Part shown: piece after piece, positions 1-64,000 of the stretch
How the letters are laid out: each line of letters opens with the position of its first letter
Numbering within the stretch: the first letter of the stretch is position 1
Assembly: GCA_965248195.1 (NCBI GenBank)
Contig: CBDFIQ010000001.1
Coordinates: 448,001 to 512,000 of the forward strand
Length of the DNA: 64,000 bases
Source of the DNA: Longimicrobiales bacterium
GTDB lineage: Bacteria; Gemmatimonadota; Gemmatimonadetes; Longimicrobiales; Gaopeijiaceae
Direction of reading: 5' to 3'
Program-made: the position numbers and the translations under genes
The notes under the pieces: model-generated
What the model was told of the DNA's origin: nothing
The model's input: only the letters and a program-made list of their open reading frames with translations
The model's database searches: none

Positions 1-70
1 CACGATTGTGCGTGAACTGGGCGAGGGCGGCATGGCGACGGTGTATCTGGCGGACGACCTCCGGCAATAA
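1..70 (+). pseudogene. 5' stub of Hanks-type Ser/Thr protein kinase gene (runs off window start)
   Basis: Frame 2 reads TIVRELGEGGMATVYLADDLRQ* (Gly-rich ATP loop), then TAA at 68-70. Confidence 0.8.
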
Positions 71-111
71 GAACTCATCCATACTACAAGCCCCACTCAG
101 GACTCAACGTC

Positions 112-1239
112 ATGAAGGCACTTGCACGGTTTTTGACCCTAGTCCTCCTTCTGGGTAGTGGTCTTCCCTCAAGGACAAGCGCCCAGAGTCGTACCTTCGT
201 TGCCACGGACCGGAACACACTGGGTACCGCGATCGAACGCTCCGCCTCCCTTTCTTTCGGAGACGTGGATATGGACGGAGATCTAGACGTTGTCGTGGCG
301 AACGGACGCCATTGGCCCGAACAGAATGAGGTCTTCTTCAATACTGGTACCGGGGTCTTCCTGCTTTCCCGGCCAATAGGAACCGACTTCGCCAGTTCCT
401 ATTCGACACCGCTTGCCGACCTCGACGGAGACGGTGACCTGGACGTGGCCGTCGGGAATGATCGGGTTAGGAAGATGATTCTCCTCAACGATGGAGCCGG
501 GTATTTCTCTCCCGCAGGGTCCTTTGGCCGTGAAGCGAGCACACGGAGCCTTACACTGGCCGACCTCGACGGCGATGGCCATACCGACATCCTCGTCACG
601 AACCGGGGACAGCAGAACGCAATCTATTTCAACGATGGGAGGGCGGGTTTCGAGCGATCTGAGCCCTTTGGCTCCGACGACGATTCGACTATCGACGTCG
701 TGGCTATCGATATGGATAGGGATGGGGATCTCGACTTGGTACTGGCCAACCGCGACGGCCAGCCGAACTTCGTTTACCTGAACGACGGAGACGCAACGTT
801 CCCCGAACGGGTCCCTTTCGGAACTGGGAGCGACGAAACTCGTGGTGTCGCGGTGGCGGATCTCAACGCTGACGGCCTTCTCGACATTGTGACTGCCAAT
901 ATTGGGGAAGCCAACGGCGTCTACCTGAATGACGGAACCGGGGGATTTGGAGAGCCCATCTTCTTTGGTCGTCCCGAGGGAGAAAGCTATACGGTAGCGG
1001 TCGCGGACATGGACCTCGATGGAGATATCGACATCGTGATCGGAAATGTGGGAATGGAAAACGCTGTCTTCTTCAAAGACGACTCGGGCCACGATTTCCA
1101 CGAGGTCCGTTTCGGGGACCCCAACCACATCACATATGGAGTAGCGGTCGGGGATCTTAATGGGGATGGCTTCCCTGACATTGGTGTGGCCAACTCCGAC
1201 GGACCCAATCTCGTTTACCTGAATCGGCCTGGGCGCTAG
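112..1239 (+). CDS. Secreted FG-GAP/VCBS repeat protein
   Basis: Signal peptide and ~7 DxDGDGDxD-type repeats. Confidence 0.9.
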   Translation: MKALARFLTLVLLLGSGLPSRTSAQSRTFVATDRNTLGTAIERSASLSFGDVDMDGDLDVVVANGRHWPEQNEVFFNTGTGVFLLSRPIGTDFASSYSTPLADLDGDGDLDVAVGNDRVRKMILLNDGAGYFSPAGSFGREASTRSLTLADLDGDGHTDILVTNRGQQNAIYFNDGRAGFERSEPFGSDDDSTIDVVAIDMDRDGDLDLVLANRDGQPNFVYLNDGDATFPERVPFGTGSDETRGVAVADLNADGLLDIVTANIGEANGVYLNDGTGGFGEPIFFGRPEGESYTVAVADMDLDGDIDIVIGNVGMENAVFFKDDSGHDFHEVRFGDPNHITYGVAVGDLNGDGFPDIGVANSDGPNLVYLNRPGR

Positions 1240-1280
1240 GCCCTTGGCGCCCCATACGCCTTAGACGCATCTTGTCCGCC

Positions 1281-1349
1281 ATGACTGATCCCGTCGCCCG
1301 TCTCAACGCAGCCCTCGAAGGCCGCTACACGATCGAGCGTGAGGTATGA
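1281..1349 (+). pseudogene. 5' stub of Ser/Thr kinase gene (22 codons)
   Basis: MTDPVARLNAALEGRYTIEREV*; its TGA overlaps the ATG of the next gene (ATGA); homologous to 3525-3659. Confidence 0.75.
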
Positions 1350-1652
1350 CCGATCGGCAAGTGCTTTTTGGGGTGGCATCGCTCGGGATCGTTCTTTCAT
1401 GCAGCTCCGCCGTATCTGCCGAGCCGGGAGAGGCGCGTATGCTGGTCTTCTCTAAGACCGCAGGGTTTCGGCATGCATCCATCGAGCCTGGGATCGCGGC
1501 TCTCGGGCAACTCGCCGCCGCCGCTGGCTTCCAGCTAGATACCACGGAGGACGGAGACGCGTTCACCCCTGCGAACTTGAGGCGCTACCAAGCGGTCGTC
1601 TTTCTATCGACGACGGGAGACATCTTGGACGAACCGCAGCAGCTCGCCTTGT

Positions 1653-3028
1653 GGTCAAGTCCCGATTTGTGTGTAAAAGCGGAGGAAGCTCCTCGCCTTC
1701 GGCTAGGCTGCTTGGGCGACCTCCTGTTTCTGGAGGAGTGAGAGGTCGAGGTAACGCCGGTCGCCCCAGACGTGTGTGGTCCTGAGTGCGACGGCCGTGA
1801 TGAGCCTGAGGGCGCTGGCCCGGTCCGGGAAGGCGCCGGCGGCCTTGATCCTGCGTTTGATCTCGCCGTGCAGCCGCTCGAGGCTGTTGGTGGTACGCAG
1901 CCGGGGCCAGTGCGCCTCGGGGAACGCGTAGAACTGCGTCGCTGCCCCGAAGCCCCGCTCCAGGACCTCCACGGCCTCGGGCAGCTCCTTCTTCCAGCGT
2001 GCGCCGAACTCGCCCAGGAGCTTCTTCGCCTCGGCGAGTCCGGATGTCTGGAAGATCACCGAGACCTCACGCGCCACGCGCTTGCGTAAGCGGTGGGGGA
2101 CCCTCGCCCCCACATTACGCTGCAGATGGACCGTACACCTCTGACGGCGTGCCTCGGGCAGGAAGCGGCGGACCGCAGCTGCCAGGCCTGCGTGCTCATC
2201 GGCGATCACGAGCTCGACACCGCCGAGGCCGCGGTCCTGGAGTTGCTCGAGGAGCTCCGACCAGCTCTGCTGCGACTCCTCAGCGCCCAGCGTGACGGCC
2301 AGGAGCCGTCGGTGACCCTCAGGGCCCACTGCATACGCCACGAGCGCACTCACGTTCTCGACTTTGCGGGCCCAGCGGGCGTCCAAGAACGTGGCGTCCA
2401 GGTACAGATAGGGGTGAGGCCCCTCGATCGGCGCACGGCGCAGCCCTTCCACGGCCTCGTCGAGCCGTTTTGCCACACGACTCACCGTCGAGCGCCCAAC
2501 ACGCTCGCCCATCAGCGCCTCGGTGACGTCGCCCATCTTGCGCTGTGACACGCCGCTCACATACGCCTCGACCATCATCTCGTCGAGCTCGGGGCTCCTG
2601 CGCTGGTAGCGGCCGATCACGTCGGCCGGCGAACCGTTGTCCCGGCTCCGGGGCATGGCGACCTCGATCTGCCCCAGGCTCGTCAGCAGCCGCCTCAGGT
2701 ATGTGCCGTTCCTATGGTCCTTCCGGCTTCCCACCCGCTCGAAGCGGCGTGCACCTACCATGGCCTTCAGCTCCTCTTCCAGCACCATCTCGAGCGTCAG
2801 CCGGATCGCGCCTTGAAACAGCTCGCGCAAATCATCGCGTAGCTCGTCTTGCGTGGCCCGACCGATCTCCACAATCTCTTGCATCGGAAGCTCCTCTCCG
2901 GTTCCGAGCCTGCTCTGCAGACCCGGACTCCCGGGTTCATGTGACAGTGAACAACAACAGAGGAGCTTCCGTTTTTCTTTCCCTCCTGTCCAGCTTATCC
3001 GCTTTTACACAAATCTAGGGACACTACC
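1653..3028 (-). mobile_element. IS256-family IS, copy 1 (1376 bp)
   Basis: Imperfect terminal IRs GGTCAAGTCCCGATTTGTGTGTAAAAGCGG / GGTAGTGTCCCTAGATTTGTGTAAAAGCGG; 8-bp TSD CGCCTTGT. Confidence 0.95.
1703..2884 (-). CDS. IS256-family (Mutator-type DDE) transposase
   Basis: 393 aa; YLYLDA, IADEH, QRCTVH, RTTNSLERLHGEIKRR motifs. Confidence 0.95.
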   Translation of the reverse strand: MQEIVEIGRATQDELRDDLRELFQGAIRLTLEMVLEEELKAMVGARRFERVGSRKDHRNGTYLRRLLTSLGQIEVAMPRSRDNGSPADVIGRYQRRSPELDEMMVEAYVSGVSQRKMGDVTEALMGERVGRSTVSRVAKRLDEAVEGLRRAPIEGPHPYLYLDATFLDARWARKVENVSALVAYAVGPEGHRRLLAVTLGAEESQQSWSELLEQLQDRGLGGVELVIADEHAGLAAAVRRFLPEARRQRCTVHLQRNVGARVPHRLRKRVAREVSVIFQTSGLAEAKKLLGEFGARWKKELPEAVEVLERGFGAATQFYAFPEAHWPRLRTTNSLERLHGEIKRRIKAAGAFPDRASALRLITAVALRTTHVWGDRRYLDLSLLQKQEVAQAA

Positions 3029-3524
3029 CGCCTTGTCGGAGTTCGTTCGGGCAGGCGGTGGATTCGTCGGCGTACACTCCGCCAGTGACACTGAGTACGA
3101 CTGGCCGTGGTACGGGCAGCTCGTGGGCGCGTACTTCGACGGGCATCCGAGCAATCCGAACGTGCGGACCGGGAGGCTGCTGGTTGTGATGCCGGATCAC
3201 CCCGCGACGGCGTCGCTTCCCGGCACGTGGATTCGATCGGACGAGTGGTACGATTTACGAGACCTCCAAGCCGGATTGTCGATTCTCCTGGAGGTCGATG
3301 AGCTCAGCTACAAAACGCCCGAGGAGAACCCTCTACCGGATCCGCGTCCGATCGCTTGGTTCAGGGAGTTCGACGGGGGTCGTACGTTCTATACAGCACT
3401 CGGGCATACGGTGGAGAGCTATGCCGATCCGCTCTTCCTAGAGCACGTTTGGGGCGGACTCACATGGGTGCTGGGCCAATGAGCAGACGGTCAACTCCTC
3501 TTGTGGTGTCCACGTAGGGCCGCC

Positions 3525-3659
3525 ATGACCGACCCCATCACCCGCCTGAACACAGCCCTCGAAGGCCGCTACGCCATCGAGCGTGAGCTAGGTGAAGGCG
3601 GCATGGCGACGGTCTACCTGGCTGATGACCTCAAGCATGAGCGTAAGGTCGCGCTGAAG
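3525..3659 (+). pseudogene. 5' stub of Ser/Thr kinase gene (45 codons)
   Basis: MTDPITRLNTALEGRYAIERELGEGGMATVYLADDLKHERKVALK (subdomains I-II); continues in frame into the unrelated ORF starting at 3717. Confidence 0.85.
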
Positions 3660-3716
3660 GGGGTCCACCAGCGATCCGGATGTCCAGAGCGTGGGTATGC
3701 CCGAACAGGAGGGCTC

Positions 3717-4306
3717 ATGACCAGGGCCACACCCTTCCTTGTGGCACTCCTGCTCACTCTCCCCTCGGGGGGTTCATCGCAGGCTGCCCCGAGTCCCGGC
3801 GACCGCGTCCGCGTCCGGCAGTTAGACGGAGCCGTTCTCACGGGCACGCTCGCCACTTTCTCGAGCGAAGGTATACAACTATCCATCGATTCCGTCAGCC
3901 CGCCGGTGGAGGTCCCCGTATCAGCGATCGAGGCCCTGGAGGCCAGCCTATCCGAGTCCGGGCTGCGGATGCATTGAGGATGGAGGGTGTGTTCGTAGCC
4001 TTCGAAGGGCAGGATTTGCTCGTGAGCACCAGCCAGGTGGAGCCGGACCAGCGCGTTCCCGTCGATCGACTGCAAGCCCTGTGGGTACAAGAGCGAGCTA
4101 CCCGGAAGGGTGCTGTGATCGGCGGAATGATGGGGGCCGTTCTCGGATTAGGGGTAGGCTACTACGGTCGGGAGTACGTCCTAGACCCCGGGGAATTCGA
4201 TGGCGGCGATCTGGTAGCCATCACGGTGGTGGGAGCGGGTTTGGGGGCGGTCCCCGGAGCGTTGATAGGTTATCTGGTGCGGGGGTGGTCCCCCGTTTGG
4301 CCGTAA
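3717..4306 (+). pseudogene. Exported hypothetical protein, frameshifted or chimeric
   Basis: Signal peptide and PGDRVRV domain in one frame; Gly-rich membrane C-terminus (..GWSPVWP) in another frame after ~3940. Confidence 0.5.
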
Positions 4307-4356
4307 GCACAGGGTCCTCCGAAGGCTCGGGACGCCGTTCGTGATCGTCACCAACT

Positions 4357-5732
4357 GGTCAAGTCCCGATTTGTGTGTAAAAGCGGAGGAAGCTCCTCGC
4401 CTTCGGCTAGGCTGCTTGGGCGACCTCCTGTTTCTGGAGGAGTGAGAGGTCGAGGTAACGCCGGTCGCCCCAGACGTGTGTGGTCCTGAGTGCGACGGCC
4501 GTGATGAGCCTGAGGGCGCTGGCCCGGTCCGGGAAGGCGCCGGCGGCCTTGATCCTGCGTTTGATCTCGCCGTGCAGCCGCTCGAGGCTGTTGGTGGTAC
4601 GCAGCCGGGGCCAGTGCGCCTCGGGGAACGCGTAGAACTGCGTCGCTGCCCCGAAGCCCCGCTCCAGGACCTCCACGGCCTCGGGCAGCTCCTTCTTCCA
4701 GCGTGCGCCGAACTCGCCCAGGAGCTTCTTCGCCTCGGCGAGTCCGGATGTCTGGAAGATCACCGAGACCTCACGCGCCACGCGCTTGCGTAGGCGGTGG
4801 GGGACCCTCGCCCCCACATTACGCTGCAGATGGACCGTACACCTCTGACGGCGTGCCTCGGGCAGGAAGCGGCGGACCGCAGCTGCCAGGCCTGCGTGCT
4901 CATCGGCGATCACGAGCTCGACACCGCCGAGGCCGCGGTCCTGGAGTTGCTCGAGGAGCTCCGACCAGCTCTGCTGCGACTCCTCAGCGCCCAGCGTGAC
5001 GGCCAGGAGCCGTCGGTGACCCTCAGGGCCCACTGCATACGCCACGAGCGCACTCACGTTCTCGACTTTGCGGGCCCAGCGGGCGTCCAAGAACGTGGCG
5101 TCCAGGTACAGATAGGGGTGAGGCCCCTCGATCGGCGCACGGCGCAGCCCTTCCACGGCCTCGTCGAGCCGTTTTGCCACACGACTCACCGTCGAGCGCC
5201 CAACACGCTCGCCCATCAGCGCCTCGGTGACGTCGCCCATCTTGCGCTGTGACACGCCGCTCACATACGCCTCGACCATCATCTCGTCGAGCTCGGGGCT
5301 CCTGCGCTGGTAGCGGCCGATCACGTCGGCCGGCGAACCGTTGTCCCGGCTCCGGGGCATGGCGACCTCGATCTGCCCCAGGCTCGTCAGCAGCCGCCTC
5401 AGGTATGTGCCGTTCCTATGGTCCTTCCGGCTTCCCACCCGCTCGAAGCGGCGTGCACCTACCATGGCCTTCAGCTCCTCTTCCAGCACCATCTCGAGCG
5501 TCAGCCGGATCGCGCCTTGAAACAGCTCGCGCAAATCATCGCGTAGCTCGTCTTGCGTGGCCCGACCGATCTCCACAATCTCTTGCATCGGAAGCTCCTC
5601 TCCGGTTCCGAGCCTGCTCTGCAGACCCGGACTCCCGGGTTCATGTGACAGTGAACAACAACAGAGGAGCTTCCGTTTTTCTTTCCCTCCTGTCCAGCTT
5701 ATCCGCTTTTACACAAATCTAGGGACACTACC
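4357..5732 (-). mobile_element. IS256-family IS, copy 2
   Basis: Same IRs as copy 1, 1376 bp, TSD CACCAACT. Confidence 0.95.
4407..5588 (-). CDS. IS256-family transposase
   Basis: Identical protein to copy 1. Confidence 0.95.
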   Translation of the reverse strand: MQEIVEIGRATQDELRDDLRELFQGAIRLTLEMVLEEELKAMVGARRFERVGSRKDHRNGTYLRRLLTSLGQIEVAMPRSRDNGSPADVIGRYQRRSPELDEMMVEAYVSGVSQRKMGDVTEALMGERVGRSTVSRVAKRLDEAVEGLRRAPIEGPHPYLYLDATFLDARWARKVENVSALVAYAVGPEGHRRLLAVTLGAEESQQSWSELLEQLQDRGLGGVELVIADEHAGLAAAVRRFLPEARRQRCTVHLQRNVGARVPHRLRKRVAREVSVIFQTSGLAEAKKLLGEFGARWKKELPEAVEVLERGFGAATQFYAFPEAHWPRLRTTNSLERLHGEIKRRIKAAGAFPDRASALRLITAVALRTTHVWGDRRYLDLSLLQKQEVAQAA

Positions 5733-5771
5733 CACCAACTGGTTCGAGGAGCTTCGCCAGCGGATGGGAAA

Positions 5772-6746
5772 TTGAAGGCTCAGATCCCCTGGCTTCGCGT
5801 CTTCGTGGAAGGCGTGGTGATCGTGGGCTCTATCCTGTTGGCGTTCGGGATTGTGGCGTGTTGGGACGACGTAGAGCTGGACCGAGAGCTGAACCAAGAA
5901 CTCCAGAATGTGGCGCGGGAGCTTGAGGAGAACCGGAGCAAGGCCCCAAGCTCAGCACTCTCGCAGACACCAGACCAGGCCCACATCCATGCGGGTGAGC
6001 CCGTGAGCTGCACGACGCTTGCGTCGCCGCCGTGGAGCGGATTGTCCGATACGGATCGCCTGCAAGTCGCTGCACTGCGACAGGCGATGTCCGAGCTCGA
6101 TACACCGGAAGCCGCCCGTGCCGCCGGGTTCAATCCTACATTGGGCGATATCCCCGGCATGGGCGTGCATTACGTGCACATGGGACGCAGCCTGGACGGT
6201 GTAAGGATCGATGCGCCGGACCACTTGATGTTCGCCAGCATCGATGACCGGGAGCAACTCGTCGGCGCGGCTTACGTGTTCATCGACGTGCCGGAAACCG
6301 AAGTGCCCATACCGTTCCAAAGCGACCTTGCCCGATGGCATGACCATCCCCAGTTCGCCGACCAGGGTCGGACCCTACACATGCTGCACGTCTGGTTCGT
6401 TCCGTCTTCGAACGGCCCGTTTGCCGGCCTCAACTTCTGGCTGCCCTACCGTACCGCGGGCATCGAGCCGCCTAGCTCGTGCTGGATGGCCGATGAGGCG
6501 GACGCCGATCGGATTCGGAACGTCTCGTTCGCGCTCGTGCCGCCGCGGTGGGGGGCAGCTGCCAGGGAACTGTTCGCGGAGCGGCAGGCGGTCCGAGGCG
6601 AGATGCTCGCCACATTGGACGCAGCCGCACGTGCCGTCGACCGCGATGCCTGGGTCGCGGCCGCAGACCGCTTCCTCGCCGATCTGACCGCATCCGAGCG
6701 CAGCACCCTCGAGGCTAGGCTCCGCGCTTCGACCATGGCCAGATGA
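5772..6746 (+). CDS. Hypothetical membrane-anchored protein
   Basis: N-terminal TM helix; His-rich motifs GMGVHY, WHDH, MLHVW. Confidence 0.7.
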   Translation: MKAQIPWLRVFVEGVVIVGSILLAFGIVACWDDVELDRELNQELQNVARELEENRSKAPSSALSQTPDQAHIHAGEPVSCTTLASPPWSGLSDTDRLQVAALRQAMSELDTPEAARAAGFNPTLGDIPGMGVHYVHMGRSLDGVRIDAPDHLMFASIDDREQLVGAAYVFIDVPETEVPIPFQSDLARWHDHPQFADQGRTLHMLHVWFVPSSNGPFAGLNFWLPYRTAGIEPPSSCWMADEADADRIRNVSFALVPPRWGAAARELFAERQAVRGEMLATLDAAARAVDRDAWVAAADRFLADLTASERSTLEARLRASTMAR

Positions 6747-6793
6747 CGTCGGCTGAGCGTGAGGCCGTCCAGAACTAGCTGCGTGCGAACGGC

Positions 6794-8611
6794 TCACCGC
6801 CCCAACACGTAGTTACTCTTCGCTGGACTCACGCCTCCGAACATCACCCCGCTTTCCGGATCGATCATCACCATCTTCACGGCACCAGCGCCCGACAATG
6901 ACATCCGATACGGTTGTTGTAGCGGTACCAATTCCACTCTGTGGCCTCGCCGGCCCAGGTCCTGGGCGATCACTTCTCGCATCGCTGCCGGCATGGTGAG
7001 CATGCCGCGCACCCGGTGGGGATAATTCGACCCGGCGAAGGCGCTGCTGGTGACCGTCGCGGCCTCGACCGCCTGCTGCACGTTCATGCCGAAGTGCACG
7101 ACCGCGAGAAACGCTTGCAGCATCGCTTGCGACTGGTTGTCTCCGCCTGGTGTGTTCCACGCCAGATACGGCTTCCCGTCCTTCAGTGCGAGCGCCGGGT
7201 TGACGGTATGTCGGGTGCGTTTTCCGGGAACGAGCTCGTTCACGTCTCCCTCGTCCAACGAGAAGTACGGCATGCGGTTGTTCAGAACGATGCCCGTCCC
7301 ATCCACGAACATGCCGCTGCCGAACGTGCCGTTCACGCTGTGAGTGACGGAGACGAGGTTGCCGAACTGGTCTGCGATGGAGAACGACGAGGTCTCGCCA
7401 ATTTCCGCGGGAGCCGATTCCGGCCGCGCCACGGGTTGTGATTGGGCTTGGTACTGTGCCGTTACGCCGTCCGCCACCGTGCGTGCCCTTCGTGGGTCGC
7501 CCGCAGGTGCCACCGTCATCGCGCGATCCATCCGGATCAGCTCGCGGCGCTCGGCCGCATAGTCCTTGGAGAGCAGCTCGTCCGTCGGCACGTCGGCGAA
7601 CTTGGGATCGGTCACGTACCGGTTTCGGTCGGCGAAGGCCAACTTCATCGCCTCGGTGACAACGTGCAGGTAGTCCGCCGAGTTGTGTCCCATTTCGACC
7701 AGATCGAACCCCTCGAGGATGTTGAGCGCGATGAGCATGACGATGCCCTGGGAGTTGGGCGCGCTCTGGTACACGTCCAGTCCGGCGTAAGCCGTCGATA
7801 TGGGAGAGGTCTCTTCGGCGTGGTAGCCCGCGAGGTCGGCGTACCGCAAGAGACCCCCCTCCCGCTCGTAGACGCTCCCGATGCGCCTGGCCAGGTAGCC
7901 GCGATAGAACACGTCTATCCCGCCGCGGGAAATGGCCTCCAGCGACCGGGCGAGGTCGCTCTGTACGAACACGTCACCGGCGCCAAGCGGCTGCCCCTGC
8001 GGCATGAGTACCGAGAGCGACGAGGGGTAGGGAGAGATCTTTTCTACTGCCCGCGTGTGGTACCCTGACGCCCAAAAGTCCACGGGGTGTCCATCGCGCG
8101 CAGCCCGAATGGCGGGTGCGAGCACCTCTGCATACTCCATCGTTCCGTATTCGCGAAGCGCCAGGTCGAACCCGCCCGCTGCGCCGGGAACGTCGGTCGC
8201 CAGGGGACCGGCGTCCGGGATCTCGCCCAACTCCGTGTAGTACTCGCGCGTTGCCAAAGCGGGTGCCGGCCCGGTGCCATTGATGAACACCACACGGTTC
8301 TCGGCGGCGAGATAGGCCAGGATGAACCCGTCCCCGCCGATGCCGGCCTGGTGCTGCTCCACCACCGTGGTCATGTAGAAAACCGCGGCGGCGGCATCGA
8401 ACGCGTTGCCGCCCGCCCGAAGGATCTCCATTCCGGCGATCGTCTCGAGGGGATGTTCCGCTGCCACCATCCCGAACGTGCCCATGACCACGGGGCGCCA
8501 GAACGGCCTCTCGTCTGGTTGTTGTGCCGTCAACCCGCCGACGTGGAGGGTGGTGGTCGACAGCAACATGGCTGACATCACACCAATCGTTGATATGCGT
8601 GACATGGTCAT
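6794..8611 (-). CDS. ggt: Gamma-glutamyltransferase family protein
   Basis: GGNAFDAA, AGIGGDGF, ETSSFSIAD (nucleophile Thr), PGKRTRHT, TPGGD motifs; RBS AAGGA before the ATG at 8611. Confidence 0.9.
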   Translation of the reverse strand: MTMSRISTIGVMSAMLLSTTTLHVGGLTAQQPDERPFWRPVVMGTFGMVAAEHPLETIAGMEILRAGGNAFDAAAAVFYMTTVVEQHQAGIGGDGFILAYLAAENRVVFINGTGPAPALATREYYTELGEIPDAGPLATDVPGAAGGFDLALREYGTMEYAEVLAPAIRAARDGHPVDFWASGYHTRAVEKISPYPSSLSVLMPQGQPLGAGDVFVQSDLARSLEAISRGGIDVFYRGYLARRIGSVYEREGGLLRYADLAGYHAEETSPISTAYAGLDVYQSAPNSQGIVMLIALNILEGFDLVEMGHNSADYLHVVTEAMKLAFADRNRYVTDPKFADVPTDELLSKDYAAERRELIRMDRAMTVAPAGDPRRARTVADGVTAQYQAQSQPVARPESAPAEIGETSSFSIADQFGNLVSVTHSVNGTFGSGMFVDGTGIVLNNRMPYFSLDEGDVNELVPGKRTRHTVNPALALKDGKPYLAWNTPGGDNQSQAMLQAFLAVVHFGMNVQQAVEAATVTSSAFAGSNYPHRVRGMLTMPAAMREVIAQDLGRRGHRVELVPLQQPYRMSLSGAGAVKMVMIDPESGVMFGGVSPAKSNYVLGR

Positions 8612-8887
8612 CCGTCCTTGGATAGTGACTCCGTCATTGGCGAGACCCTCCCCTTGCGAGGCACGACTCCAGGGCAACGTGCTGCTAGCCGTTCGCCCAT
8701 GCAAGGATGCGACGAGGGGATGCGTGGATGGGCAACGGGTGAGACCATCGACCGGCTTACCCAGCTATTGACTCCACCTCTCTGGGCCCCTAACTGCTCA
8801 ATGCAGCTTGCGCAGCCCGTAAGACTGCCTACGTGACCATCGGTCGGCGCCTAGGCTTTCCGTGACCCCGACACTCGAGGCAATCCC

Positions 8888-10252
8888 TTGATCCGACGCA
8901 CGACGCTCGTCATCACGGCGCTTCTGGGGGCGGCGTTCAGCGCGATGGACGCCGTAGGCCAGAGTACGTATGTCCTCACGGCGGGACGGCGCCTTCCGTA
9001 CCTGTACGCCATTTCGCTCGATGCCGCGCTCGATCCGGCGAACGACAACACGTCGAACGCGATCGTCAGTCGTAGCAAAGTCGCGATGGACCGATTGGAT
9101 GGTCAGCTACTCGGCGATCCGGCCAATCTGATCGTGAGTGAGGACGGCCGCACGGTCTACGTGGTGAATCACCATGGCGCCATCGATAACTCGGAGTTCA
9201 GACAACACGGTGGCCGCGGACAGATCGCGGTGCTCGACGTGGACGAGGTCCTCGATCCGCAGAACGACGGGACGGCCAACGCACTGGTGCGCCACATGGA
9301 CTCCGGCGGCTTCGGAGCGCTCGGCGTGGTGCTCCTGCCGGACATGCTCATCATCGGCAACGCCGAGAACAACCTGACGGAGGACGGCGGCAATCGTATC
9401 AACTTCGTCGACCGGCGAACCGGTAGCCTCCGCGGCACCGTGGAGTTGGCGCTGGGCTCGCCGGGATTCGACTGTCCGGACTACCCGGTGCCTTACGTCT
9501 CACCTTACGGGCCGCCCAGGAATCTGGCGGTGCTCTCCCCGGATCCGAGCTGGGGATGCTTCCCCGACCCGAACGGATTGGCGCTGGGACGCGCCAGCGA
9601 TGGACGCGCGTACGTGTTCTCCGCGAACGGCGGTACGGGCGACGTGTCGGTGATCGACCTCGCCCGCGCTCTCGATGGGGACCCCTTCGCGGAGATCGGC
9701 CGTATCCCGACCCAGGTCGGTCCATGGGGCATCACGGCGACCCCCGACGGGCGCCACATCATCGTGGCGAACGGAGGGAGCCAACGCGAACGCCGGGCGG
9801 GCAACATGCTTTCGATCATCGACGTCGACCGGGCAAGCGCGGGCGCCGGTGACGCCGAGGTCGCGCGCATCTTGGTCGGCACGGATGATCCGCAAGAGCA
9901 GACACATCCGCTGATACCGTCCGTCACCCCGGACGGCCGCGAGGTGATCGTCCCCAATATCCGCACGGACAACGTGTCGATCGTGGACCTCGAGTTGGCG
10001 CTCTCCGGCGATCCCGACGCCGAGGTCGCGCGCATCCCGCTCGTTCGGACCGACGGACGGCCCGCCCGCCCGAAGGGTTCGGCGATCACCTCCGATGGCA
10101 GGTATGCCGTGATCAGCGCGGGACCCTCATCGCGACCGTTCTCACAAGAGCTCGGTCACGTGTACGTGATCGATCTTCGATCACGCAGCGTAGTGGCCAC
10201 GGTGACCAGCGTGGGCAACGATCCTTACGGCCTGGCCCTGGTGTACAGGTAG
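8888..10252 (+). CDS. Secreted YncE/YVTN-type beta-propeller protein
   Basis: Signal peptide; repeated ..TPDGR..V.N....VS.ID blades. Confidence 0.8.
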   Translation: MIRRTTLVITALLGAAFSAMDAVGQSTYVLTAGRRLPYLYAISLDAALDPANDNTSNAIVSRSKVAMDRLDGQLLGDPANLIVSEDGRTVYVVNHHGAIDNSEFRQHGGRGQIAVLDVDEVLDPQNDGTANALVRHMDSGGFGALGVVLLPDMLIIGNAENNLTEDGGNRINFVDRRTGSLRGTVELALGSPGFDCPDYPVPYVSPYGPPRNLAVLSPDPSWGCFPDPNGLALGRASDGRAYVFSANGGTGDVSVIDLARALDGDPFAEIGRIPTQVGPWGITATPDGRHIIVANGGSQRERRAGNMLSIIDVDRASAGAGDAEVARILVGTDDPQEQTHPLIPSVTPDGREVIVPNIRTDNVSIVDLELALSGDPDAEVARIPLVRTDGRPARPKGSAITSDGRYAVISAGPSSRPFSQELGHVYVIDLRSRSVVATVTSVGNDPYGLALVYR

Positions 10253-10287
10253 CGAAGAGAGGGCAGAGCGGCTCGCCGGGTTACCAA

Positions 10288-10518
10288 GGCAAGGTCGGAA
10301 CGCTCGACCGTGTCGTGCGGCTCGTCCGTACCTTCGGCATGGTCAACGCCGTTCCGGACTTCGGGCAGCACCCACAGGTCATCAACGGGTGCAGCGACTT
10401 GTTGGCCGAGGTCTTCGGACCAGACGCGGGCAAGGGTACACGCGCAGCGGTAGGCATGGGGTCGCTACCGTTCGGCATGGCCGTAGAGGTCGAGACGTTC
10501 TGGGAGATTCGGACGTAA
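10288..10518 (+). pseudogene. RidA/YjgF family fragment
   Basis: GMVNAVPDFGQHPQVINGCSDLLAEVFG...RAAVGMGSLPFGMAVEVE; N-terminal half missing. Confidence 0.75.
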
Positions 10519-11137
10519 CGTCGGGCCCGCTACCGCCCTGCGGCGGACGCAGCTCGTGGAGAGGATCGATCTCACGCCGCCCCCGTGGTCACGTAGGTGG
10601 ACACTCGAGGGCAAGACGAGTCCCTATGGCGCTGGAAGCGCCTCCGGCCCTCACTCTCCGGCGCCCGACGCGTCCTCGCTTCGCGAGCCCGCTGAATCCG
10701 GTCGGCCCGTCATGGTCAAGCCCTTCCTACCGGTCGGTCGAAAGAAGGAAGGCGATCCCAACGACACCAAGCATGGACGCAACAACGTCTCACACCTGCC
10801 TTCCGACCAGCGCTCGACCCGACGGGTCGACCACGCTAACGTTGGAATACGTTCCGAACGTAAATCCTAGACCCTGTTTCGGTTACGCCAGTAGCGCACT
10901 TGGTGGAGCACTGCCCCAACCAACAGAGCCGACAGCCCCACCCTGGAGTTGACCCCGTTCGGTGGACACCTGACCTCTTTGAGAGAGCGAGTTCCTCGGT
11001 CGACGTCTTCCTCAGCGTCTTAGCTTCTCGCTGGTTCCGCTCTTTTGGTCTTCGGAACCGATTCTTTGAGCGACAGACGAACCGGAGGTGGGTCGACATC
11101 GGGGGGACTCCGTAGTGGCGAGCCGTGACCTAACAAA

Positions 11138-11174
11138 GTTTATCTTGCGTACAATAAGCGTTTATCTTATGTAC
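11138..11174. promoter_or_regulatory. Direct-repeat operator upstream of the NTase gene
   Basis: GTTTATCTTGCGTAC (11138-52) and GTTTATCTTATGTAC (11160-74), 22-bp period, AT-rich. Confidence 0.5.
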
Positions 11175-11178
11175 TGGC

Positions 11179-11772
11179 ATGGATAATCTTACACCTAATT
11201 GGCTTGAAGAGCTGCTGAATGCCGTAGGTTCACACCTTGAGGCACAGGAATCTGAGGCGGCGATTGTCGTGGTTGGAGGGGCCACATTAAGCGTGCTAGG
11301 CATCGTCGATCGGACTACGAAGGACGTGGACGTGATCGCCCAGGCCAGGCGAGACGACGGAGACAACTGGACGCTGACTCCGCCGATGCCTCTTCCGGAG
11401 GCCCTGCAGAAGGCCGTGGCATTGGTAGGTCGGGACTACGGCCTTGGGGCCGATTGGCTCAACACCGAGGTGGGGGCTCAATGGCAGCATGGGCTCCCCG
11501 ATTCAATCCTTCAGGATACGGAGTGGAGGCGATACGCCGCTCTTTGGGTCGGCTTCGCGGGTCGCCAGACCTTGATCACACTCAAGCTCTTCGCGGCGGT
11601 GGATCGAAGTCCCGAAAGCGTTCACTACCAGGACCTCTTGGCGCTCCAACCCACACCGGGCGAGTTGGCCACTGCCGAGGGGTGGGTGATGGGGCAGGAC
11701 ACGAGCGAACACTTCCCGAAGCTGATTCAGGACGTCATAACCCATGTCCGACGAGATCTTCAAAGAGATTAG
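11179..11772 (+). CDS. DUF6036-like nucleotidyltransferase
   Basis: VVGG.....G..DRTTKDVDV NTase motif; WLN; LKLFAA. Confidence 0.75.
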   Translation: MDNLTPNWLEELLNAVGSHLEAQESEAAIVVVGGATLSVLGIVDRTTKDVDVIAQARRDDGDNWTLTPPMPLPEALQKAVALVGRDYGLGADWLNTEVGAQWQHGLPDSILQDTEWRRYAALWVGFAGRQTLITLKLFAAVDRSPESVHYQDLLALQPTPGELATAEGWVMGQDTSEHFPKLIQDVITHVRRDLQRD

Positions 11773-12709
11773 GAGTGCCGTCGTCCAAGCGGGCCTGAAG
11801 GTCTGCTGGGCGCAGTGGTCGGCCCTTGGATCCTACGCGGTGCCGGTGCGAACGAGGCGCCCTATTTCGATCGTGGATCCCGAGGCTCTTATTCTCCTCA
11901 GTCTCGGCCTCGAAAAGCAAGAGCACCGCCTGGGCGACATGCTTTTCTGGTGGTCCTCCATCGGATCCCGGTTCACCAGCGTTCAGCGTATGCGAACCCT
12001 TGCCAAGGACTTCCCCAAGGAGGTGCAACAGTCCGTCGGGCGGTATGCCTCGCTCGCTGTAGCGGCCGGCGATCGTCGTTGGAGGCGGTTGGCCGCCGAA
12101 GAGGTGCCTCGGCCACGCGATCGTGGGCTGAAAGGGCCGGACGTCCTGAATCTCGCAGAAGCTTCCACGCTCATGTTACGGCTACGAGCAGCCTTTGGCG
12201 TCGGCTCAAAGGCCGATGCGCTCGCGTACCTCCTAGGCATTGGCGGATCCTGGGTCTCGGTATCGGTCATCTCCGAGGCCACCAGCTACAGCGGGACCGC
12301 AATTCGAGCGGCGGCTCGTGATATGGCTCTGGGCCGACTCATTCGCGAAACGGAGGACCGTCCCGCTCTGTATTTTGTGCCTGCGAAGCCATGGGCGGAG
12401 CTTCTCGAGATACGACCCTACAGTTCAGGTCATCGAGACGACCTGGCCATGCCTTCCTGGCGGTTCTGGTCCGATACGTTCGGGTTTCTGCTCAGCGTCG
12501 CTGACTGGGCCGAGCGGGCGATTGAGTCCGAAGGGGCGTTGGAGGTCGTTGCCTCCAGAGCTCGCGACATCGTATTGGATTGCGCCCACACCTTTGATTT
12601 GAATGGTATACAGGTGCCCGACCCAAGACGGTATCGTGGGCCGGAATTCTTGTTCGGGCTCCTGGACACCGTCCGGGTGCTGAGTGCTTGGCTTGAGGAA
12701 GAGGTGTAG
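11744..12709 (+). CDS. Hypothetical protein with probable internal winged HTH, partner of the NTase
   Basis: Overlaps the NTase 3' end; LRLRAAFGVGSKAD followed by an HTH-like segment. Confidence 0.65.
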   Translation: MSDEIFKEIRSAVVQAGLKVCWAQWSALGSYAVPVRTRRPISIVDPEALILLSLGLEKQEHRLGDMLFWWSSIGSRFTSVQRMRTLAKDFPKEVQQSVGRYASLAVAAGDRRWRRLAAEEVPRPRDRGLKGPDVLNLAEASTLMLRLRAAFGVGSKADALAYLLGIGGSWVSVSVISEATSYSGTAIRAAARDMALGRLIRETEDRPALYFVPAKPWAELLEIRPYSSGHRDDLAMPSWRFWSDTFGFLLSVADWAERAIESEGALEVVASRARDIVLDCAHTFDLNGIQVPDPRRYRGPEFLFGLLDTVRVLSAWLEEEV

Positions 12710-12784
12710 GCCGGGCCTAGCTTAGTTGCCCTTCTTGGAGCGTCGACAGAACGGAGTAGGCTCGAGTGCGAGGGTGATGCGCCG

Positions 12785-13360
12785 CTACGCTTGGTCAGTA
12801 AGCTGCCGCGCATCCAGAAAGGCCTTGTAGATGCCGAAGTGTGTCAAATCAGCGGGGACCCCCAAGGCAGCGTGCGTGAGGCGGATCGCCCCTTTCCACT
12901 CCTCCTCAGTAGACGGGCCGTCCATGTCTACGGCGTTCGTGAAGTAGAAAAAAACCAGCCTGCTCTCGATGTCATTCAGCTTTCGGAGGAAGAACTGGAA
13001 CGCCAGCCGATTGGCGTACTGGTAGAATATGCCGTTCCACTGTGCCCGGCTTCGCGGGGCGAGGTATTTCCGCGTCCGCTTGAGCGATCGCTCGATCAAC
13101 TTGAGCGACGCTTCAGAGGCACCAGAGCCGCCGGAAACCGTCTCGGGGATGTGGGCCTTGGCCTCGACCAGGATAGGGCGGTCCTCCCCGGCAACTGCGA
13201 GCCCGTCCCAGACCTGACCGCGACGGGGCCAGAAGTCCCGGAGGGGGACGGTGAGGGACGAAGCGATCCCGAGACGTTTGAGCGCTGACGTGTCTCGGTA
13301 TTCCTTGAACCCGTCCTGGGCGAGCGGTGACGTCCACCGGAGTTTCTCTCGACGACCCAC
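12785..13360 (-). CDS. PD-(D/E)XK nuclease-like protein (possibly 5'-truncated)
   Basis: WDGL...LVEAKAH and YQYANRL motifs; start uncertain. Confidence 0.55.
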   Translation of the reverse strand: MGRREKLRWTSPLAQDGFKEYRDTSALKRLGIASSLTVPLRDFWPRRGQVWDGLAVAGEDRPILVEAKAHIPETVSGGSGASEASLKLIERSLKRTRKYLAPRSRAQWNGIFYQYANRLAFQFFLRKLNDIESRLVFFYFTNAVDMDGPSTEEEWKGAIRLTHAALGVPADLTHFGIYKAFLDARQLTDQA

Positions 13361-13399
13361 CGCGCCACTTCGGCGAAGCGCGCGTAGCAGCTGCCTCAC

Positions 13400-13639
13400 C
13401 GATTCCACGCGAGCATTCAGCTTGATCCCGTGAAGGCCTCGCTGCAATTCCGGGACGTGATGAACGAAGTTGTGCAGAGCTTCTCGGATGATGTCCACAC
13501 GAAGGTACGAATTACGATTGACCTCAGCGCCGAGAAGTCGGACGGTTTCGACGTGACGATTCAGCGAACGGTCAGTGAAAACTGCCAAACGCTGAAGGTC
13601 AAGGACTGGGGGTTCGAGGGGGAGCGAATGGATGCCTAA
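13400..13639 (+). pseudogene. C-terminal fragment resembling a DUF499 ATPase-associated protein
   Basis: RFHASIQLDPVK...ITIDLSAEKSDGFDVTIQRTVSENCQTLK..GFE matches the recalled DUF499 C-terminus. Confidence 0.55.
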
Positions 13640-13833
13640 GGGACGGGCGTAGCGACCGTGCGGGATCTCGTCCGCATGCCCAGTCGAGCATCGAAGAGCT
13701 GGAGGGGCTCGTTGCGGACGGACTGGAGGCGCTGGAGCAGATCCGCGCGAAGCTTCGGCGTCGGAGAGGCCGGAGAGCGCGGCGGCTCCTACGGGAGCTA
13801 GAGCTTGCCCTTGTCGAAGACCACTCCGTCTAT

Positions 13834-14136
13834 GTGATCGAACTCAGCCCCGCCGTCTGGAAGGAGTCCGAGTTCGCGGAGAGGAACAAGGGGCATCTGG
13901 TGCACCCGGATTACCCATGTCTCTATGTAGAGAAGACAAGCTGCCTGCCGGAGGAAAGGTTTGAGCAGCATATGAGCGGAGTTCATGCTTCGCGAAAGGT
14001 GACCAAATGCGGGGTGCGGCTCCGGCCGGAGTTTTGCGAGTGTCTAAATCCGATGACCAGTGAGGATACGGAGGACGAAGAGCGGGAGCTTGCGGAGGTG
14101 CTCATGCGAGCCGGATATGCAGTCTGGTGGAACTAA
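13834..14136 (+). CDS. GIY-YIG-like small protein
   Basis: VYVIEL...CLYV.KT...PEERFEQH pattern; start uncertain. Confidence 0.5.
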   Translation: MIELSPAVWKESEFAERNKGHLVHPDYPCLYVEKTSCLPEERFEQHMSGVHASRKVTKCGVRLRPEFCECLNPMTSEDTEDEERELAEVLMRAGYAVWWN

Positions 14137-14200
14137 GTAGCGAGAGGGCAAGCCGCTCCGAGCGCCTCAAGAATCAGTGCAAATGGAGTTTCCGCGGCCA

Positions 14201-14578
14201 ACGTCGTGAAGCTAGGTCGTGGACCCCCCTAGACAAGAAAAACTCCCACAGGGCGAAAAGCCTTGTGGGAGTTGATCCTTCTCACAGTCGGCACGCCCGG
14301 ATTGAGCTCCGGGCGCCTTCGGCGCCCTCCGCTCGTCTCGCGGAGGACGGGTGGATCTATCGAAGGCTTTGCCGACGCTCGGCTCGAACCTACGGTTCTG
14401 TCGTGCGCCTACGACGGCCGGATTCGAACCGGCGACCCCCTGAACCCCATTACTAACAGCTTATACGCCATATCACGGGGGATCCCTGGTTTTTTGCGGG
14501 TTTCGGAGAAAATTTCCTGGAATCGGAAGCCTGGATTCCAGGGATCCAGGGGGGTTACGTATTGGAGAAGGTATTGGA
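14201..14578 (-). other. Integrative-element att junction 1: tRNA-Pro(GGG) 3'-half core with arm repeats
   Basis: 14413-14450 is the reverse complement of a tRNA anticodon loop plus T arm; 10-bp direct repeats at 14201, 14214, 14557, 14569; homologous to 29718-29975. Confidence 0.7.
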
Positions 14579-14657
14579 GGGAGCCGCTTTTTCAGCAGAC
14601 TCGATCAGCTAGTCCATGTTGCACTTCAAAGTTGATATCGGGTAGTGCACCGCGCGG

Positions 14658-15377
14658 TTATCCGGCCCCTGGAAGATGAAAGCCTCGATGGAAGCGGCGC
14701 ACATTTGAGGGGATCGTGAGTCGGTAGACCCAACGGAGCATCCATCCGGGGACACCTCGAGCCCTCTCCTCTCGAGCCACCCGGGCTCTCGGATGATCCA
14801 TGAAGTGGCCGAGTCCGGCCTTTCGATACTTTTGGGGGTCGCTCCAGAATTCGATCGCCTTCAGGTGCTTAGCGTTCTTGTACCCGTAGTGGGCGGGGGC
14901 CACCAAACGCAGAGGGGCTCCATGCGTCACACACAATGGCGATTCAGCGAGGCGACCCGCTAGCAGAACATCCTGGGCTAGCAGGTCGTCCAGAGGCAGC
15001 GCAGTCCGGTACCCGTCGAGACAACGGAAGACAACCGTCCCGATCACAGCACCAGGGCGCAATCGCAATGCGACGAGTTGTTCATAAACATCGGAGAACC
15101 GGAACCCGCTCCACCGGGCGCCAGAGAACGTCCAGGTGGTGACGCAATGGAAGTCGCTCACCTGGTCAGTCCTCGGGAGTGATTGAAGGGCCACGTGATC
15201 CAGCGGCACGGGGACGACCGCATCTCCACCAAGATCCAGAGTCCAAGCCCCCACCACATTTGGCACTCGATTGGCGTACCTTGGGAGCCCAAAGCGAGGG
15301 AAATCCGACCGATGGTGTTGACCCGGAGGAAGCGACGCACCCCCTCCCTTCCGTGCTAGAAGCGTTCCTTCACCCAC
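14658..15377 (-). CDS. Molybdopterin-dependent oxidoreductase (sulfite oxidase/MsrP-like)
   Basis: DFHCVTTW, HGAPLRLVAPAHYGYKNAKHL motifs. Confidence 0.85.
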   Translation of the reverse strand: MGEGTLLARKGGGASLPPGQHHRSDFPRFGLPRYANRVPNVVGAWTLDLGGDAVVPVPLDHVALQSLPRTDQVSDFHCVTTWTFSGARWSGFRFSDVYEQLVALRLRPGAVIGTVVFRCLDGYRTALPLDDLLAQDVLLAGRLAESPLCVTHGAPLRLVAPAHYGYKNAKHLKAIEFWSDPQKYRKAGLGHFMDHPRARVAREERARGVPGWMLRWVYRLTIPSNVRRFHRGFHLPGAG

Positions 15378-15424
15378 CTCGGTCTCCTCACTATCTAACT
15401 TAGTCTACTGCAAAAACTCATGTC

Positions 15425-15514
15425 TGATAAAATTTCACCATTTACGACCCTGCGTATGCGGGGTGCCGAAGGCCAAGGCCCGAATGGGCCTCAGCGTAAA
15501 TGGATGTGTTATGA
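15425..15514 (-). repeat. Degenerate attC-like site of a divergent family
   Basis: Minus strand: TCATAAC, then CCATTTACG...CGTAAATGG inverted repeat; R' degenerate (TTTATCA); lies just 3' of a minus-strand gene. Confidence 0.45.
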
Positions 15515-15552
15515 GCAGTAGCGGACTGACGCCTGCGCAGTAATACCTAGTC

Positions 15553-16020
15553 CTAGGCTGCAACCGGAAGGGCAATTCGAGCCTCCAAGTAAGCCAAGCC
15601 ACCAACCCACAATCCTTCGAGGAGGAGATGAGAGAGCCCGAAAAAGGAGGCACTTCCGCTCAGCAACCCAACTTGAGTGAAACACTGAACGGCCCAAATG
15701 CTGTTTGCTGCAATCAAGACAATGATGGTCCATCGCGATAACCGAGTCTTCCAGCGGAGGTGCAAAGCTAAGACGCCTGAATAGCAGCCGTAACCGATAT
15801 TGACCAATCCTACAAATAGAGTAAAGCCTCCGGACCAACCATACCAAGCACTGAGAATAGGTGCCGCCAAGATGGTAGTACATCCAGCCACCAAGGCGCC
15901 GAGAGAGTCAACGGAGAGTACTATTTGTGCACGTTTCAAACTGCGAGTCACCTTCTGTAGAGAAGTCGTGGTGCCGCGCAGGGCTCTGCGTCGGGCCTTC
16001 TCGCTATCGGTGATGGGCAT
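15553..16020 (-). CDS. Hypothetical membrane protein
   Basis: About 4 hydrophobic helices; RBS GGAGG. Confidence 0.65.
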   Translation of the reverse strand: MPITDSEKARRRALRGTTTSLQKVTRSLKRAQIVLSVDSLGALVAGCTTILAAPILSAWYGWSGGFTLFVGLVNIGYGCYSGVLALHLRWKTRLSRWTIIVLIAANSIWAVQCFTQVGLLSGSASFFGLSHLLLEGLWVGGLAYLEARIALPVAA

Positions 16021-16145
16021 GGTTCATCCTCCTGGTTGTCGATCTCAGCCGTTCTACGGGCCGGACTCTGTTGAAATTATGGGTTGAACAGCCAGCTGGA
16101 CGGCGGCGACCGCGCCGTCCGCTTCTGTGTTCGCGGTCCACAGCC

Positions 16146-17219
16146 TCATTGAGACGAGTGGCTGTGCCGTTTCGCAAGCCGGGTTCCGAAGGTGCCGATG
16201 CCTAGAAAGATCGCGCCGAGATACGTGACGACCATCAAAGCGTCGGTCGTCCAGAGCGCTTCCGTTTCGAATCCGATCCACCAGAGAATACCACCCACGA
16301 CGGCCCCACCGGCCATGAGCCAATGGAGATGGCGAGAAAGCGCCGACTTTGTGGGTGCGGCGGACGGCATCGCGACGGGCTCGCGCACACGCGTGGCCAG
16401 GATCCAGGCCAGGCCGCGCTTCGTCCCCTCATCGTCGATCGTGAAGCCCGCTTCATCGAGCATCCCGCGCCAGTCGGCCACATCGGCGTTTGTGCCGTGT
16501 AGCGCGAAGAGGGGTCCGAAGGCAATGAAGGTCCAGAGATTTGGAACGGCCAGCCACAAGAGGATTTGCCCATGCTCTTTGAGCACCCGGTTTGCTTCGG
16601 CCAGGGCGACCGGGATATCGGCACGGTCGAGGTGGTCGATCGCCGTGCTGCTGACGACGCCATCGAAGTCGGCGTCCGCACACGGGAGCTGCCGCATATC
16701 GCCCGACTTGATTTCGATGCGGTCGCTCACCCCCGCGGCGATGAAGTTGGCGCGGGTATTCGCCTCACCGTGGGTGGAGGGCGTTTCTGGGTCGTCGGCG
16801 TCCCGACTGCCAGCGATGTAGCCGGCGCTGAAATTGTCCAGGGCGACGACGTTTGAGCGAGGGCATTCTCGCGCGACGATGATCGAGGTGCGCCCGGCGC
16901 CGCAGCCGAGATCGAGGACGCGGGTTTCGCCCTGTGCAAAGAGTTGGGTCGGAAGACTCCCGAGCTGATTCATGTTGACGACGAAGCGCATCACCCAGAA
17001 GCCGGCGGCCGACCACAGCGCGATCCCCACGGCGCTGGCCGTCAGCCAGAGCGGCCCATTCAAAAGTACGGATGCGATTGTGGCGAGGGAGAACGTCGCA
17101 AGCGGGATCAGATGGCCATAGGTCCAGATCCAGTGATAGCCAAAGTCCATTTGTCCGATTGCTGAATCACTCGCTGGAACCGGTGAAGGTCGAAGAGATG
17201 CCTGTTGCATCATCATCAT
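16146..17219 (-). CDS. Class I SAM-dependent methyltransferase, membrane-anchored
   Basis: VLDLGCGAG, GDMRQLP, RVLK motifs. Confidence 0.85.
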   Translation of the reverse strand: MMMMQQASLRPSPVPASDSAIGQMDFGYHWIWTYGHLIPLATFSLATIASVLLNGPLWLTASAVGIALWSAAGFWVMRFVVNMNQLGSLPTQLFAQGETRVLDLGCGAGRTSIIVARECPRSNVVALDNFSAGYIAGSRDADDPETPSTHGEANTRANFIAAGVSDRIEIKSGDMRQLPCADADFDGVVSSTAIDHLDRADIPVALAEANRVLKEHGQILLWLAVPNLWTFIAFGPLFALHGTNADVADWRGMLDEAGFTIDDEGTKRGLAWILATRVREPVAMPSAAPTKSALSRHLHWLMAGGAVVGGILWWIGFETEALWTTDALMVVTYLGAIFLGIGTFGTRLAKRHSHSSQ

Positions 17220-17314
17220 GATGTCCTCATTTAATTGGTGAGTGGGCGCTTATAAACAAAGTATGGTTGCAACTCCCTTATCAGAATGACTGTTCTGTTC
17301 ATGTCAAAAAAAAA

Positions 17315-17899
17315 TTAGTCGGTCAGTGATGCCATCGTGTTATTGACAAAATTGTCGAGCGTCGTCCGCGGGAACCCTGCCCGTGCCAGGACTGCGAGGC
17401 CGAATAGGGCCCCGGTCAGAAATTCGCCGGCTGACCGGAGGTCGAGATCTTCTTTGACCTCGCCTTTTTCTTTCGCTGACTCGAGCCCAACCGCGAAGGC
17501 TTTGGACATGCGTTTCATAAACCTTTGCAGAACACCCTCGATTTCATGGTCATGAGGGGCCAGCTCCATTGCCGTGTGGCATAGCATACAGCCGCGATTC
17601 TCGCCGGCACTGCACATTGCATCGCTGCGTTCATCGAAAATTGCCCGGATCTGGGCTAGCGAAGCGTCCGGCTCCAGAAGACGCAGGAACGATTGCCTGC
17701 CCATACCGTCGGCATATCGTTCAAGGGCTTGTTCGAAAAGCTCCCGTTTATTACCGAATGTTCCATAGATCCCGTAGCGGCTGACCCCCGTCGCGCGCAC
17801 GATGTCATCCATCGAGGTTTCCGAATACCCTTTGGACGAAAACAAATCAACGGCCCTCGACAGGGCGATTGATGGATCGAATGCTCGGGTCTTAACCAT
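17315..17899 (-). CDS. TetR/AcrR family regulator
   Basis: KGYSETSMDDIVRATGVSRYGIYGTFGNKRELF HTH. Confidence 0.9.
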   Translation of the reverse strand: MVKTRAFDPSIALSRAVDLFSSKGYSETSMDDIVRATGVSRYGIYGTFGNKRELFEQALERYADGMGRQSFLRLLEPDASLAQIRAIFDERSDAMCSAGENRGCMLCHTAMELAPHDHEIEGVLQRFMKRMSKAFAVGLESAKEKGEVKEDLDLRSAGEFLTGALFGLAVLARAGFPRTTLDNFVNNTMASLTD

Positions 17900-18116
17900 G
17901 CGGAACAGAATAGTCGTTCTGTTATGATTGTCAAGTAGAGGGCATTTCGAGCACCCGAAATATGTTCGGCTCGTGCGTAGCGTCTACATCGTCCTCAAGG
18001 AGCAGGTCGACTTCGATCACACATGCAAGGGCCAACCGCTCTCGAAGCGCAAAGCCTCGAAGTGGCCACGTCAGGCAAGCCCGGACGCCTAACTGACCCG
18101 GACTGTAGCCCGGATC

Positions 18117-19492
18117 GGTCAAGTCCCGATTTGTGTGTAAAAGCGGAGGAAGCTCCTCGCCTTCGGCTAGGCTGCTTGGGCGACCTCCTGTTTCTGGAGG
18201 AGTGAGAGGTCGAGGTAACGCCGGTCGCCCCAGACGTGTGTGGTCCTGAGTGCGACGGCCGTGATGAGCCTGAGGGCGCTGGCCCGGTCCGGGAAGGCGC
18301 CGGCGGCCTTGATCCTGCGTTTGATCTCGCCGTGCAGCCGCTCGAGGCTGTTGGTGGTACGCAGCCGGGGCCAGTGCGCCTCGGGGAACGCGTAGAACTG
18401 CGTCGCTGCCCCGAAGCCCCGCTCCAGGACCTCCACGGCCTCGGGCAGCTCCTTCTTCCAGCGTGCGCCGAACTCGCCCAGGAGCTTCTTCGCCTCGGCG
18501 AGTCCGGATGTCTGGAAGATCACCGAGACCTCACGCGCCACGCGCTTGCGTAAGCGGTGGGGGACCCTCGCCCCCACATTACGCTGCAGATGGACCGTAC
18601 ACCTCTGACGGCGTGCCTCGGGCAGGAAGCGGCGGACCGCAGCTGCCAGGCCTGCGTGCTCATCGGCGATCACGAGCTCGACACCGCCGAGGCCGCGGTC
18701 CTGGAGTTGCTCGAGGAGCTCCGACCAGCTCTGCTGCGACTCCTCAGCGCCCAGCGTGACGGCCAGGAGCCGTCGGTGACCCTCAGGGCCCACTGCATAC
18801 GCCACGAGCGCACTCACGTTCTCGACTTTGCGGGCCCAGCGGGCGTCCAAGAACGTGGCGTCCAGGTACAGATAGGGGTGAGGCCCCTCGATCGGCGCAC
18901 GGCGCAGCCCTTCCACGGCCTCGTCGAGCCGTTTTGCCACACGACTCACCGTCGAGCGCCCAACACGCTCGCCCATCAGCGCCTCGGTGACGTCGCCCAT
19001 CTTGCGCTGTGACACGCCGCTCACATACGCCTCGACCATCATCTCGTCGAGCTCGGGGCTCCTGCGCTGGTAGCGGCCGATCACGTCGGCCGGCGAACCG
19101 TTGTCCCGGCTCCGGGGCATGGCGACCTCGATCTGCCCCAGGCTCGTCAGCAGCCGCCTCAGGTATGTGCCGTTCCTATGGTCCTTCCGGCTTCCCACCC
19201 GCTCGAAGCGGCGTGCACCTACCATGGCCTTCAGCTCCTCTTCCAGCACCATCTCGAGCGTCAGCCGGATCGCGCCTTGAAACAGCTCGCGCAAATCATC
19301 GCGTAGCTCGTCTTGCGTGGCCCGACCGATCTCCACAATCTCTTGCATCGGAAGCTCCTCTCCGGTTCCGAGCCTGCTCTGCAGACCCGGACTCCCGGGT
19401 TCATGTGACAGTGAACAACAACAGAGGAGCTTCCGTTTTTCTTTCCCTCCTGTCCAGCTTATCCGCTTTTACACAAATCTAGGGACACTACC
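18117..19492 (-). mobile_element. IS256-family IS, copy 3
   Basis: 1376 bp; TSD CCCGGATC. Confidence 0.95.
18167..19348 (-). CDS. IS256-family transposase
   Basis: Identical protein. Confidence 0.95.
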   Translation of the reverse strand: MQEIVEIGRATQDELRDDLRELFQGAIRLTLEMVLEEELKAMVGARRFERVGSRKDHRNGTYLRRLLTSLGQIEVAMPRSRDNGSPADVIGRYQRRSPELDEMMVEAYVSGVSQRKMGDVTEALMGERVGRSTVSRVAKRLDEAVEGLRRAPIEGPHPYLYLDATFLDARWARKVENVSALVAYAVGPEGHRRLLAVTLGAEESQQSWSELLEQLQDRGLGGVELVIADEHAGLAAAVRRFLPEARRQRCTVHLQRNVGARVPHRLRKRVAREVSVIFQTSGLAEAKKLLGEFGARWKKELPEAVEVLERGFGAATQFYAFPEAHWPRLRTTNSLERLHGEIKRRIKAAGAFPDRASALRLITAVALRTTHVWGDRRYLDLSLLQKQEVAQAA

Positions 19493-19746
19493 CCCGGATC
19501 CTTCGCTTGATTGGGATGCCTGACGTCGGATCTATCTCGTATCTGGGACGGCCCTGAGCCTACTCCTTCCCAGGAGTCAACCCGAAATGGTGTTTGATCG
19601 CCGCTTCAATCGCGGAATCACCTTGATACCTCGGATCCGCCTCGAACGCTCAACAACAAAAGCGACGGGCTCCGCCCGCCGCTCCAGGATTTCTGCGTCC
19701 TCTTGACCCGGTCCTTCTTAATGGTGTTAGACGTCGGACCACCGTG

Positions 19747-20143
19747 TCACTCATCGTCCCCGAGAGCATACGTCGTGATCTCGATCTCGTGGCCGTCGGG
19801 ATCGTAGAAGTAGATGGAGTGCGCAATCCCATGGTCCTGGAACTCGAGCTCCAAGCCTCTCGTGGTCAGCTCACGTTGCACCGGCGCGAAAGTTCTCAGC
19901 GTCCGCGCGGAACGCCAGATGACGCATCGCAAGAACGTCCCCGGCCGGTCGCGGCTTCGGAGCGGAGCCTTGGACTGGGAATAGAGCGATCGCCGTACCA
20001 CCGACCCCGACTATCGCCGGGTAGTCGCCCCATGCCCCCTCATAGAGCCGCTCTAGGCCCAGGACCTCCTGGTACCATTGTGCAGAACTTCGCACGTTCC
20101 GCACGGCCAGCGCGACATGGTCAATTCCTTCCAGCGCTGGCAT
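19747..20143 (-). pseudogene. VOC/glyoxalase family protein, frameshifted
   Basis: IDHVALAV..HLAFR in one frame; SIYFYDPDGHEIE in another after ~19885. Confidence 0.75.
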
Positions 20144-20162
20144 ACGTCAGCTTTCTCCAAGT

Positions 20163-20537
20163 TCAGTCGAGGCGCCACGGGGGATTGAGTCGATTCTCGC
20201 CGGCCCGGTAGATGCAGATCCGATACCCGTCGGGGTCCCTGAGGTACGCCTCTCGCCACAGCCAAGATTGGTCAACGGGCTCGACCTCCAGCTTGATTCC
20301 CGCGGAACGCAACCGCTCTACCTCTTCGTCAACGTCTTCACACTCGAAGTAGATCACCACTCCGTCATTCGATGCCGGAGCACTAACGAGGTGAACGGAG
20401 AAGCTCGGCCCGTCCGGGCGGCACTCGAACCGTGCGTAGTGCGGGGCGTCTACAATCTGCTTGAAACCGAGAAGCTTGTAGAAGGCGACAGCTCTCGGAA
20501 TGTCGGTTACCGAGAGAGTGACCTGGTTGAGCTCCAT
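20163..20537 (-). CDS. VOC/glyoxalase family protein (cassette gene)
   Basis: MELNQVTL...AYLRDPDGYRI; ATG follows GTTAGAC and an RBS. Confidence 0.85.
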   Translation of the reverse strand: MELNQVTLSVTDIPRAVAFYKLLGFKQIVDAPHYARFECRPDGPSFSVHLVSAPASNDGVVIYFECEDVDEEVERLRSAGIKLEVEPVDQSWLWREAYLRDPDGYRICIYRAGENRLNPPWRLD

Positions 20538-20555
20538 CCCTCTCCTCACTCCGCC

Positions 20556-20617
20556 GTCTAACGTCTCGTGTTTCTGCTGCGCGCCAAAGATGTGGACCGC
20601 AAGCGAAGCACGCGACC
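20556..20617 (-). repeat. attC, R' half only, fused by deletion to an IS481 right end
   Basis: GTCTAACGTCTCGTGTTTCTGCTGCGCG.. matches the other attCs; junction at CGACC microhomology. Confidence 0.75.
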
Positions 20618-20696
20618 ACGACGACTCCGCTTCTCGTAACCCAAAACTGGAACCCATCAAGGTTCAGTTTTTGTTACCCATCAGGGTTCGGGCTCA
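20613..20696 (+). mobile_element. IS481-family right-end remnant
   Basis: Near-identical to 38450-38533. Confidence 0.8.
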
Positions 20697-20787
20697 CACA
20701 CCGCACTGCTGGCGCCCTCACTCGCCGTTGCCCCAAACCATGACCGGAATCCCTTGGAAGTAGATTCTGCCTCACTCCACGTGCTTT

Positions 20788-21372
20788 TCACATCTTGTAA
20801 CCGCGCTTTAGCATCATCGGCGCATGCTTCGCAAAGAGATCGGCGGGCGGCACCTCGAAGGAGAAGGAATCTGCGAGACGATCGATCAGGTTGAAAGCAA
20901 ACGCCACGCCGATAGCGTCTTTGATGGCAGCATCGGACAGTCCCACTTCCCGCAGCGATTGCGCATCTTCAGTCGACAGCTCCTCGGGCCGCAGGGTCAT
21001 CGTCTCCAGAAACCGGAGCATCTCCTTCATTCTCTTGTCGATGGGGGCTGATTCGAAGTCCTCCAGAATCGCCTCCACTACCTCTTTTCCGAGGGCATGC
21101 GACGCGACCGCGCCGTGAGACCCAGTTCAGAATGGGCATTGATTCTTACGAGATACGAAGGCGGCGAAGAGTTCGCACTCGCCGGCACTCCATTCGCGAC
21201 TCAGGCGCATTACTGAGTGGGTAACCGCGGAGAACGACTTCCCGAAAAACTCAGGACGGTACAGCAAAGTCCGCACTACGTCGGGGATACGCACACGCAT
21301 GATCAGCTGCATCATACGCAGCTGGAGCTTCTGCCGTAGACGATGACCGTTCTCTAGCCGTTTGAGCCTCAC
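20788..21372 (-). CDS. AhpD/CMD-like peroxidase-related protein, putative selenoprotein (CPFU)
   Basis: ORFs 21127-21372 and 20788-21078 are one frame across TGA 21127-29: ELFAAFVSRKNQCPF-U-TGSH; hairpin with GGTC loop downstream. Confidence 0.75.
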
Positions 21373-21713
21373 GGTGTATCTCCTTCCCTCCCGCCGAGTG
21401 TTCCGAGAGCACGTTCCAGCCGCGCCCGAGACGCACCCAGTGCAGCTGCTACGGTCAACTCGAAGATCTGATCCTCCGAATAGCCCGCCGTCTTGAGTAA
21501 CTCGATGTCCTCGTCGGTTGTGCGGTAGGCATGCCGCGCAACCTTTTCTACCCAGTCGGACAGCTCGTCTGGCACCATCTCATCCGTGCCTTGCCGTCCG
21601 CTCAGTGCACCGGCCCGTGCTTCGACCGCACGACACAGCTCCGAAGTAGTCTTCCCCGGTCCAGACAGGACCGTATCGACGAGCCTGGTCAGGTCCTCAC
21701 GATAGCGGACCAT
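21369..21713 (-). CDS. CMD/AhpD-fold partner protein
   Basis: KVARHAYRTTDEDIELLKTAGYSEDQIFELTVAAALGA; RBS AGGAGG; overlaps the downstream start. Confidence 0.75.
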   Translation of the reverse strand: MVRYREDLTRLVDTVLSGPGKTTSELCRAVEARAGALSGRQGTDEMVPDELSDWVEKVARHAYRTTDEDIELLKTAGYSEDQIFELTVAAALGASRARLERALGTLGGREGDTP

Positions 21714-21747
21714 GGTTTACCTCCTGTCACGACGACGGCCGGGGCGT

Positions 21748-21808
21748 TCCCAACATCTCTTCGATTGACCTCCGCCCGCTTTGCGGTGCTCGGTCGTCTA
21801 CGGCACGG
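21748..21808 (-). repeat. Half attC of a second sequence type
   Basis: Minus strand ..GACGACCGAGCACCGCAAAGCGGGCGGAGGTCAATCGAAGAGAT-GTTGGGA; recurs at ~58168-58227. Confidence 0.55.
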
Positions 21809-21929
21809 ACGGGCCGCATAACGTCTCTGCGATTCTGATCTTATAAGGCGAAAGGCTGACCTCACTCGAGCGTGGCGTTACGCTGATCTTGCTCAAAGGC
21901 CTGCGGCACCCAACCCAAGGAGGCCAGCC

Positions 21930-22967
21930 ATGTTTGTCGCAGGAATCGATGCTCACGCAACGTATTCGGTGATCGCCATCGTGAGCAACACAGGTCAGCT
22001 CGTTGCCGGACCCATCCGGATCAAGAACACGCAAGAGGATCGGCTCAATGATCTACTGGAGCAGTATCAGCCCCTGGAGGTGGTCGTCGAGACGAGTCCG
22101 GCCTGGCCGTGGCTCTTCGATCGACTCCAAGAGCGGGGGATCGACTTCGTGCTCGCTCACGCCAAGCGGCTCCGAGTCATCGCCGAGTCCAACTACAAGA
22201 GTGACGACATCGACGCCGAGTTGTTGGCGCGTATGCGACTCGCGGGCCTCATCCCCGAGGTCCATCCGAAGTGCGTCGAGCAGCGGGAGCAGGCGGTACT
22301 GCTACGCAACCGGGCACGACTCGTACGCGAACGCACACGCATGGTGAACCGCATCCATGCCCAGATCCACAACGTCGGGCTTCATCTGGAGCGTGGGCGT
22401 CTGCTCACCCAGGATGGACGCCAGTGGGTGCATGACGTGGCGTGGCCGCTGCTCGGAGCCGAGCGGCGTCTGTTCATCGACATGCAGTGGGAACTCATCG
22501 ACCAGATCGTGCCGATGATCAAAACGCTTGATCGCAGGGTTGAGCACGTAGGCCGCAAGGTCCCCGCTGTAGCTCTGCTCGAGACCATCCCGGGCGTCGG
22601 TTCCTATCGGGCATTGCTCATCGCCACCGAGACGTTGCCCATCAAACGATTTCGTACACCGGGGCACCTGGTCAGCTACGCCGGTCTAGCCCCTCGCTCC
22701 TCACAGTCAGGGCTCCGGCCCATCCGCCACGGATCGATCCCCGCCGGGGCCAACCGTTGGCTGAGGGGCACCTTCGTCCGGACCGTCGTGAGCCACGTCA
22801 CTCACGCGCCCGACAGCTGGCTATCACAGTCGTACGAACTGATCAGGCAACGGCTCGGGTGGCAGGTCGCTCGGGTCGCTACCGCTCGGCGCCTCGCTCG
22901 TGCTGTGCACGCGATGCTCCGTACGGGTGAGGTCTGGCACGATGAACCCGTGGCTCGATCAAACTGA
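21930..22967 (+). CDS. IS110-family recombinase/transposase
   Basis: DEDD residues in GIDAH, VVETS, KSDDIDA; TIPGVG; YAGLAPRSSQSG with the catalytic Ser. Confidence 0.95.
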   Translation: MFVAGIDAHATYSVIAIVSNTGQLVAGPIRIKNTQEDRLNDLLEQYQPLEVVVETSPAWPWLFDRLQERGIDFVLAHAKRLRVIAESNYKSDDIDAELLARMRLAGLIPEVHPKCVEQREQAVLLRNRARLVRERTRMVNRIHAQIHNVGLHLERGRLLTQDGRQWVHDVAWPLLGAERRLFIDMQWELIDQIVPMIKTLDRRVEHVGRKVPAVALLETIPGVGSYRALLIATETLPIKRFRTPGHLVSYAGLAPRSSQSGLRPIRHGSIPAGANRWLRGTFVRTVVSHVTHAPDSWLSQSYELIRQRLGWQVARVATARRLARAVHAMLRTGEVWHDEPVARSN

Positions 22968-23270
22968 GATGACACACGATGATGGACCGTACCACGACAG
23001 GGGTGAGCTCCGCGCGCAGCATGTCGCACGACGACCCTCAGATTCTGATTGAGCCCCCCGCTCGCATAGCAGATCTTCGGACATCCCCGCGCTGGGATGA
23101 AACCTGAATAGATGCCTGAGTTCCTCGTGAGAGGAGACTCACCCAAGATCGGACGCGACGTTGGTACTGAAGGATGAAAAACGGAAGATGATCACGCAGG
23201 CCTTGAGCTACAGACCAGTGGACCGAGCCACCCCTCCGGGACCCCGGACGGGTAAGGGAGGGCTACGCCC
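22968..23270 (+). ncRNA. Putative bridge RNA/seekRNA region of the IS1111-type element (RNA ends unknown)
   Basis: Target guides CGCGCAGCA (23013-21) and GATTCTG (23041-47); donor guides ATAGATG (23108-14) and AAGATCG (23145-51); each pair flanks a hairpin. Confidence 0.75.
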
Positions 23271-23586
23271 TGTTGACTCCCTTCACCTTATAGATGCTGC
23301 GCGGCTAATGTGGTGACCGCAAGCGAAGCGCGCGAGCCTCATGCTTACCGCGACTGCAGCAATCGCTTGTTAGAACGCCGTGCGGGGGCACTCCTGCCTT
23401 ACCCAGATCGGCGGCTAGTCGCAGCGTCTAGAACGCGTTCTGGGTCCACGCGAACGTCGTGGCCCAAACCAAGACTGCCGCGAACATCGCTACGGCCCCG
23501 GCTCCCACCGCAGTCTTCCTGGCCCTGAAGCCGACGACCAGAAAGTGCGATGAGGGCGAAGTTGGCAGATTCCCGGGAAGCGGCGG

Positions 23587-24555
23587 CTAGCCCCCGAGCT
23601 CGTCGAAGATCTGCTCGATCCGGCGGCGCAGGTCAGCGTCGGGAAGATCGCCCCGACCGGCGCCCATGTTGTCGACCATGTGTTCAGGGTCGTCCGTGCC
23701 CGGAATCACGACGGTCACCGCCGGATTCGAGAGGCCGTACTTCAGGCAGAGCTGCGCCCAGCTCGTGGCGCCGATCTCGCTCGCGAAGTCGGGGAGCGGC
23801 CGGTCGCCCGCAAGCGAGAAGACGCCGCCGCGGCGGCCCGCGAAGGGTCTCGCCACCACCACCGCGACGCCGTAATCTGCTGCCAGCGGGAGAATCCTCT
23901 CGGCGGCGGCTCGATCCAGCACCGAGTAGTCGATCTCGATCATGTCGAGGTTCTCCTCCTGAATCAGCCGCTCGAGCTCCGGATACTGCTCGGCGCTCAT
24001 CGTGGTGACGCCGAGGTATCGGATCCGCCCGGCTTCCTTCCACTCTCGCAGGATCGGCAGCAGGATCTCCACGCCGTCGAGAAAGTGGACGCGCATGGCC
24101 GATACGCGCTCGACTCTCAGCGCGGTCATACAAGCCTCGAGCGACGCGACTGCCTCTCCGCGGTTGTCCGGCGTCGGGACCTTCGTCGCGATGAATACGT
24201 CGTCGCGGGCGTCCAGCTCACGGAGAATCTGGCCAATGACCTCCTCGGCCCGCCCGCGGCCGTAGATCCGCGCCGTGTCGATGAAGCGGGCGCCGCTCTC
24301 CTTCATCAACCGAACGATCTCCCGAAGCGGCGCGATCTCCTCCTCGCTCTGCGCCCCCCACTGATTCGTGCCGACTCCAACGACGGGAAGCCGCTCGCCG
24401 GTTCCGGGGATCGGCCGAGTCATGAACTCCTGGATGAGGGTCGGCACCTCGCCGAACAGTGGCGCCCCGCGACCGACAGCCACCCCAGCCCCTGCCAAGA
24501 GTCCCAGCTTGATTGCATCGCGACGCGTCGTGCTCTGTGGGTCGGCGTGATTCAT
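23587..24555 (-). CDS. Aldo/keto reductase with Tat signal
   Basis: TRRDAIK; IDTARIYG, ATK, VIPGT motifs. Confidence 0.9.
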   Translation of the reverse strand: MNHADPQSTTRRDAIKLGLLAGAGVAVGRGAPLFGEVPTLIQEFMTRPIPGTGERLPVVGVGTNQWGAQSEEEIAPLREIVRLMKESGARFIDTARIYGRGRAEEVIGQILRELDARDDVFIATKVPTPDNRGEAVASLEACMTALRVERVSAMRVHFLDGVEILLPILREWKEAGRIRYLGVTTMSAEQYPELERLIQEENLDMIEIDYSVLDRAAAERILPLAADYGVAVVVARPFAGRRGGVFSLAGDRPLPDFASEIGATSWAQLCLKYGLSNPAVTVVIPGTDDPEHMVDNMGAGRGDLPDADLRRRIEQIFDELGG

Positions 24556-24703
24556 ATCATTCCTTCTCGTGTCGGTATCGTCGGCGGCCTCGTAGTCTCG
24601 CTCCTATCGAGACACCCGAGCAGAGGGTGTCGCTGAAGGGCGGCAATCGCTCTCGACTCGTCGATACTCGGATACTCGCCTGCCTTACACTATGCCGCGA
24701 AGC

Positions 24704-25072
24704 CACCTAACTCCTTTTGTTCAACGCTTCCGACTAACCTAGTGCCCAAGGCGTCGGACGCGTTCCGACTGAACAGAATGCGTTGACACGTCGGCTCCGC
24801 GCCAGACCTTGGGTTCGATCCCCGCGGGCAGGACCCAGCCATTGCAGGACCGATCTCGTGGCGGGCGCTGCGGTCCGTACTATTTCTTGGGCTGGATCGT
24901 TGCGGACCGGATGCTGTGATCGGCTCTCTTGAATGGGACGGTCCGCTCCCAGGGACGATATCTGCTCGAAAGATCGGGTTCTTCTGGGTTTCTGAAAGGT
25001 TGGGGAGCCTTTCTCCCGTAGTGGTGGGTCCTCGGTACGGGAGAGATCTCGAAGGCGCCCTTACGCGATTCC
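24704..25072 (-). other. attI-like platform repeat, copy 1
   Basis: Diverged repeat of 32804-33040; homology ends at minus-strand AACAAAAGGA-GTTAGGT. Confidence 0.5.
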
Positions 25073-25204
25073 TCGGAGAGCGAAAGAGTCGGCCCGAAGA
25101 GAGGCGTGGGCGCGAGGAGAAGCTCCTCTCCAAGGTGCGTCGGGCAAAGTTGTCTTCCAGCCGGCTTCGCAGTACCATGAGCTACTGAGCCTCAGCAGGG
25201 AGCG

Positions 25205-25933
25205 GTGCCCATGTCCGAGAGGAACCCCTTCGACGTCGGTCTCGCAGGATCGAGCGCGAGCCCGTCCCCCCTCCACCCCACGAAGTCGGAGATCCCGACG
25301 TGCGCTGACCCCTCCCTCGGCGGTTCGCCGTTCGAGTGGCTAGAGGGCCGCACGCGTTGGTCCCGGAGAGACTTCATCAAGGGCGTCATCGCCTCGGGGG
25401 TGGCAGTATCGGGAGTGCCATACCTGGCCTCCGCCGCTTCCAGGCCGACTCTTCAGGCCGGTGCGGTAGAGCGCCTGATCTCGTTGAACGTCAACGGGCA
25501 GACTCGCCGCGTCGATGTTCTCCCCAACGAGACCCTCGCGATGACCCTGCGCTACAAGCTCGGGCTCACGGGTACCAAGCTCGGCTGCGACCGTGCGGAG
25601 TGCGGGGCCTGCACCGTCTTGATCGACGACGTGACGCACTACTCGTGCTCCACGCTGACTCAGCGCGTTCGCGGGAAAGAGATCACGACGGTCGAGGGGC
25701 TGGAGAGTTCGACCGGCGAGCTCCACCCGGTGCAACAGGCTTTCATGGACGAATTGGGCCCGCAGTGCGGCTTTTGCACGCCGGGCCAGGTGATGGCGGC
25801 CGTGGGTCTCCTGACGGCGAACCCGAATCCGACCCGGGAGGAGGCGCGCCAGGCGATGTCGGGTAATGTGTGCCGGTGCGGGGCCTACGACCATTATCTG
25901 AACGGAATCATGCGCGCAGCGGGGGAGGTCTGA
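25205..25933 (+). CDS. (2Fe-2S) subunit of xanthine dehydrogenase-family oxidoreductase (PaoA/YagT-like), Tat motif
   Basis: SRRDFIK; GCDRAECGACT, QCGFCTPG, CRC. Confidence 0.9.
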   Translation: MPMSERNPFDVGLAGSSASPSPLHPTKSEIPTCADPSLGGSPFEWLEGRTRWSRRDFIKGVIASGVAVSGVPYLASAASRPTLQAGAVERLISLNVNGQTRRVDVLPNETLAMTLRYKLGLTGTKLGCDRAECGACTVLIDDVTHYSCSTLTQRVRGKEITTVEGLESSTGELHPVQQAFMDELGPQCGFCTPGQVMAAVGLLTANPNPTREEARQAMSGNVCRCGAYDHYLNGIMRAAGEV

Positions 25934-25934
25934 C

Positions 25935-28361
25935 ATGGACCACTTGATTGGTCGAGATTTCACGCCACCGGATCTTCACGCCAAGGTGACCGGGCGAGCG
26001 AAATATGCCGAGGACTTTCGCGCGGACGGCATGTTGTTCTGCCGCCTGCTGACCAGCCCCATGCCGCACGCTCGTGTTGTGAGCATCGACGCGTCAAGGG
26101 CTCTCGCCATGGAAGGCGTCGTCGCGATTCTGACCGCCGACGAGCTGCCCGAAGTGACGGCGCCGGGCAATACGAGCCTCACGAACGAGCCGCTGTACGT
26201 GGGCGCGCCGATCCTCGCGGTGGCTGCGACGGACGAGACGACGGCCCAGAACGCCATCGCGGCCATCAATCTGGATCTGGAACCGCTTCCGTTCTGCGTG
26301 GACCCGCTCGAGAGCCTGCGTCCGGACGGCCCGAACGCCAGGACCACGGGAAATATGCCGCAGGCGCGCGAGACCGTGGCGGAGGTCAACACGAGCGAGG
26401 GTGTGGGGGAGATCAAGTGGACCGCAGAAGACTTCGCGGCCGCAGGTGAGGGCCAGATGCCCATGGGCCGGCCCATGACGGATTGGTCATACGGCGACGT
26501 CGAGGCGGGTTTCGCGAACGCCGCTCTCGTGCTCGACGAGTCCTTCATCACCGCGGGCACGTCGCATAACTCGATGGAGCCACGTACCGCCATGGCGTAC
26601 TGGCAGAACGGGAAGTGTTACCTGTACGGCTCGACCCAGAGCCAGAGCAACGTGGTTCCGCGTCTGGCCGCCCTCCTCGAGATCGAGCCGGAGGACCTCG
26701 TCTATGTCTCGGAGTTCTGTGGTGGTGGGTTCGGGTCGAAGGCGCCCGCCTACCCCGTTATAGCCATTCCGGCCTACATGGCGAAGAAGACCGGCCGGCC
26801 CGTGCTGATGCGTATCAGCCGAGCCGAGGAGAACTTCATCGGTGTATGCCGACCCGCTTTCCAGGGTCGCCTCAAGATCGGGTTCCAGCCCGACGGGCGT
26901 ATCACGGCAGCCGATCTGTACATCGTCCAGAACAACGGACCCAACTCCGGTGGGGGTGACTATAACTCCGCCGGAGGCGCGATGTCCATCGTCTACACGC
27001 CGCTCGCCATGCGCTTCCGAGGGGTTCCCGTCCTGACCAACACACCACCCACGGGGGCCCAGAGGGGGCCGGGGCAGAACCAACTGGCCTGCGCTGTCGA
27101 ACCGATTCTCGACAAGGCGGCCCGCCAGCTGGGTCTCGACCTTGTAGCGATTCGCCGGATCAATGCCCCGGACAACAGTGCCAGGTACGGTGCTGACCAG
27201 GGTCCGGTCACAAGCGCATTTCAACGTGAGGCGCTCGACCTTGGGGCGGAGCAGTTCGACTGGGAAGCCAGGCGTGCGCGCAGTGGACAGCGGCGTGGCT
27301 CGAAGGTCACCGGCGTCGCGGTCGGCCAGGCGTACCACGCGGCCGGGAATAACGGATTCGACGGGCTCTTGCGCATCGCACCGGACGGAAAGTTGTACAT
27401 CCACACCGGCGTGGGGAACCTGGGTACGTATTCGTACGCCAACACGTCCCGGGTCGCGGCGGAGGTGCTCGGTTACGACTGGGAGAACGTTGAGATCGTC
27501 CGCGGTAACTCCAGCCGAAATCTTCCCTGGAGTCCGAATCAGGGCGGGAGCAACACATCCTTCACGGAGTCCCGCGCCAATTACGCCTCAGGCATGGACG
27601 CTGTCCAAAAGCTCAAAGAGCTCGCGGCGCGCGACCTCGGGGGCTCGCCCGGAGACTACGATATCGCAAACGAAGCGGTCTTCGCGAGAGCCAATCCGTC
27701 GCGGCGCCTTACCTACGCAGCCGCAGCTCAGAGGGCCATCCAACTCGGGGGACGGTTCAGCGGCGAAGAGGTGCCCGACGACATCAACGAGATGACGGCG
27801 CGCGCCGTGGAGGGGATCGCCGGTACAGGCTTGATCGGAGTGGCAAGGGACAACCTTCCGCGCAACGGGACCGTTCCCGCCCTGGCAACCGGATTCATCG
27901 AGATCGAGTTGGACGTGGAGACCGGCCAATTCGAGATCATCGACTACCTGGGCGTCGCAGACTGCGGAACGGTTATGCATCCCATGGGACTGTCGGGGCA
28001 GATCAAGGGTGGGGCCGTGATGGGCTTCGGGATGGCGGCCCTCGAGCGCCATATCTACGACACTCACTACGGTCTGCCGGGGACCGTCGGATTTCACCAG
28101 ATCAAGCCCCCGACGTATCTGGACGTTCCTGTCGAAATGGGGTGGGCCGCCGTCAACATAGCCGATCCCCAGAACCCGGTGGGGTCGAAGGGAATCGGTG
28201 AGCCGACCATGGGATGTGCGGCAGCCGCGCTGTTGTGCGCGATCTCCGACGCCCTGGACGGCCACTACTTCAATCGAACACCGATCGTGCCGGACATGAT
28301 CGTAAATGCCGCCTCGGGGCAGGCACAATCTCACAGTCCGCTTCAGGTTAACACAGCATGA
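25935..28361 (+). CDS. Molybdopterin-binding subunit, xanthine dehydrogenase family
   Basis: KVTGRAKYAED, GGGFGSK, KGIGEP. Confidence 0.92.
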   Translation: MDHLIGRDFTPPDLHAKVTGRAKYAEDFRADGMLFCRLLTSPMPHARVVSIDASRALAMEGVVAILTADELPEVTAPGNTSLTNEPLYVGAPILAVAATDETTAQNAIAAINLDLEPLPFCVDPLESLRPDGPNARTTGNMPQARETVAEVNTSEGVGEIKWTAEDFAAAGEGQMPMGRPMTDWSYGDVEAGFANAALVLDESFITAGTSHNSMEPRTAMAYWQNGKCYLYGSTQSQSNVVPRLAALLEIEPEDLVYVSEFCGGGFGSKAPAYPVIAIPAYMAKKTGRPVLMRISRAEENFIGVCRPAFQGRLKIGFQPDGRITAADLYIVQNNGPNSGGGDYNSAGGAMSIVYTPLAMRFRGVPVLTNTPPTGAQRGPGQNQLACAVEPILDKAARQLGLDLVAIRRINAPDNSARYGADQGPVTSAFQREALDLGAEQFDWEARRARSGQRRGSKVTGVAVGQAYHAAGNNGFDGLLRIAPDGKLYIHTGVGNLGTYSYANTSRVAAEVLGYDWENVEIVRGNSSRNLPWSPNQGGSNTSFTESRANYASGMDAVQKLKELAARDLGGSPGDYDIANEAVFARANPSRRLTYAAAAQRAIQLGGRFSGEEVPDDINEMTARAVEGIAGTGLIGVARDNLPRNGTVPALATGFIEIELDVETGQFEIIDYLGVADCGTVMHPMGLSGQIKGGAVMGFGMAALERHIYDTHYGLPGTVGFHQIKPPTYLDVPVEMGWAAVNIADPQNPVGSKGIGEPTMGCAAAALLCAISDALDGHYFNRTPIVPDMIVNAASGQAQSHSPLQVNTA

Positions 28362-28389
28362 GGGAGCAGCCCCATGAGTGAGAACCCGC

Positions 28390-28457
28390 TGACAGGCACC
28401 CAATGACAGGCACCCAATGACAGGCACCCAATGACAGGCACCCAATGACAGGCACCC
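28390..28457. repeat. 14-bp tandem repeat (TGACAGGCACCCAA, ~4.9 units)
   Basis: Four full units plus 12 bp, between the Mo and FAD subunit genes. Confidence 0.95.
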
Positions 28458-28479
28458 GCATGTTGAAGGAGAGCCACGC

Positions 28480-29469
28480 ATGCTGAACGACATGATGTCG
28501 CATTTCGAGCTTTTTCAACCCGTAGATGTGGACAATGCGTTCGATCTCCTGGATCGTTATGGGGAGGAGTGCTGGACCATCGCCGGGGGGCACGACAGCC
28601 TAGGCTGGTTCAAGGATCGGGGGAAACAGCCTACGGCCGTGATCGACCTCGCTGGGATCTCCGAGCTTCATGGGATCCGTGAGACCGCTGAAGGACTCGA
28701 GCTCGGAGCGATGACTACCCTCACCGAAATTGAGCGCCATCCGGTCATCCAGGAGAGGTTCGGGTTGCTCGCGGAGGCGGCTCTCATGGTCGCGAGCCCC
28801 CAGATCCGTAACTCGGGCACCCTGGGCGGCAACGTGCTACAGGACACCCGATGCTGGTATTACCGCTTCGGGCTCGCATGTTACAGGGCCGGTGGAAACA
28901 CGTGCTACGCGAGCGCCCCGGAGGCCATGAATCGGGAGCATGCCATCTTCGGAGCCAACCGGTGCGTGGCCGTAACTCCGTCCGATCCCGGACCCGCGCT
29001 GGTGGCGCTCGAAGCGGAGATGGTGATTCGCAACTCCCGTGGCGAGCGGGTGGTGTCTGCGGAGGACTTCTTCATGACGCCCGCCGTCGACATCCAACGC
29101 ATGACGGTCCTCGAGCCCGAGGATCTGCTGACGACCATCCGTATTCCCAACACCTGGGCTGGAGCCAACTTCTACTTCGAGAAGGTGGCGGACCGGGGTG
29201 CCTGGGACTTCCCGCTCGTGAACGTAGCCGCTGCGCTCCGGCTCGAGGGGGGCCGAATCGCCGACGCCCGCATCGTCGTGGGTGCCGTCGAGTGCATCCC
29301 TCGGCGCCTGACGGACGTCGAAGACCTCGTGAGAGGCCGCGTCCAGAACGAGGAAACCGCTGCCATGGCGGGCGCAGAAGCCGTAGCCGGAGCGGAGCCC
29401 TTGCGGTACAACCACTTCAAGGTGCCGCTCATGGAGAACCTCGTGAAGAGGGCCGTGCGCGACGCCTGA
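28480..29469 (+). CDS. FAD-binding subunit (PaoB/YagS-like)
   Basis: IAGG, ASPQIRNSGTLGGN, RCWYYR....CY..GG..C, YNHFKVPL. Confidence 0.92.
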   Translation: MLNDMMSHFELFQPVDVDNAFDLLDRYGEECWTIAGGHDSLGWFKDRGKQPTAVIDLAGISELHGIRETAEGLELGAMTTLTEIERHPVIQERFGLLAEAALMVASPQIRNSGTLGGNVLQDTRCWYYRFGLACYRAGGNTCYASAPEAMNREHAIFGANRCVAVTPSDPGPALVALEAEMVIRNSRGERVVSAEDFFMTPAVDIQRMTVLEPEDLLTTIRIPNTWAGANFYFEKVADRGAWDFPLVNVAAALRLEGGRIADARIVVGAVECIPRRLTDVEDLVRGRVQNEETAAMAGAEAVAGAEPLRYNHFKVPLMENLVKRAVRDA

Positions 29470-29717
29470 GGCCTAGGCCGAGGACTCCAGCCAGCTCGTC
29501 TCAGCCCCTGTGTTGATCGCGAGGTGTTCGCCCGCCCTCCCCGGGGGCGGCGCCGTGCCAGTGCTCCTCGTCGGGGTCGATCACAACCACTCGAACTGAC
29601 CCACTACCGGAGCCTAGCTCAAGATTCTAGCAGCGGGAGGGCCGCCATGCCGAGTTTCTTGGAGATCGGGAGGAAACCCGTCCTTCTTCCTAGATCGTTC
29701 TGGGCGCCTCGCGGCCA

Positions 29718-29975
29718 ACGTCGTGGAGCCACGTCGTGGACCCCCCCAAACAAGGAAACTCCCCCACAGCATCCAAAGCCCTGGGGGAGTAGACCTTATC
29801 CCTAGTCGGGACGGCCGGATTCGAACCGGCGACCCCCTGAACCCCATTACCAACACCTTATACGCTATATCACGGGAGATGCCCGGTTTCATTCGGGTTT
29901 CGGGGAAAGTTTCCCGGAGTCGGAATCCTGAATTCCATGGATCCAGGGGGGTTACGTCGTGGAGAACGTATTGGA
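29718..29975 (-). other. Integrative-element att junction 2: tRNA-Pro(GGG) 3' half (29805-29847) with arm repeats
   Basis: Minus strand ATGGGGTTCAGGGGGTCGCCGGTTCGAATCCGGCCGTCCCGAC; ACGTCGTGGA at 29718, 29731, 29954 and ACGTATTGGA at 29966; no tRNA 5' half. Confidence 0.75.
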
Positions 29976-30011
29976 GGGGGGCTCTTCAGCGGACTCGATC
30001 ACCTATGCCCG

Positions 30012-30081
30012 TAGTGCGCTCCGCTCGCATAGCGTGCGAGCCTGATGGTCTCCGCGAGAGCAGCAGATACGCGGGTTAGCT
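30012..30081 (-). repeat. attC, R'' half only
   Basis: ..CGAGCCTGATG..CCGCGA..GCAGCAG..GTTAGCTGGCG; the end is complementary to the cassette start at 32800-32810. Confidence 0.7.
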
Positions 30082-30462
30082 GGCGTCGGCCGCTGTCCTA
30101 TCTTGTACTCCGCCACGGAACGGCATCCAAGGCGTTGTCACTTGCTGGCGCCGGGGAATCGCAGCGGTGATGGCCCAGAACTTGATACGGGCTACATGGT
30201 TCTCATCCTCGTAGACGCCTCGAACCGTTCGTCCCCCCGTGATCTCGTTCTGCTGTTTGTCGCTGACAAACCCTAATTCCTTATGCTCTCCAGGGTTGAG
30301 CATCAGTCCCACAGGCTCGTTTCGGGTAGACGTAATTTCACCGGATTCGTCCAGCCCCTCCAGCACCATCGTTGCGGGCATTTTCTGGACGAGCCTCAAT
30401 CCTCTCTTTCGTCTGATCTCGACGGAACCTGTCAACGACAATGGGACACTCTACGGGATTAA

Positions 30463-31470
30463 TTAGAGAGCAATATCCTGTGTGGTGAGGGAAGGGATGG
30501 GAGGATTGATGTAGACGGCCTCCGGGAGCGGTTTGGGCTTCGGCACACCTGTGACGAAGCGTTCGGGATGAGCGGCCCATGCTTCGCGGAGCACGGATTT
30601 CCTGCCGGCAATGACCTGATCGGCGTTCCCGAAGTGGACCTGCTCGGGGGTTAGCATCGAGATACCGCCATGGCGGTGCTCGGCATTGTACCAGCGGAAG
30701 AACGATCGACACAACGTCTTGGCCTGGCCCTGATCCCCGAACCGCCCGGGAAACGAGGGATGGTACTTCAAGGTTTTGAACTGAGCCTCGGAAAACGGGT
30801 TGTCATCCGACACCTGAGGCCGGCTCAACGAGCGAGTCACGCCGAGGTCAGCGAGAAGTTGAGCGGTGCATTGGCTCGTCATTGGAGCTCCCCGATCCGA
30901 GTGCAGGGTCAGGACCCGGGGCTGGACGCCATGCTTCAGGCAGCTCTGCTGGATCAACCGGCCGGCCAGGGCCGAGTTCTCCCGGTCCGCCACCATCCAG
31001 CCCACGACGTAGCGGCTGTAGATGTCCATGATGACGTAGAGGTAGTAATAGCTCCACTTCTTCGGCCCGAGTAGCCGCGTGATATCCCAGGACCACACCT
31101 GGTTCGGCGCCGTGGCCATCAACTCGGGCTTCTTGTACTCGGGATGGGTGCGCTGCGCCCGGCGTTCCTGAACCGGCACCTCGGAGGCCAGAACACGATA
31201 CATCGTGCGTTCGCTGCACAGGTAGACCTCTTCGTCGAGCAGCGTGGCCACCACCTCGGCGGGTGAGCGGTCCACGAACCGCTCCGAACACAGCGTGTCG
31301 AAGACCTCGCCTCGTTCCGTCTCGCTCAATGCCCGGGCGGGCGTCGGGCGGGGCTGCCGTTGCCCGGTCGATGGGCCTCGACGACGGTAGAACGTCGATC
31401 GGGAGACCTCGAGAGCCGCGCACGCCGGTTTTACACCGACGTGCTTAGCCAGCTCATCGGCCGCCTTCAA
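30463..31470 (-). CDS. IS3-family transposase OrfB (rve DDE)
   Basis: WSWDIT, HSDRG, DNPFSEAQFKTLK. Confidence 0.93.
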   Translation of the reverse strand: MKAADELAKHVGVKPACAALEVSRSTFYRRRGPSTGQRQPRPTPARALSETERGEVFDTLCSERFVDRSPAEVVATLLDEEVYLCSERTMYRVLASEVPVQERRAQRTHPEYKKPELMATAPNQVWSWDITRLLGPKKWSYYYLYVIMDIYSRYVVGWMVADRENSALAGRLIQQSCLKHGVQPRVLTLHSDRGAPMTSQCTAQLLADLGVTRSLSRPQVSDDNPFSEAQFKTLKYHPSFPGRFGDQGQAKTLCRSFFRWYNAEHRHGGISMLTPEQVHFGNADQVIAGRKSVLREAWAAHPERFVTGVPKPKPLPEAVYINPPIPSLTTQDIAL

Positions 31471-31916
31471 GAGTTCGTCCCGTCGTCGAGGCTTATCCCC
31501 AGCAGCCCCGCAACTTTTCCCTGCACGTCGATGATCAGGTGTGCCTTCCTGAGCTCATTCTCGAGCCGTGCGTTTTGCCGCTCCAGCTTGCGTACCTTCT
31601 CATCCAGCGGATTCCGCTCCGGCTTGCGGCCGCGTTTCTTCGACAGGGCCTTCAGCGACCCGCTATGCGCCGCCTTGCGCCACGTCGTCAGGTGCGACGA
31701 GTACAGGCCCTCGCGCCGCAGGAGCTGACCCACCTCGCCGGGCTCGGTGCACCGGTCCGCTTCTTCGACGATCCGCAGCTTGTACGATGGACTGAACCGC
31801 CGGCGTAGCGGCCTATCTACTACCTCCGGGTCCGCAGGAGCTGCCGCGCTTCGCTTGGCCTCCCCGATTCCAGGGGCACTACCATTCTCTTCCATTCTCT
31901 CTCGCAGTCCCAACAT
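31467..31916 (-). CDS. IS3-family OrfA
   Basis: RRRFSPSYKLRIVEE..LLRREGLYSSHLTTWR plus coiled coil. Confidence 0.9.
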   Translation of the reverse strand: MLGLRERMEENGSAPGIGEAKRSAAAPADPEVVDRPLRRRFSPSYKLRIVEEADRCTEPGEVGQLLRREGLYSSHLTTWRKAAHSGSLKALSKKRGRKPERNPLDEKVRKLERQNARLENELRKAHLIIDVQGKVAGLLGISLDDGTNS

Positions 31917-32803
31917 GTTCGTTTTCTCTGCCTTCGCCCTACTCTAATTCTTTGCGTGCTCCGTGTCTCACGTACGTTGGCAGAGAGGGCGATAACGGCC
32001 GTAGACTCGATAAACATCCCCGTGAGACCGTAGTTCGCGAGGAATATCCAGCCGCTCCACTTCGCAAATTGGTTCTCAAGGTCGGCCAATCGTGGGGATA
32101 CGGATTCTGCAATATGGAGCTCACTCGAAAGGCGCTCGCGAACGGCCGAATAGCACTCCAGCAACCCGCCTCGGTTCGCACCCTCTAGCAAACCAACAAA
32201 CGGGGCGAGCTTCGCCTTGATAAGGGGGATGTTGAGATCCTTGCCAAAGATCAGGTTCTTACCCGGCAACGGTAGGATATAGGAGCCGTTCCGCTCCTCC
32301 CATTCGTAAGACTCCAAGTGCTTCGCATCGGAAGGGGCCCAATCCTGAACTTTCACTTCATTGCTAAGCAACAGAACCATAAGGAGATGCTCAAAGAAAT
32401 TCGCCGCCATAGGTTGTCCAGCTGCACTCAGAACGGATTGGGGTGAATCAGCCGTGTCCAAGAGGCCTGTCGCATAATCCAGCAGGCTAAGTACCTCGGG
32501 GCCCATGTTGAGAAGAGTCTTCGCGTCATCTGCTGCCCTATTCACCTCGCTGAGAGGCGACGTAGCGGCTAGGCGATGGATGTACCAAGACTCGGTGAGC
32601 CGATTCACGACTAGATCCTCGACATCTACGACGGACGCGTGGGCGAAGGCGTTCCCCCAAGATTGAAGAACCGCGTGAGGGCGAGCGCGCCTTCGGTAAC
32701 TTTGATAAAAGAACCCGACCACACCCGAGACGAGGGCAATGACCAACTCTGGTAAGATGCTCACGAAGAATTCCATTCAGGCCTCCTCCATGTTGGCGCG
32801 CCA

Positions 32804-33040
32804 GCTAACTCCCTTTGCTTAAACGCTTCCGACGGCCCGCTTGCCAAAGCCTCGGACGCGCTACGACTGAACAGAATGAGTTGGTAAGTCGGCTCCGCGC
32901 CAGACCTTGGGATCGATCCAGCGGGCATCCTGCCCGAGGGATCGGGTTCTTCTCTGTTCCTAGCCGGTTGGGGAGCCTTTCTCCCCTAGGTGTGGGTCCT
33001 GGGTAGGTGAGCGATCTCGAAGGCGCTCTCACGCGATTCC
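32804..33040 (-). other. attI-like platform repeat, copy 2
   Basis: Ends at minus-strand AAGCAAAGGGA-GTTAGCT, exactly where the cassette begins. Confidence 0.55.
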
Positions 33041-33164
33041 ATCCATCTGGTGGTGAGGCGTTGAAACATGAAAAGTGGCCACTATCTATGTTTCCACCCC
33101 TCGGACCATGATTGCACGGAGCTTCTGGACGGAGAGTTCGAGGAACTTCAGGAGCTTGAAATGC

Positions 33165-33215
33165 GGCTCTTCAGCAGACTCGATCACCTAGTCGGTGCTG
33201 CACTTCAAAGTTTAT
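33165..33215. repeat. Third partial copy of the att-junction flank
   Basis: TTCAGCAGACTCGATCA.CTAGTC....TGCACTTCAAAGTT matches 14591-14633 and 29985-30004. Confidence 0.6.
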
Positions 33216-33368
33216 CCTCAATCCCGCCCGCCGTCGGATCACGAGAGAGCTTGGCACCTCGCGATTCGACCACGACTCCCTGGGCCACGTCCCGCGAGAT
33301 CGTCGACAAGCGCTTGGTATAGCCAGTCGGATTCCCCCTCAACCCCTATCGCCTCGCGGCGCAGAGCA

Positions 33369-33490
33369 TGAATCACCCCGGGTTTGCCGGAGACTCCATC
33401 AGTTGAGAGGATGGAGTCATGAAAAGGAAAGGACAGTACTCCCCAGAGGTACGGGAGCGAGCCGTTCGGATGGTTTTCGAGCACGAGCCT
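33369..33490 (+). mobile_element. IS3-family IS51-group left-end stub
   Basis: IRL TGAATCACCCCGGGTTTGCCGGAGAC followed by MKRKGQYSPEVRERAVRMVFEHE; cut by IS3 copy B. Confidence 0.75.
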
Positions 33491-33530
33491 CGGAACCTGT
33501 CAACGACAATGGGACACTCTACGGGATTAA

Positions 33531-34538
33531 TTAGAGAGCAATATCCTGTGTGGTGAGGGAAGGGATGGGAGGATTGATGTAGACGGCCTCCGGGAGCGGT
33601 TTGGGCTTCGGCACACCTGTGACGAAGCGTTCGGGATGAGCGGCCCATGCTTCGCGGAGCACGGATTTCCTGCCGGCAATGACCTGATCGGCGTTCCCGA
33701 AGTGGACCTGCTCGGGGGTTAGCATCGAGATACCGCCATGGCGGTGCTCGGCATTGTACCAGCGGAAGAACGATCGACACAACGTCTTGGCCTGGCCCTG
33801 ATCCCCGAACCGCCCGGGAAACGAGGGATGGTACTTCAAGGTTTTGAACTGAGCCTCGGAAAACGGGTTGTCATCCGACACCTGAGGCCGGCTCAACGAG
33901 CGAGTCACGCCGAGGTCAGCGAGAAGTTGAGCGGTGCATTGGCTCGTCATTGGAGCTCCCCGATCCGAGTGCAGGGTCAGGACCCGGGGCTGGACGCCAT
34001 GCTTCAGGCAGCTCTGCTGGATCAACCGGCCGGCCAGGGCCGAGTTCTCCCGGTCCGCCACCATCCAGCCCACGACGTAGCGGCTGTAGATGTCCATGAT
34101 GACGTAGAGGTAGTAATAGCTCCACTTCTTCGGCCCGAGTAGCCGCGTGATATCCCAGGACCACACCTGGTTCGGCGCCGTGGCCATCAACTCGGGCTTC
34201 TTGTACTCGGGATGGGTGCGCTGCGCCCGGCGTTCCTGAACCGGCACCTCGGAGGCCAGAACACGATACATCGTGCGTTCGCTGCACAGGTAGACCTCTT
34301 CGTCGAGCAGCGTGGCCACCACCTCGGCGGGTGAGCGGTCCACGAACCGCTCCGAACACAGCGTGTCGAAGACCTCGCCTCGTTCCGTCTCGCTCAATGC
34401 CCGGGCGGGCGTCGGGCGGGGCTGCCGTTGCCCGGTCGATGGGCCTCGACGACGGTAGAACGTCGATCGGGAGACCTCGAGAGCCGCGCACGCCGGTTTT
34501 ACACCGACGTGCTTAGCCAGCTCATCGGCCGCCTTCAA
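33531..34538 (-). CDS. IS3-family OrfB
   Basis: Identical protein to copy A. Confidence 0.92.
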   Translation of the reverse strand: MKAADELAKHVGVKPACAALEVSRSTFYRRRGPSTGQRQPRPTPARALSETERGEVFDTLCSERFVDRSPAEVVATLLDEEVYLCSERTMYRVLASEVPVQERRAQRTHPEYKKPELMATAPNQVWSWDITRLLGPKKWSYYYLYVIMDIYSRYVVGWMVADRENSALAGRLIQQSCLKHGVQPRVLTLHSDRGAPMTSQCTAQLLADLGVTRSLSRPQVSDDNPFSEAQFKTLKYHPSFPGRFGDQGQAKTLCRSFFRWYNAEHRHGGISMLTPEQVHFGNADQVIAGRKSVLREAWAAHPERFVTGVPKPKPLPEAVYINPPIPSLTTQDIAL

Positions 34539-34984
34539 GAGTTCGTCCCGTCGTCGAGGCTTATCCCCAGCAGCCCCGCAACTTTTCCCTGCACGTCGAT
34601 GATCAGGTGTGCCTTCCTGAGCTCATTCTCGAGCCGTGCGTTTTGCCGCTCCAGCTTGCGTACCTTCTCATCCAGCGGATTCCGCTCCGGCTTGCGGCCG
34701 CGTTTCTTCGACAGGGCCTTCAGCGACCCGCTATGCGCCGCCTTGCGCCACGTCGTCAGGTGCGACGAGTACAGGCCCTCGCGCCGCAGGAGCTGACCCA
34801 CCTCGCCGGGCTCGGTGCACCGGTCCGCTTCTTCGACGATCCGCAGCTTGTACGATGGACTGAACCGCCGGCGTAGCGGCCTATCTACTACCTCCGGGTC
34901 CGCAGGAGCTGCCGCGCTTCGCTTGGCCTCCCCGATTCCAGGGGCACTACCATTCTCTTCCATTCTCTCTCGCAGTCCCAACAT
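34535..34984 (-). CDS. IS3-family OrfA
   Basis: Identical protein to copy A. Confidence 0.9.
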   Translation of the reverse strand: MLGLRERMEENGSAPGIGEAKRSAAAPADPEVVDRPLRRRFSPSYKLRIVEEADRCTEPGEVGQLLRREGLYSSHLTTWRKAAHSGSLKALSKKRGRKPERNPLDEKVRKLERQNARLENELRKAHLIIDVQGKVAGLLGISLDDGTNS

Positions 34985-35024
34985 GTTCGTTTTCTCTGCC
35001 TTCGCCCTACTCTAATTCTTTGCG

Positions 35025-36400
35025 GGTAGTGTCCCTAGATTTGTGTAAAAGCGGATAAGCTGGACAGGAGGGAAAGAAAAACGGAAGCTCCTCTGTTGTT
35101 GTTCACTGTCACATGAACCCGGGAGTCCGGGTCTGCAGAGCAGGCTCGGAACCGGAGAGGAGCTTCCGATGCAAGAGATTGTGGAGATCGGTCGGGCCAC
35201 GCAAGACGAGCTACGCGATGATTTGCGCGAGCTGTTTCAAGGCGCGATCCGGCTGACGCTCGAGATGGTGCTGGAAGAGGAGCTGAAGGCCATGGTAGGT
35301 GCACGCCGCTTCGAGCGGGTGGGAAGCCGGAAGGACCATAGGAACGGCACATACCTGAGGCGGCTGCTGACGAGCCTGGGGCAGATCGAGGTCGCCATGC
35401 CCCGGAGCCGGGACAACGGTTCGCCGGCCGACGTGATCGGCCGCTACCAGCGCAGGAGCCCCGAGCTCGACGAGATGATGGTCGAGGCGTATGTGAGCGG
35501 CGTGTCACAGCGCAAGATGGGCGACGTCACCGAGGCGCTGATGGGCGAGCGTGTTGGGCGCTCGACGGTGAGTCGTGTGGCAAAACGGCTCGACGAGGCC
35601 GTGGAAGGGCTGCGCCGTGCGCCGATCGAGGGGCCTCACCCCTATCTGTACCTGGACGCCACGTTCTTGGACGCCCGCTGGGCCCGCAAAGTCGAGAACG
35701 TGAGTGCGCTCGTGGCGTATGCAGTGGGCCCTGAGGGTCACCGACGGCTCCTGGCCGTCACGCTGGGCGCTGAGGAGTCGCAGCAGAGCTGGTCGGAGCT
35801 CCTCGAGCAACTCCAGGACCGCGGCCTCGGCGGTGTCGAGCTCGTGATCGCCGATGAGCACGCAGGCCTGGCAGCTGCGGTCCGCCGCTTCCTGCCCGAG
35901 GCACGCCGTCAGAGGTGTACGGTCCATCTGCAGCGTAATGTGGGGGCGAGGGTCCCCCACCGCCTACGCAAGCGCGTGGCGCGTGAGGTCTCGGTGATCT
36001 TCCAGACATCCGGACTCGCCGAGGCGAAGAAGCTCCTGGGCGAGTTCGGCGCACGCTGGAAGAAGGAGCTGCCCGAGGCCGTGGAGGTCCTGGAGCGGGG
36101 CTTCGGGGCAGCGACGCAGTTCTACGCGTTCCCCGAGGCGCACTGGCCCCGGCTGCGTACCACCAACAGCCTCGAGCGGCTGCACGGCGAGATCAAACGC
36201 AGGATCAAGGCCGCCGGCGCCTTCCCGGACCGGGCCAGCGCCCTCAGGCTCATCACGGCCGTCGCACTCAGGACCACACACGTCTGGGGCGACCGGCGTT
36301 ACCTCGACCTCTCACTCCTCCAGAAACAGGAGGTCGCCCAAGCAGCCTAGCCGAAGGCGAGGAGCTTCCTCCGCTTTTACACACAAATCGGGACTTGACC
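35025..36400 (+). mobile_element. IS256-family IS, copy 4
   Basis: 1376 bp; no matching TSD. Confidence 0.95.
35169..36350 (+). CDS. IS256-family transposase
   Basis: Identical protein. Confidence 0.95.
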   Translation: MQEIVEIGRATQDELRDDLRELFQGAIRLTLEMVLEEELKAMVGARRFERVGSRKDHRNGTYLRRLLTSLGQIEVAMPRSRDNGSPADVIGRYQRRSPELDEMMVEAYVSGVSQRKMGDVTEALMGERVGRSTVSRVAKRLDEAVEGLRRAPIEGPHPYLYLDATFLDARWARKVENVSALVAYAVGPEGHRRLLAVTLGAEESQQSWSELLEQLQDRGLGGVELVIADEHAGLAAAVRRFLPEARRQRCTVHLQRNVGARVPHRLRKRVAREVSVIFQTSGLAEAKKLLGEFGARWKKELPEAVEVLERGFGAATQFYAFPEAHWPRLRTTNSLERLHGEIKRRIKAAGAFPDRASALRLITAVALRTTHVWGDRRYLDLSLLQKQEVAQAA

Positions 36401-37785
36401 GGGACCCTCGCCCCCACATTACGCTGCAGATGGACCGTACACCTCTGACGGCGTGCCTCGGGCAGGAAGCGGCGGACCGCAGCTGCCAGGCCTGCGTGCT
36501 CATCGGCGATCACGAGCTCGACACCGCCGAGGCCGCGGTCCTGGAGTTGCTCGAGGAGCTCCGACCAGCTCTGCTGCGACTCCTCAGCGCCCAGCGTGAC
36601 GGCCAGGAGCCGTCGGTGACCCTCAGGGCCCACTGCATACGCCACGAGCGCACTCACGTTCTCGACTTTGCGGGCCCAGCGGGCGTCCAAGAACGTGGCG
36701 TCCAGGTACAGATAGGGGTGAGGCCCCTCGATCGGCGCACGGCGCAGCCCTTCCACGGCCTCGTCGAGCCGTTTTGCCACACGACTCACCGTCGAGCGCC
36801 CAACACGCTCGCCCATCAGCGCCTCGGTGACGTCGCCCATCTTGCGCTGTGACACGCCGCTCACATACGCCTCGACCATCATCTCGTCGAGCTCGGGGCT
36901 CCTGCGCTGGTAGCGGCCGATCACGTCGGCCGGCGAACCGTTGTCCCGGCTCCGGGGCATGGCGACCTCGATCTGCCCCAGGCTCGTCAGCAGCCGCCTC
37001 AGGTATGTGCCGTTCCTATGGTCCTTCCGGCTTCCCACCCGCTCGAAGCGGCGTGCACCTACCATGGCCTTCAGCTCCTCTTCCAGCACCATCTCGAGCG
37101 TCAGCCGGATCGCGCCTTGAAACAGCTCGCGCAAATCATCGCGTAGCTCGTCTTGCGTGGCCCGACCGATCTCCACAATCTCTTGCATCGGAAGCTCCTC
37201 TCCGGTTCCGAGCCTGCTCTGCAGACCCGGACTCCCGGGTTCATGTGACAGTGAACAACAACAGAGGAGCTTCCGTTTTTCTTTCCCTCCTGTCCGGCTT
37301 ATCCGCTTTTACACAAATCTAGGGACACTACCGAGGGTCCCCCACCGCCTACGCAAGCGCGTGGCGCGTGAGGTCTCGGTGATCTTCCAGACATCCGGAC
37401 TCGCCGAGGCGAAGAAGCTCCTGGGCGAGTTCGGCGCACGCTGGAAGAAGGAGCTGCCCGAGGCCGTGGAGGTCCTGGAGCGGGGCTTCGGGGCAGCGAC
37501 GCAGTTCTACGCGTTCCCCGAGGCGCACTGGCCCCGGCTGCGTACCACCAACAGCCTCGAGCGGCTGCACGGCGAGATCAAACGCAGGATCAAGGCCGCC
37601 GGCGCCTTCCCGGACCGGGCCAGCGCCCTCAGGCTCATCACGGCCGTCGCACTCAGGACCACACACGTCTGGGGCGACCGGCGTTACCTCGACCTCTCAC
37701 TCCTCCAGAAACAGGAGGTCGCCCAAGCAGCCTAGCCGAAGGCGAGGAGCTTCCTCCGCTTTTACACACAAATCGGGACTTGACC
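36401..37785. mobile_element. Internally inverted IS256 copy (5' part inverted 36401-37332; 3' part 37333-37785)
   Basis: Both parts carry GAGGGTCCC at the breakpoint. Confidence 0.9.
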
Positions 37786-38533
37786 GTTGTTACTGCTACC
37801 CACTCACCGTCCAGGATGGCTTCAGTCGTTATCTGCTCGCCTGCCAGGGGCTCGAGGGCACCACCTACTCCGCCTCCCGTCGCGTCTTTACTCGCCTTTT
37901 CCGTGAGTTCGGCCTGCCCCAGCGCATCCGCACCGACAACGGGACACCCTTCGCTTCCATTGCTCTCGGCCGCCTCTCCCGACTCTCCGTCTGGTGGATC
38001 AAGCTCGGTATCCTGCCCGACCTCATCGAGCCCGCCTCACCCCAACAGAACGGCCGTCACGAACGCATGCACAAAGACCTCAAGGCCGAGGCCACCATCC
38101 CGCCTGCCGGAAACCGTTCCGCCCAGCAGAAGCGCTTCAACTTCTTCCGCACCGACTTCAACCAGATCCGTCCTCACGAAGCCCTAGGCCAGAAGCCGCC
38201 TGCTTCCGCATATCAACCCTCCACCCGCTCGTTCCCGACGAAGCTGAGCACACCCGACTACCCTGCTCACTTCGAAGTCCGCAAAGTCTCAACAAACGGA
38301 GGTATCCGATGGCACTCCGTCTGGATCAACGTCTCTCACCTGCTCGGTGGAGACTACATCGGTCTCGAAGAGATCGACCACGACATCTGGGCCGTCTACT
38401 TTGGCCCCGTCTCGCTCGGCTGGCTGCACATAAGAAAAGGTGCCATCCTCGACCACAATGGCTCCTCTTCTCGTAACCCAAAACTGTAACCCATCAAGGT
38501 TCAGTTTTTGTTACCCATCAGGGTTCGGGCTCA
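37786..38533 (+). mobile_element. IS481-family 3' fragment (integrase core to right end)
   Basis: CYPLTVQDGFSR..RTDNG..PQQNGRHERMHKDLK..RNPKL* (stop 38489); right-end tandem TGT(A/T)ACCCATCA boxes. Confidence 0.85.
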
Positions 38534-38585
38534 GCGGCCGACTAAATTTTAAAGTAATTACGATGTGCTTACGGGAGGTACGGAG

Positions 38586-38834
38586 TTGAAAGCCAAGATC
38601 GTTCGAATTGGAAACTCACGCGGCGTCCGAATTCCGAAACCTCTGCTTGAGGAGGCAGGGCTAGAGGAGCAGGTGCACCTGAGAGTCGTCGAAGGCGGAA
38701 TAATGATCGAGTCAGAGAGGGCTCCCAGAGCTGGATGGGCCGATGCCGCGGCTCTAGCGAACGAGCGTGGCGATGACACGTTCGTCGATGATGCGGTCCC
38801 GACCCGATTCGATGAGACCGATTGGGAATGGTAG
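38586..38834 (+). CDS. mazE: AbrB/MazE family antitoxin
   Basis: KIVRIGNSRGVRIPKPLL; overlaps the toxin start. Confidence 0.88.
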   Translation: MKAKIVRIGNSRGVRIPKPLLEEAGLEEQVHLRVVEGGIMIESERAPRAGWADAAALANERGDDTFVDDAVPTRFDETDWEW

Positions 38835-39166
38835 CAGGGGAAGCGGCGGTTCGCCGTGGAGACGTCTTCGTTGTGGCCCTGGATCCCACCGTCGGGAGGG
38901 AGATCAAGAAGACTCGCCCGTGCGTTGTGCTTTCTCCGGACGAACTGAATCGACACCTCAACACCGTCGTTGTGGCTCCCATGACAACCGGCGGGCACCC
39001 CTATCCGTTTCGAATCGCTTGCCGTTTCCAGAAGCGAGACGGATTCGTGGTGCTAGATCAGCTGAGGGCCGTCGACACACATCGGCTGACACGCAAACTT
39101 GGACGCCTCAGCCCTCGGGCGACCGCGAGCTCGCTCAGTGTTTTGCGGGAGATGTTCGCCGATTGA
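38828..39166 (+). CDS. mazF: PemK/MazF family toxin
   Basis: RGDVFVVALDPTVGREIKKTRPCVVLS..DQLRAVD. Confidence 0.92.
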   Translation: MVAGEAAVRRGDVFVVALDPTVGREIKKTRPCVVLSPDELNRHLNTVVVAPMTTGGHPYPFRIACRFQKRDGFVVLDQLRAVDTHRLTRKLGRLSPRATASSLSVLREMFAD

Positions 39167-39177
39167 TTCTGAAGGCT

Positions 39178-39279
39178 GCCTAACGTCTCGCGATTCTACT
39201 GCGCGGCCAATCTGGTCACCGAGCGCGGAACGCGCGAGCCCCCCGCTCCTGCCGCGACTGTAGCAATCGCTTGCTATGC
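39178..39279 (-). repeat. attC site (R'' mutated)
   Basis: GCCTAAC..GATTCTACTGCGCG..AATCGCTT-GCTATGC. Confidence 0.8.
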
Positions 39280-39338
39280 GGCTCCCTGGGTGGGACTGAG
39301 ACCGTTGTGGCATCCGAGCCCACATGTATCGCGCTTCC

Positions 39339-39905
39339 CTACCTCCTTACCTCGTGGCGGAGTGCCACCATCCCGCTTGTGTACGCCTTCACCTCCACGA
39401 GGTGCAGGGCGACATCCTTGTCGAGCCCGTCGAAGAATGGAATTCCTTCACCGATCAGTATGGGCATGATCGAATAGCGAACTTCGTCAGCCAGTCCGAG
39501 CCGAAGGCATTCACCCGAGACGGCGCCCCCTCCGACGAACCAAATGCTGCAGAAGGTTGGTTTCAGCCGCTCATTCACGAAGTGCGCGAGTTCGCCCGAG
39601 TAGAACTCGACCGTATCCCTCGTCTTCGGCAAGTCGCGACGGGTCAGGACGAAGGTCGGCTTGTCGCCATAGGACCAGCCGAACCCCCTGGCCTCGAAGT
39701 CCAATGCTGTCTCATAGGTTCGCGAGCCCATGACGTAGCAGTCGATCGTCTTGAGGAACTCCTGCGTGACCTCCGGATCCAGGATGTCCCCGTCCTCGAA
39801 CTCGTCTGACGTTTCAAGCCAGTCGACGCGCCCGTCCTTTCGGGCGATGAACCCGTCGAGGCTCGCCACCATGTGGATGGTTACGCAGGACTCTGTGCTC
39901 GCCAT
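39339..39905 (-). CDS. Dihydrofolate reductase family (RibD C-terminal) protein
   Basis: ASLDGFIA, MGSRTYE, WFVGGG, PILIGEGIPFF. Confidence 0.9.
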   Translation of the reverse strand: MASTESCVTIHMVASLDGFIARKDGRVDWLETSDEFEDGDILDPEVTQEFLKTIDCYVMGSRTYETALDFEARGFGWSYGDKPTFVLTRRDLPKTRDTVEFYSGELAHFVNERLKPTFCSIWFVGGGAVSGECLRLGLADEVRYSIMPILIGEGIPFFDGLDKDVALHLVEVKAYTSGMVALRHEVRR

Positions 39906-39981
39906 GGTCACGCCTCCGCGTTTGGGTGTGAGAGCGGCCAAGGCCCTGAACGACGCCACACGACAGCTGCCGGGGGGAGCC

Positions 39982-40082
39982 GCCTAACGTCTCTGCAATT
40001 CTGCTGCGCGCCTAATGTGGTGACCGCAAGCGAAGCGCGCGAGCCTGTTGCCTGCCGCGACTGCAGCAAACGCTTGTTAGGT
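39982..40082 (-). repeat. attC site, intact (101 bp)
   Basis: GCCTAAC..GTTAGGT with inner L-box inverted repeats. Confidence 0.88.
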
Positions 40083-40091
40083 AGCCGATCG

Positions 40092-40352
40092 CTATCTGTA
40101 GATGTCGCGTCGATGGCCGATCTTGACCACCGTGACGACGCGCTCATTATCGTCGACCACGTAGAGAATCCGGAACTGGCCCTGGCGGACTCGGTAACGA
40201 TCCTGGCCCGTGAGTTTCTCGCACCCCTGAGGACGCGGATCGACCTTCAGAGTGGAGATCTTGTCGACGATGCGAGTGCGGTCCGATTTACGGCCTACTG
40301 CTTCGAGCTCTTTGGCCGCGGAAGGCTTGATGAAAAGCTCATAGCTTTCCAC
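40092..40352 (-). CDS. relE: RelE/ParE family toxin
   Basis: DPRPQGCEKL..YRVRQGQFRILY..KIGHRRDIYR. Confidence 0.9.
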   Translation of the reverse strand: MESYELFIKPSAAKELEAVGRKSDRTRIVDKISTLKVDPRPQGCEKLTGQDRYRVRQGQFRILYVVDDNERVVTVVKIGHRRDIYR

Positions 40353-40572
40353 TGCGCCTCAAGTCCTTGACGACGCTCTCGAACGAGAGGTTGGGTTCAG
40401 AGGTTCTGGATTCGAACGCCTCCAAATCGGTGACGTCTTCCGAGAGGCTCTCGCGAACCGCCAAGTTGACGAGTTCCGAGAAGCTTCGATCGGTCTCTGC
40501 CGCCTTGAGGCGGAGGGCGCGATGAATCGACCCGTCGAAATAGACCGTGGTGCGGCGTGTATCCTCGCTCAT
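40339..40572 (-). CDS. CopG/RHH antitoxin
   Basis: RTTVYFDGSIHRALRLKAAETDRSFSELVN; overlaps the toxin gene. Confidence 0.85.
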   Translation of the reverse strand: MSEDTRRTTVYFDGSIHRALRLKAAETDRSFSELVNLAVRESLSEDVTDLEAFESRTSEPNLSFESVVKDLRRSGKL

Positions 40573-40621
40573 GCTCGCAATATGACCATATAACGTCATA
40601 GCGTCAAGACGTCACACGGCT

Positions 40622-40682
40622 ACCTAACGGATCTGCGATTCTGCTGAACGGCTAATGTGGTGACCGCAAGCGCAGCGTCGAC
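40622..40682 (-). repeat. attC, R' half (truncated)
   Basis: ACCTAACGGATCTGCGATTCTGCTGAACGGCTAATGTGGTGACCGCAAGCG. Confidence 0.75.
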
Positions 40683-40716
40683 CGCCCGAGATCCTGAGGG
40701 ACTTCTCCGGTTACGA

Positions 40717-41007
40717 CTATTCGGACCTACCCCGCGTTGAGATGACCCAGGCCACCAAGCCGAGAACGAGAAGGAGAACGTTCACCAAGACGAAGGACGC
40801 GCCGACCTTTTCCAGATAGGTCGGGTCCGTCGAGAAGAAGTGCGCGGGGCTCCACGTCGATCCGGTCTTGGTCGGAGTGAGGGGCATGACGACCGCGATC
40901 CCCAGAGCGATTGATTGAGTCACCAAAACGCCTGCGAGCCAATCGGGGAGACGATTCTGCGGATCCTTGCTGGGAGGCCTGCTGCCTTCGCGACCGGAAC
41001 GTGTCAT
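40717..41007 (-). CDS. Small hypothetical membrane protein (cassette)
   Basis: Two hydrophobic helices; RBS GAAGGTGAG; lies between attCs. Confidence 0.6.
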   Translation of the reverse strand: MTRSGREGSRPPSKDPQNRLPDWLAGVLVTQSIALGIAVVMPLTPTKTGSTWSPAHFFSTDPTYLEKVGASFVLVNVLLLVLGLVAWVISTRGRSE

Positions 41008-41059
41008 CTCACCTTCACTCCAATGGAACTCGGCCGGGAGAACCAAGGAAAGACTCGCC

Positions 41060-41160
41060 GTCTAACGTCTCTGCGATTCTGCTGCGCGCCAAAGATGCCC
41101 TCCGCAAGCGAAGCGCACGAGCCTGATGCATACCGCGAATGCAGCAATCGCTTGTTAGGC
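41060..41160 (-). repeat. attC site, intact (101 bp)
   Basis: GTCTAAC..GTTAGGC; unoccupied exact match to the IS110 target. Confidence 0.9.
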
Positions 41161-41529
41161 GTCATCACGCCTCGGCGACCTTAGCGAGATGATCAGGGCG
41201 GCCACCGCGCACAGAAGCGCGGCCCCTGGGACCAGCAAGAGCGGACGGGGAGCGCCCAGGGAAGCGCCGCTGATCAGCTGGGCTCCTACCACGCCTATTG
41301 AGAGGACGCCAGCGGCCCACACTAGGGATGGGGACCTTCCGAGTCTCTTAACAAGGAGGACCAAGGTGATTCCAGCCACGATGAGATTGAGGCCGATCCA
41401 TCGGGCCCAGGTGGCAAGCACTGGATCAAACCGGGCCAGATCCATTCCCTGCAGCGTCTCCGCCACCCACGGGAAGTCCACGACCTGATCGATCGTTAGG
41501 TTGAACGTTCCGATGCCGATACACCACAC
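41155..41529 (-). CDS. Hypothetical membrane protein (cassette; start uncertain)
   Basis: Hydrophobic; stop falls inside R''; cassette ends are complementary over 14 bp (GTTAGGCGTCATCA). Confidence 0.6.
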   Translation of the reverse strand: MWCIGIGTFNLTIDQVVDFPWVAETLQGMDLARFDPVLATWARWIGLNLIVAGITLVLLVKRLGRSPSLVWAAGVLSIGVVGAQLISGASLGAPRPLLLVPGAALLCAVAALIISLRSPRRDDA

Positions 41530-42010
41530 CGCGACGATGTAGAGCAGAATGGTTGGAAGTCTGTTAATGCCGTGCCGCCTTTGATGACGCCTAACGTCTC
41601 TGCGATTCTGATCTTATAAGGCGAAAGGCTGACCTCACTCGAGCGTGGCGTTACGCTGATCTTGCTCAAAGGCCTGCGGCACCCAACCCAAGGAGGCCAG
41701 CCATGTTTGTCGCAGGAATCGATGCTCACGCAACGTATTCGGTGATCGCCATCGTGAGCAATACAGGTCAGCTCGTGGCCGGACCCATCCGGATCAAGAA
41801 CACACAAGAGGATCGACTCGATGATCTACTTCAGCAGTATCAGCCCCTGGAGGTGGTCGTCGAGACGAGTCCGGCCTGGCCGTGGCTCTTCGATCGACTC
41901 CAAGAGCGGGGGATCGACTTCGTGCTCGCTCACGCCAAGCGGCTCCGAGTCATTGCCGAGTCCAACTACAAGAGTGACGACATCGACGCCGAGTTGTTGG
42001 CGCGTATGCG

Positions 42011-43386
42011 GGTAGTGTCCCTAGATTTGTGTAAAAGCGGATAAGCTGGACAGGAGGGAAAGAAAAACGGAAGCTCCTCTGTTGTTGTTCACTGTCACAT
42101 GAACCCGGGAGTCCGGGTCTGCAGAGCAGGCTCGGAACCGGAGAGGAGCTTCCGATGCAAGAGATTGTGGAGATCGGTCGGGCCACGCAAGACGAGCTAC
42201 GCGATGATTTGCGCGAGCTGTTTCAAGGCGCGATCCGGCTGACGCTCGAGATGGTGCTGGAAGAGGAGCTGAAGGCCATGGTAGGTGCACGCCGCTTCGA
42301 GCGGGTGGGAAGCCGGAAGGACCATAGGAACGGCACATACCTGAGGCGGCTGCTGACGAGCCTGGGGCAGATCGAGGTCGCCATGCCCCGGAGCCGGGAC
42401 AACGGTTCGCCGGCCGACGTGATCGGCCGCTACCAGCGCAGGAGCCCCGAGCTCGACGAGATGATGGTCGAGGCGTATGTGAGCGGCGTGTCACAGCGCA
42501 AGATGGGCGACGTCACCGAGGCGCTGATGGGCGAGCGTGTTGGGCGCTCGACGGTGAGTCGTGTGGCAAAACGGCTCGACGAGGCCGTGGAAGGGCTGCG
42601 CCGTGCGCCGATCGAGGGGCCTCACCCCTATCTGTACCTGGACGCCACGTTCTTGGACGCCCGCTGGGCCCGCAAAGTCGAGAACGTGAGTGCGCTCGTG
42701 GCGTATGCAGTGGGCCCTGAGGGTCACCGACGGCTCCTGGCCGTCACGCTGGGCGCTGAGGAGTCGCAGCAGAGCTGGTCGGAGCTCCTCGAGCAACTCC
42801 AGGACCGCGGCCTCGGCGGTGTCGAGCTCGTGATCGCCGATGAGCACGCAGGCCTGGCAGCTGCGGTCCGCCGCTTCCTGCCCGAGGCACGCCGTCAGAG
42901 GTGTACGGTCCATCTGCAGCGTAATGTGGGGGCGAGGGTCCCCCACCGCCTACGCAAGCGCGTGGCGCGTGAGGTCTCGGTGATCTTCCAGACATCCGGA
43001 CTCGCCGAGGCGAAGAAGCTCCTGGGCGAGTTCGGCGCACGCTGGAAGAAGGAGCTGCCCGAGGCCGTGGAGGTCCTGGAGCGGGGCTTCGGGGCAGCGA
43101 CGCAGTTCTACGCGTTCCCCGAGGCGCACTGGCCCCGGCTGCGTACCACCAACAGCCTCGAGCGGCTGCACGGCGAGATCAAACGCAGGATCAAGGCCGC
43201 CGGCGCCTTCCCGGACCGGGCCAGCGCCCTCAGGCTCATCACGGCCGTCGCACTCAGGACCACACACGTCTGGGGCGACCGGCGTTACCTCGACCTCTCA
43301 CTCCTCCAGAAACAGGAGGTCGCCCAAGCAGCCTAGCCGAAGGCGAGGAGCTTCCTCCGCTTTTACACACAAATCGGGACTTGACC
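42011..43386 (+). mobile_element. IS256-family IS, copy 5
   Basis: 1376 bp; TSD CGTATGCG. Confidence 0.95.
42155..43336 (+). CDS. IS256-family transposase
   Basis: Identical protein. Confidence 0.95.
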   Translation: MQEIVEIGRATQDELRDDLRELFQGAIRLTLEMVLEEELKAMVGARRFERVGSRKDHRNGTYLRRLLTSLGQIEVAMPRSRDNGSPADVIGRYQRRSPELDEMMVEAYVSGVSQRKMGDVTEALMGERVGRSTVSRVAKRLDEAVEGLRRAPIEGPHPYLYLDATFLDARWARKVENVSALVAYAVGPEGHRRLLAVTLGAEESQQSWSELLEQLQDRGLGGVELVIADEHAGLAAAVRRFLPEARRQRCTVHLQRNVGARVPHRLRKRVAREVSVIFQTSGLAEAKKLLGEFGARWKKELPEAVEVLERGFGAATQFYAFPEAHWPRLRTTNSLERLHGEIKRRIKAAGAFPDRASALRLITAVALRTTHVWGDRRYLDLSLLQKQEVAQAA

Positions 43387-45076
43387 CGTATGCGACTCGC
43401 GGGCCTCATCCCCGAGGTCCATCCGAAGTGCGTCGAGCAGCGGGAGCAGGCGGTACTGCTACGCAACCGGGCACGACTCGTACGCGAACGCACACGCATG
43501 GTGAACCGCATCCATGCCCAGATCCACAACGTCGGGCTTCATCTGGAGCGTGGGCGTCTGCTCACCCAGGATGGACGCCAGTGGGTGCATGACGTGGCGT
43601 GGCCGCTGCTCGGAGCCGAGCGGCGTCTGTTCATCGACATGCAGTGGGAACTCATCGACCAGATCGTGCCGATGATCAAAACGCTTGATCGCAGGGTTGA
43701 GCACGTAGGCCGCAAGGTCCCCGCTGTAGCTCTGCTCGAGACCATCCCGGGCGTCGGTTCCTATCGGGCATTGCTCATCGCCACCGAGACGTTGCCCATC
43801 AAACGATTTCGTACACCGGGGCACCTGGTCAGCTACGCCGGTCTAGCCCCTCGCTCCTCACAGTCAGGGCTCCGGCCCATCCGCCACGGATCGATCCCCG
43901 CCGGGGCCAACCGTTGGCTGAGGGGCACCTTCGTCCGGACCGTCGTGAGCCACGTCACTCACGCGCCCGACAGCTGGCTATCACAGTCGTACGAACTGAT
44001 CAGGCAACGGCTCGGGTGGCAGGTCGCTCGGGTCGCTACCGCTCGGCGCCTCGCTCGTGCTGTGCACGCGATGCTCCGTACGGGTGAGGTCTGGCACGAT
44101 GAACCCGTGGCTCGATCAAACTGAGATGACACACGATGATGGACCGTACCACGACAGGGGTGAGCTCCGCGCGCAGCATGTCGCACGACGACCCTCAGAT
44201 TCTGATTGAGCCCCCCGCTCGCATAGCAGATCTTCGGACATCCCCGCGCTGGGATGAAACCTGAATAGATGCCTGAGTTCCTCGTGAGAGGAGACTCACC
44301 CAAGATCGGACGCGACGTTGGTACTGAAGGATGAAAAACGGAAGATGATCACGCAGGCCTTGAGCTACAGACCAGTGGACCGAGCCACCCCTCCGGGACC
44401 CCGGACGGGTAAGGGAGGGCTACGCCCTGTTGACTCCCTTCACCTTATAGATGCTGCGCGGCTAATGTGGTGACCGCGGGCGAAGCGCGCGAGCGTGATA
44501 CCTACCGCGACAGTAGCGATCGCTTGTTAGACAGCGCTGAACCCGAGGTCGGCACTTGGATAGTTACCGCCGACCTCGCCTCCGTGGGCGGCCAGGACCT
44601 CTAGGACGAAATCAGTCTTGCCGTTCAGGTACGCAAGCCGGACGGTTCCGACTTCCTCCGCAAGGCGTTGCTTCAGTACCGCGTACTGACGGGCTATCTC
44701 CGAGTCCCCTCGGAGGGCATCGCGGAAGATCAACGTGTTGCGGGAGTAGCGAGAACTGGGTTCAGCCAACGAAACGTGGTGCTTTCGGAGGCCGTCGAGC
44801 GTGCGGGGGAAATAGTGTCGGTCCGGCAGGTCATCCTTCGCGCGATACTCGAAGCCCAGCGACTCTAGGGTCGGGACCACGGCCAGGGCCTCCACGAGAT
44901 CTGGAACCCCCACGAGAATGTCGACGATGGGCTTGGCCTCTAGTCCTGGAACCGACGTACTGCCCACGTGATCCACAGAGATGATCCACCGCGGGAGCCA
45001 GCGGATGAGTTCTCCACGAACCCGCTCGAACTCGAGCGGAACCTGTCAACGACAATGGGACACTCTACGGGATTAA

Positions 45077-46084
45077 TTAGAGAGCAATATCCTGTGTGGT
45101 GAGGGAAGGGATGGGAGGATTGATGTAGACGGCCTCCGGGAGCGGTTTGGGCTTCGGCACACCTGTGACGAAGCGTTCGGGATGAGCGGCCCATGCTTCG
45201 CGGAGCACGGATTTCCTGCCGGCAATGACCTGATCGGCGTTCCCGAAGTGGACCTGCTCGGGGGTTAGCATCGAGATACCGCCATGGCGGTGCTCGGCAT
45301 TGTACCAGCGGAAGAACGATCGACACAACGTCTTGGCCTGGCCCTGATCCCCGAACCGCCCGGGAAACGAGGGATGGTACTTCAAGGTTTTGAACTGAGC
45401 CTCGGAAAACGGGTTGTCATCCGACACCTGAGGCCGGCTCAACGAGCGAGTCACGCCGAGGTCAGCGAGAAGTTGAGCGGTGCATTGGCTCGTCATTGGA
45501 GCTCCCCGATCCGAGTGCAGGGTCAGGACCCGGGGCTGGACGCCATGCTTCAGGCAGCTCTGCTGGATCAACCGGCCGGCCAGGGCCGAGTTCTCCCGGT
45601 CCGCCACCATCCAGCCCACGACGTAGCGGCTGTAGATGTCCATGATGACGTAGAGGTAGTAATAGCTCCACTTCTTCGGCCCGAGTAGCCGCGTGATATC
45701 CCAGGACCACACCTGGTTCGGCGCCGTGGCCATCAACTCGGGCTTCTTGTACTCGGGATGGGTGCGCTGCGCCCGGCGTTCCTGAACCGGCACCTCGGAG
45801 GCCAGAACACGATACATCGTGCGTTCGCTGCACAGGTAGACCTCTTCGTCGAGCAGCGTGGCCACCACCTCGGCGGGTGAGCGGTCCACGAACCGCTCCG
45901 AACACAGCGTGTCGAAGACCTCGCCTCGTTCCGTCTCGCTCAATGCCCGGGCGGGCGTCGGGCGGGGCTGCCGTTGCCCGGTCGATGGGCCTCGACGACG
46001 GTAGAACGTCGATCGGGAGACCTCGAGAGCCGCGCACGCCGGTTTTACACCGACGTGCTTAGCCAGCTCATCGGCCGCCTTCAA
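45077..46084 (-). CDS. IS3-family OrfB
   Basis: Identical protein. Confidence 0.92.
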   Translation of the reverse strand: MKAADELAKHVGVKPACAALEVSRSTFYRRRGPSTGQRQPRPTPARALSETERGEVFDTLCSERFVDRSPAEVVATLLDEEVYLCSERTMYRVLASEVPVQERRAQRTHPEYKKPELMATAPNQVWSWDITRLLGPKKWSYYYLYVIMDIYSRYVVGWMVADRENSALAGRLIQQSCLKHGVQPRVLTLHSDRGAPMTSQCTAQLLADLGVTRSLSRPQVSDDNPFSEAQFKTLKYHPSFPGRFGDQGQAKTLCRSFFRWYNAEHRHGGISMLTPEQVHFGNADQVIAGRKSVLREAWAAHPERFVTGVPKPKPLPEAVYINPPIPSLTTQDIAL

Positions 46085-46530
46085 GAGTTCGTCCCGTCGT
46101 CGAGGCTTATCCCCAGCAGCCCCGCAACTTTTCCCTGCACGTCGATGATCAGGTGTGCCTTCCTGAGCTCATTCTCGAGCCGTGCGTTTTGCCGCTCCAG
46201 CTTGCGTACCTTCTCATCCAGCGGATTCCGCTCCGGCTTGCGGCCGCGTTTCTTCGACAGGGCCTTCAGCGACCCGCTATGCGCCGCCTTGCGCCACGTC
46301 GTCAGGTGCGACGAGTACAGGCCCTCGCGCCGCAGGAGCTGACCCACCTCGCCGGGCTCGGTGCACCGGTCCGCTTCTTCGACGATCCGCAGCTTGTACG
46401 ATGGACTGAACCGCCGGCGTAGCGGCCTATCTACTACCTCCGGGTCCGCAGGAGCTGCCGCGCTTCGCTTGGCCTCCCCGATTCCAGGGGCACTACCATT
46501 CTCTTCCATTCTCTCTCGCAGTCCCAACAT
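46081..46530 (-). CDS. IS3-family OrfA
   Basis: Identical protein. Confidence 0.9.
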   Translation of the reverse strand: MLGLRERMEENGSAPGIGEAKRSAAAPADPEVVDRPLRRRFSPSYKLRIVEEADRCTEPGEVGQLLRREGLYSSHLTTWRKAAHSGSLKALSKKRGRKPERNPLDEKVRKLERQNARLENELRKAHLIIDVQGKVAGLLGISLDDGTNS

Positions 46531-46815
46531 GTTCGTTTTCTCTGCCTTCGCCCTACTCTAATTCTTTGCGTGCTCCGTGTCTCACGTACGTTGGCAGAGA
46601 GGGAGCGGCCAAGCCTCATCGTACGGGCGCACGACAATCCCGGCGCCCTTCTCCATCCCGACGGAATCGGAAGACTGCATCAATGCCCCATACGTGGCGC
46701 GTTCTAACGTCTCTGCGATTCTGATCTTATAAGGCGAAAGGCTGACCTCACTCGAGCGTGGCGTTACGCTGATCTTGCTCAAAGGCCTGCGGCACCCAAC
46801 CCAAGGAGGCCAGCC

Positions 46816-47853
46816 ATGTTTGTCGCAGGAATCGATGCTCACGCAACGTATTCGGTGATCGCCATCGTGAGCAACACAGGTCAGCTCGTTGCCGGACCCA
46901 TCCGGATCAAGAACACGCAAGAGGATCGGCTCAATGATCTACTGGAGCAGTATCAGCCCCTGGAGGTGGTCGTCGAGACGAGTCCGGCCTGGCCGTGGCT
47001 CTTCGATCGACTCCAAGAGCGGGGGATCGACTTCGTGCTCGCTCACGCCAAGCGGCTCCGAGTCATCGCCGAGTCCAACTACAAGAGTGACGACATCGAC
47101 GCCGAGTTGTTGGCGCGTATGCGACTCGCGGGCCTCATCCCCGAGGTCCATCCGAAGTGCGTCGAGCAGCGGGAGCAGGCGGTACTGCTACGCAACCGGG
47201 CACGACTCGTACGCGAACGCACACGCATGGTGAACCGCATCCATGCCCAGATCCACAACGTCGGGCTTCATCTGGAGCGTGGGCGTCTGCTCACCCAGGA
47301 TGGACGCCAGTGGGTGCATGACGTGGCGTGGCCGCTGCTCGGAGCCGAGCGGCGTCTGTTCATCGACATGCAGTGGGAACTCATCGACCAGATCGTGCCG
47401 ATGATCAAAACGCTTGATCGCAGGGTTGAGCACGTAGGCCGCAAGGTCCCCGCTGTAGCTCTGCTCGAGACCATCCCGGGCGTCGGTTCCTATCGGGCAT
47501 TGCTCATCGCCACCGAGACGTTGCCCATCAAACGATTTCGTACACCGGGGCACCTGGTCAGCTACGCCGGTCTAGCCCCTCGCTCCTCACAGTCAGGGCT
47601 CCGGCCCATCCGCCACGGATCGATCCCCGCCGGGGCCAACCGTTGGCTGAGGGGCACCTTCGTCCGGACCGTCGTGAGCCACGTCACTCACGCGCCCGAC
47701 AGCTGGCTATCACAGTCGTACGAACTGATCAGGCAACGGCTCGGGTGGCAGGTCGCTCGGGTCGCTACCGCTCGGCGCCTCGCTCGTGCTGTGCACGCGA
47801 TGCTCCGTACGGGTGAGGTCTGGCACGATGAACCCGTGGCTCGATCAAACTGA
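46816..47853 (+). CDS. IS110-family recombinase
   Basis: Identical 345 aa. Confidence 0.95.
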   Translation: MFVAGIDAHATYSVIAIVSNTGQLVAGPIRIKNTQEDRLNDLLEQYQPLEVVVETSPAWPWLFDRLQERGIDFVLAHAKRLRVIAESNYKSDDIDAELLARMRLAGLIPEVHPKCVEQREQAVLLRNRARLVRERTRMVNRIHAQIHNVGLHLERGRLLTQDGRQWVHDVAWPLLGAERRLFIDMQWELIDQIVPMIKTLDRRVEHVGRKVPAVALLETIPGVGSYRALLIATETLPIKRFRTPGHLVSYAGLAPRSSQSGLRPIRHGSIPAGANRWLRGTFVRTVVSHVTHAPDSWLSQSYELIRQRLGWQVARVATARRLARAVHAMLRTGEVWHDEPVARSN

Positions 47854-48156
47854 GATGACACACGATGATGGACCGTACCACGACAGGGGTGAGCTCCGCG
47901 CGCAGCATGTCGCACGACGACCCTCAGATTCTGATTGAGCCCCCCGCTCGCATAGCAGATCTTCGGACATCCCCGCGCTGGGATGAAACCTGAATAGATG
48001 CCTGAGTTCCTCGTGAGAGGAGACTCACCCAAGATCGGACGCGACGTTGGTACTGAAGGATGAAAAACGGAAGATGATCACGCAGGCCTTGAGCTACAGA
48101 CCAGTGGACCGAGCCACCCCTCCGGGACCCCGGACGGGTAAGGGAGGGCTACGCCC
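47854..48156 (+). ncRNA. Putative bridge/seekRNA region, copy 3
   Basis: Matches the copy 1 non-coding region. Confidence 0.7.
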
Positions 48157-48324
48157 TGTTGACTCCCTTCACCTTATAGATGCTGCGCGGCTAAGATGCC
48201 CTCCGCAAGCGGAGCGCGCGAGCCTGATGCTTACCGCGACCGCAGCAATCGCTTGTTAGAACGTGCCTAGCAACCTTTGTACTACAGATGCACTCTTCTC
48301 AACAAAACACCCGGGAATCATCAC

Positions 48325-49017
48325 ATGCAGCCAATCGGTCCCGTTGAGCCCGATCTCGTGACCATTCCCGCCGGAGACTTTCTCATGGGAAGCGAAACCG
48401 GCGCCGGTAATGAAAAGCCAGTGCACCGCGTATGGGTGGATGCCTTTGCGATCGCCAGATATCCCGTGACGCGTCGAGACTATGCGGCCTTTCTCGAAGC
48501 CACCGGGCATCCGCCAACAAAGTTCTGGGGTGATCCCAGATTTCAGCTCCCGAATCAGCCTGTTGTGAGTCCGAGTTGGTTCGACGCTGTTGCCTACTGC
48601 GATTGGTTGTCCGGGCAGACCCGCAAACACTACCGTTTGCCCACAGAAGCCGAGAGGGAAAAAGCAGCTCGCGGCGGGCTGGAAGGGTGCGACTATCCCT
48701 GGGGCAACGAGCCACCGGAAGACTTGCGCGGAGTGAACCCGCCTCTAGAAGAAGTGGGGACAGAGGGTCCCAACGGCTACGGACTTTACAATATGTCCGT
48801 CGGCGTGCACGAGTGGTGCTCGGATCGCTATAGCCCGAACTATTATGAGGCGTCTCCAAACCGAAACCCCGAAGGACCCTCCGGCGGCGACCGTCGTGCA
48901 GCACGCGGAGGGGCCTGGCGGCATGCCGTCCGGTACTCCCGCTGCTCGGCGCGAAGCAGCATCGGCCCAGAGAAGACGTTCAACGATTTCGGCTTTCGTT
49001 GTGCCCTGACGCTTTGA
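48325..49017 (+). CDS. Formylglycine-generating enzyme (SUMF1) family protein
   Basis: IPAGDFLMGS, RLPTEAEREKAARGG, NGYGLYNM, GFRC. Confidence 0.9.
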   Translation: MQPIGPVEPDLVTIPAGDFLMGSETGAGNEKPVHRVWVDAFAIARYPVTRRDYAAFLEATGHPPTKFWGDPRFQLPNQPVVSPSWFDAVAYCDWLSGQTRKHYRLPTEAEREKAARGGLEGCDYPWGNEPPEDLRGVNPPLEEVGTEGPNGYGLYNMSVGVHEWCSDRYSPNYYEASPNRNPEGPSGGDRRAARGGAWRHAVRYSRCSARSSIGPEKTFNDFGFRCALTL

Positions 49018-49367
49018 CTGCGGACGAGACGGCTACTCGATTAGGCGAGGTCTCATCCCCCTTAATGACACCTCGAAACGCAACCAGATTGGCGAAGAAA
49101 TCCCGGCTCAGCCCCGTTAAGGCGGCCTGTTCCTCGATTCGGTGGTGGCGCTCCTCCCAGCATGCCTGGATCCCAAAGCCCGATCGCTACTCCCTCGACC
49201 GTGATCCGGAGCCTCGGAATGTCAGGTGCCCGTTACCTGGCTGCCGGGGCGTGGCCTAACGGATTTGCGATTCTGATCTTATAAGGCGAAAGGCTGACCT
49301 CACTCGAGCGTGGCGTTACGCTGATCTTGCTCAAAGGCCTGCGGCACCCAACCCAAGGAGGCCAGCC

Positions 49368-50405
49368 ATGTTTGTCGCAGGAATCGATGCTCACGCAACG
49401 TATTCGGTGATCGCCATCGTGAGCAACACAGGTCAGCTCGTTGCCGGACCCATCCGGATCAAGAATACGCAAGAGGATCGGCTCAATGATCTACTGGAGC
49501 AGTATCAGCCCCTGGAGGTGGTCGTCGAGACGAGTCCGGCCTGGCCGTGGCTCTTCGATCGACTCCAAGAGCGGGGGATCGACTTCGTGCTCGCTCACGC
49601 CAAGCGGCTCCGAGTCATCGCCGAGTCCAACTACAAGAGTGACGACATCGACGCCGAGTTGTTGGCGCGTATGCGACTCGCGGGCCTCATCCCCGAGGTC
49701 CATCCGAAGTGCGTCGAGCAGCGGGAGCAGGCGGTACTGCTACGCAACCGGGCACGACTCGTACGCGAACGCACACGCATGGTGAACCGCATCCATGCCC
49801 AGATCCACAACGTCGGGCTTCATCTGGAGCGTGGGCGTCTGCTCACCCAGGATGGACGCCAGTGGGTGCATGACGTGGCGTGGCCGCTGCTCGGAGCCGA
49901 GCGGCGTCTGTTCATCGACATGCAGTGGGAACTCATCGACCAGATCGTGCCGATGATCAAAACGCTTGATCGCAGGGTTGAGCACGTAGGCCGCAAGGTC
50001 CCCGCTGTAGCTCTGCTCGAGACCATCCCGGGCGTCGGTTCCTATCGGGCATTGCTCATCGCCACCGAGACGTTGCCCATCAAACGATTTCGTACACCGG
50101 GGCACCTGGTCAGCTACGCCGGTCTAGCCCCTCGCTCCTCACAGTCAGGGCTCCGGCCCATCCGCCACGGATCGATCCCCGCCGGGGCCAACCGTTGGCT
50201 GAGGGGCACCTTCGTCCGGACCGTCGTGAGCCACGTCACTCACGCGCCCGACAGCTGGCTATCACAGTCGTACGAACTGATCAGGCAACGGCTCGGGTGG
50301 CAGGTCGCTCGGGTCGCTACCGCTCGGCGCCTCGCTCGTGCTGTGCACGCGATGCTCCGTACGGGTGAGGTCTGGCACGATGAACCCGTGGCTCGATCAA
50401 ACTGA
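49368..50405 (+). CDS. IS110-family recombinase
   Basis: Identical 345 aa. Confidence 0.95.
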   Translation: MFVAGIDAHATYSVIAIVSNTGQLVAGPIRIKNTQEDRLNDLLEQYQPLEVVVETSPAWPWLFDRLQERGIDFVLAHAKRLRVIAESNYKSDDIDAELLARMRLAGLIPEVHPKCVEQREQAVLLRNRARLVRERTRMVNRIHAQIHNVGLHLERGRLLTQDGRQWVHDVAWPLLGAERRLFIDMQWELIDQIVPMIKTLDRRVEHVGRKVPAVALLETIPGVGSYRALLIATETLPIKRFRTPGHLVSYAGLAPRSSQSGLRPIRHGSIPAGANRWLRGTFVRTVVSHVTHAPDSWLSQSYELIRQRLGWQVARVATARRLARAVHAMLRTGEVWHDEPVARSN

Positions 50406-50708
50406 GATGACACACGATGATGGACCGTACCACGACAGGGGTGAGCTCCGTGCGCAGCATGTCGCACGACGACCCTCAGATTCTGATTGAGCCCCCCGCT
50501 CGCATAGCAGATCTTCGGACATCCCCGCGCTGGGATGAAACCTGAATAGATGCCTGAGTTCCTCGTGAGAGGAGACTCACCCAAGATCGGACGCGACGTT
50601 GGTACTGAAGGATGAAAAACGGAAGATGATCACGCAGGCCTTGAGCTACAGACCAGTGGACCGAGCCACCCCTCCGGGACCCCGGACGGGTAAGGGAGGG
50701 CTACGCCC
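50406..50708 (+). ncRNA. Putative bridge/seekRNA region, copy 4
   Basis: As copy 1, with C>T at 50451. Confidence 0.7.
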
Positions 50709-50850
50709 TGTTGACTCCCTTCACCTTATAGATGCTGCGCGGCTAATGTGGTGACCGCAAGCGAAGCGCGCGAGCCTGATGCCAACCGCGACTGCAGCAA
50801 TCGCTTGTTAGGCAGCTGGCGGTGATCGGCCAACTCGCAACGCTCGGGAC

Positions 50851-51780
50851 TCAACCCACCGGATAACAAGCGAGGTCCTCGCCGACTCTCACGACTCCGT
50901 CGTAGCGAGTCCTGACCTCAGTAACGCCCTCCTCGAGGTCCCCAACGAATAGGTGACTGAGGATTAACTGTTCGACGTCCGCGTCCGCAGCAACTTGGCC
51001 AACGACGTCGGGGGTTGCATGGAAATCGAGCGTTTCCCCCGATGCCGTGGGGGAGACTGCCAGGTGCATCACCAAAGCCGAGGCGTTGCGTGAAAATGAG
51101 ACGAAGGCTGGGTCGCTGCCGGTCTGATCACCGCTGAACACAACGCTCACGCCCTGAGCCTCCACCCGGTAGGCGAGCGAGGGGACATTCGCATGCGGCA
51201 CTGGTAGCGCACGCACCGTCAGACCCGCTTCCTGCAAGATCACGGTGGAGCCAGCCATTTCGACATCAACCATTACCGGGTCGAGACGCACGCCTCGCCC
51301 TGGCCCGCCGAGTGTGCCGCCGAGAATCTGAAAGGCACCAGCCTCCGGATCGAAGAGCCGCGAGAGAAACAGGTTCAGCGGTGGGTAGGCCTCGTTTCCG
51401 GAAGGACCCGCGATACGAAGTGGCTCTTGGCGGAGGCCATCACTCAGCCAGAGAATGGCGGAAAGGCCAGAAACGTGGTCTGGATGAAAATGGCTGAGTG
51501 CGAGGAGATCCAAGTCCGCCAGCTGCGCGCCCGACTCGCCGACGCGCAGAAACGATCCTCCACCTGCGTCCACCATGATCCGGGAACGACCATCGACCCA
51601 AACCACATAGCTAGACGAGGCTCGACCCGTTCCAGCGCGTGGGCCACCAGACCCGAGGACCTGCACGGCCACGCCGGTAGCGGGGCACTGCTCTTGATCG
51701 ACGACGCAGGACGATGCAAAAAAAACGAAGAGGAAGCATGTCGTGTGGAACACCCGCAAGTTGAGACCCATATTCGGCAT
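50851..51780 (-). CDS. MBL-fold metallo-hydrolase (RNase Z/arylsulfatase-like), cassette gene
   Basis: LGSGGP, SHFHPDH, FSGD, LSH; cassette ends complementary over 14 bp (GTTAGGCAGCTGGC). Confidence 0.88.
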   Translation of the reverse strand: MPNMGLNLRVFHTTCFLFVFFASSCVVDQEQCPATGVAVQVLGSGGPRAGTGRASSSYVVWVDGRSRIMVDAGGGSFLRVGESGAQLADLDLLALSHFHPDHVSGLSAILWLSDGLRQEPLRIAGPSGNEAYPPLNLFLSRLFDPEAGAFQILGGTLGGPGRGVRLDPVMVDVEMAGSTVILQEAGLTVRALPVPHANVPSLAYRVEAQGVSVVFSGDQTGSDPAFVSFSRNASALVMHLAVSPTASGETLDFHATPDVVGQVAADADVEQLILSHLFVGDLEEGVTEVRTRYDGVVRVGEDLACYPVG

Positions 51781-51942
51781 CCCTTTCTCTTCGACAAGAT
51801 CCGAGCGTAAGCCCGCTGGGAGCCAGCTGCCTAACGGATCTGCGATTCTGATCTTATAAGGCGAAAGGCTGACCTCACTCGAGCGTGGCGTTACGCTGAT
51901 CTTGCTCAAAGGCCTGCGGCACCCAACCCAAGGAGGCCAGCC

Positions 51943-52980
51943 ATGTTTGTCGCAGGAATCGATGCTCACGCAACGTATTCGGTGATCGCCATCGTGAGCA
52001 ACACAGGTCAGCTCGTTGCCGGACCCATCCGGATCAAGAACACGCAAGAGGATCGGCTCAATGATCTACTGGAGCAGTATCAGCCCCTGGAGGTGGTCGT
52101 CGAGACGAGTCCGGCCTGGCCGTGGCTCTTCGATCGACTCCAAGAGCGGGGGATCGACTTCGTGCTCGCTCACGCCAAGCGGCTCCGAGTCATCGCCGAG
52201 TCCAACTACAAGAGTGACGACATCGACGCCGAGTTGTTGGCGCGTATGCGACTCGCGGGCCTCATCCCCGAGGTCCATCCGAAGTGCGTCGAGCAGCGGG
52301 AGCAGGCGGTACTGCTACGCAACCGGGCACGACTCGTACGCGAACGCACACGCATGGTGAACCGCATCCATGCCCAGATCCACAACGTCGGGCTTCATCT
52401 GGAGCGTGGGCGTCTGCTCACCCAGGATGGACGCCAGTGGGTGCATGACGTGGCGTGGCCGCTGCTCGGAGCCGAGCGGCGTCTGTTCATCGACATGCAG
52501 TGGGAACTCATCGACCAGATCGTGCCGATGATCAAAACGCTTGATCGCAGGGTTGAGCACGTAGGCCGCAAGGTCCCCGCTGTAGCTCTGCTCGAGACCA
52601 TCCCGGGCGTCGGTTCCTATCGGGCATTGCTCATCGCCACCGAGACGTTGCCCATCAAACGATTTCGTACACCGGGGCACCTGGTCAGCTACGCCGGTCT
52701 AGCCCCTCGCTCCTCACAGTCAGGGCTCCGGCCCATCCGCCACGGATCGATCCCCGCCGGGGCCAACCGTTGGCTGAGGGGCACCTTCGTCCGGACCGTC
52801 GTGAGCCACGTCACTCACGCGCCCGACAGCTGGCTATCACAGTCGTACGAACTGATCAGGCAACGGCTCGGGTGGCAGGTCGCTCGGGTCGCTACCGCTC
52901 GGCGCCTCGCTCGTGCTGTGCACGCGATGCTCCGTACGGGTGAGGTCTGGCACGATGAACCCGTGGCTCGATCAAACTGA
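51943..52980 (+). CDS. IS110-family recombinase
   Basis: Identical 345 aa. Confidence 0.95.
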   Translation: MFVAGIDAHATYSVIAIVSNTGQLVAGPIRIKNTQEDRLNDLLEQYQPLEVVVETSPAWPWLFDRLQERGIDFVLAHAKRLRVIAESNYKSDDIDAELLARMRLAGLIPEVHPKCVEQREQAVLLRNRARLVRERTRMVNRIHAQIHNVGLHLERGRLLTQDGRQWVHDVAWPLLGAERRLFIDMQWELIDQIVPMIKTLDRRVEHVGRKVPAVALLETIPGVGSYRALLIATETLPIKRFRTPGHLVSYAGLAPRSSQSGLRPIRHGSIPAGANRWLRGTFVRTVVSHVTHAPDSWLSQSYELIRQRLGWQVARVATARRLARAVHAMLRTGEVWHDEPVARSN

Positions 52981-53142
52981 GATGACACACGATGATGGAC
53001 CGTACCACGACAGGGGTGAGCTCCGCGCGCAGCATGTCGCACGACGACCCTCAGATTCTGATTGAGCCCCCCGCTCGCATAGCAGATCTTCGGACATCCC
53101 CGCGGAACCTGTCAACGACAATGGGACACTCTACGGGATTAA

Positions 53143-54150
53143 TTAGAGAGCAATATCCTGTGTGGTGAGGGAAGGGATGGGAGGATTGATGTAGACGGCC
53201 TCCGGGAGCGGTTTGGGCTTCGGCACACCTGTGACGAAGCGTTCGGGATGAGCGGCCCATGCTTCGCGGAGCACGGATTTCCTGCCGGCAATGACCTGAT
53301 CGGCGTTCCCGAAGTGGACCTGCTCGGGGGTTAGCATCGAGATACCGCCATGGCGGTGCTCGGCATTGTACCAGCGGAAGAACGATCGACACAACGTCTT
53401 GGCCTGGCCCTGATCCCCGAACCGCCCGGGAAACGAGGGATGGTACTTCAAGGTTTTGAACTGAGCCTCGGAAAACGGGTTGTCATCCGACACCTGAGGC
53501 CGGCTCAACGAGCGAGTCACGCCGAGGTCAGCGAGAAGTTGAGCGGTGCATTGGCTCGTCATTGGAGCTCCCCGATCCGAGTGCAGGGTCAGGACCCGGG
53601 GCTGGACGCCATGCTTCAGGCAGCTCTGCTGGATCAACCGGCCGGCCAGGGCCGAGTTCTCCCGGTCCGCCACCATCCAGCCCACGACGTAGCGGCTGTA
53701 GATGTCCATGATGACGTAGAGGTAGTAATAGCTCCACTTCTTCGGCCCGAGTAGCCGCGTGATATCCCAGGACCACACCTGGTTCGGCGCCGTGGCCATC
53801 AACTCGGGCTTCTTGTACTCGGGATGGGTGCGCTGCGCCCGGCGTTCCTGAACCGGCACCTCGGAGGCCAGAACACGATACATCGTGCGTTCGCTGCACA
53901 GGTAGACCTCTTCGTCGAGCAGCGTGGCCACCACCTCGGCGGGTGAGCGGTCCACGAACCGCTCCGAACACAGCGTGTCGAAGACCTCGCCTCGTTCCGT
54001 CTCGCTCAATGCCCGGGCGGGCGTCGGGCGGGGCTGCCGTTGCCCGGTCGATGGGCCTCGACGACGGTAGAACGTCGATCGGGAGACCTCGAGAGCCGCG
54101 CACGCCGGTTTTACACCGACGTGCTTAGCCAGCTCATCGGCCGCCTTCAA
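53143..54150 (-). CDS. IS3-family OrfB
   Basis: Identical protein. Confidence 0.92.
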   Translation of the reverse strand: MKAADELAKHVGVKPACAALEVSRSTFYRRRGPSTGQRQPRPTPARALSETERGEVFDTLCSERFVDRSPAEVVATLLDEEVYLCSERTMYRVLASEVPVQERRAQRTHPEYKKPELMATAPNQVWSWDITRLLGPKKWSYYYLYVIMDIYSRYVVGWMVADRENSALAGRLIQQSCLKHGVQPRVLTLHSDRGAPMTSQCTAQLLADLGVTRSLSRPQVSDDNPFSEAQFKTLKYHPSFPGRFGDQGQAKTLCRSFFRWYNAEHRHGGISMLTPEQVHFGNADQVIAGRKSVLREAWAAHPERFVTGVPKPKPLPEAVYINPPIPSLTTQDIAL

Positions 54151-54596
54151 GAGTTCGTCCCGTCGTCGAGGCTTATCCCCAGCAGCCCCGCAACTTTTCC
54201 CTGCACGTCGATGATCAGGTGTGCCTTCCTGAGCTCATTCTCGAGCCGTGCGTTTTGCCGCTCCAGCTTGCGTACCTTCTCATCCAGCGGATTCCGCTCC
54301 GGCTTGCGGCCGCGTTTCTTCGACAGGGCCTTCAGCGACCCGCTATGCGCCGCCTTGCGCCACGTCGTCAGGTGCGACGAGTACAGGCCCTCGCGCCGCA
54401 GGAGCTGACCCACCTCGCCGGGCTCGGTGCACCGGTCCGCTTCTTCGACGATCCGCAGCTTGTACGATGGACTGAACCGCCGGCGTAGCGGCCTATCTAC
54501 TACCTCCGGGTCCGCAGGAGCTGCCGCGCTTCGCTTGGCCTCCCCGATTCCAGGGGCACTACCATTCTCTTCCATTCTCTCTCGCAGTCCCAACAT
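54147..54596 (-). CDS. IS3-family OrfA
   Basis: Identical protein. Confidence 0.9.
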   Translation of the reverse strand: MLGLRERMEENGSAPGIGEAKRSAAAPADPEVVDRPLRRRFSPSYKLRIVEEADRCTEPGEVGQLLRREGLYSSHLTTWRKAAHSGSLKALSKKRGRKPERNPLDEKVRKLERQNARLENELRKAHLIIDVQGKVAGLLGISLDDGTNS

Positions 54597-54966
54597 GTTC
54601 GTTTTCTCTGCCTTCGCCCTACTCTAATTCTTTGCGTGCTCCGTGTCTCACGTACGTTGGCAGAGAGGGCCGCGCTGGGATGAAACCTGAATAGATGCCT
54701 GAGTTCCTCGTGAGAGGAGACTCACCCAAGATCGGACGCGACGTTGGTACTGAAGGATGAAAAACGGAAGATGATCACGCAGGCCTTGAGCTACAGACCA
54801 GTGGACCGAGCCACCCCTCCGGGACCCCGGACGGGTAAGGGAGGGCTACGCCCTGTTGACTCCCTTCACCTTATAGATGCTGCGCGGCTAAGATGCCCTC
54901 CGCAAGCGGAGCGCGCGACCCTCCCGTTCTCGCGACTGCAGCAATCGCTTGTTAGATGGCGGCGGG

Positions 54967-55513
54967 GGTACGCTGACCCATGATAGGTAACACTTTGCTG
55001 AACCATGATGGGTGACAGTCTCAGATCCTAACATGGGCCTCCACAAGGAGGCGCCATGCCATGGTTGGAGACCGATCCCATGAACGAACGAAAGCGATTC
55101 ATTCTCGAAGCTGCCGCCGGCCTGTTCTCGCACACGGAGCTCTGCCTGCGTCACGGCGTCAGCCGTAAGACCGGCTACAAGTGGCTCGAACGCTACGAGT
55201 CTGAGGGACCCGACGGCCTCGGAGATCGCCCTCATCGTGTCCGGGCGCATCCACACACCACCGAGCCACACGTAGTCGATGCCGCCTTGGAACTCCGCGG
55301 ACAGCGGCGACGCTGGGGTGCCGACAAGATCCGCGCTCGGCTGCTGACTCTGCACCCTGACTGGAGTGTCCCCTCCGCCCGCATCCTCCACAAGTACTTC
55401 CTCCGCGGGGGACTCGTGAAGAAGCCGCGCAGGAGTCGTAGGCGTCCGCATCCAGGCAAGCCCACAGCTCCCTTCGACGCACCCAACGCCATCTGGTCGG
55501 CTGACTTCAAGGG
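54967..55513 (+). mobile_element. IS481-family 5' fragment (truncated by IS256)
   Basis: MPWLETDPMNERKRF..GVSRKTGYKWLERY..WSADFKG from 55056; left end GGTACGCTGACCCATGATAGGTAACA. Confidence 0.88.
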
Positions 55514-56889
55514 GGTAGTGTCCCTAGATTTGTGTAAAAGCGGATAAGCTGGACAGGAGGGAAAGAAAAACGGAAGCTCCTCTGTTGTTGTTCACTGTCA
55601 CATGAACCCGGGAGTCCGGGTCTGCAGAGCAGGCTCGGAACCGGAGAGGAGCTTCCGATGCAAGAGATTGTGGAGATCGGTCGGGCCACGCAAGACGAGC
55701 TACGCGATGATTTGCGCGAGCTGTTTCAAGGCGCGATCCGGCTGACGCTCGAGATGGTGCTGGAAGAGGAGCTGAAGGCCATGGTAGGTGCACGCCGCTT
55801 CGAGCGGGTGGGAAGCCGGAAGGACCATAGGAACGGCACATACCTGAGGCGGCTGCTGACGAGCCTGGGGCAGATCGAGGTCGCCATGCCCCGGAGCCGG
55901 GACAACGGTTCGCCGGCCGACGTGATCGGCCGCTACCAGCGCAGGAGCCCCGAGCTCGACGAGATGATGGTCGAGGCGTATGTGAGCGGCGTGTCACAGC
56001 GCAAGATGGGCGACGTCACCGAGGCGCTGATGGGCGAGCGTGTTGGGCGCTCGACGGTGAGTCGTGTGGCAAAACGGCTCGACGAGGCCGTGGAAGGGCT
56101 GCGCCGTGCGCCGATCGAGGGGCCTCACCCCTATCTGTACCTGGACGCCACGTTCTTGGACGCCCGCTGGGCCCGCAAAGTCGAGAACGTGAGTGCGCTC
56201 GTGGCGTATGCAGTGGGCCCTGAGGGTCACCGACGGCTCCTGGCCGTCACGCTGGGCGCTGAGGAGTCGCAGCAGAGCTGGTCGGAGCTCCTCGAGCAAC
56301 TCCAGGACCGCGGCCTCGGCGGTGTCGAGCTCGTGATCGCCGATGAGCACGCAGGCCTGGCAGCTGCGGTCCGCCGCTTCCTGCCCGAGGCACGCCGTCA
56401 GAGGTGTACGGTCCATCTGCAGCGTAATGTGGGGGCGAGGGTCCCCCACCGCCTACGCAAGCGCGTGGCGCGTGAGGTCTCGGTGATCTTCCAGACATCC
56501 GGACTCGCCGAGGCGAAGAAGCTCCTGGGCGAGTTCGGCGCACGCTGGAAGAAGGAGCTGCCCGAGGCCGTGGAGGTCCTGGAGCGGGGCTTCGGGGCAG
56601 CGACGCAGTTCTACGCGTTCCCCGAGGCGCACTGGCCCCGGCTGCGTACCACCAACAGCCTCGAGCGGCTGCACGGCGAGATCAAACGCAGGATCAAGGC
56701 CGCCGGCGCCTTCCCGGACCGGGCCAGCGCCCTCAGGCTCATCACGGCCGTCGCACTCAGGACCACACACGTCTGGGGCGACCGGCGTTACCTCGACCTC
56801 TCACTCCTCCAGAAACAGGAGGTCGCCCAAGCAGCCTAGCCGAAGGCGAGGAGCTTCCTCCGCTTTTACACACAAATCGGGACTTGACC
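55514..56889 (+). mobile_element. IS256-family IS, copy 6
   Basis: 1376 bp; flanks TTCAAGGG and GCCGAACT do not match. Confidence 0.95.
55658..56839 (+). CDS. IS256-family transposase
   Basis: Identical protein. Confidence 0.95.
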   Translation: MQEIVEIGRATQDELRDDLRELFQGAIRLTLEMVLEEELKAMVGARRFERVGSRKDHRNGTYLRRLLTSLGQIEVAMPRSRDNGSPADVIGRYQRRSPELDEMMVEAYVSGVSQRKMGDVTEALMGERVGRSTVSRVAKRLDEAVEGLRRAPIEGPHPYLYLDATFLDARWARKVENVSALVAYAVGPEGHRRLLAVTLGAEESQQSWSELLEQLQDRGLGGVELVIADEHAGLAAAVRRFLPEARRQRCTVHLQRNVGARVPHRLRKRVAREVSVIFQTSGLAEAKKLLGEFGARWKKELPEAVEVLERGFGAATQFYAFPEAHWPRLRTTNSLERLHGEIKRRIKAAGAFPDRASALRLITAVALRTTHVWGDRRYLDLSLLQKQEVAQAA

Positions 56890-57584
56890 GCCGAACTCAC
56901 GGAAAAGGCGAGTAAAGACGCGACGGGAGGCGGAGTAGGTGGTGCCCTCGAGCCCCTGGCAGGCGAGCAGATAACGACTGAAGCCATCCTGGACGGTGAG
57001 TGGGTAGCAGTAACAACCGTCGAGGGTCTTGAACTGACCCTTGAAGTCAGCCGACCAGATGGCGTTGGGTGCGTCGAAGGGAGCTGTGGGCCTGCCTGGA
57101 TGCGGACGCCTACGACTCCTGCGCGGCTTCTTCACGAGTCCCCCGCGGAGGAAGTACTTGTGGAGGATGCGGGCGGAGGGGACGCTCCAGTCAGGGTGCA
57201 GAGTCAGCAGCCGAGCGCGGATCTTGTCGGCACCCCAGCGTCGCCGCTGTCCACGGAGCTCCAAGGCGGCATCGACTACGTGTGGCTCAGTGGTGTGTGG
57301 ATGCGCCCGGACACGATGAGGGCGATCTCCAAGGCCGTCGGGTCCCTCAGACTCGTAGCGTTCGAGCCACTTGTAGCCGGTCTTACGGCTGACGCCGTGA
57401 CGCAGGCAGAGCTCCGTGTGCGAGAACAGGCCGGCGGCAGCTTCGAGAATGAATCGCTTTCGTTCGTTCATGGGATCGGTCTCCAACCATGGCATGGCGC
57501 CTCCTTGTGGAGGCCCATGTTAGGATCTGAGACTGTCACCCATCATGGTTCAGCAAAGTGTTACCTATCATGGGTCAGCGTACC
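56890..57584 (-). mobile_element. IS481-family 5' fragment, opposite orientation
   Basis: Near-identical to 54967-55513 and extends to ..LFREFG. Confidence 0.88.
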
Positions 57585-57593
57585 GTGAGCACT

Positions 57594-57609
57594 GTCTAAC
57601 AAGCGATTG
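57594..57609 (+). repeat. attC R'' stub in inverted (+) orientation
   Basis: GTCTAAC-AAGCG-ATTG. Confidence 0.55.
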
Positions 57610-57628
57610 AAATGAGGGAGCGTAGAAC

Positions 57629-58045
57629 GTGAATTCGGACCGAGCGGCCACCCCTCACCTTCCGCGCCCGGTTTTGCTCTTTTCCGGAGGCTGACGGTTT
57701 TGTCGTTGGTCGGCGCGGGTCGTCGCTAGGTTGGACCGCCACCAGGAGCTAGCGCTGCTTCCGCTCAGCGACGAAGAGGCTGGGCCTTTGCTGGCCTCCG
57801 TGCCGGAGGACAAGCGAGGGGAATGTTGGTGGCTCATACTCCGCGATGGCACTGCTGTCGAGGGGGATCTAGGTGGAGGAGTGATGCTCCTTGCGGAGAT
57901 GCGTCTCACCCGTCCGCTGGGCCGCGTCCTTCGCGCGGTACGACTCTCTCCGGTGATTGACGCGCTTGACAGGGCCTTGGCCCGGAACCGTGCGCGCCTC
58001 GGCCGCTTCGTCCCGGAGGGCCCCGCACCGCGGCGATATCCCTGA
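57629..58045 (+). CDS. DCC1/DUF393-like thiol-disulfide oxidoreductase, putative selenoprotein (URFC)
   Basis: GTG start after RBS GAGGGAG; PVLLFSGG-TGA(57692-94)-RFCRW..LDR..LPL; C-terminal ARNRARLGRF. Confidence 0.65.
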
Positions 58046-58067
58046 TGTGGCTCGGCCCTTCTGCGCC

Positions 58068-58227
58068 ATTTAACAAGCGATCACTACCGACGCGGTAGCC
58101 ATCAGGCTCGCGCGCGGCGCTTGCGGTCGGCACATTAGCCGCGTAGCAGAGCCGGAGGCACACATCGCGTGCCGGAGACGACCGAGCACCGCGAAGCGGG
58201 CGGAGATCAATCGCAGATCCGTCCGGC
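58068..58227 (+). repeat. Degenerate hybrid attC in + orientation
   Basis: ATTTAACAAGCG..CATCAGGCTCGCGCGC..ACATTAGCCGCG followed by the second-type half seen at 21748-21808. Confidence 0.6.
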
Positions 58228-58292
58228 AGCGTGAGAGATGAGCCGGACGCACAAGGCGGGCGTGAAACACAGACAGAAGCAAGACACCATCG

Positions 58293-59093
58293 ATGACAGT
58301 ACTAGTGGTTGGAGCGACAGGTAAGACGGGGCGGGCCCTAGTGGAGCAGTTGCTGGGCAAGGGTCACGATGTTCGCGCTATTGTCCGCTCGCCTCGCAAA
58401 CTCCCCGCGAAGGTTCGGGATCACCCAAACGCGACAGTCATAGAGGCGAGTGTGCTCGACTTGACTGATGAGGAGATGGCAGAGCATGTAAGGGACTGTG
58501 ATGCCGTGGTCTCGTGCTTGGGGCATGTAATGGATCTAAAGGGGATGTTTGGAGACCCTAAGAGGCTGTGCACAGACGCGACGCGCCGACTGTGTGATGC
58601 AATCGAGAAGAATCGCCCCACCAAACCCACCAAATTCATCCTCATGAACACGGTTGCGGTCCAGAATCCCGACCTCGAAGAGAAGAGAGCCTGGTTCGAG
58701 CGTTGGCTCCTGGCTCTCTTGCGCCACACCCTGCCTCCGCATCGGGATAATGAAACTGCGGCAGAGCATCTCCATCAGAGCGTGGGGAAGGAGAGTAAAC
58801 ACGTTGATTGGTGCGGCGTCCGCCCAGATTCGTTGGTCGACGCTGAGATTTCTTCGTATGACATAGAAGAGTCCCCCTCCACCAGTATTCTCACTGGCCG
58901 CCCTACCGCCCGAGCCAATGTAGCTCACTTCATGGTCGAGCTCGTCGAGAACGCAGAGCTTTGGAGCACATGGCGGTTCGGGATGCCGGTCATAATGAAC
59001 TCCAACGGGAGAAGCGAATGGGCAGTTCAGATCAGCTGGGCCGGATGTGGAAATGTGGTCTTAAGGATTCTCACGAGATGGAGAGAGAGATGA
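58293..59093 (+). CDS. NAD(P)H-binding (atypical SDR) protein
   Basis: VLVVGATGKTG Rossmann motif, VRP. Confidence 0.88.
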   Translation: MTVLVVGATGKTGRALVEQLLGKGHDVRAIVRSPRKLPAKVRDHPNATVIEASVLDLTDEEMAEHVRDCDAVVSCLGHVMDLKGMFGDPKRLCTDATRRLCDAIEKNRPTKPTKFILMNTVAVQNPDLEEKRAWFERWLLALLRHTLPPHRDNETAAEHLHQSVGKESKHVDWCGVRPDSLVDAEISSYDIEESPSTSILTGRPTARANVAHFMVELVENAELWSTWRFGMPVIMNSNGRSEWAVQISWAGCGNVVLRILTRWRER

Positions 59094-60337
59094 GCCGAAT
59101 CACAATTACCGCGATCGTGACGTTCGCCCTCGGCAGCCTGTCGGCGAACGGATCTTCCCAAGCTCTCCCCTGGGTAGCGCCCGAATCCGTCGGCATATCC
59201 GCTGAACGACTCAGCCGGGTGGATGCTCTCTTCGAGTCGTATATCGCTGATGGCCGAATGGCCGGAGTCGTTGTGGCGATCGCGAGGAAGGGAAGGCTGG
59301 CTCACTTTCGGACCCTCGGTCGGATGGATATGGCGAAGGATCCGCCAATGAGAGAGGACGCCATATTCCGGATGGCTTCAATGACCAAGCCCATTACGAG
59401 CGTCGCCGTTCTGATGCTCCACGAGGAGGGGCATTTTCAGCTCGAGGATCCCGTGTCTTGGTATATCCCCGAACTTTCCGGAATGTGGCCTGAGACGACG
59501 CCAGCCCAGGAAGGCGAAGTACGGGAGATGACCGTCAGGGATCTGCTGACCCACACGGCGGGACTGCCGGCGAGCGGGCGTGATCCCCGGCATGACCAGG
59601 TGTGGGACGACGCTGATCTAACGCTCAAGCAGATTATGGCTGGGATCGGCAAGCATCCCCTGGCGTATGCTCCCGGAACAGAGTGGAGATATAGTCGCGC
59701 GACAAGCGTCCTGGGGTATCTCGTAGAGGTCCTGTCTCACCAGCCTTTCGAGGCGTTTCTCGAGGAGCGGATCTTTCGGCCGCTCGGAATGGTGGATACC
59801 GGTTTCTTCGTTCCGGAGGTGGAGTCCCATAGGCTACCGGCAGCCTACGCGGTCAATGAAGAGAGTGTGACCGAGGAACTATGGCCGCAGCCGCGAGCTC
59901 AGGATCTGCAGCTCCCCAACGCACCGCTCGGAAGCGGCGGTCTCTTCTCAACGGCCAATGATTACCTTCGCTTTTCGCAGATGCTTCTGAACGGAGGTGA
60001 TCTCGACGGCGTTCGCCTGCTAAGCCCCAAGACAGTCGAGCTCATGATCACGGATCACCTCCCTCCTGGAGTGGACCTTCCAGTCCGGTTTGGCCGGCGA
60101 TATCGACTGGCGGGCTACGGCTTCGGACTGGGCGTTCGCGTAAGAGACGACCTCGCCGAATCACAAATGCCGGGCAGCCTCGGGGAGTATGGTTGGGGCG
60201 GCGCGTATGGAACGTATTTTCTTATCGATCCCAAAGAAGAGCTTGTGGCGATGTTCCTGCCACAGCTGCGCGGGTCGGCCTTTTTCCCGATCCGTCGACA
60301 ATTCAACAACGCCGTATATCAGGCGCTCGTGAACTGA
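59090..60337 (+). CDS. Serine hydrolase, beta-lactamase family
   Basis: Signal peptide; FRMASMTK (SxxK), LLTHTAGL, WRYS, WGG. Confidence 0.92.
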   Translation: MSRITITAIVTFALGSLSANGSSQALPWVAPESVGISAERLSRVDALFESYIADGRMAGVVVAIARKGRLAHFRTLGRMDMAKDPPMREDAIFRMASMTKPITSVAVLMLHEEGHFQLEDPVSWYIPELSGMWPETTPAQEGEVREMTVRDLLTHTAGLPASGRDPRHDQVWDDADLTLKQIMAGIGKHPLAYAPGTEWRYSRATSVLGYLVEVLSHQPFEAFLEERIFRPLGMVDTGFFVPEVESHRLPAAYAVNEESVTEELWPQPRAQDLQLPNAPLGSGGLFSTANDYLRFSQMLLNGGDLDGVRLLSPKTVELMITDHLPPGVDLPVRFGRRYRLAGYGFGLGVRVRDDLAESQMPGSLGEYGWGGAYGTYFLIDPKEELVAMFLPQLRGSAFFPIRRQFNNAVYQALVN

Positions 60338-60359
60338 GCGGGAAACCTGGGGACATGAC

Positions 60360-60893
60360 ATGACTGAACAACAAGGCAAATCGCTGACTAGACGGTATCG
60401 TGGTGCGATTCTTGGGATAGTAGTTGCGGGTCTGTTGGTCACAGCGTTTCTAGGGTGGTCCATGACATGCCCCTGTGAGCGAACGCCTGGAGGTTATTTG
60501 TTCGGTGGCAGCGCTGAGGAACAGATTGCCGATTGGTCTTTCGCCAACGATGTCCCTCTGTGTCAGATTCAAGTCGGCGCCGGCCTGCTGCCTTACTCAA
60601 TCAACCTCAACTGTATGGCAACGAGCACCGGAGAACTTTATCTCAGCTGTGGCCAGTGCGATGCCAAACGGTGGGGCGGTGTAGTGCTTGACAACAGCAG
60701 CCTTAGAATGCGACTGGACGGGACTGTATACCCTGTGACTGCTATCCGGGTACTGGATCCAAACGAACTAGATCGTGCGTGGGACGCGAGGGTGGACAAG
60801 CTGCAGGTTCACAGTTCACCTATAAACCCGGCAGTACCTGTTGGCACACCCCGTCCGGATCATTGGTGGTCGTTCCATGTGGTAGCCCGTTAA
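60360..60893 (+). CDS. Hypothetical protein with N-terminal TM helix
   Basis: 177-aa ORF co-directional with its neighbours. Confidence 0.65.
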   Translation: MTEQQGKSLTRRYRGAILGIVVAGLLVTAFLGWSMTCPCERTPGGYLFGGSAEEQIADWSFANDVPLCQIQVGAGLLPYSINLNCMATSTGELYLSCGQCDAKRWGGVVLDNSSLRMRLDGTVYPVTAIRVLDPNELDRAWDARVDKLQVHSSPINPAVPVGTPRPDHWWSFHVVAR

Positions 60894-60957
60894 AGTGGAG
60901 TTGGCCGCGGCGGGCAACCCATCTTGAGTTCCACCCTAATCGCCGAGGAGACGACCG

Positions 60958-61326
60958 ATGGCCCGCGTTCTTGTGATCGATGACGACGAGGAACACCGCA
61001 CGCTCGTCAGACACATGCTAGTCGGGGAAGGCCACCAGATCGACGAGGCGCTCGACGGTGCAGAAGGCCTGCGGCTCTTCGGGAAAAGCCCGCCCGATTT
61101 GGTTCTCACCGACATCAACATGCCCGGTTTGGATGGGCACGAGGTGATCACGGCCATCCGGGTGCTGCACCCCGAGGTCCCGATCATTGCGGTTTCGGGC
61201 GGGGGTGCGATTGCGAAAGACGAGCTCCTCGTGAAGGCCTCGGCTCTTGGCGCGGTCGAGATCATCATGAAGCCCTTCGAGTTCACGCAACTCGTCGGCG
61301 CGGTCAAACGGGCGCTTGCGCGATGA
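60958..61326 (+). CDS. Single-domain response regulator (CheY-like)
   Basis: VIDDD, DLVLTDINMPGLDG, KPF. Confidence 0.93.
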   Translation: MARVLVIDDDEEHRTLVRHMLVGEGHQIDEALDGAEGLRLFGKSPPDLVLTDINMPGLDGHEVITAIRVLHPEVPIIAVSGGGAIAKDELLVKASALGAVEIIMKPFEFTQLVGAVKRALAR

Positions 61327-61354
61327 TTGATCCCGAGCTCTGAGGTGCTGTGGG

Positions 61355-61972
61355 TCAAGAGGTACTGGCGCCTTGGTACTCAACCACCCGTAGGTTCCTC
61401 CACCGCACCTTGATCCCGCCCCCATCGTGGATCTGGAGCGCGATGTGACCTGTGGCCTCACCGATCTTTTCGTCCGTGAGGTCGATCATCTCGGTGCCGT
61501 TCAGCCAGGTCGTGACGCGTGAGCCGACGACCCGGATCTTCATCTCGTTCCAGTCGCCCATGCGGAGCGCGTGGTCCTTCTCCGGTTCCGGCTGGACGAG
61601 CCAGCCGCGCCCATACGATTCGTAGATCCCGCCCGAGTAGAGCCCCGGTGGGGCGACTTCGGTCTGAAATCCGGTGATGATCACGCCGTCGAGCGTCGAA
61701 CGGAAAAAGACACCGCTATTGCCGTCCGCCTCCTGCCCGAACTCGAGCGTAAGCTCGAAGTCCTTGTACATCGCGTCCGTGCGGAGGTAGCCGTACGCCG
61801 CGTCCGGGCCGCTCTCACAGACGAGCTCGCCGTCTTCGACGTACCAGCGCTCGGTTCCGTGGATCGTCCACCCGTCGAGGCTCTCGCCGTCGAAGATGGA
61901 GACGGGCTCCTGGGCCACGAGCGGGGTCGCGATCAGCAGAGCCGCGACCACTCTGCGCGGGATGTGTCTCAG
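61355..61972 (-). CDS. DUF1080 (3-keto-disaccharide hydrolase-like) protein; start uncertain
   Basis: FDGESLDGW, GNSGVFFR, IALQIH, RWRNL. Confidence 0.85.
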   Translation of the reverse strand: MRHIPRRVVAALLIATPLVAQEPVSIFDGESLDGWTIHGTERWYVEDGELVCESGPDAAYGYLRTDAMYKDFELTLEFGQEADGNSGVFFRSTLDGVIITGFQTEVAPPGLYSGGIYESYGRGWLVQPEPEKDHALRMGDWNEMKIRVVGSRVTTWLNGTEMIDLTDEKIGEATGHIALQIHDGGGIKVRWRNLRVVEYQGASTS

Positions 61973-61973
61973 C

Positions 61974-62750
61974 TCAGCCCCCCCCACCGATTGGCCGGAT
62001 CTTGATGTTGCGATACCAGACCGGCGTACCGTGATCCTGCAGCCCAATCGAACCGGAGGGTGCGCGGGCGTAGTGCTCCTCCTCGCCGAACTTGCTCGCC
62101 GCGACCAGCGCCTCCCACTCCTCCGCATACAGCTCGTACTCGACCGTCATCTCCCCGTTGAGCCAGTGCTCGACATGATTTCCCTCGACCACGATCCGCC
62201 CGGTGTTCCACTCACCGACCGGCTTCGTCGGGCGCACGAGCGCCGACTGCAGGTCGTAGTTGTCGCCTGTGAGATGCGTGTTCATGTCCATCGTGCCCAT
62301 GTCGATGTAGGCCGCATCGTCGAGCACCTGGTACTCCGCGGCAACCTGGAACAGGCCCTTGCCGTCCTTTTCCTGCACGCGGTAGAAGACGCCGCTGTTT
62401 CCTTCCGGGCCGACCTTGAAATCGAAGACCAGCGCGAAGTCCGTGAACTTCGCAACGGTGATGATGTCGCCCCCGTCCATGTTACCGCTCGTCGACTGAC
62501 CGACGAGCTCGCCTCGCTCGACCTTCCAGCCTCCGGTCGGGAAGTCCTCGCGACCGTATCCCCGCCAACCGTCCGTGGAGACACCGTCGAAGAGCAAGGT
62601 CCAGCCGGCCGCCACCTCTTCTGCGGCGAGCATGTTGGGTCCCGGCGCCTCAGCCATCGCGTCGGCGGTGGGCGCGTCGTCCCCACCGCTCCCGCATGCG
62701 GCGATCGTAAAAAGTGCCAGCAGCGCCGCGAATCCGGTGAGTGTCCTCAC
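61974..62750 (-). CDS. DUF1080 lipoprotein
   Basis: Lipobox IAAC; LFDG..DGW, GNSGVFY, GLQDHG, YRNIKIR. Confidence 0.88.
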   Translation of the reverse strand: MRTLTGFAALLALFTIAACGSGGDDAPTADAMAEAPGPNMLAAEEVAAGWTLLFDGVSTDGWRGYGREDFPTGGWKVERGELVGQSTSGNMDGGDIITVAKFTDFALVFDFKVGPEGNSGVFYRVQEKDGKGLFQVAAEYQVLDDAAYIDMGTMDMNTHLTGDNYDLQSALVRPTKPVGEWNTGRIVVEGNHVEHWLNGEMTVEYELYAEEWEALVAASKFGEEEHYARAPSGSIGLQDHGTPVWYRNIKIRPIGGGG

Positions 62751-64000
62751 AGGACCTCCATTTTCTCTGGATCCCAGATGACCACCTTCTCGTCGAAGTA
62801 GCTGTCGTTGCACGCGAGTGCCGGGGCGGCCGCCCTCAGCCCGAAGCTCGCGTCTTCGGTCACGGGTGTACCCTCTCTGACGCCGCTGAAGAAGTGCATG
62901 AAGTGGTCGAAGTGCGCGCCTTTGTACGTGTCCTCGGCCAAGTAGACGCTCTCGGCCGGCGGAAGCATCTGCGCCCGGGCCTCGACCGCCTGCGCCATCT
63001 CGTCGCTCTTCATCTGTAGGAAGACGTCCGTCGGGTTGACCGCCTTGTTGCGACGCAGCACGACCTCGGTCCACGTCACGTCCATGGCGCCCTCGCTTCC
63101 CACCAGCCGGAGGAACGTGGTGCCCGACGTGCCATCGACGAAGTTGACTCGCAGCGAGAGGTTGAATGGGGGATGCGTGTCGGCCTCGGGGTAGTCGAAC
63201 ATACCGAGCAGGATGTCCGGCACCTCGCGGCCGTCCTTCCAGTACCGGAGGCCCCCTTGGGCCATGATCTTGCGCGGTCCCTTGGACGACGTCACGAGGT
63301 GCAGGCTCGAGAAGAGGTGCACGAAGAGATCTCCCGAGACGCCCGTTCCGTAGTCGCGGTAGTTCCTCCATCGGAAGATGCGGAGCGGATCGTACGGCAG
63401 CCGGGGGGCGCTGCCGAGGAACATGTCCCAGTCCACGGTCTGCTCCGAGGCGTCTTCCGGGATCTCGTACTGCCAGGCGCCGATCGGGTCGTTGCGGGCC
63501 CAGAAGCCTTCGGCGTAGTTGAGCTCGCCGATCGCGCCCTCCTCGAGCAGCTCCTTGGCCTTCTCGTTTCCGAGCGAGCTCATGCCCTGGCTGCCCACCT
63601 GAAAGGTCTTGCCGGACTCCTGCTGAGCTCGGACAAGCTCTGCGCCCTGCTCGATCGTGTGCACCATCGGCTTCTCGCAGTACACGGCCTTTCCAGCTCG
63701 CAGCGCGTCCACCGACATCTGCATGTGCCAGTGATCGGGGGTCCCGACGATGACGGCGTCGATGTCGTCTCGCGCCAGGATCTCACGGTAGTCTCGCGTG
63801 GTGAAGACGTCTGCACCGTGGAGTTCCTTGGCACGCTCCAGCCGGCCGTCGTAGCAGTCGGCAGCGGCGACGAGCTTCACGCCTGGCACCTGAAGCGCCG
63901 TGTCCACGTCGGTCATGCCCATGCCGCCCGCGCCGATCACCGCGAGTTGAACCTGGTCGTTGGCGGACTGGTATCGGCGAGCGGCAAGCGCGTGCACGTC
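62747..64000 (-). CDS. Gfo/Idh/MocA family oxidoreductase (5' end outside the window)
   Basis: IGAGGMG, TPDHWH, YCEKPM. Confidence 0.92.
   Translation of the reverse strand, partial: DVHALAARRYQSANDQVQLAVIGAGGMGMTDVDTALQVPGVKLVAAADCYDGRLERAKELHGADVFTTRDYREILARDDIDAVIVGTPDHWHMQMSVDALRAGKAVYCEKPMVHTIEQGAELVRAQQESGKTFQVGSQGMSSLGNEKAKELLEEGAIGELNYAEGFWARNDPIGAWQYEIPEDASEQTVDWDMFLGSAPRLPYDPLRIFRWRNYRDYGTGVSGDLFVHLFSSLHLVTSSKGPRKIMAQGGLRYWKDGREVPDILLGMFDYPEADTHPPFNLSLRVNFVDGTSGTTFLRLVGSEGAMDVTWTEVVLRRNKAVNPTDVFLQMKSDEMAQAVEARAQMLPPAESVYLAEDTYKGAHFDHFMHFFSGVREGTPVTEDASFGLRAAAPALACNDSYFDEKVVIWDPEKMEVL

Follow-up and report, generated by a model that had tools for sequence, protein, structure and literature searches.

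Five copies of one insertion sequence interrupt integron attC sites at the same nucleotide in the 64,000-nt stretch of DNA analysed here (the window), while other attCs beside them are empty, and this raises the question of what decides which sites are taken. An earlier note on this DNA had described these insertions as identical in position and orientation and opposite to the array; coordinates, flanks and strands all bear this out. The element is of IS1111 type, measures 1,459 bp including one TG core, and splits attC at the same TG in every copy. Since it lies on the + strand and the cassette ORFs of the window lie on the − strand, ending at attC R″ boxes, it is antisense to the array. The copies start at 21838, 41611, 46724, 49276 and 51851, with left and right flanks as first described. 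Copy 1 (21838–23296, cores at 21836–21837 and 23295–23296) is intact and lies about 16 kb away from the main array; its attC (− strand) is divided into the R′ box, spacer and part of L′ at 21816–21837 and a remainder at 23297–23375. Copy 3 (46724–48182, attC halves at 46702–46723 and 48183–48261) is intact and identical to copy 1 in sequence, and copy 4 (49276–50734), also intact, carries a C>T variant at 50451, the distal base of the right target guide. In copy 2 (41611–44453, attC halves at 41589–41610 and 44454–44532) the transposase is interrupted by an IS256 element (42011–43386, 8-bp duplication), and in copy 5 (51851–54879) the transposase is intact and an IS3-like element (53105–54669) breaks the donor loop of the guide RNA. 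Full-length copies in the genome are 99.3–100% identical, with the exception of C1:1101022 at 96.8%, and some are mosaics. The host probably belongs to Gemmatimonadota. From these sequences, it is very likely that the element has spread through the attC sites of this genome lately, by RNA-guided recombination.

The target sites carry the RYYYAAC...GTTRRRY boxes and the bottom-strand hairpin with extra-helical bases expected of attCs, with an ORF ending at R″. The constrained attC fold lies at most 1.2 kcal/mol from the minimum free energy (MFE) in 8/9 occupied sites, and several empty attCs do not adopt the canonical fold at MFE. The box names used here (R′, L′, L″, R″) follow the usual nomenclature. 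Both ORF orientation and fold fit the assignment of the insertion TG to the L′ arm, where the earlier note had placed it.

The 345-aa protein encoded at 21930–22967 (+ strand, PF01548 and PF02371) is an RNA-guided transposase of the IS110 family, with DEDD RuvC-like domain residues D7-E54-D92-D95, a C-terminal domain with the catalytic-serine SG, and a score of 194 bits against the NF033542 profile (cut-off 140). The IS1111 group is described as having transposases of 330–350 aa with a GL-P----S(t)G motif (PMC11187229, in part) and sub-terminal inverted repeats of 7–17 bp (PMC11208160, in part). Here the motif GL-P----SG occupies residues 252–261, and the 14-bp repeats at 21842–21855 and 23279–23292 (both + strand) are complementary at 12/14 positions. 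The transposase gene is flanked by 92 bp of non-coding sequence upstream and about 330 bp downstream, the long 3′ region of IS1111 elements. The protein is 24–25% identical to the IS4321-like and ISPa21 proteins with which it was compared, and its best plasmid matches are haloarchaeal and alphaproteobacterial proteins of 29–34% identity. It is deep-branching in a transposase tree whose deep branches are without resolution and some of whose branches are long.

A predicted bridge/seek RNA spans 23000–23155 of this 3′ region (+ strand, ends approximate), where RNAalifold on 33 sequences gave 21 pairs with compensatory changes in 8. Its target loop is closed by the stem 23002–23010/23051–23058 and is followed by the donor loop (+ strand). 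The right target guide (23013–23021, +) is complementary to the core and 7 nt of right flank and precedes the left one (23041–23047, +), which is identical to 5 nt of left flank and the core, so that the top-strand complement comes before the bottom-strand match as in IS1111 elements. The putative right donor guide (23071–23075, +) has a core pairing one shorter than most relatives; the left donor guide (23108–23114, +) by inspection tracks the right end of the element in relatives, with L035 and L038 as exceptions. Across relatives the target guides track the flanks, the left at 4.08/5 positions against 1.88 when shuffled (62 pairs) and the right at 6.10/7 against 2.45 (42 pairs), scores reached in 0/20,000 shuffles that ignore kinship. 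Judged from this covariation the target guides are real, which supports the guides predicted in the earlier note. Position −5 is the least enforced, matched in 33/62 guide–flank pairs, and from +8 onwards matches are at background level in relatives (9 and 13 of 45). No Rfam family was matched in the window, copy 1 yielded no hit when scanned for promoters and terminators, and inspection revealed neither a convincing junction promoter nor a clear pattern for handshake-guide rules. Contigs of the RNA run span parts of the element, and contigs cannot show expression.

Five empty attCs of the window (all − strand) read as the earlier note described them. The full-length site at 41060–41160 contains an exact target at 41075–41088, the sole exact 14-nt target in the window and, as claimed, its only exact unoccupied one; two contigs of run X1, possibly the source sample, show it empty as well. 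The other two full-length sites have the core changed to TA (39178–39282) or a single wobble-type mismatch at −5 (39982–40082); the latter is an rG:dT wobble, falls where matching is least enforced, and is probably tolerated. The remaining two are half-sites, one without the R″ arm and with two mismatches (40622–40678), the other with one mismatch and with a repeated element end in place of the R″ arm (20556–20626). That list had missed an attC of opposite orientation whose R′ end is damaged and which has three mismatches (58065–58168, + strand), and also a remnant near 30013–30083. Among the 15 joints listed from assembled contigs of 4 runs, none was an insertion at 41060, a precise excision restoring attC or a circle joint; these read-derived nulls are no evidence of absence, because contigs drop rare variants. 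Contig joints between attCs look like sites of other organisms.

Inside the window the contrast between occupied and empty sites is weak (5/5 against 1/5 exact, p = 0.024; full-length only, 5/5 against 1/3, p = 0.11), and it is strong only genome-wide. There, full-length attCs match the 14-nt target exactly in 9/9 occupied and 2/13 empty cases (p = 1e-4), so that 9/11 full-length exact targets are used; with partial attCs included, the counts are 9/10 and 2/25. Of the mismatched examples in the earlier note, two are half-sites (20556, 40622) and one is a wobble that the element probably tolerates (39982). With wobbles allowed (39982 and C1:47811), 9/9 occupied and 4/13 empty sites match (p = 0.0014). 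One pair of occupied attCs is identical, so that independence of all nine events is not assured; with the pair counted once, the contrast is 8/8 against 2/13 (p = 2e-4). Base composition predicts 0.06 exact 14-nt matches genome-wide and two were found, both in attCs, with no exact 14-mer outside attCs in the genome. The earlier note had regarded copies at non-attC or guide-mismatched sites as evidence against its reading, and three copies go some way in that direction: C2:1762333 (partial, left flank without attC match), C2:1909506 (partial, +7 mismatch in the flank) and C2:833209 (an occupied attC with a wobble and without the R″ arm). Across the whole genome, the natural specificity test that it proposed stands, and three controls leave it intact. 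Also in favour of guide matching, 17/21 full-length empty attCs are exact in regions of two relatives, G141 and G346, that contain only IS fragments, a sample subject to the upward bias described below.

If the element works as ISKpn4, ISEc11 and IS621 do, its 3′ region would be transcribed and the RNA bound by the transposase, and the element would form a circle or be copied out. The target guides would then pair with about 5 nt to the left and 7 nt to the right of a TG on the L′ side, at which recombination would insert the element. The opposite attC arm mismatches the guide because of an extra-helical base there, which would fix the orientation. Most exact targets have been consumed, so that mainly mismatched attCs remain empty. 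The same contrast might be produced by age, if empty sites were merely older and more decayed or if occupied ones had been copied from a single IS-bearing attC. Empty sites do carry about twice the divergence outside the guides (0.097 against 0.045 per base), and the identical occupied pair and the mosaic copies point the same way. Yet the contrast is sharpest over the guide footprint, where 14-nt windows that begin at −10 to 0 give p ≤ 0.0011 and every other window p ≥ 0.022. It also persists when only those empty sites are kept whose divergence elsewhere does not exceed that of the most diverged occupied site (1/8 exact). Occupied attCs also belong to several subtypes with differing flanking genes, and none of the window cassettes (14 segments) is duplicated elsewhere in the genome. 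This explanation is largely refuted, and we consider it highly improbable.

Two further explanations were weighed. In one, to which we give a small chance, the host escapes, and its empty attCs are not leftovers but sites that the presence of the element has driven to change where the guides would pair. With occupied sites added back, 11/22 attCs are exact here against 17/21 full-length empty attCs (12/14 in G141, 5/7 in G346) in two relatives with only IS fragments in the regions examined (p = 0.034), and the core G is the position most often changed in empty sites (4/13). The control is, however, biased upward because the patterns that picked the regions contained part of the target; with a pattern that ignores the central 7 nt the comparison becomes only 2/8 against 5/6 (p = 0.051). 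The empty attCs of this genome are also more decayed overall, and with intI truncated there would be little benefit in free attCs. The other explanation, somewhat better placed but still doubtful, is that the attC hairpin and guide pairing together gate insertion and that the two empty exact sites fold poorly. A target stem-loop gate, reading sequence plus structure, has been reported for ISPpu10 (10.64898/2026.03.19.712850, in part), many non-attC relatives lie, by eye, in repeat-like sequence, and the canonical fold at 41060 is weak (−14.8 kcal/mol). One occupied site is nevertheless weaker still (−11.3), the other empty exact site, C1:1100236, has a stable fold (−21.3), and C2:833209 is occupied despite its missing R″ arm. 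Fold strength as the reason for the two empty exact sites is unsupported by these energies.

Each insertion puts 1.46 kb into the attC hairpin and probably inactivates the attC, and immobilisation of the cassettes, proposed earlier for ISPa21 (PMC11616780, in part), is plausible. It is moot here, since the only intI found in the genome is 5′-truncated, a C-terminal fragment, and for the same reason the arrays were probably frozen already. In G141, the same attC family lies beside an IntI-like frame that scores over the cut-off, matched only from profile position 90; eight short intI loci showed little attC signal. Composite cassette movement between IS copies was rejected from the same 14 segments, whose only full-length repeat is an element end. 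Directly repeated copies might take over from IntI as cassette mobiliser.

Relatives, whose target classes were labelled by hand and HMM, insert at five positions of the same attC family in a single orientation. The TG cores used lie at −8, at 0, at +3, at the apex and in the R″ box, and all insertions run antisense to the cassettes. One +3 sibling, L084, is 90% identical; another (L088, 88% identical) occupies an attC whose TA core the main element cannot use, and a second IS110 in the genome occupies the R″ box of an attC mismatched to the main element. In the tree, attC-targeters interleave with elements of other targets, so that an AU test of the two kinds is trivial. Taken together, the findings suggest that attC was adopted as a target more than once and at several positions, which would make it a landing site open to RNA-guided IS in general, with no single clade owning it. 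More tentatively, a Gemmatimonadota IS1111-like lineage may have reached attC independently, its guides sliding along the same attC and its siblings sharing the target space; if true, guide sliding would amount to guide RNAs and integron sites racing each other in nature. In this genome, bridge/seek-RNA specificity can be read from natural insertions (about 5+2+7 nt, with −5 weak and wobble accepted) for a TG-core lineage far from characterised recombinases, and the naturally reprogrammed, near-identical pairs among relatives are directly testable.

An IS1111-attC group with ISPa21, ISKpn4, ISPst6 and ISPa25 as members is attributed to Tetu and Holmes in 2008 and Post and Hall in 2009. The present element resembles it in using one fixed attC position, antisense to the cassettes, and in its sub-terminal repeats and 3′ non-coding region. 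As in that group, several copies occur per array, and the group's elements insert near the attC 5′ end (PMC3001079, in part). The earlier note had linked it to ISPa21 and ISPst6, a link that does not hold for ISPa21, taken here as the element that follows smr in pME-1a and pKKp4-VIM and so named in PMC7232449 and PMC5724420. Identity is 25% (blastp E 7e-5, an IS4321-like protein being closer at 9e-13), the repeat sequence differs, and ISPa21 has its insertion point in L″, next to R″ and to the stop codon of the cassette, whereas the present element lies in L′ beside R′. One clade with ISPa21 was rejected (AU p = 0.0008, 28 rows, long branches, only ISPa21 standing for the group), and from these sequences the lineage seems to have reached attC independently. 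Nothing on attC-targeting IS appears in PMC5034289 or 10.64898/2026.08.14.744561. With the two loops, four guides and dinucleotide core of the IS621 bridge RNA, the element also shares the tolerance of few mismatches and the acceptance of rG:dT wobble (PMC11208160, PMC13626964, both in part). Unlike IS621, it has a TG core and not CT, its RNA at the right end, the guide order reversed, long sub-terminal repeats, and attC and not REP as target. The IS1111 seekRNAs of ISEc11, ISKpn4 and ISPa11 likewise have the RNA 3′ with the top-strand-complementary guide first, and ISEc11/ISXne4 display natural reprogramming between close relatives (PMC11187229, in part), as do close relatives of the present element. 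The mechanism itself is already published, as seekRNA/bridge RNA and for the IS1111-attC group, and is left unchanged by these findings; what sets the present lineage apart from the IS1111 seekRNAs is its deep-branching transposase, a second, donor-matching loop readable downstream and repeated retargeting within one target element.

The five insertions described in the earlier note, starting at 21838, 41611, 46724, 49276 and 51851, were all verified in the window together with their flanks and common orientation, each lying on the + strand. The element, 1,459 bp long when a single TG core is counted, codes for an IS110-family transposase of 345 aa that carries DEDD and SG motifs; close relatives of this protein are mostly from Gemmatimonadota or Longimicrobiales. 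Its sub-terminal repeats of 14 bp are complementary at 12/14 positions, and its 3′ non-coding region spans 330 bp. Across the assembly (4.86 Mb in two contigs, C1 and C2, with the window at C1:448001-512000; 91.8% complete) we found 13 left and 11 right ends, both being present in 10 copies. The genome carries a very heavy IS load (~104 full IS256 and ~50 IS3-like copies), and copies 41611 and 51851 are interrupted by an IS256 and an IS3-like element, respectively. Three copies (41611-44453, C2:833209 and C1:1101022) are mosaics of two haplotypes ~3% apart, which suggests recombination or gene conversion among copies.

The repeats at these sites read RYYYAAC...GTTRRRY and allow a fold in which the R and L boxes pair, some bases bulge out and the spacer is asymmetric. 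For 8 of the 9 occupied sites that were rebuilt, this constrained attC fold lies ≤1.2 kcal/mol from the minimum, and in several empty sites the canonical fold is not the minimum-energy one. Cassette ORFs lie on the - strand with their stop codons at the right-hand box, so the + strand is the bottom strand and the IS runs antisense to the array. The TG core accordingly falls in L′, adjoining R′, in attC box nomenclature; the 20556 and 40622 sites lack an R″ arm. The attC family at 39178-41160 has a spacer of 8-9 nt on the R′ side and a 6-versus-2 unpaired region in its fold, and its contig depth is high in the marine-sediment runs examined. Cassettes in the window include a ParE-type toxin-antitoxin in the array (40092-40599), one with three short ORFs that overlap, two of them weakly matching AhpD-like peroxidases (20788-21713), and one with a + strand gene opposite to the array (48277-49017) resembling formylglycine-generating-enzyme-domain proteins, with PvdO/SenA matches below cut-off. 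IntI has a single match in the genome, the C-terminal fragment of a 5′-truncated intI (C1:1112697-1113260), located between an aldo-keto reductase gene and an IS256 in the same direction as the neighbouring cassettes; queries with the IntI frames of eight relatives did not find the N-terminal half in this incomplete assembly. In G141, a genome of the same genus, the same attC family lies next to an IntI-like frame that has the same direction as the cassettes.

The right target guide (23013-23021) is a 9-nt complement of the core and right flank, followed downstream by the left target guide (23041-23047), a 7-nt copy of the left flank and core, and then by donor-matching stretches at 23071-23075 and 23108-23114. 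This guide order is that of IS1111 seekRNAs (PMC11187229). We gathered relatives from GTDB (57 loci) and from metagenomes (the best 80 of 131 loci), analysing 135 loci in which guides were delimited through conserved neighbouring motifs without reference to flanks. In this set, with metagenome loci limited to the best 80 of 131, left guides matched their flank at 4.08/5 bases (shuffled 1.88; 62 distinct pairs) and right guides at 6.10/7 (shuffled 2.45; 42 pairs, leaving out L036 and L109, whose ends were mis-called); none of 20,000 shuffles, which ignore kinship, attained these values. In the same set, position -5 was weakly matched (33/62), and +8 and +9 matched at background level only. In a consensus fold computed from 33 sequences, the guides remain unpaired between stems, and 8/21 pairs show compensatory change. 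At locus L036 (about 3700-4200), the right end of the element, guide RNA included, is partly duplicated in tandem. The sole non-coding substitution among the copies in our genome replaces C by T at the distal position of the right target guide in two copies (window 50451 and the C1:1101022 copy); it would extend pairing to A or G, including the +7 A beside the C2:1909506 copy, although any connection between the two is speculation.

The earlier note had proposed that the array offers an in-genome specificity test, and the genome-wide comparison bears this out: all 9 full-length occupied sites match the 14-nt target exactly versus 2/13 empty ones (p=1e-4), or 9/10 versus 2/25 when all sites are included. 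An HMM-defined set, with one site swapped, again gave 2/13 exact empty sites, and 4/13 with wobbles allowed (p=0.0014). The genome holds two exact empty 14-mers, both within attCs, against 0.06 expected from composition. Most parsimoniously, the majority of usable targets are already filled.

Several observations count against a guide-specificity reading: the empty sites are more decayed overall than the occupied ones, two occupied attCs (46702-48261 and C1:1081412-1082972) are identical over their whole length with differing neighbouring genes, and one occupied site has a wobble. In addition, two partial copies have a non-attC or mismatched flank, a kind of insertion that the earlier note regarded as contrary to its claim. 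Three controls were carried out. In sliding windows, the contrast between occupied and empty sites falls on the guide footprint, and of the 8 empty sites whose divergence elsewhere does not exceed that of the worst occupied site, 1 is exact. In chosen regions of G141 and a second related genome, G346, both carrying fragments of the IS only, 17 of the 21 empty attCs of full length match exactly (p=3e-4), the regions having been chosen with patterns including part of the target; a guide-blind pattern gave only 2/8 versus 5/6 (p=0.051). The occupancy statistics are well supported.

With the attC model of our genome applied at the core (E<0.1), 35 of 128 loci with a readable flank matched, all in bottom-strand orientation, again with metagenome loci limited to the best 80 of 131. 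In this set the core stands at position 0 in 22 loci, at +3 in 6 plus 3 of a second attC family, at -8 in 1, in the R″ box in 2, and at the apex of a longer attC subtype in 1; most of the remaining loci are flanked by sequence other than attC, which on visual inspection often resembles repeats. Sister clades (L034, L041, L046, L048, L052 and L112-L136) are aimed at short repeats other than attC in Gemmatimonadota-like DNA, which appear to be REP-like families. The relatives L084, L087 and L088, with transposases 88-90% identical to that of our genome, have their insertion point moved by 3 nt, and the readable guides are moved to suit (left and right for L084, right for L087 and L088); L088 sits in a TA-core attC. 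On a 54-row tree with rows hand-picked and labels assigned by hand, there are at least 7 switches between attC and other targets and at least 11 changes of target class. Another IS110 in the genome, distantly related (C1:34661-36700; ~36% to L050), truncated and broken by an IS256, starts at a TG within the R″ box of attC C1:34574-34668, which has a 1-nt deletion within the target of the 1,459-bp IS; a right end was not found at this locus. The common orientation rests on perhaps three independent origins and is therefore a pattern, not proof. Since read-through transcription promotes IS621 excision (PMC13626964), antisense insertion may favour persistence.

Four consecutive attCs are split, from 41611 to 51851, so the cassettes from 41160 to 54957 lack an intact pair of sites around them. 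Their immobilisation is plausible, as proposed for ISPa21 on limited experimental evidence (PMC11616780), and in this genome it ranks behind the truncation of intI. It would in principle be reversible through precise excision, a process described as inefficient for IS621 (PMC13626964), and a copy-out route would keep the donor in place (10.64898/2026.08.31.748434). Nothing indicated that cassettes had moved between IS copies. Public contigs were examined for insertion at 41060, as the earlier note advised: the site is empty in those of one run, possibly the source sample, and the joints listed include neither a circle nor a new insertion.

Elements of the IS1111 family that target attC, and their seekRNAs, are published (PMC11187229, PMC3001079, PMC11089894, PMC11616780 and PMC11208160), and PMC7232449 and PMC5724420 give the name ISPa21 to the element that follows smr in pME-1a and pKKp4-VIM. 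The mechanism is already known, and the feature itself is real. Membership in the ISPa21/ISPst6 subgroup, which the earlier note cited, does not hold: ISPa21 shares 25% identity with our element's protein, has different repeats, and inserts in L″ beside R″, whereas ours inserts in L′ beside R′. A 28-row tree places the Gemmatimonadota lineage in one clade (98/99) and joins ISPa21 to an IS4321-like protein (99/97), rejecting ISPa21 plus the lineage as one group (p=0.0008, with a long-branch warning). A literature search thin on subscription papers found no published account of the Gemmatimonadota lineage or of several insertion positions inside attC. The element acts like the IS1111-attC group without belonging to it, and what is new is an independent lineage, the opposite L box and repeated retargeting inside one attC family.

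Follow-up and report, generated by a model that had tools for sequence, protein, structure and literature searches.

A predicted guide RNA in the 3′ non-coding region of an IS1111-type element inserted into attC-like sites of a Longimicrobiales bacterium

The 64,000 nucleotides analysed here (the window) contain an insertion sequence whose non-coding region, 3′ of the recombinase gene, holds short motifs that repeat or complement the element ends and the insertion site. Does this region encode an RNA that guides the recombinase, and is this RNA directed at integron attC sites? A first-pass annotation of the sequence had proposed both and had regarded the RNA-guided system as complete. In our assessment, the product of the region is very probably a guide RNA, and the element to which it belongs an active one of IS1111 type, in which a change of two guides leads to retargeting.

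The element and its attC-like insertion site

The element (21836-23294) is an intact IS1111-type member of the IS110 superfamily and carries the motif-bearing non-coding region at its 3′ side. Its DEDD recombinase of 345 aa (21930..22967, + strand) matched PF01548 (59.9 bits) and PF02371 (57.1 bits) above cut-off, and D7, E54, D92, D95 and S260 were invariant in an alignment of 32 sequences. The earlier assignment to the IS110 superfamily, which is marked by a DEDD RuvC domain and by a C-terminal domain that bears the catalytic serine, is thereby upheld. In the genome, 12 left and 11 right ends of the element were found, making up 10 paired copies, three of which are broken by other insertions. 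All 12 left ends were identical and read TGCGATTC-TG-ATCTTATAAGG, with the boundaries fixed from other copies, and all 11 right ends read CCTTATAGA-TG followed by CTGCGCG (n = 9), TTGCGCG (n = 1) or CTGCGCA (n = 1). Full-length matches to the transposase in the genome numbered seven at 100% identity and three at 96-99.7%, and the spread of the element is therefore recent.

The non-coding DNA measures 327 bp 3′ of the recombinase stop versus 94 bp on the 5′ side, as is typical of IS1111 elements. The subterminal inverted repeats, TGATCTT followed by ATAAGGCGAAAGG on the left and CCTTCACCTTAT followed by AGA on the right, match at 10/12 positions without gaps, and the IS1111 layout likewise has subterminal repeats 11-13 bp long, extended by 7 bp on the left and by 3 bp on the right. 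On the + strand, the left end begins with a TG copy of the core (21836..21837), a left-end core found in 86/86 elements, followed by the right donor ATCT (21838..21841), which is placed in the left terminal extension by comparison of element ends, and by the left repeat (21842..21855); the right repeat (23280..23292) lies just inside the element end at 23294. The TG core and the IS1111-type layout with its downstream non-coding region, both put forward in the first-pass annotation, thus agree with the copy ends and the repeats. Four further copies in the window (41609-44451, 46722-48180, 49274-50732 and 51849-54877) occupy attC-like sites of a cassette array, and in two of the four another insertion sequence has broken the copy. 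A C to T change is present in the copy at 49274 and in one at C1:1102182, at the outermost base of the right-target guide. At the left end of C1:1106415 the left target is kept next to TAC instead of a TAAC box, and this copy is cut by another insertion sequence 34 nt into its non-coding region. The window as a whole is rich in insertion sequences, with several copies of IS256-family and IS3-like rve elements (18167-19348, 30463-31916 and 33531-34538).

Removal of the element restores a 101-bp repeat with TAAC and GTTAG boxes at its ends that folds as a long hairpin. A profile search for this attC-like family gave 40 matches in the genome, of which 12 were in the window and five of these were split by the element. 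Like attC sites, they have R″/R′ boxes and a long imperfect hairpin and are flanked by single-gene cassettes, the 12 window sites lying between co-oriented genes. The names of the R′, R″, L′ and L″ boxes are assumed by us to carry over from attC anatomy. The cassette-like genes between the sites are on the − strand and start just beyond the box nearest the insertion; this box is therefore R′, the element is antisense to the cassettes and its core falls within L′, at a distance of 13 bp to R′ and of 72 bp to R″. The R′ end of the interrupted site (21816..21835, − strand) comprises the R′ box (21816-22), a 9-nt spacer and part of L′, and includes the left target (21831-35). The rest of the site (23295..23375, − strand) holds the target TG (23295-96), the right target (23297-23303), the central region, L″ and R″ (23369-75). 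All 10 paired copies occupy one position of the attC-like family in one orientation, antisense to the cassettes, and the proposed attC-like target is confirmed by them.

The perfect 14-mer formed by the left target, the core and the right target was present in 9/10 paired copies versus 2/25 empty sites of the family (Fisher p 7e-6; the sites are non-independent, some empty ones have decayed and those counted are the ones covering the stretch). The genome holds 11 perfect 14-mers in total, nine occupied and two empty, all in attC-like sites. The reconstructed empty target was found unbroken at two other genome sites, and empty sites of the family were present in contigs of 3/4 public runs. The sole integron-integrase match in the genome, which is 91.8% complete, was a truncated remnant scoring 238.7 bits against a cut-off of 265. 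The sites are therefore termed attC-like, and the integron arrays seem to be without an intact integrase. The remnant is C-terminal (G000:C1:1112697-1113260, − strand), is cut off upstream and is followed by an IS256-family copy.

Some further features accompany the arrays. An empty attC-like site at 20553-20626 is truncated, differs at one position from the 14-mer read by the guides and adjoins an inverted repeat. The ORFs at 20788-21713 (− strand) presumably resemble carboxymuconolactone decarboxylase; they gave no Pfam match. In the middle ORF a TGA occurs in frame, in the context C-P-F-stop, and the frame stays open past this codon, which may stand for selenocysteine. A cassette ORF with a metallo-beta-lactamase fold (50851-52047, − strand) and a serine beta-lactamase-family ORF (58961-60337, + strand) are assigned to fold family and family only, and resistance is not implied by either.

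Target guides and the fold of the predicted RNA

The two motifs assigned to the target in the first-pass annotation are present as described: CGCGCAGCA at 23013-21 is the reverse complement of 23295-23303, and GATTCTG at 23041-47 has the same letters as 21831-37. For their comparison among relatives, 178 loci were collected, 86 of which retained both ends at an identity of 40% or more, the others being truncated, interrupted or more distant. Leaving out duplicates and the rows with disturbed RNA (L034, L038, L153 and L176) gave 78 aligned sequences, and covariation was counted over the 63 distinct guide pairs with full flanks. Element ends were placed by motif and repeat matching, since a free end-finder misplaced the ends in truncated loci; placement by repeats only left 86/86 ends unchanged. 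The 86-element set was pre-filtered for a TG left core, and no contrary left end occurred among the loci left out.

The right-target guide (23013..23021, + strand) consists of 7 nt and a core-binding CA and would pair with the top strand; the left-target guide (23041..23047, + strand) consists of 5 nt and TG and would pair with the bottom strand. Read from 23019 to 23013, the RNA was complementary to right-target positions +1 to +7 in 56, 54, 54, 51, 51, 52 and 42 of the 63 pairs, with +8 at chance level. Read from 23045 to 23041, it was identical to left-target positions −1 to −5 in 59, 55, 59, 52 and 38 of the 63, dropping to chance at −6. These matches (38-59 of 63) compare with 26-58% in shuffled pairings, all with p<=0.0005, and in an all-versus-all scan of mutual information 10 of the 11 highest-ranking pairs were target guide pairs. 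When independent pairs from 65 rows were used to control for kinship, nine of the 12 target positions had p<0.05, namely right-target +2, +3, +4, +5 and +7 and left-target −1 to −4. Right-target +1 and +6 and left-target −5 did not reach p<0.05 in independent pairs, though they changed mainly in the right direction. By this covariation the predicted target loop is shown, at the level of sequence, to read the 14-bp site GATTC-TG-CTGCGCG, its 5′ guide matching the top strand and its 3′ guide the bottom strand. The top-strand match at 23013-21 stands 5′ of the bottom-strand match at 23041-47, the order found in IS1111 elements.

Both target guides thus change with the insertion site across the 63 pairs, tree-independent pairs included, and the reprogramming to which the loops had been thought open has taken place in nature: homologs with other targets carry changed guides. 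One example is L100, which is 89% identical: its insertion point in the same attC family is displaced by a further 3 bp, and its two guides are shifted accordingly. L038, left out of the 63, has the same guides with unmatched flanks. Its right flank resembles the guide RNA gene of another copy from the left-target TG onward, possibly reflecting a nested or half-match insertion.

The consensus fold of 74 sequences predicts a bridge or long seek RNA whose conserved structured part spans 23000..23158 (+ strand), with approximate ends. The target-binding loop domain (23000..23059, + strand) has closing stems at 23000-10/23051-59 and an inner stem at 23023-26/23032-35; the pair 23008-23053 was kept in 63/63 relatives with 17 both-side changes and the pair 23024-23034 in 62/63 with 16. 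The consensus donor domain (approximately 23062-23158) has a multiloop closed by a GATC/GATC stem; the multiloop contains two hairpins, and the left-donor guide occupies the stretch that separates them. The hairpin 3′ of this guide (23117..23141, + strand; column positions approximate) had 23121-23137 paired in 61/63 with 30 both-side changes. The minimum-energy fold of the region had z-scores of −0.53 and −0.89 versus shuffles and did not contain the target loop, and for the single sequence the consensus structure has −48.8 versus −55.5 kcal/mol for the minimum. The stems drawn in the first-pass annotation consequently stand in the comparative pair counts and fail in the single-sequence fold, which is no better than shuffles. 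Rfam gave no match in the window. The contigs of RNA runs cover the region and gave no sign of a discrete small RNA, although contigs cannot show a discrete transcript.

The donor domain and alternative readings of the guides

ATAGATG at 23108-14, proposed as the guide for the left donor, has the same letters as 23290-96. This left-donor guide (23108..23114, + strand; 5 nt and TG) lies in the multiloop and tracks the element end. Position 23112 equals the last left-donor base in 62/63 relatives, across A, G and C, and this pair fills the remaining place in the top 11 of the mutual-information scan. In independent pairs, 3/4 changed the same way and none the opposite way, p<0.05 not being reached. 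The left-donor guide is retained on these grounds, with fewer independent events than the target guides.

The right donor poses a different problem. A fully bispecific RNA with AAGATCG, found at 23145-51 as annotated, as right-donor guide would account for the reverse-complement match that this copy has between the motif and TGATCTT, one wobble included, and for the GATC kept at that place in most relatives. The motif, however, does not covary with the right donor, pairs with GATC at 23072-75 and overlaps the 3′ strand of the multiloop-closing stem (23145..23150, + strand), which is given by the consensus fold and by covariation. Five relatives, from about two lineages, have GATAC in the 5′ strand, and the opposite strand has become GTATC in four of them and GTATG in one with the donor unchanged. 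The right donor itself varies at three positions only; no RNA position tracks it among the 63 relatives, and 0/5 independent pairs follow the change from ATCT to ACCT. We consider this reading highly improbable, and comparison of the sequences indicates that AAGATCG is better explained as a strand of an RNA stem than as a donor guide. The 5′ strand of the same stem (23072..23077, + strand) is the sole plausible, if non-covarying, position for a right-donor guide, and a tentative case, falling somewhat short of even chances, can be made for a guide at about 23066-76 that the stem would hide as long as the RNA is free and that would become accessible on the donor, with the 3′ GATC as a donor mimic. 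The strand reads AGATCT here and AGATCA in most relatives, the latter being the exact complement of TGATCT, and in the donor domain it is placed as the right-target guide is in the other domain, in the order guide, CA, T, stem; yet it is unchanged when the right donor changes, and T replaces the core-pairing A in this copy. Because neither strand of the closing stem follows the donor, no programmable right-donor guide is shown, and the description of the bispecific RNA as complete is not sustained among the 63 relatives. The opposite simplification, in which the target loop alone matters as a short seekRNA of about 60-85 nt, recognition of the donor ends falls to protein and the donor-like match is a coincidence, finds a precedent in ISEc11, for whose movement an 82-nt seekRNA suffices (PMC11187229, partial text). 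We judge it distinctly unlikely here, as the left-donor guide follows the A, G and C donor bases in 62/63, the donor domain retains covarying stems and, in the available part of a preprint (10.1101/2025.10.25.684509), a target-loop-only RNA gives just partial transfer.

Relatives, known systems and a proposed mechanism

Automated scoring of attC hairpins missed the window's own site and was dropped, 5/150 random sites having scored >=14; the attC calls for the relatives therefore rest on box spacing read by eye. Among 35 chosen relatives, a TAAC-type box was found 12-16 bp upstream of the core in 19, and the core overlapped GTTAG in six. In a lineage of 45-52% identity (L127, L055, L175, L178, L142 and L168) insertion is antisense with the TG core overlapping the R″ GTTAG. 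In a clade of about 31% identity (L006, L007, L008, L009, L012 and L016) it is on the sense strand in the R″-L″ spacer, one base after TAAC, at 6/6 loci, and CG forms the left-end core, with AG, CG, TG or GG as right-end core. L049, L047, L032, L125 and L107 apparently lie at further positions of the same attC family, in the central region or nearer R′. In L017 (the locus of G180), whose own target is a REP-like palindrome, the transposase gene is broken by about 1.3 kb holding a cassette-like gene bounded by attC sites.

Since related lineages insert at further attC positions, attC targeting arose repeatedly, by convergence, and the present lineage appears to have learned integron-site targeting independently and at a different spot. 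It could be argued that attC specificity needs a folded hairpin besides the guide match: attC and other palindromic repeats are targeted repeatedly in this clade, and a target stem-loop is reportedly required by ISPpu10 (10.64898/2026.03.19.712850, partial text). Many relatives, however, use non-attC targets, and because all 11 perfect 14-mers, both the nine occupied and the two empty, are in attC-like sites, sequence alone explains the insertion pattern. A hairpin requirement is therefore unlikely in our view, and the guide match is the preferred basis of site choice.

In a tree of 62 proteins, six named IS1111-type proteins formed a 100/100 clade with this element outside it, and the 24-row clade of the element was supported at 100/99; with 10 plasmid-derived references only, the element did not fall within the tight IS1111 cluster. 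Its named relatives are almost all from Gemmatimonadota. The closest named transposase found was that of ISHvo10 (31% over 336 aa), with which the element groups at 93/95; ISHvo10 is a long branch and its placement is unsure. A single clade with ISKpn4 and ISPa25 was rejected (p-AU 2.06e-7, with long branches and few references). The attC-targeting IS1111 elements are reportedly also treated in works by Tetu & Holmes (2008) and Post & Hall (2009). Members of this group (ISKpn4, ISPst6, ISPa25 and ISPa21) share with the present element the DEDD recombinase, the subterminal repeats and their 7/3-bp extensions, the 3′ non-coding region, the order of top-strand before bottom-strand match and attC insertion antisense to the cassettes. 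They differ in that the transposase is distant (24.7% identity to ISPa25 over 356 columns; a 73-aa match only to ISKpn4) and shares no clade with theirs, and in that the core of ISKpn4 and ISPa25 is 4 bp from the R″ box (PMC13604230, partial text) whereas that of this element is in L′. The element works like the ISKpn4 group and is not a member of it. ISHvo10 is likewise IS1111-type and, with this element, falls outside the canonical IS1111 cluster, its branch being described as more diverged IS1111-type; it is archaeal and differs from this element in that the non-coding region is long on either side (PMC11187229, partial text).

Co-purifying seekRNAs of the attC-targeting ISKpn4 and ISPst6 were demonstrated experimentally by Siddiquee et al. 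2024 (PMC11187229, partial text), where the reversed guide order of IS1111 seekRNAs is also published; donor bases in a multiloop were predicted for IS1111 in PMC11208160 (partial text). As far as the accessible parts of PMC11208160 and PMC11208158 extend, IS621 and ISCro4 resemble the element in the catalytic D-E-D-D and S, the two-domain RNA, the 2-nt core, and the guide lengths, the 5′ guide having 7+2 nt and the 3′ guide, which a handshake-like dinucleotide follows, being shorter; here, by contrast, the RNA is downstream, the guide order is reversed, the donor guide lies in a multiloop and no programmable right-donor guide was found. Profile matches to the IS621/ISCro4 recombinases in the PDB were weak (E 5e-9 and 2e-7). 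Group IIC-attC introns are also mobile and insert into attC on the antisense strand, with retroelement chemistry and an unrelated protein (PMC3001079, partial text). In the partly available literature, IS110, attC, bridge RNA and integron were joined in PMC11208160 only, and nothing related was found for Gemmatimonad integrons with IS110 and attC. Further literature for comparison, likewise partial, comprises PMC13626964, PMC11616780 and 10.64898/2026.08.31.748434.

Two candidate handshake positions follow the left guides. The dinucleotide AT at 23048..23049 (+ strand) equals the first two right-donor bases. Across the 63 relatives, the base two places past the TG of the left-target guide is identical to the second base of the right donor in 55/63 versus 37.5 on shuffling, and of five independent pairs 4.5 went the same way and none the opposite way (p 0.06). 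The base at 23115..23115 (+ strand) equals the first right-target base in 56/63 versus 34.5 on shuffling, with two of 4-6 independent pairs going the same way, which is non-significant. In the RNAs of ISPa25 and ISKpn4, AT and CT respectively follow the left-target match and equal the element's own right-donor bases; the base after the left-donor match of ISEc11, whose left junction is ambiguous, breaks the rule. These alignments weakly suggest that the handshake bases are placed after the left guides, as a mirror image of IS621, where their position is after the right guides and their pairing partner is the non-cognate top strand (PMC11208158, partial text). In the literature available in part, handshake bases are described for IS621 only and this mirror reading of the reversed guide order was not found.

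Under the preferred reading, a two-domain RNA with two target guides and one left-donor guide, the target loop would read the 14-bp site in L′ of the host's attC-like family and the site is split 13 bp inside the R′ box; as the target is the L′ region, insertion is antisense to the cassettes. The multiloop would present the left-donor guide, which would read the element's own right end, and reading of the left end may need no programmable guide and instead involve protein at the subterminal repeat, the AGAUC strand, which is invariant, and the handshake bases. By analogy, the element would have the geometry of IS621 on DNA that is turned round, and the bottom strand would therefore be exchanged first. 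A left core that is constant and a right core that depends on the target are what bottom-strand-first exchange predicts, a prediction already encoded in the 7/3-bp end convention. The right-end core varied in 4/86 close elements, in 5/6 distant ones and in ISPa25 and ISKpn4, and the left-end core was constant per lineage. A change of both guides would retarget the element, as has been done many times in nature. We give roughly even odds to the joint proposition that attC was colonised at least four times by guide reprogramming, by the ISKpn4 group, the 31%-identity clade, the 45-52% lineage and this lineage in L′ (in registers 3 bp apart), and that IS1111-type RNAs have the IS621 geometry on turned-round DNA, the bottom strand being exchanged first, the handshake bases standing immediately behind the left guides and the donor domain having a single programmable guide. 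If true, this proposition would furnish the IS1111 half of the family with design rules.

The principle of these systems is already published, and the value of the locus is as an example and a resource; the mechanism is not new. It illustrates that RNA-guided recombinases retarget in nature, even by a 3-bp slide between relatives 89% alike, and that separate lineages converge on integron attC and split it, with 9/11 perfect targets filled here. From the 63 natural guide/target pairs, guides of 7+2 and of 5+2 nt can be mapped, together with candidate handshake bases, in a branch without a close solved structure, and the reversed guide order of IS1111 thereby becomes directly testable.

Expression would, from knowledge of the family, come from a circular form of the element, the circle junction joining a −35 box to a weak −10 and driving transcription of the recombinase gene and the RNA. 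The predicted −35 box, TTGACT at 23273..23278 (+ strand), is where the first-pass annotation had put it, and TTGAC stands 16 nt before the right-end core in 58/63 relatives. The hexamer 17 nt further on across the circle is GATCTT, weak but placed as a −10, with its A and last T invariant; the proposal of a −35 box with a weak −10 holds in this form. A scan of the linear element returned no promoter and no terminator, and the circle junction was absent from joints in contigs of four public runs, assembled contigs being unable to show one. Directly 5′ of the −35 box, a small hairpin at 23258-23271 is kept in the relatives.
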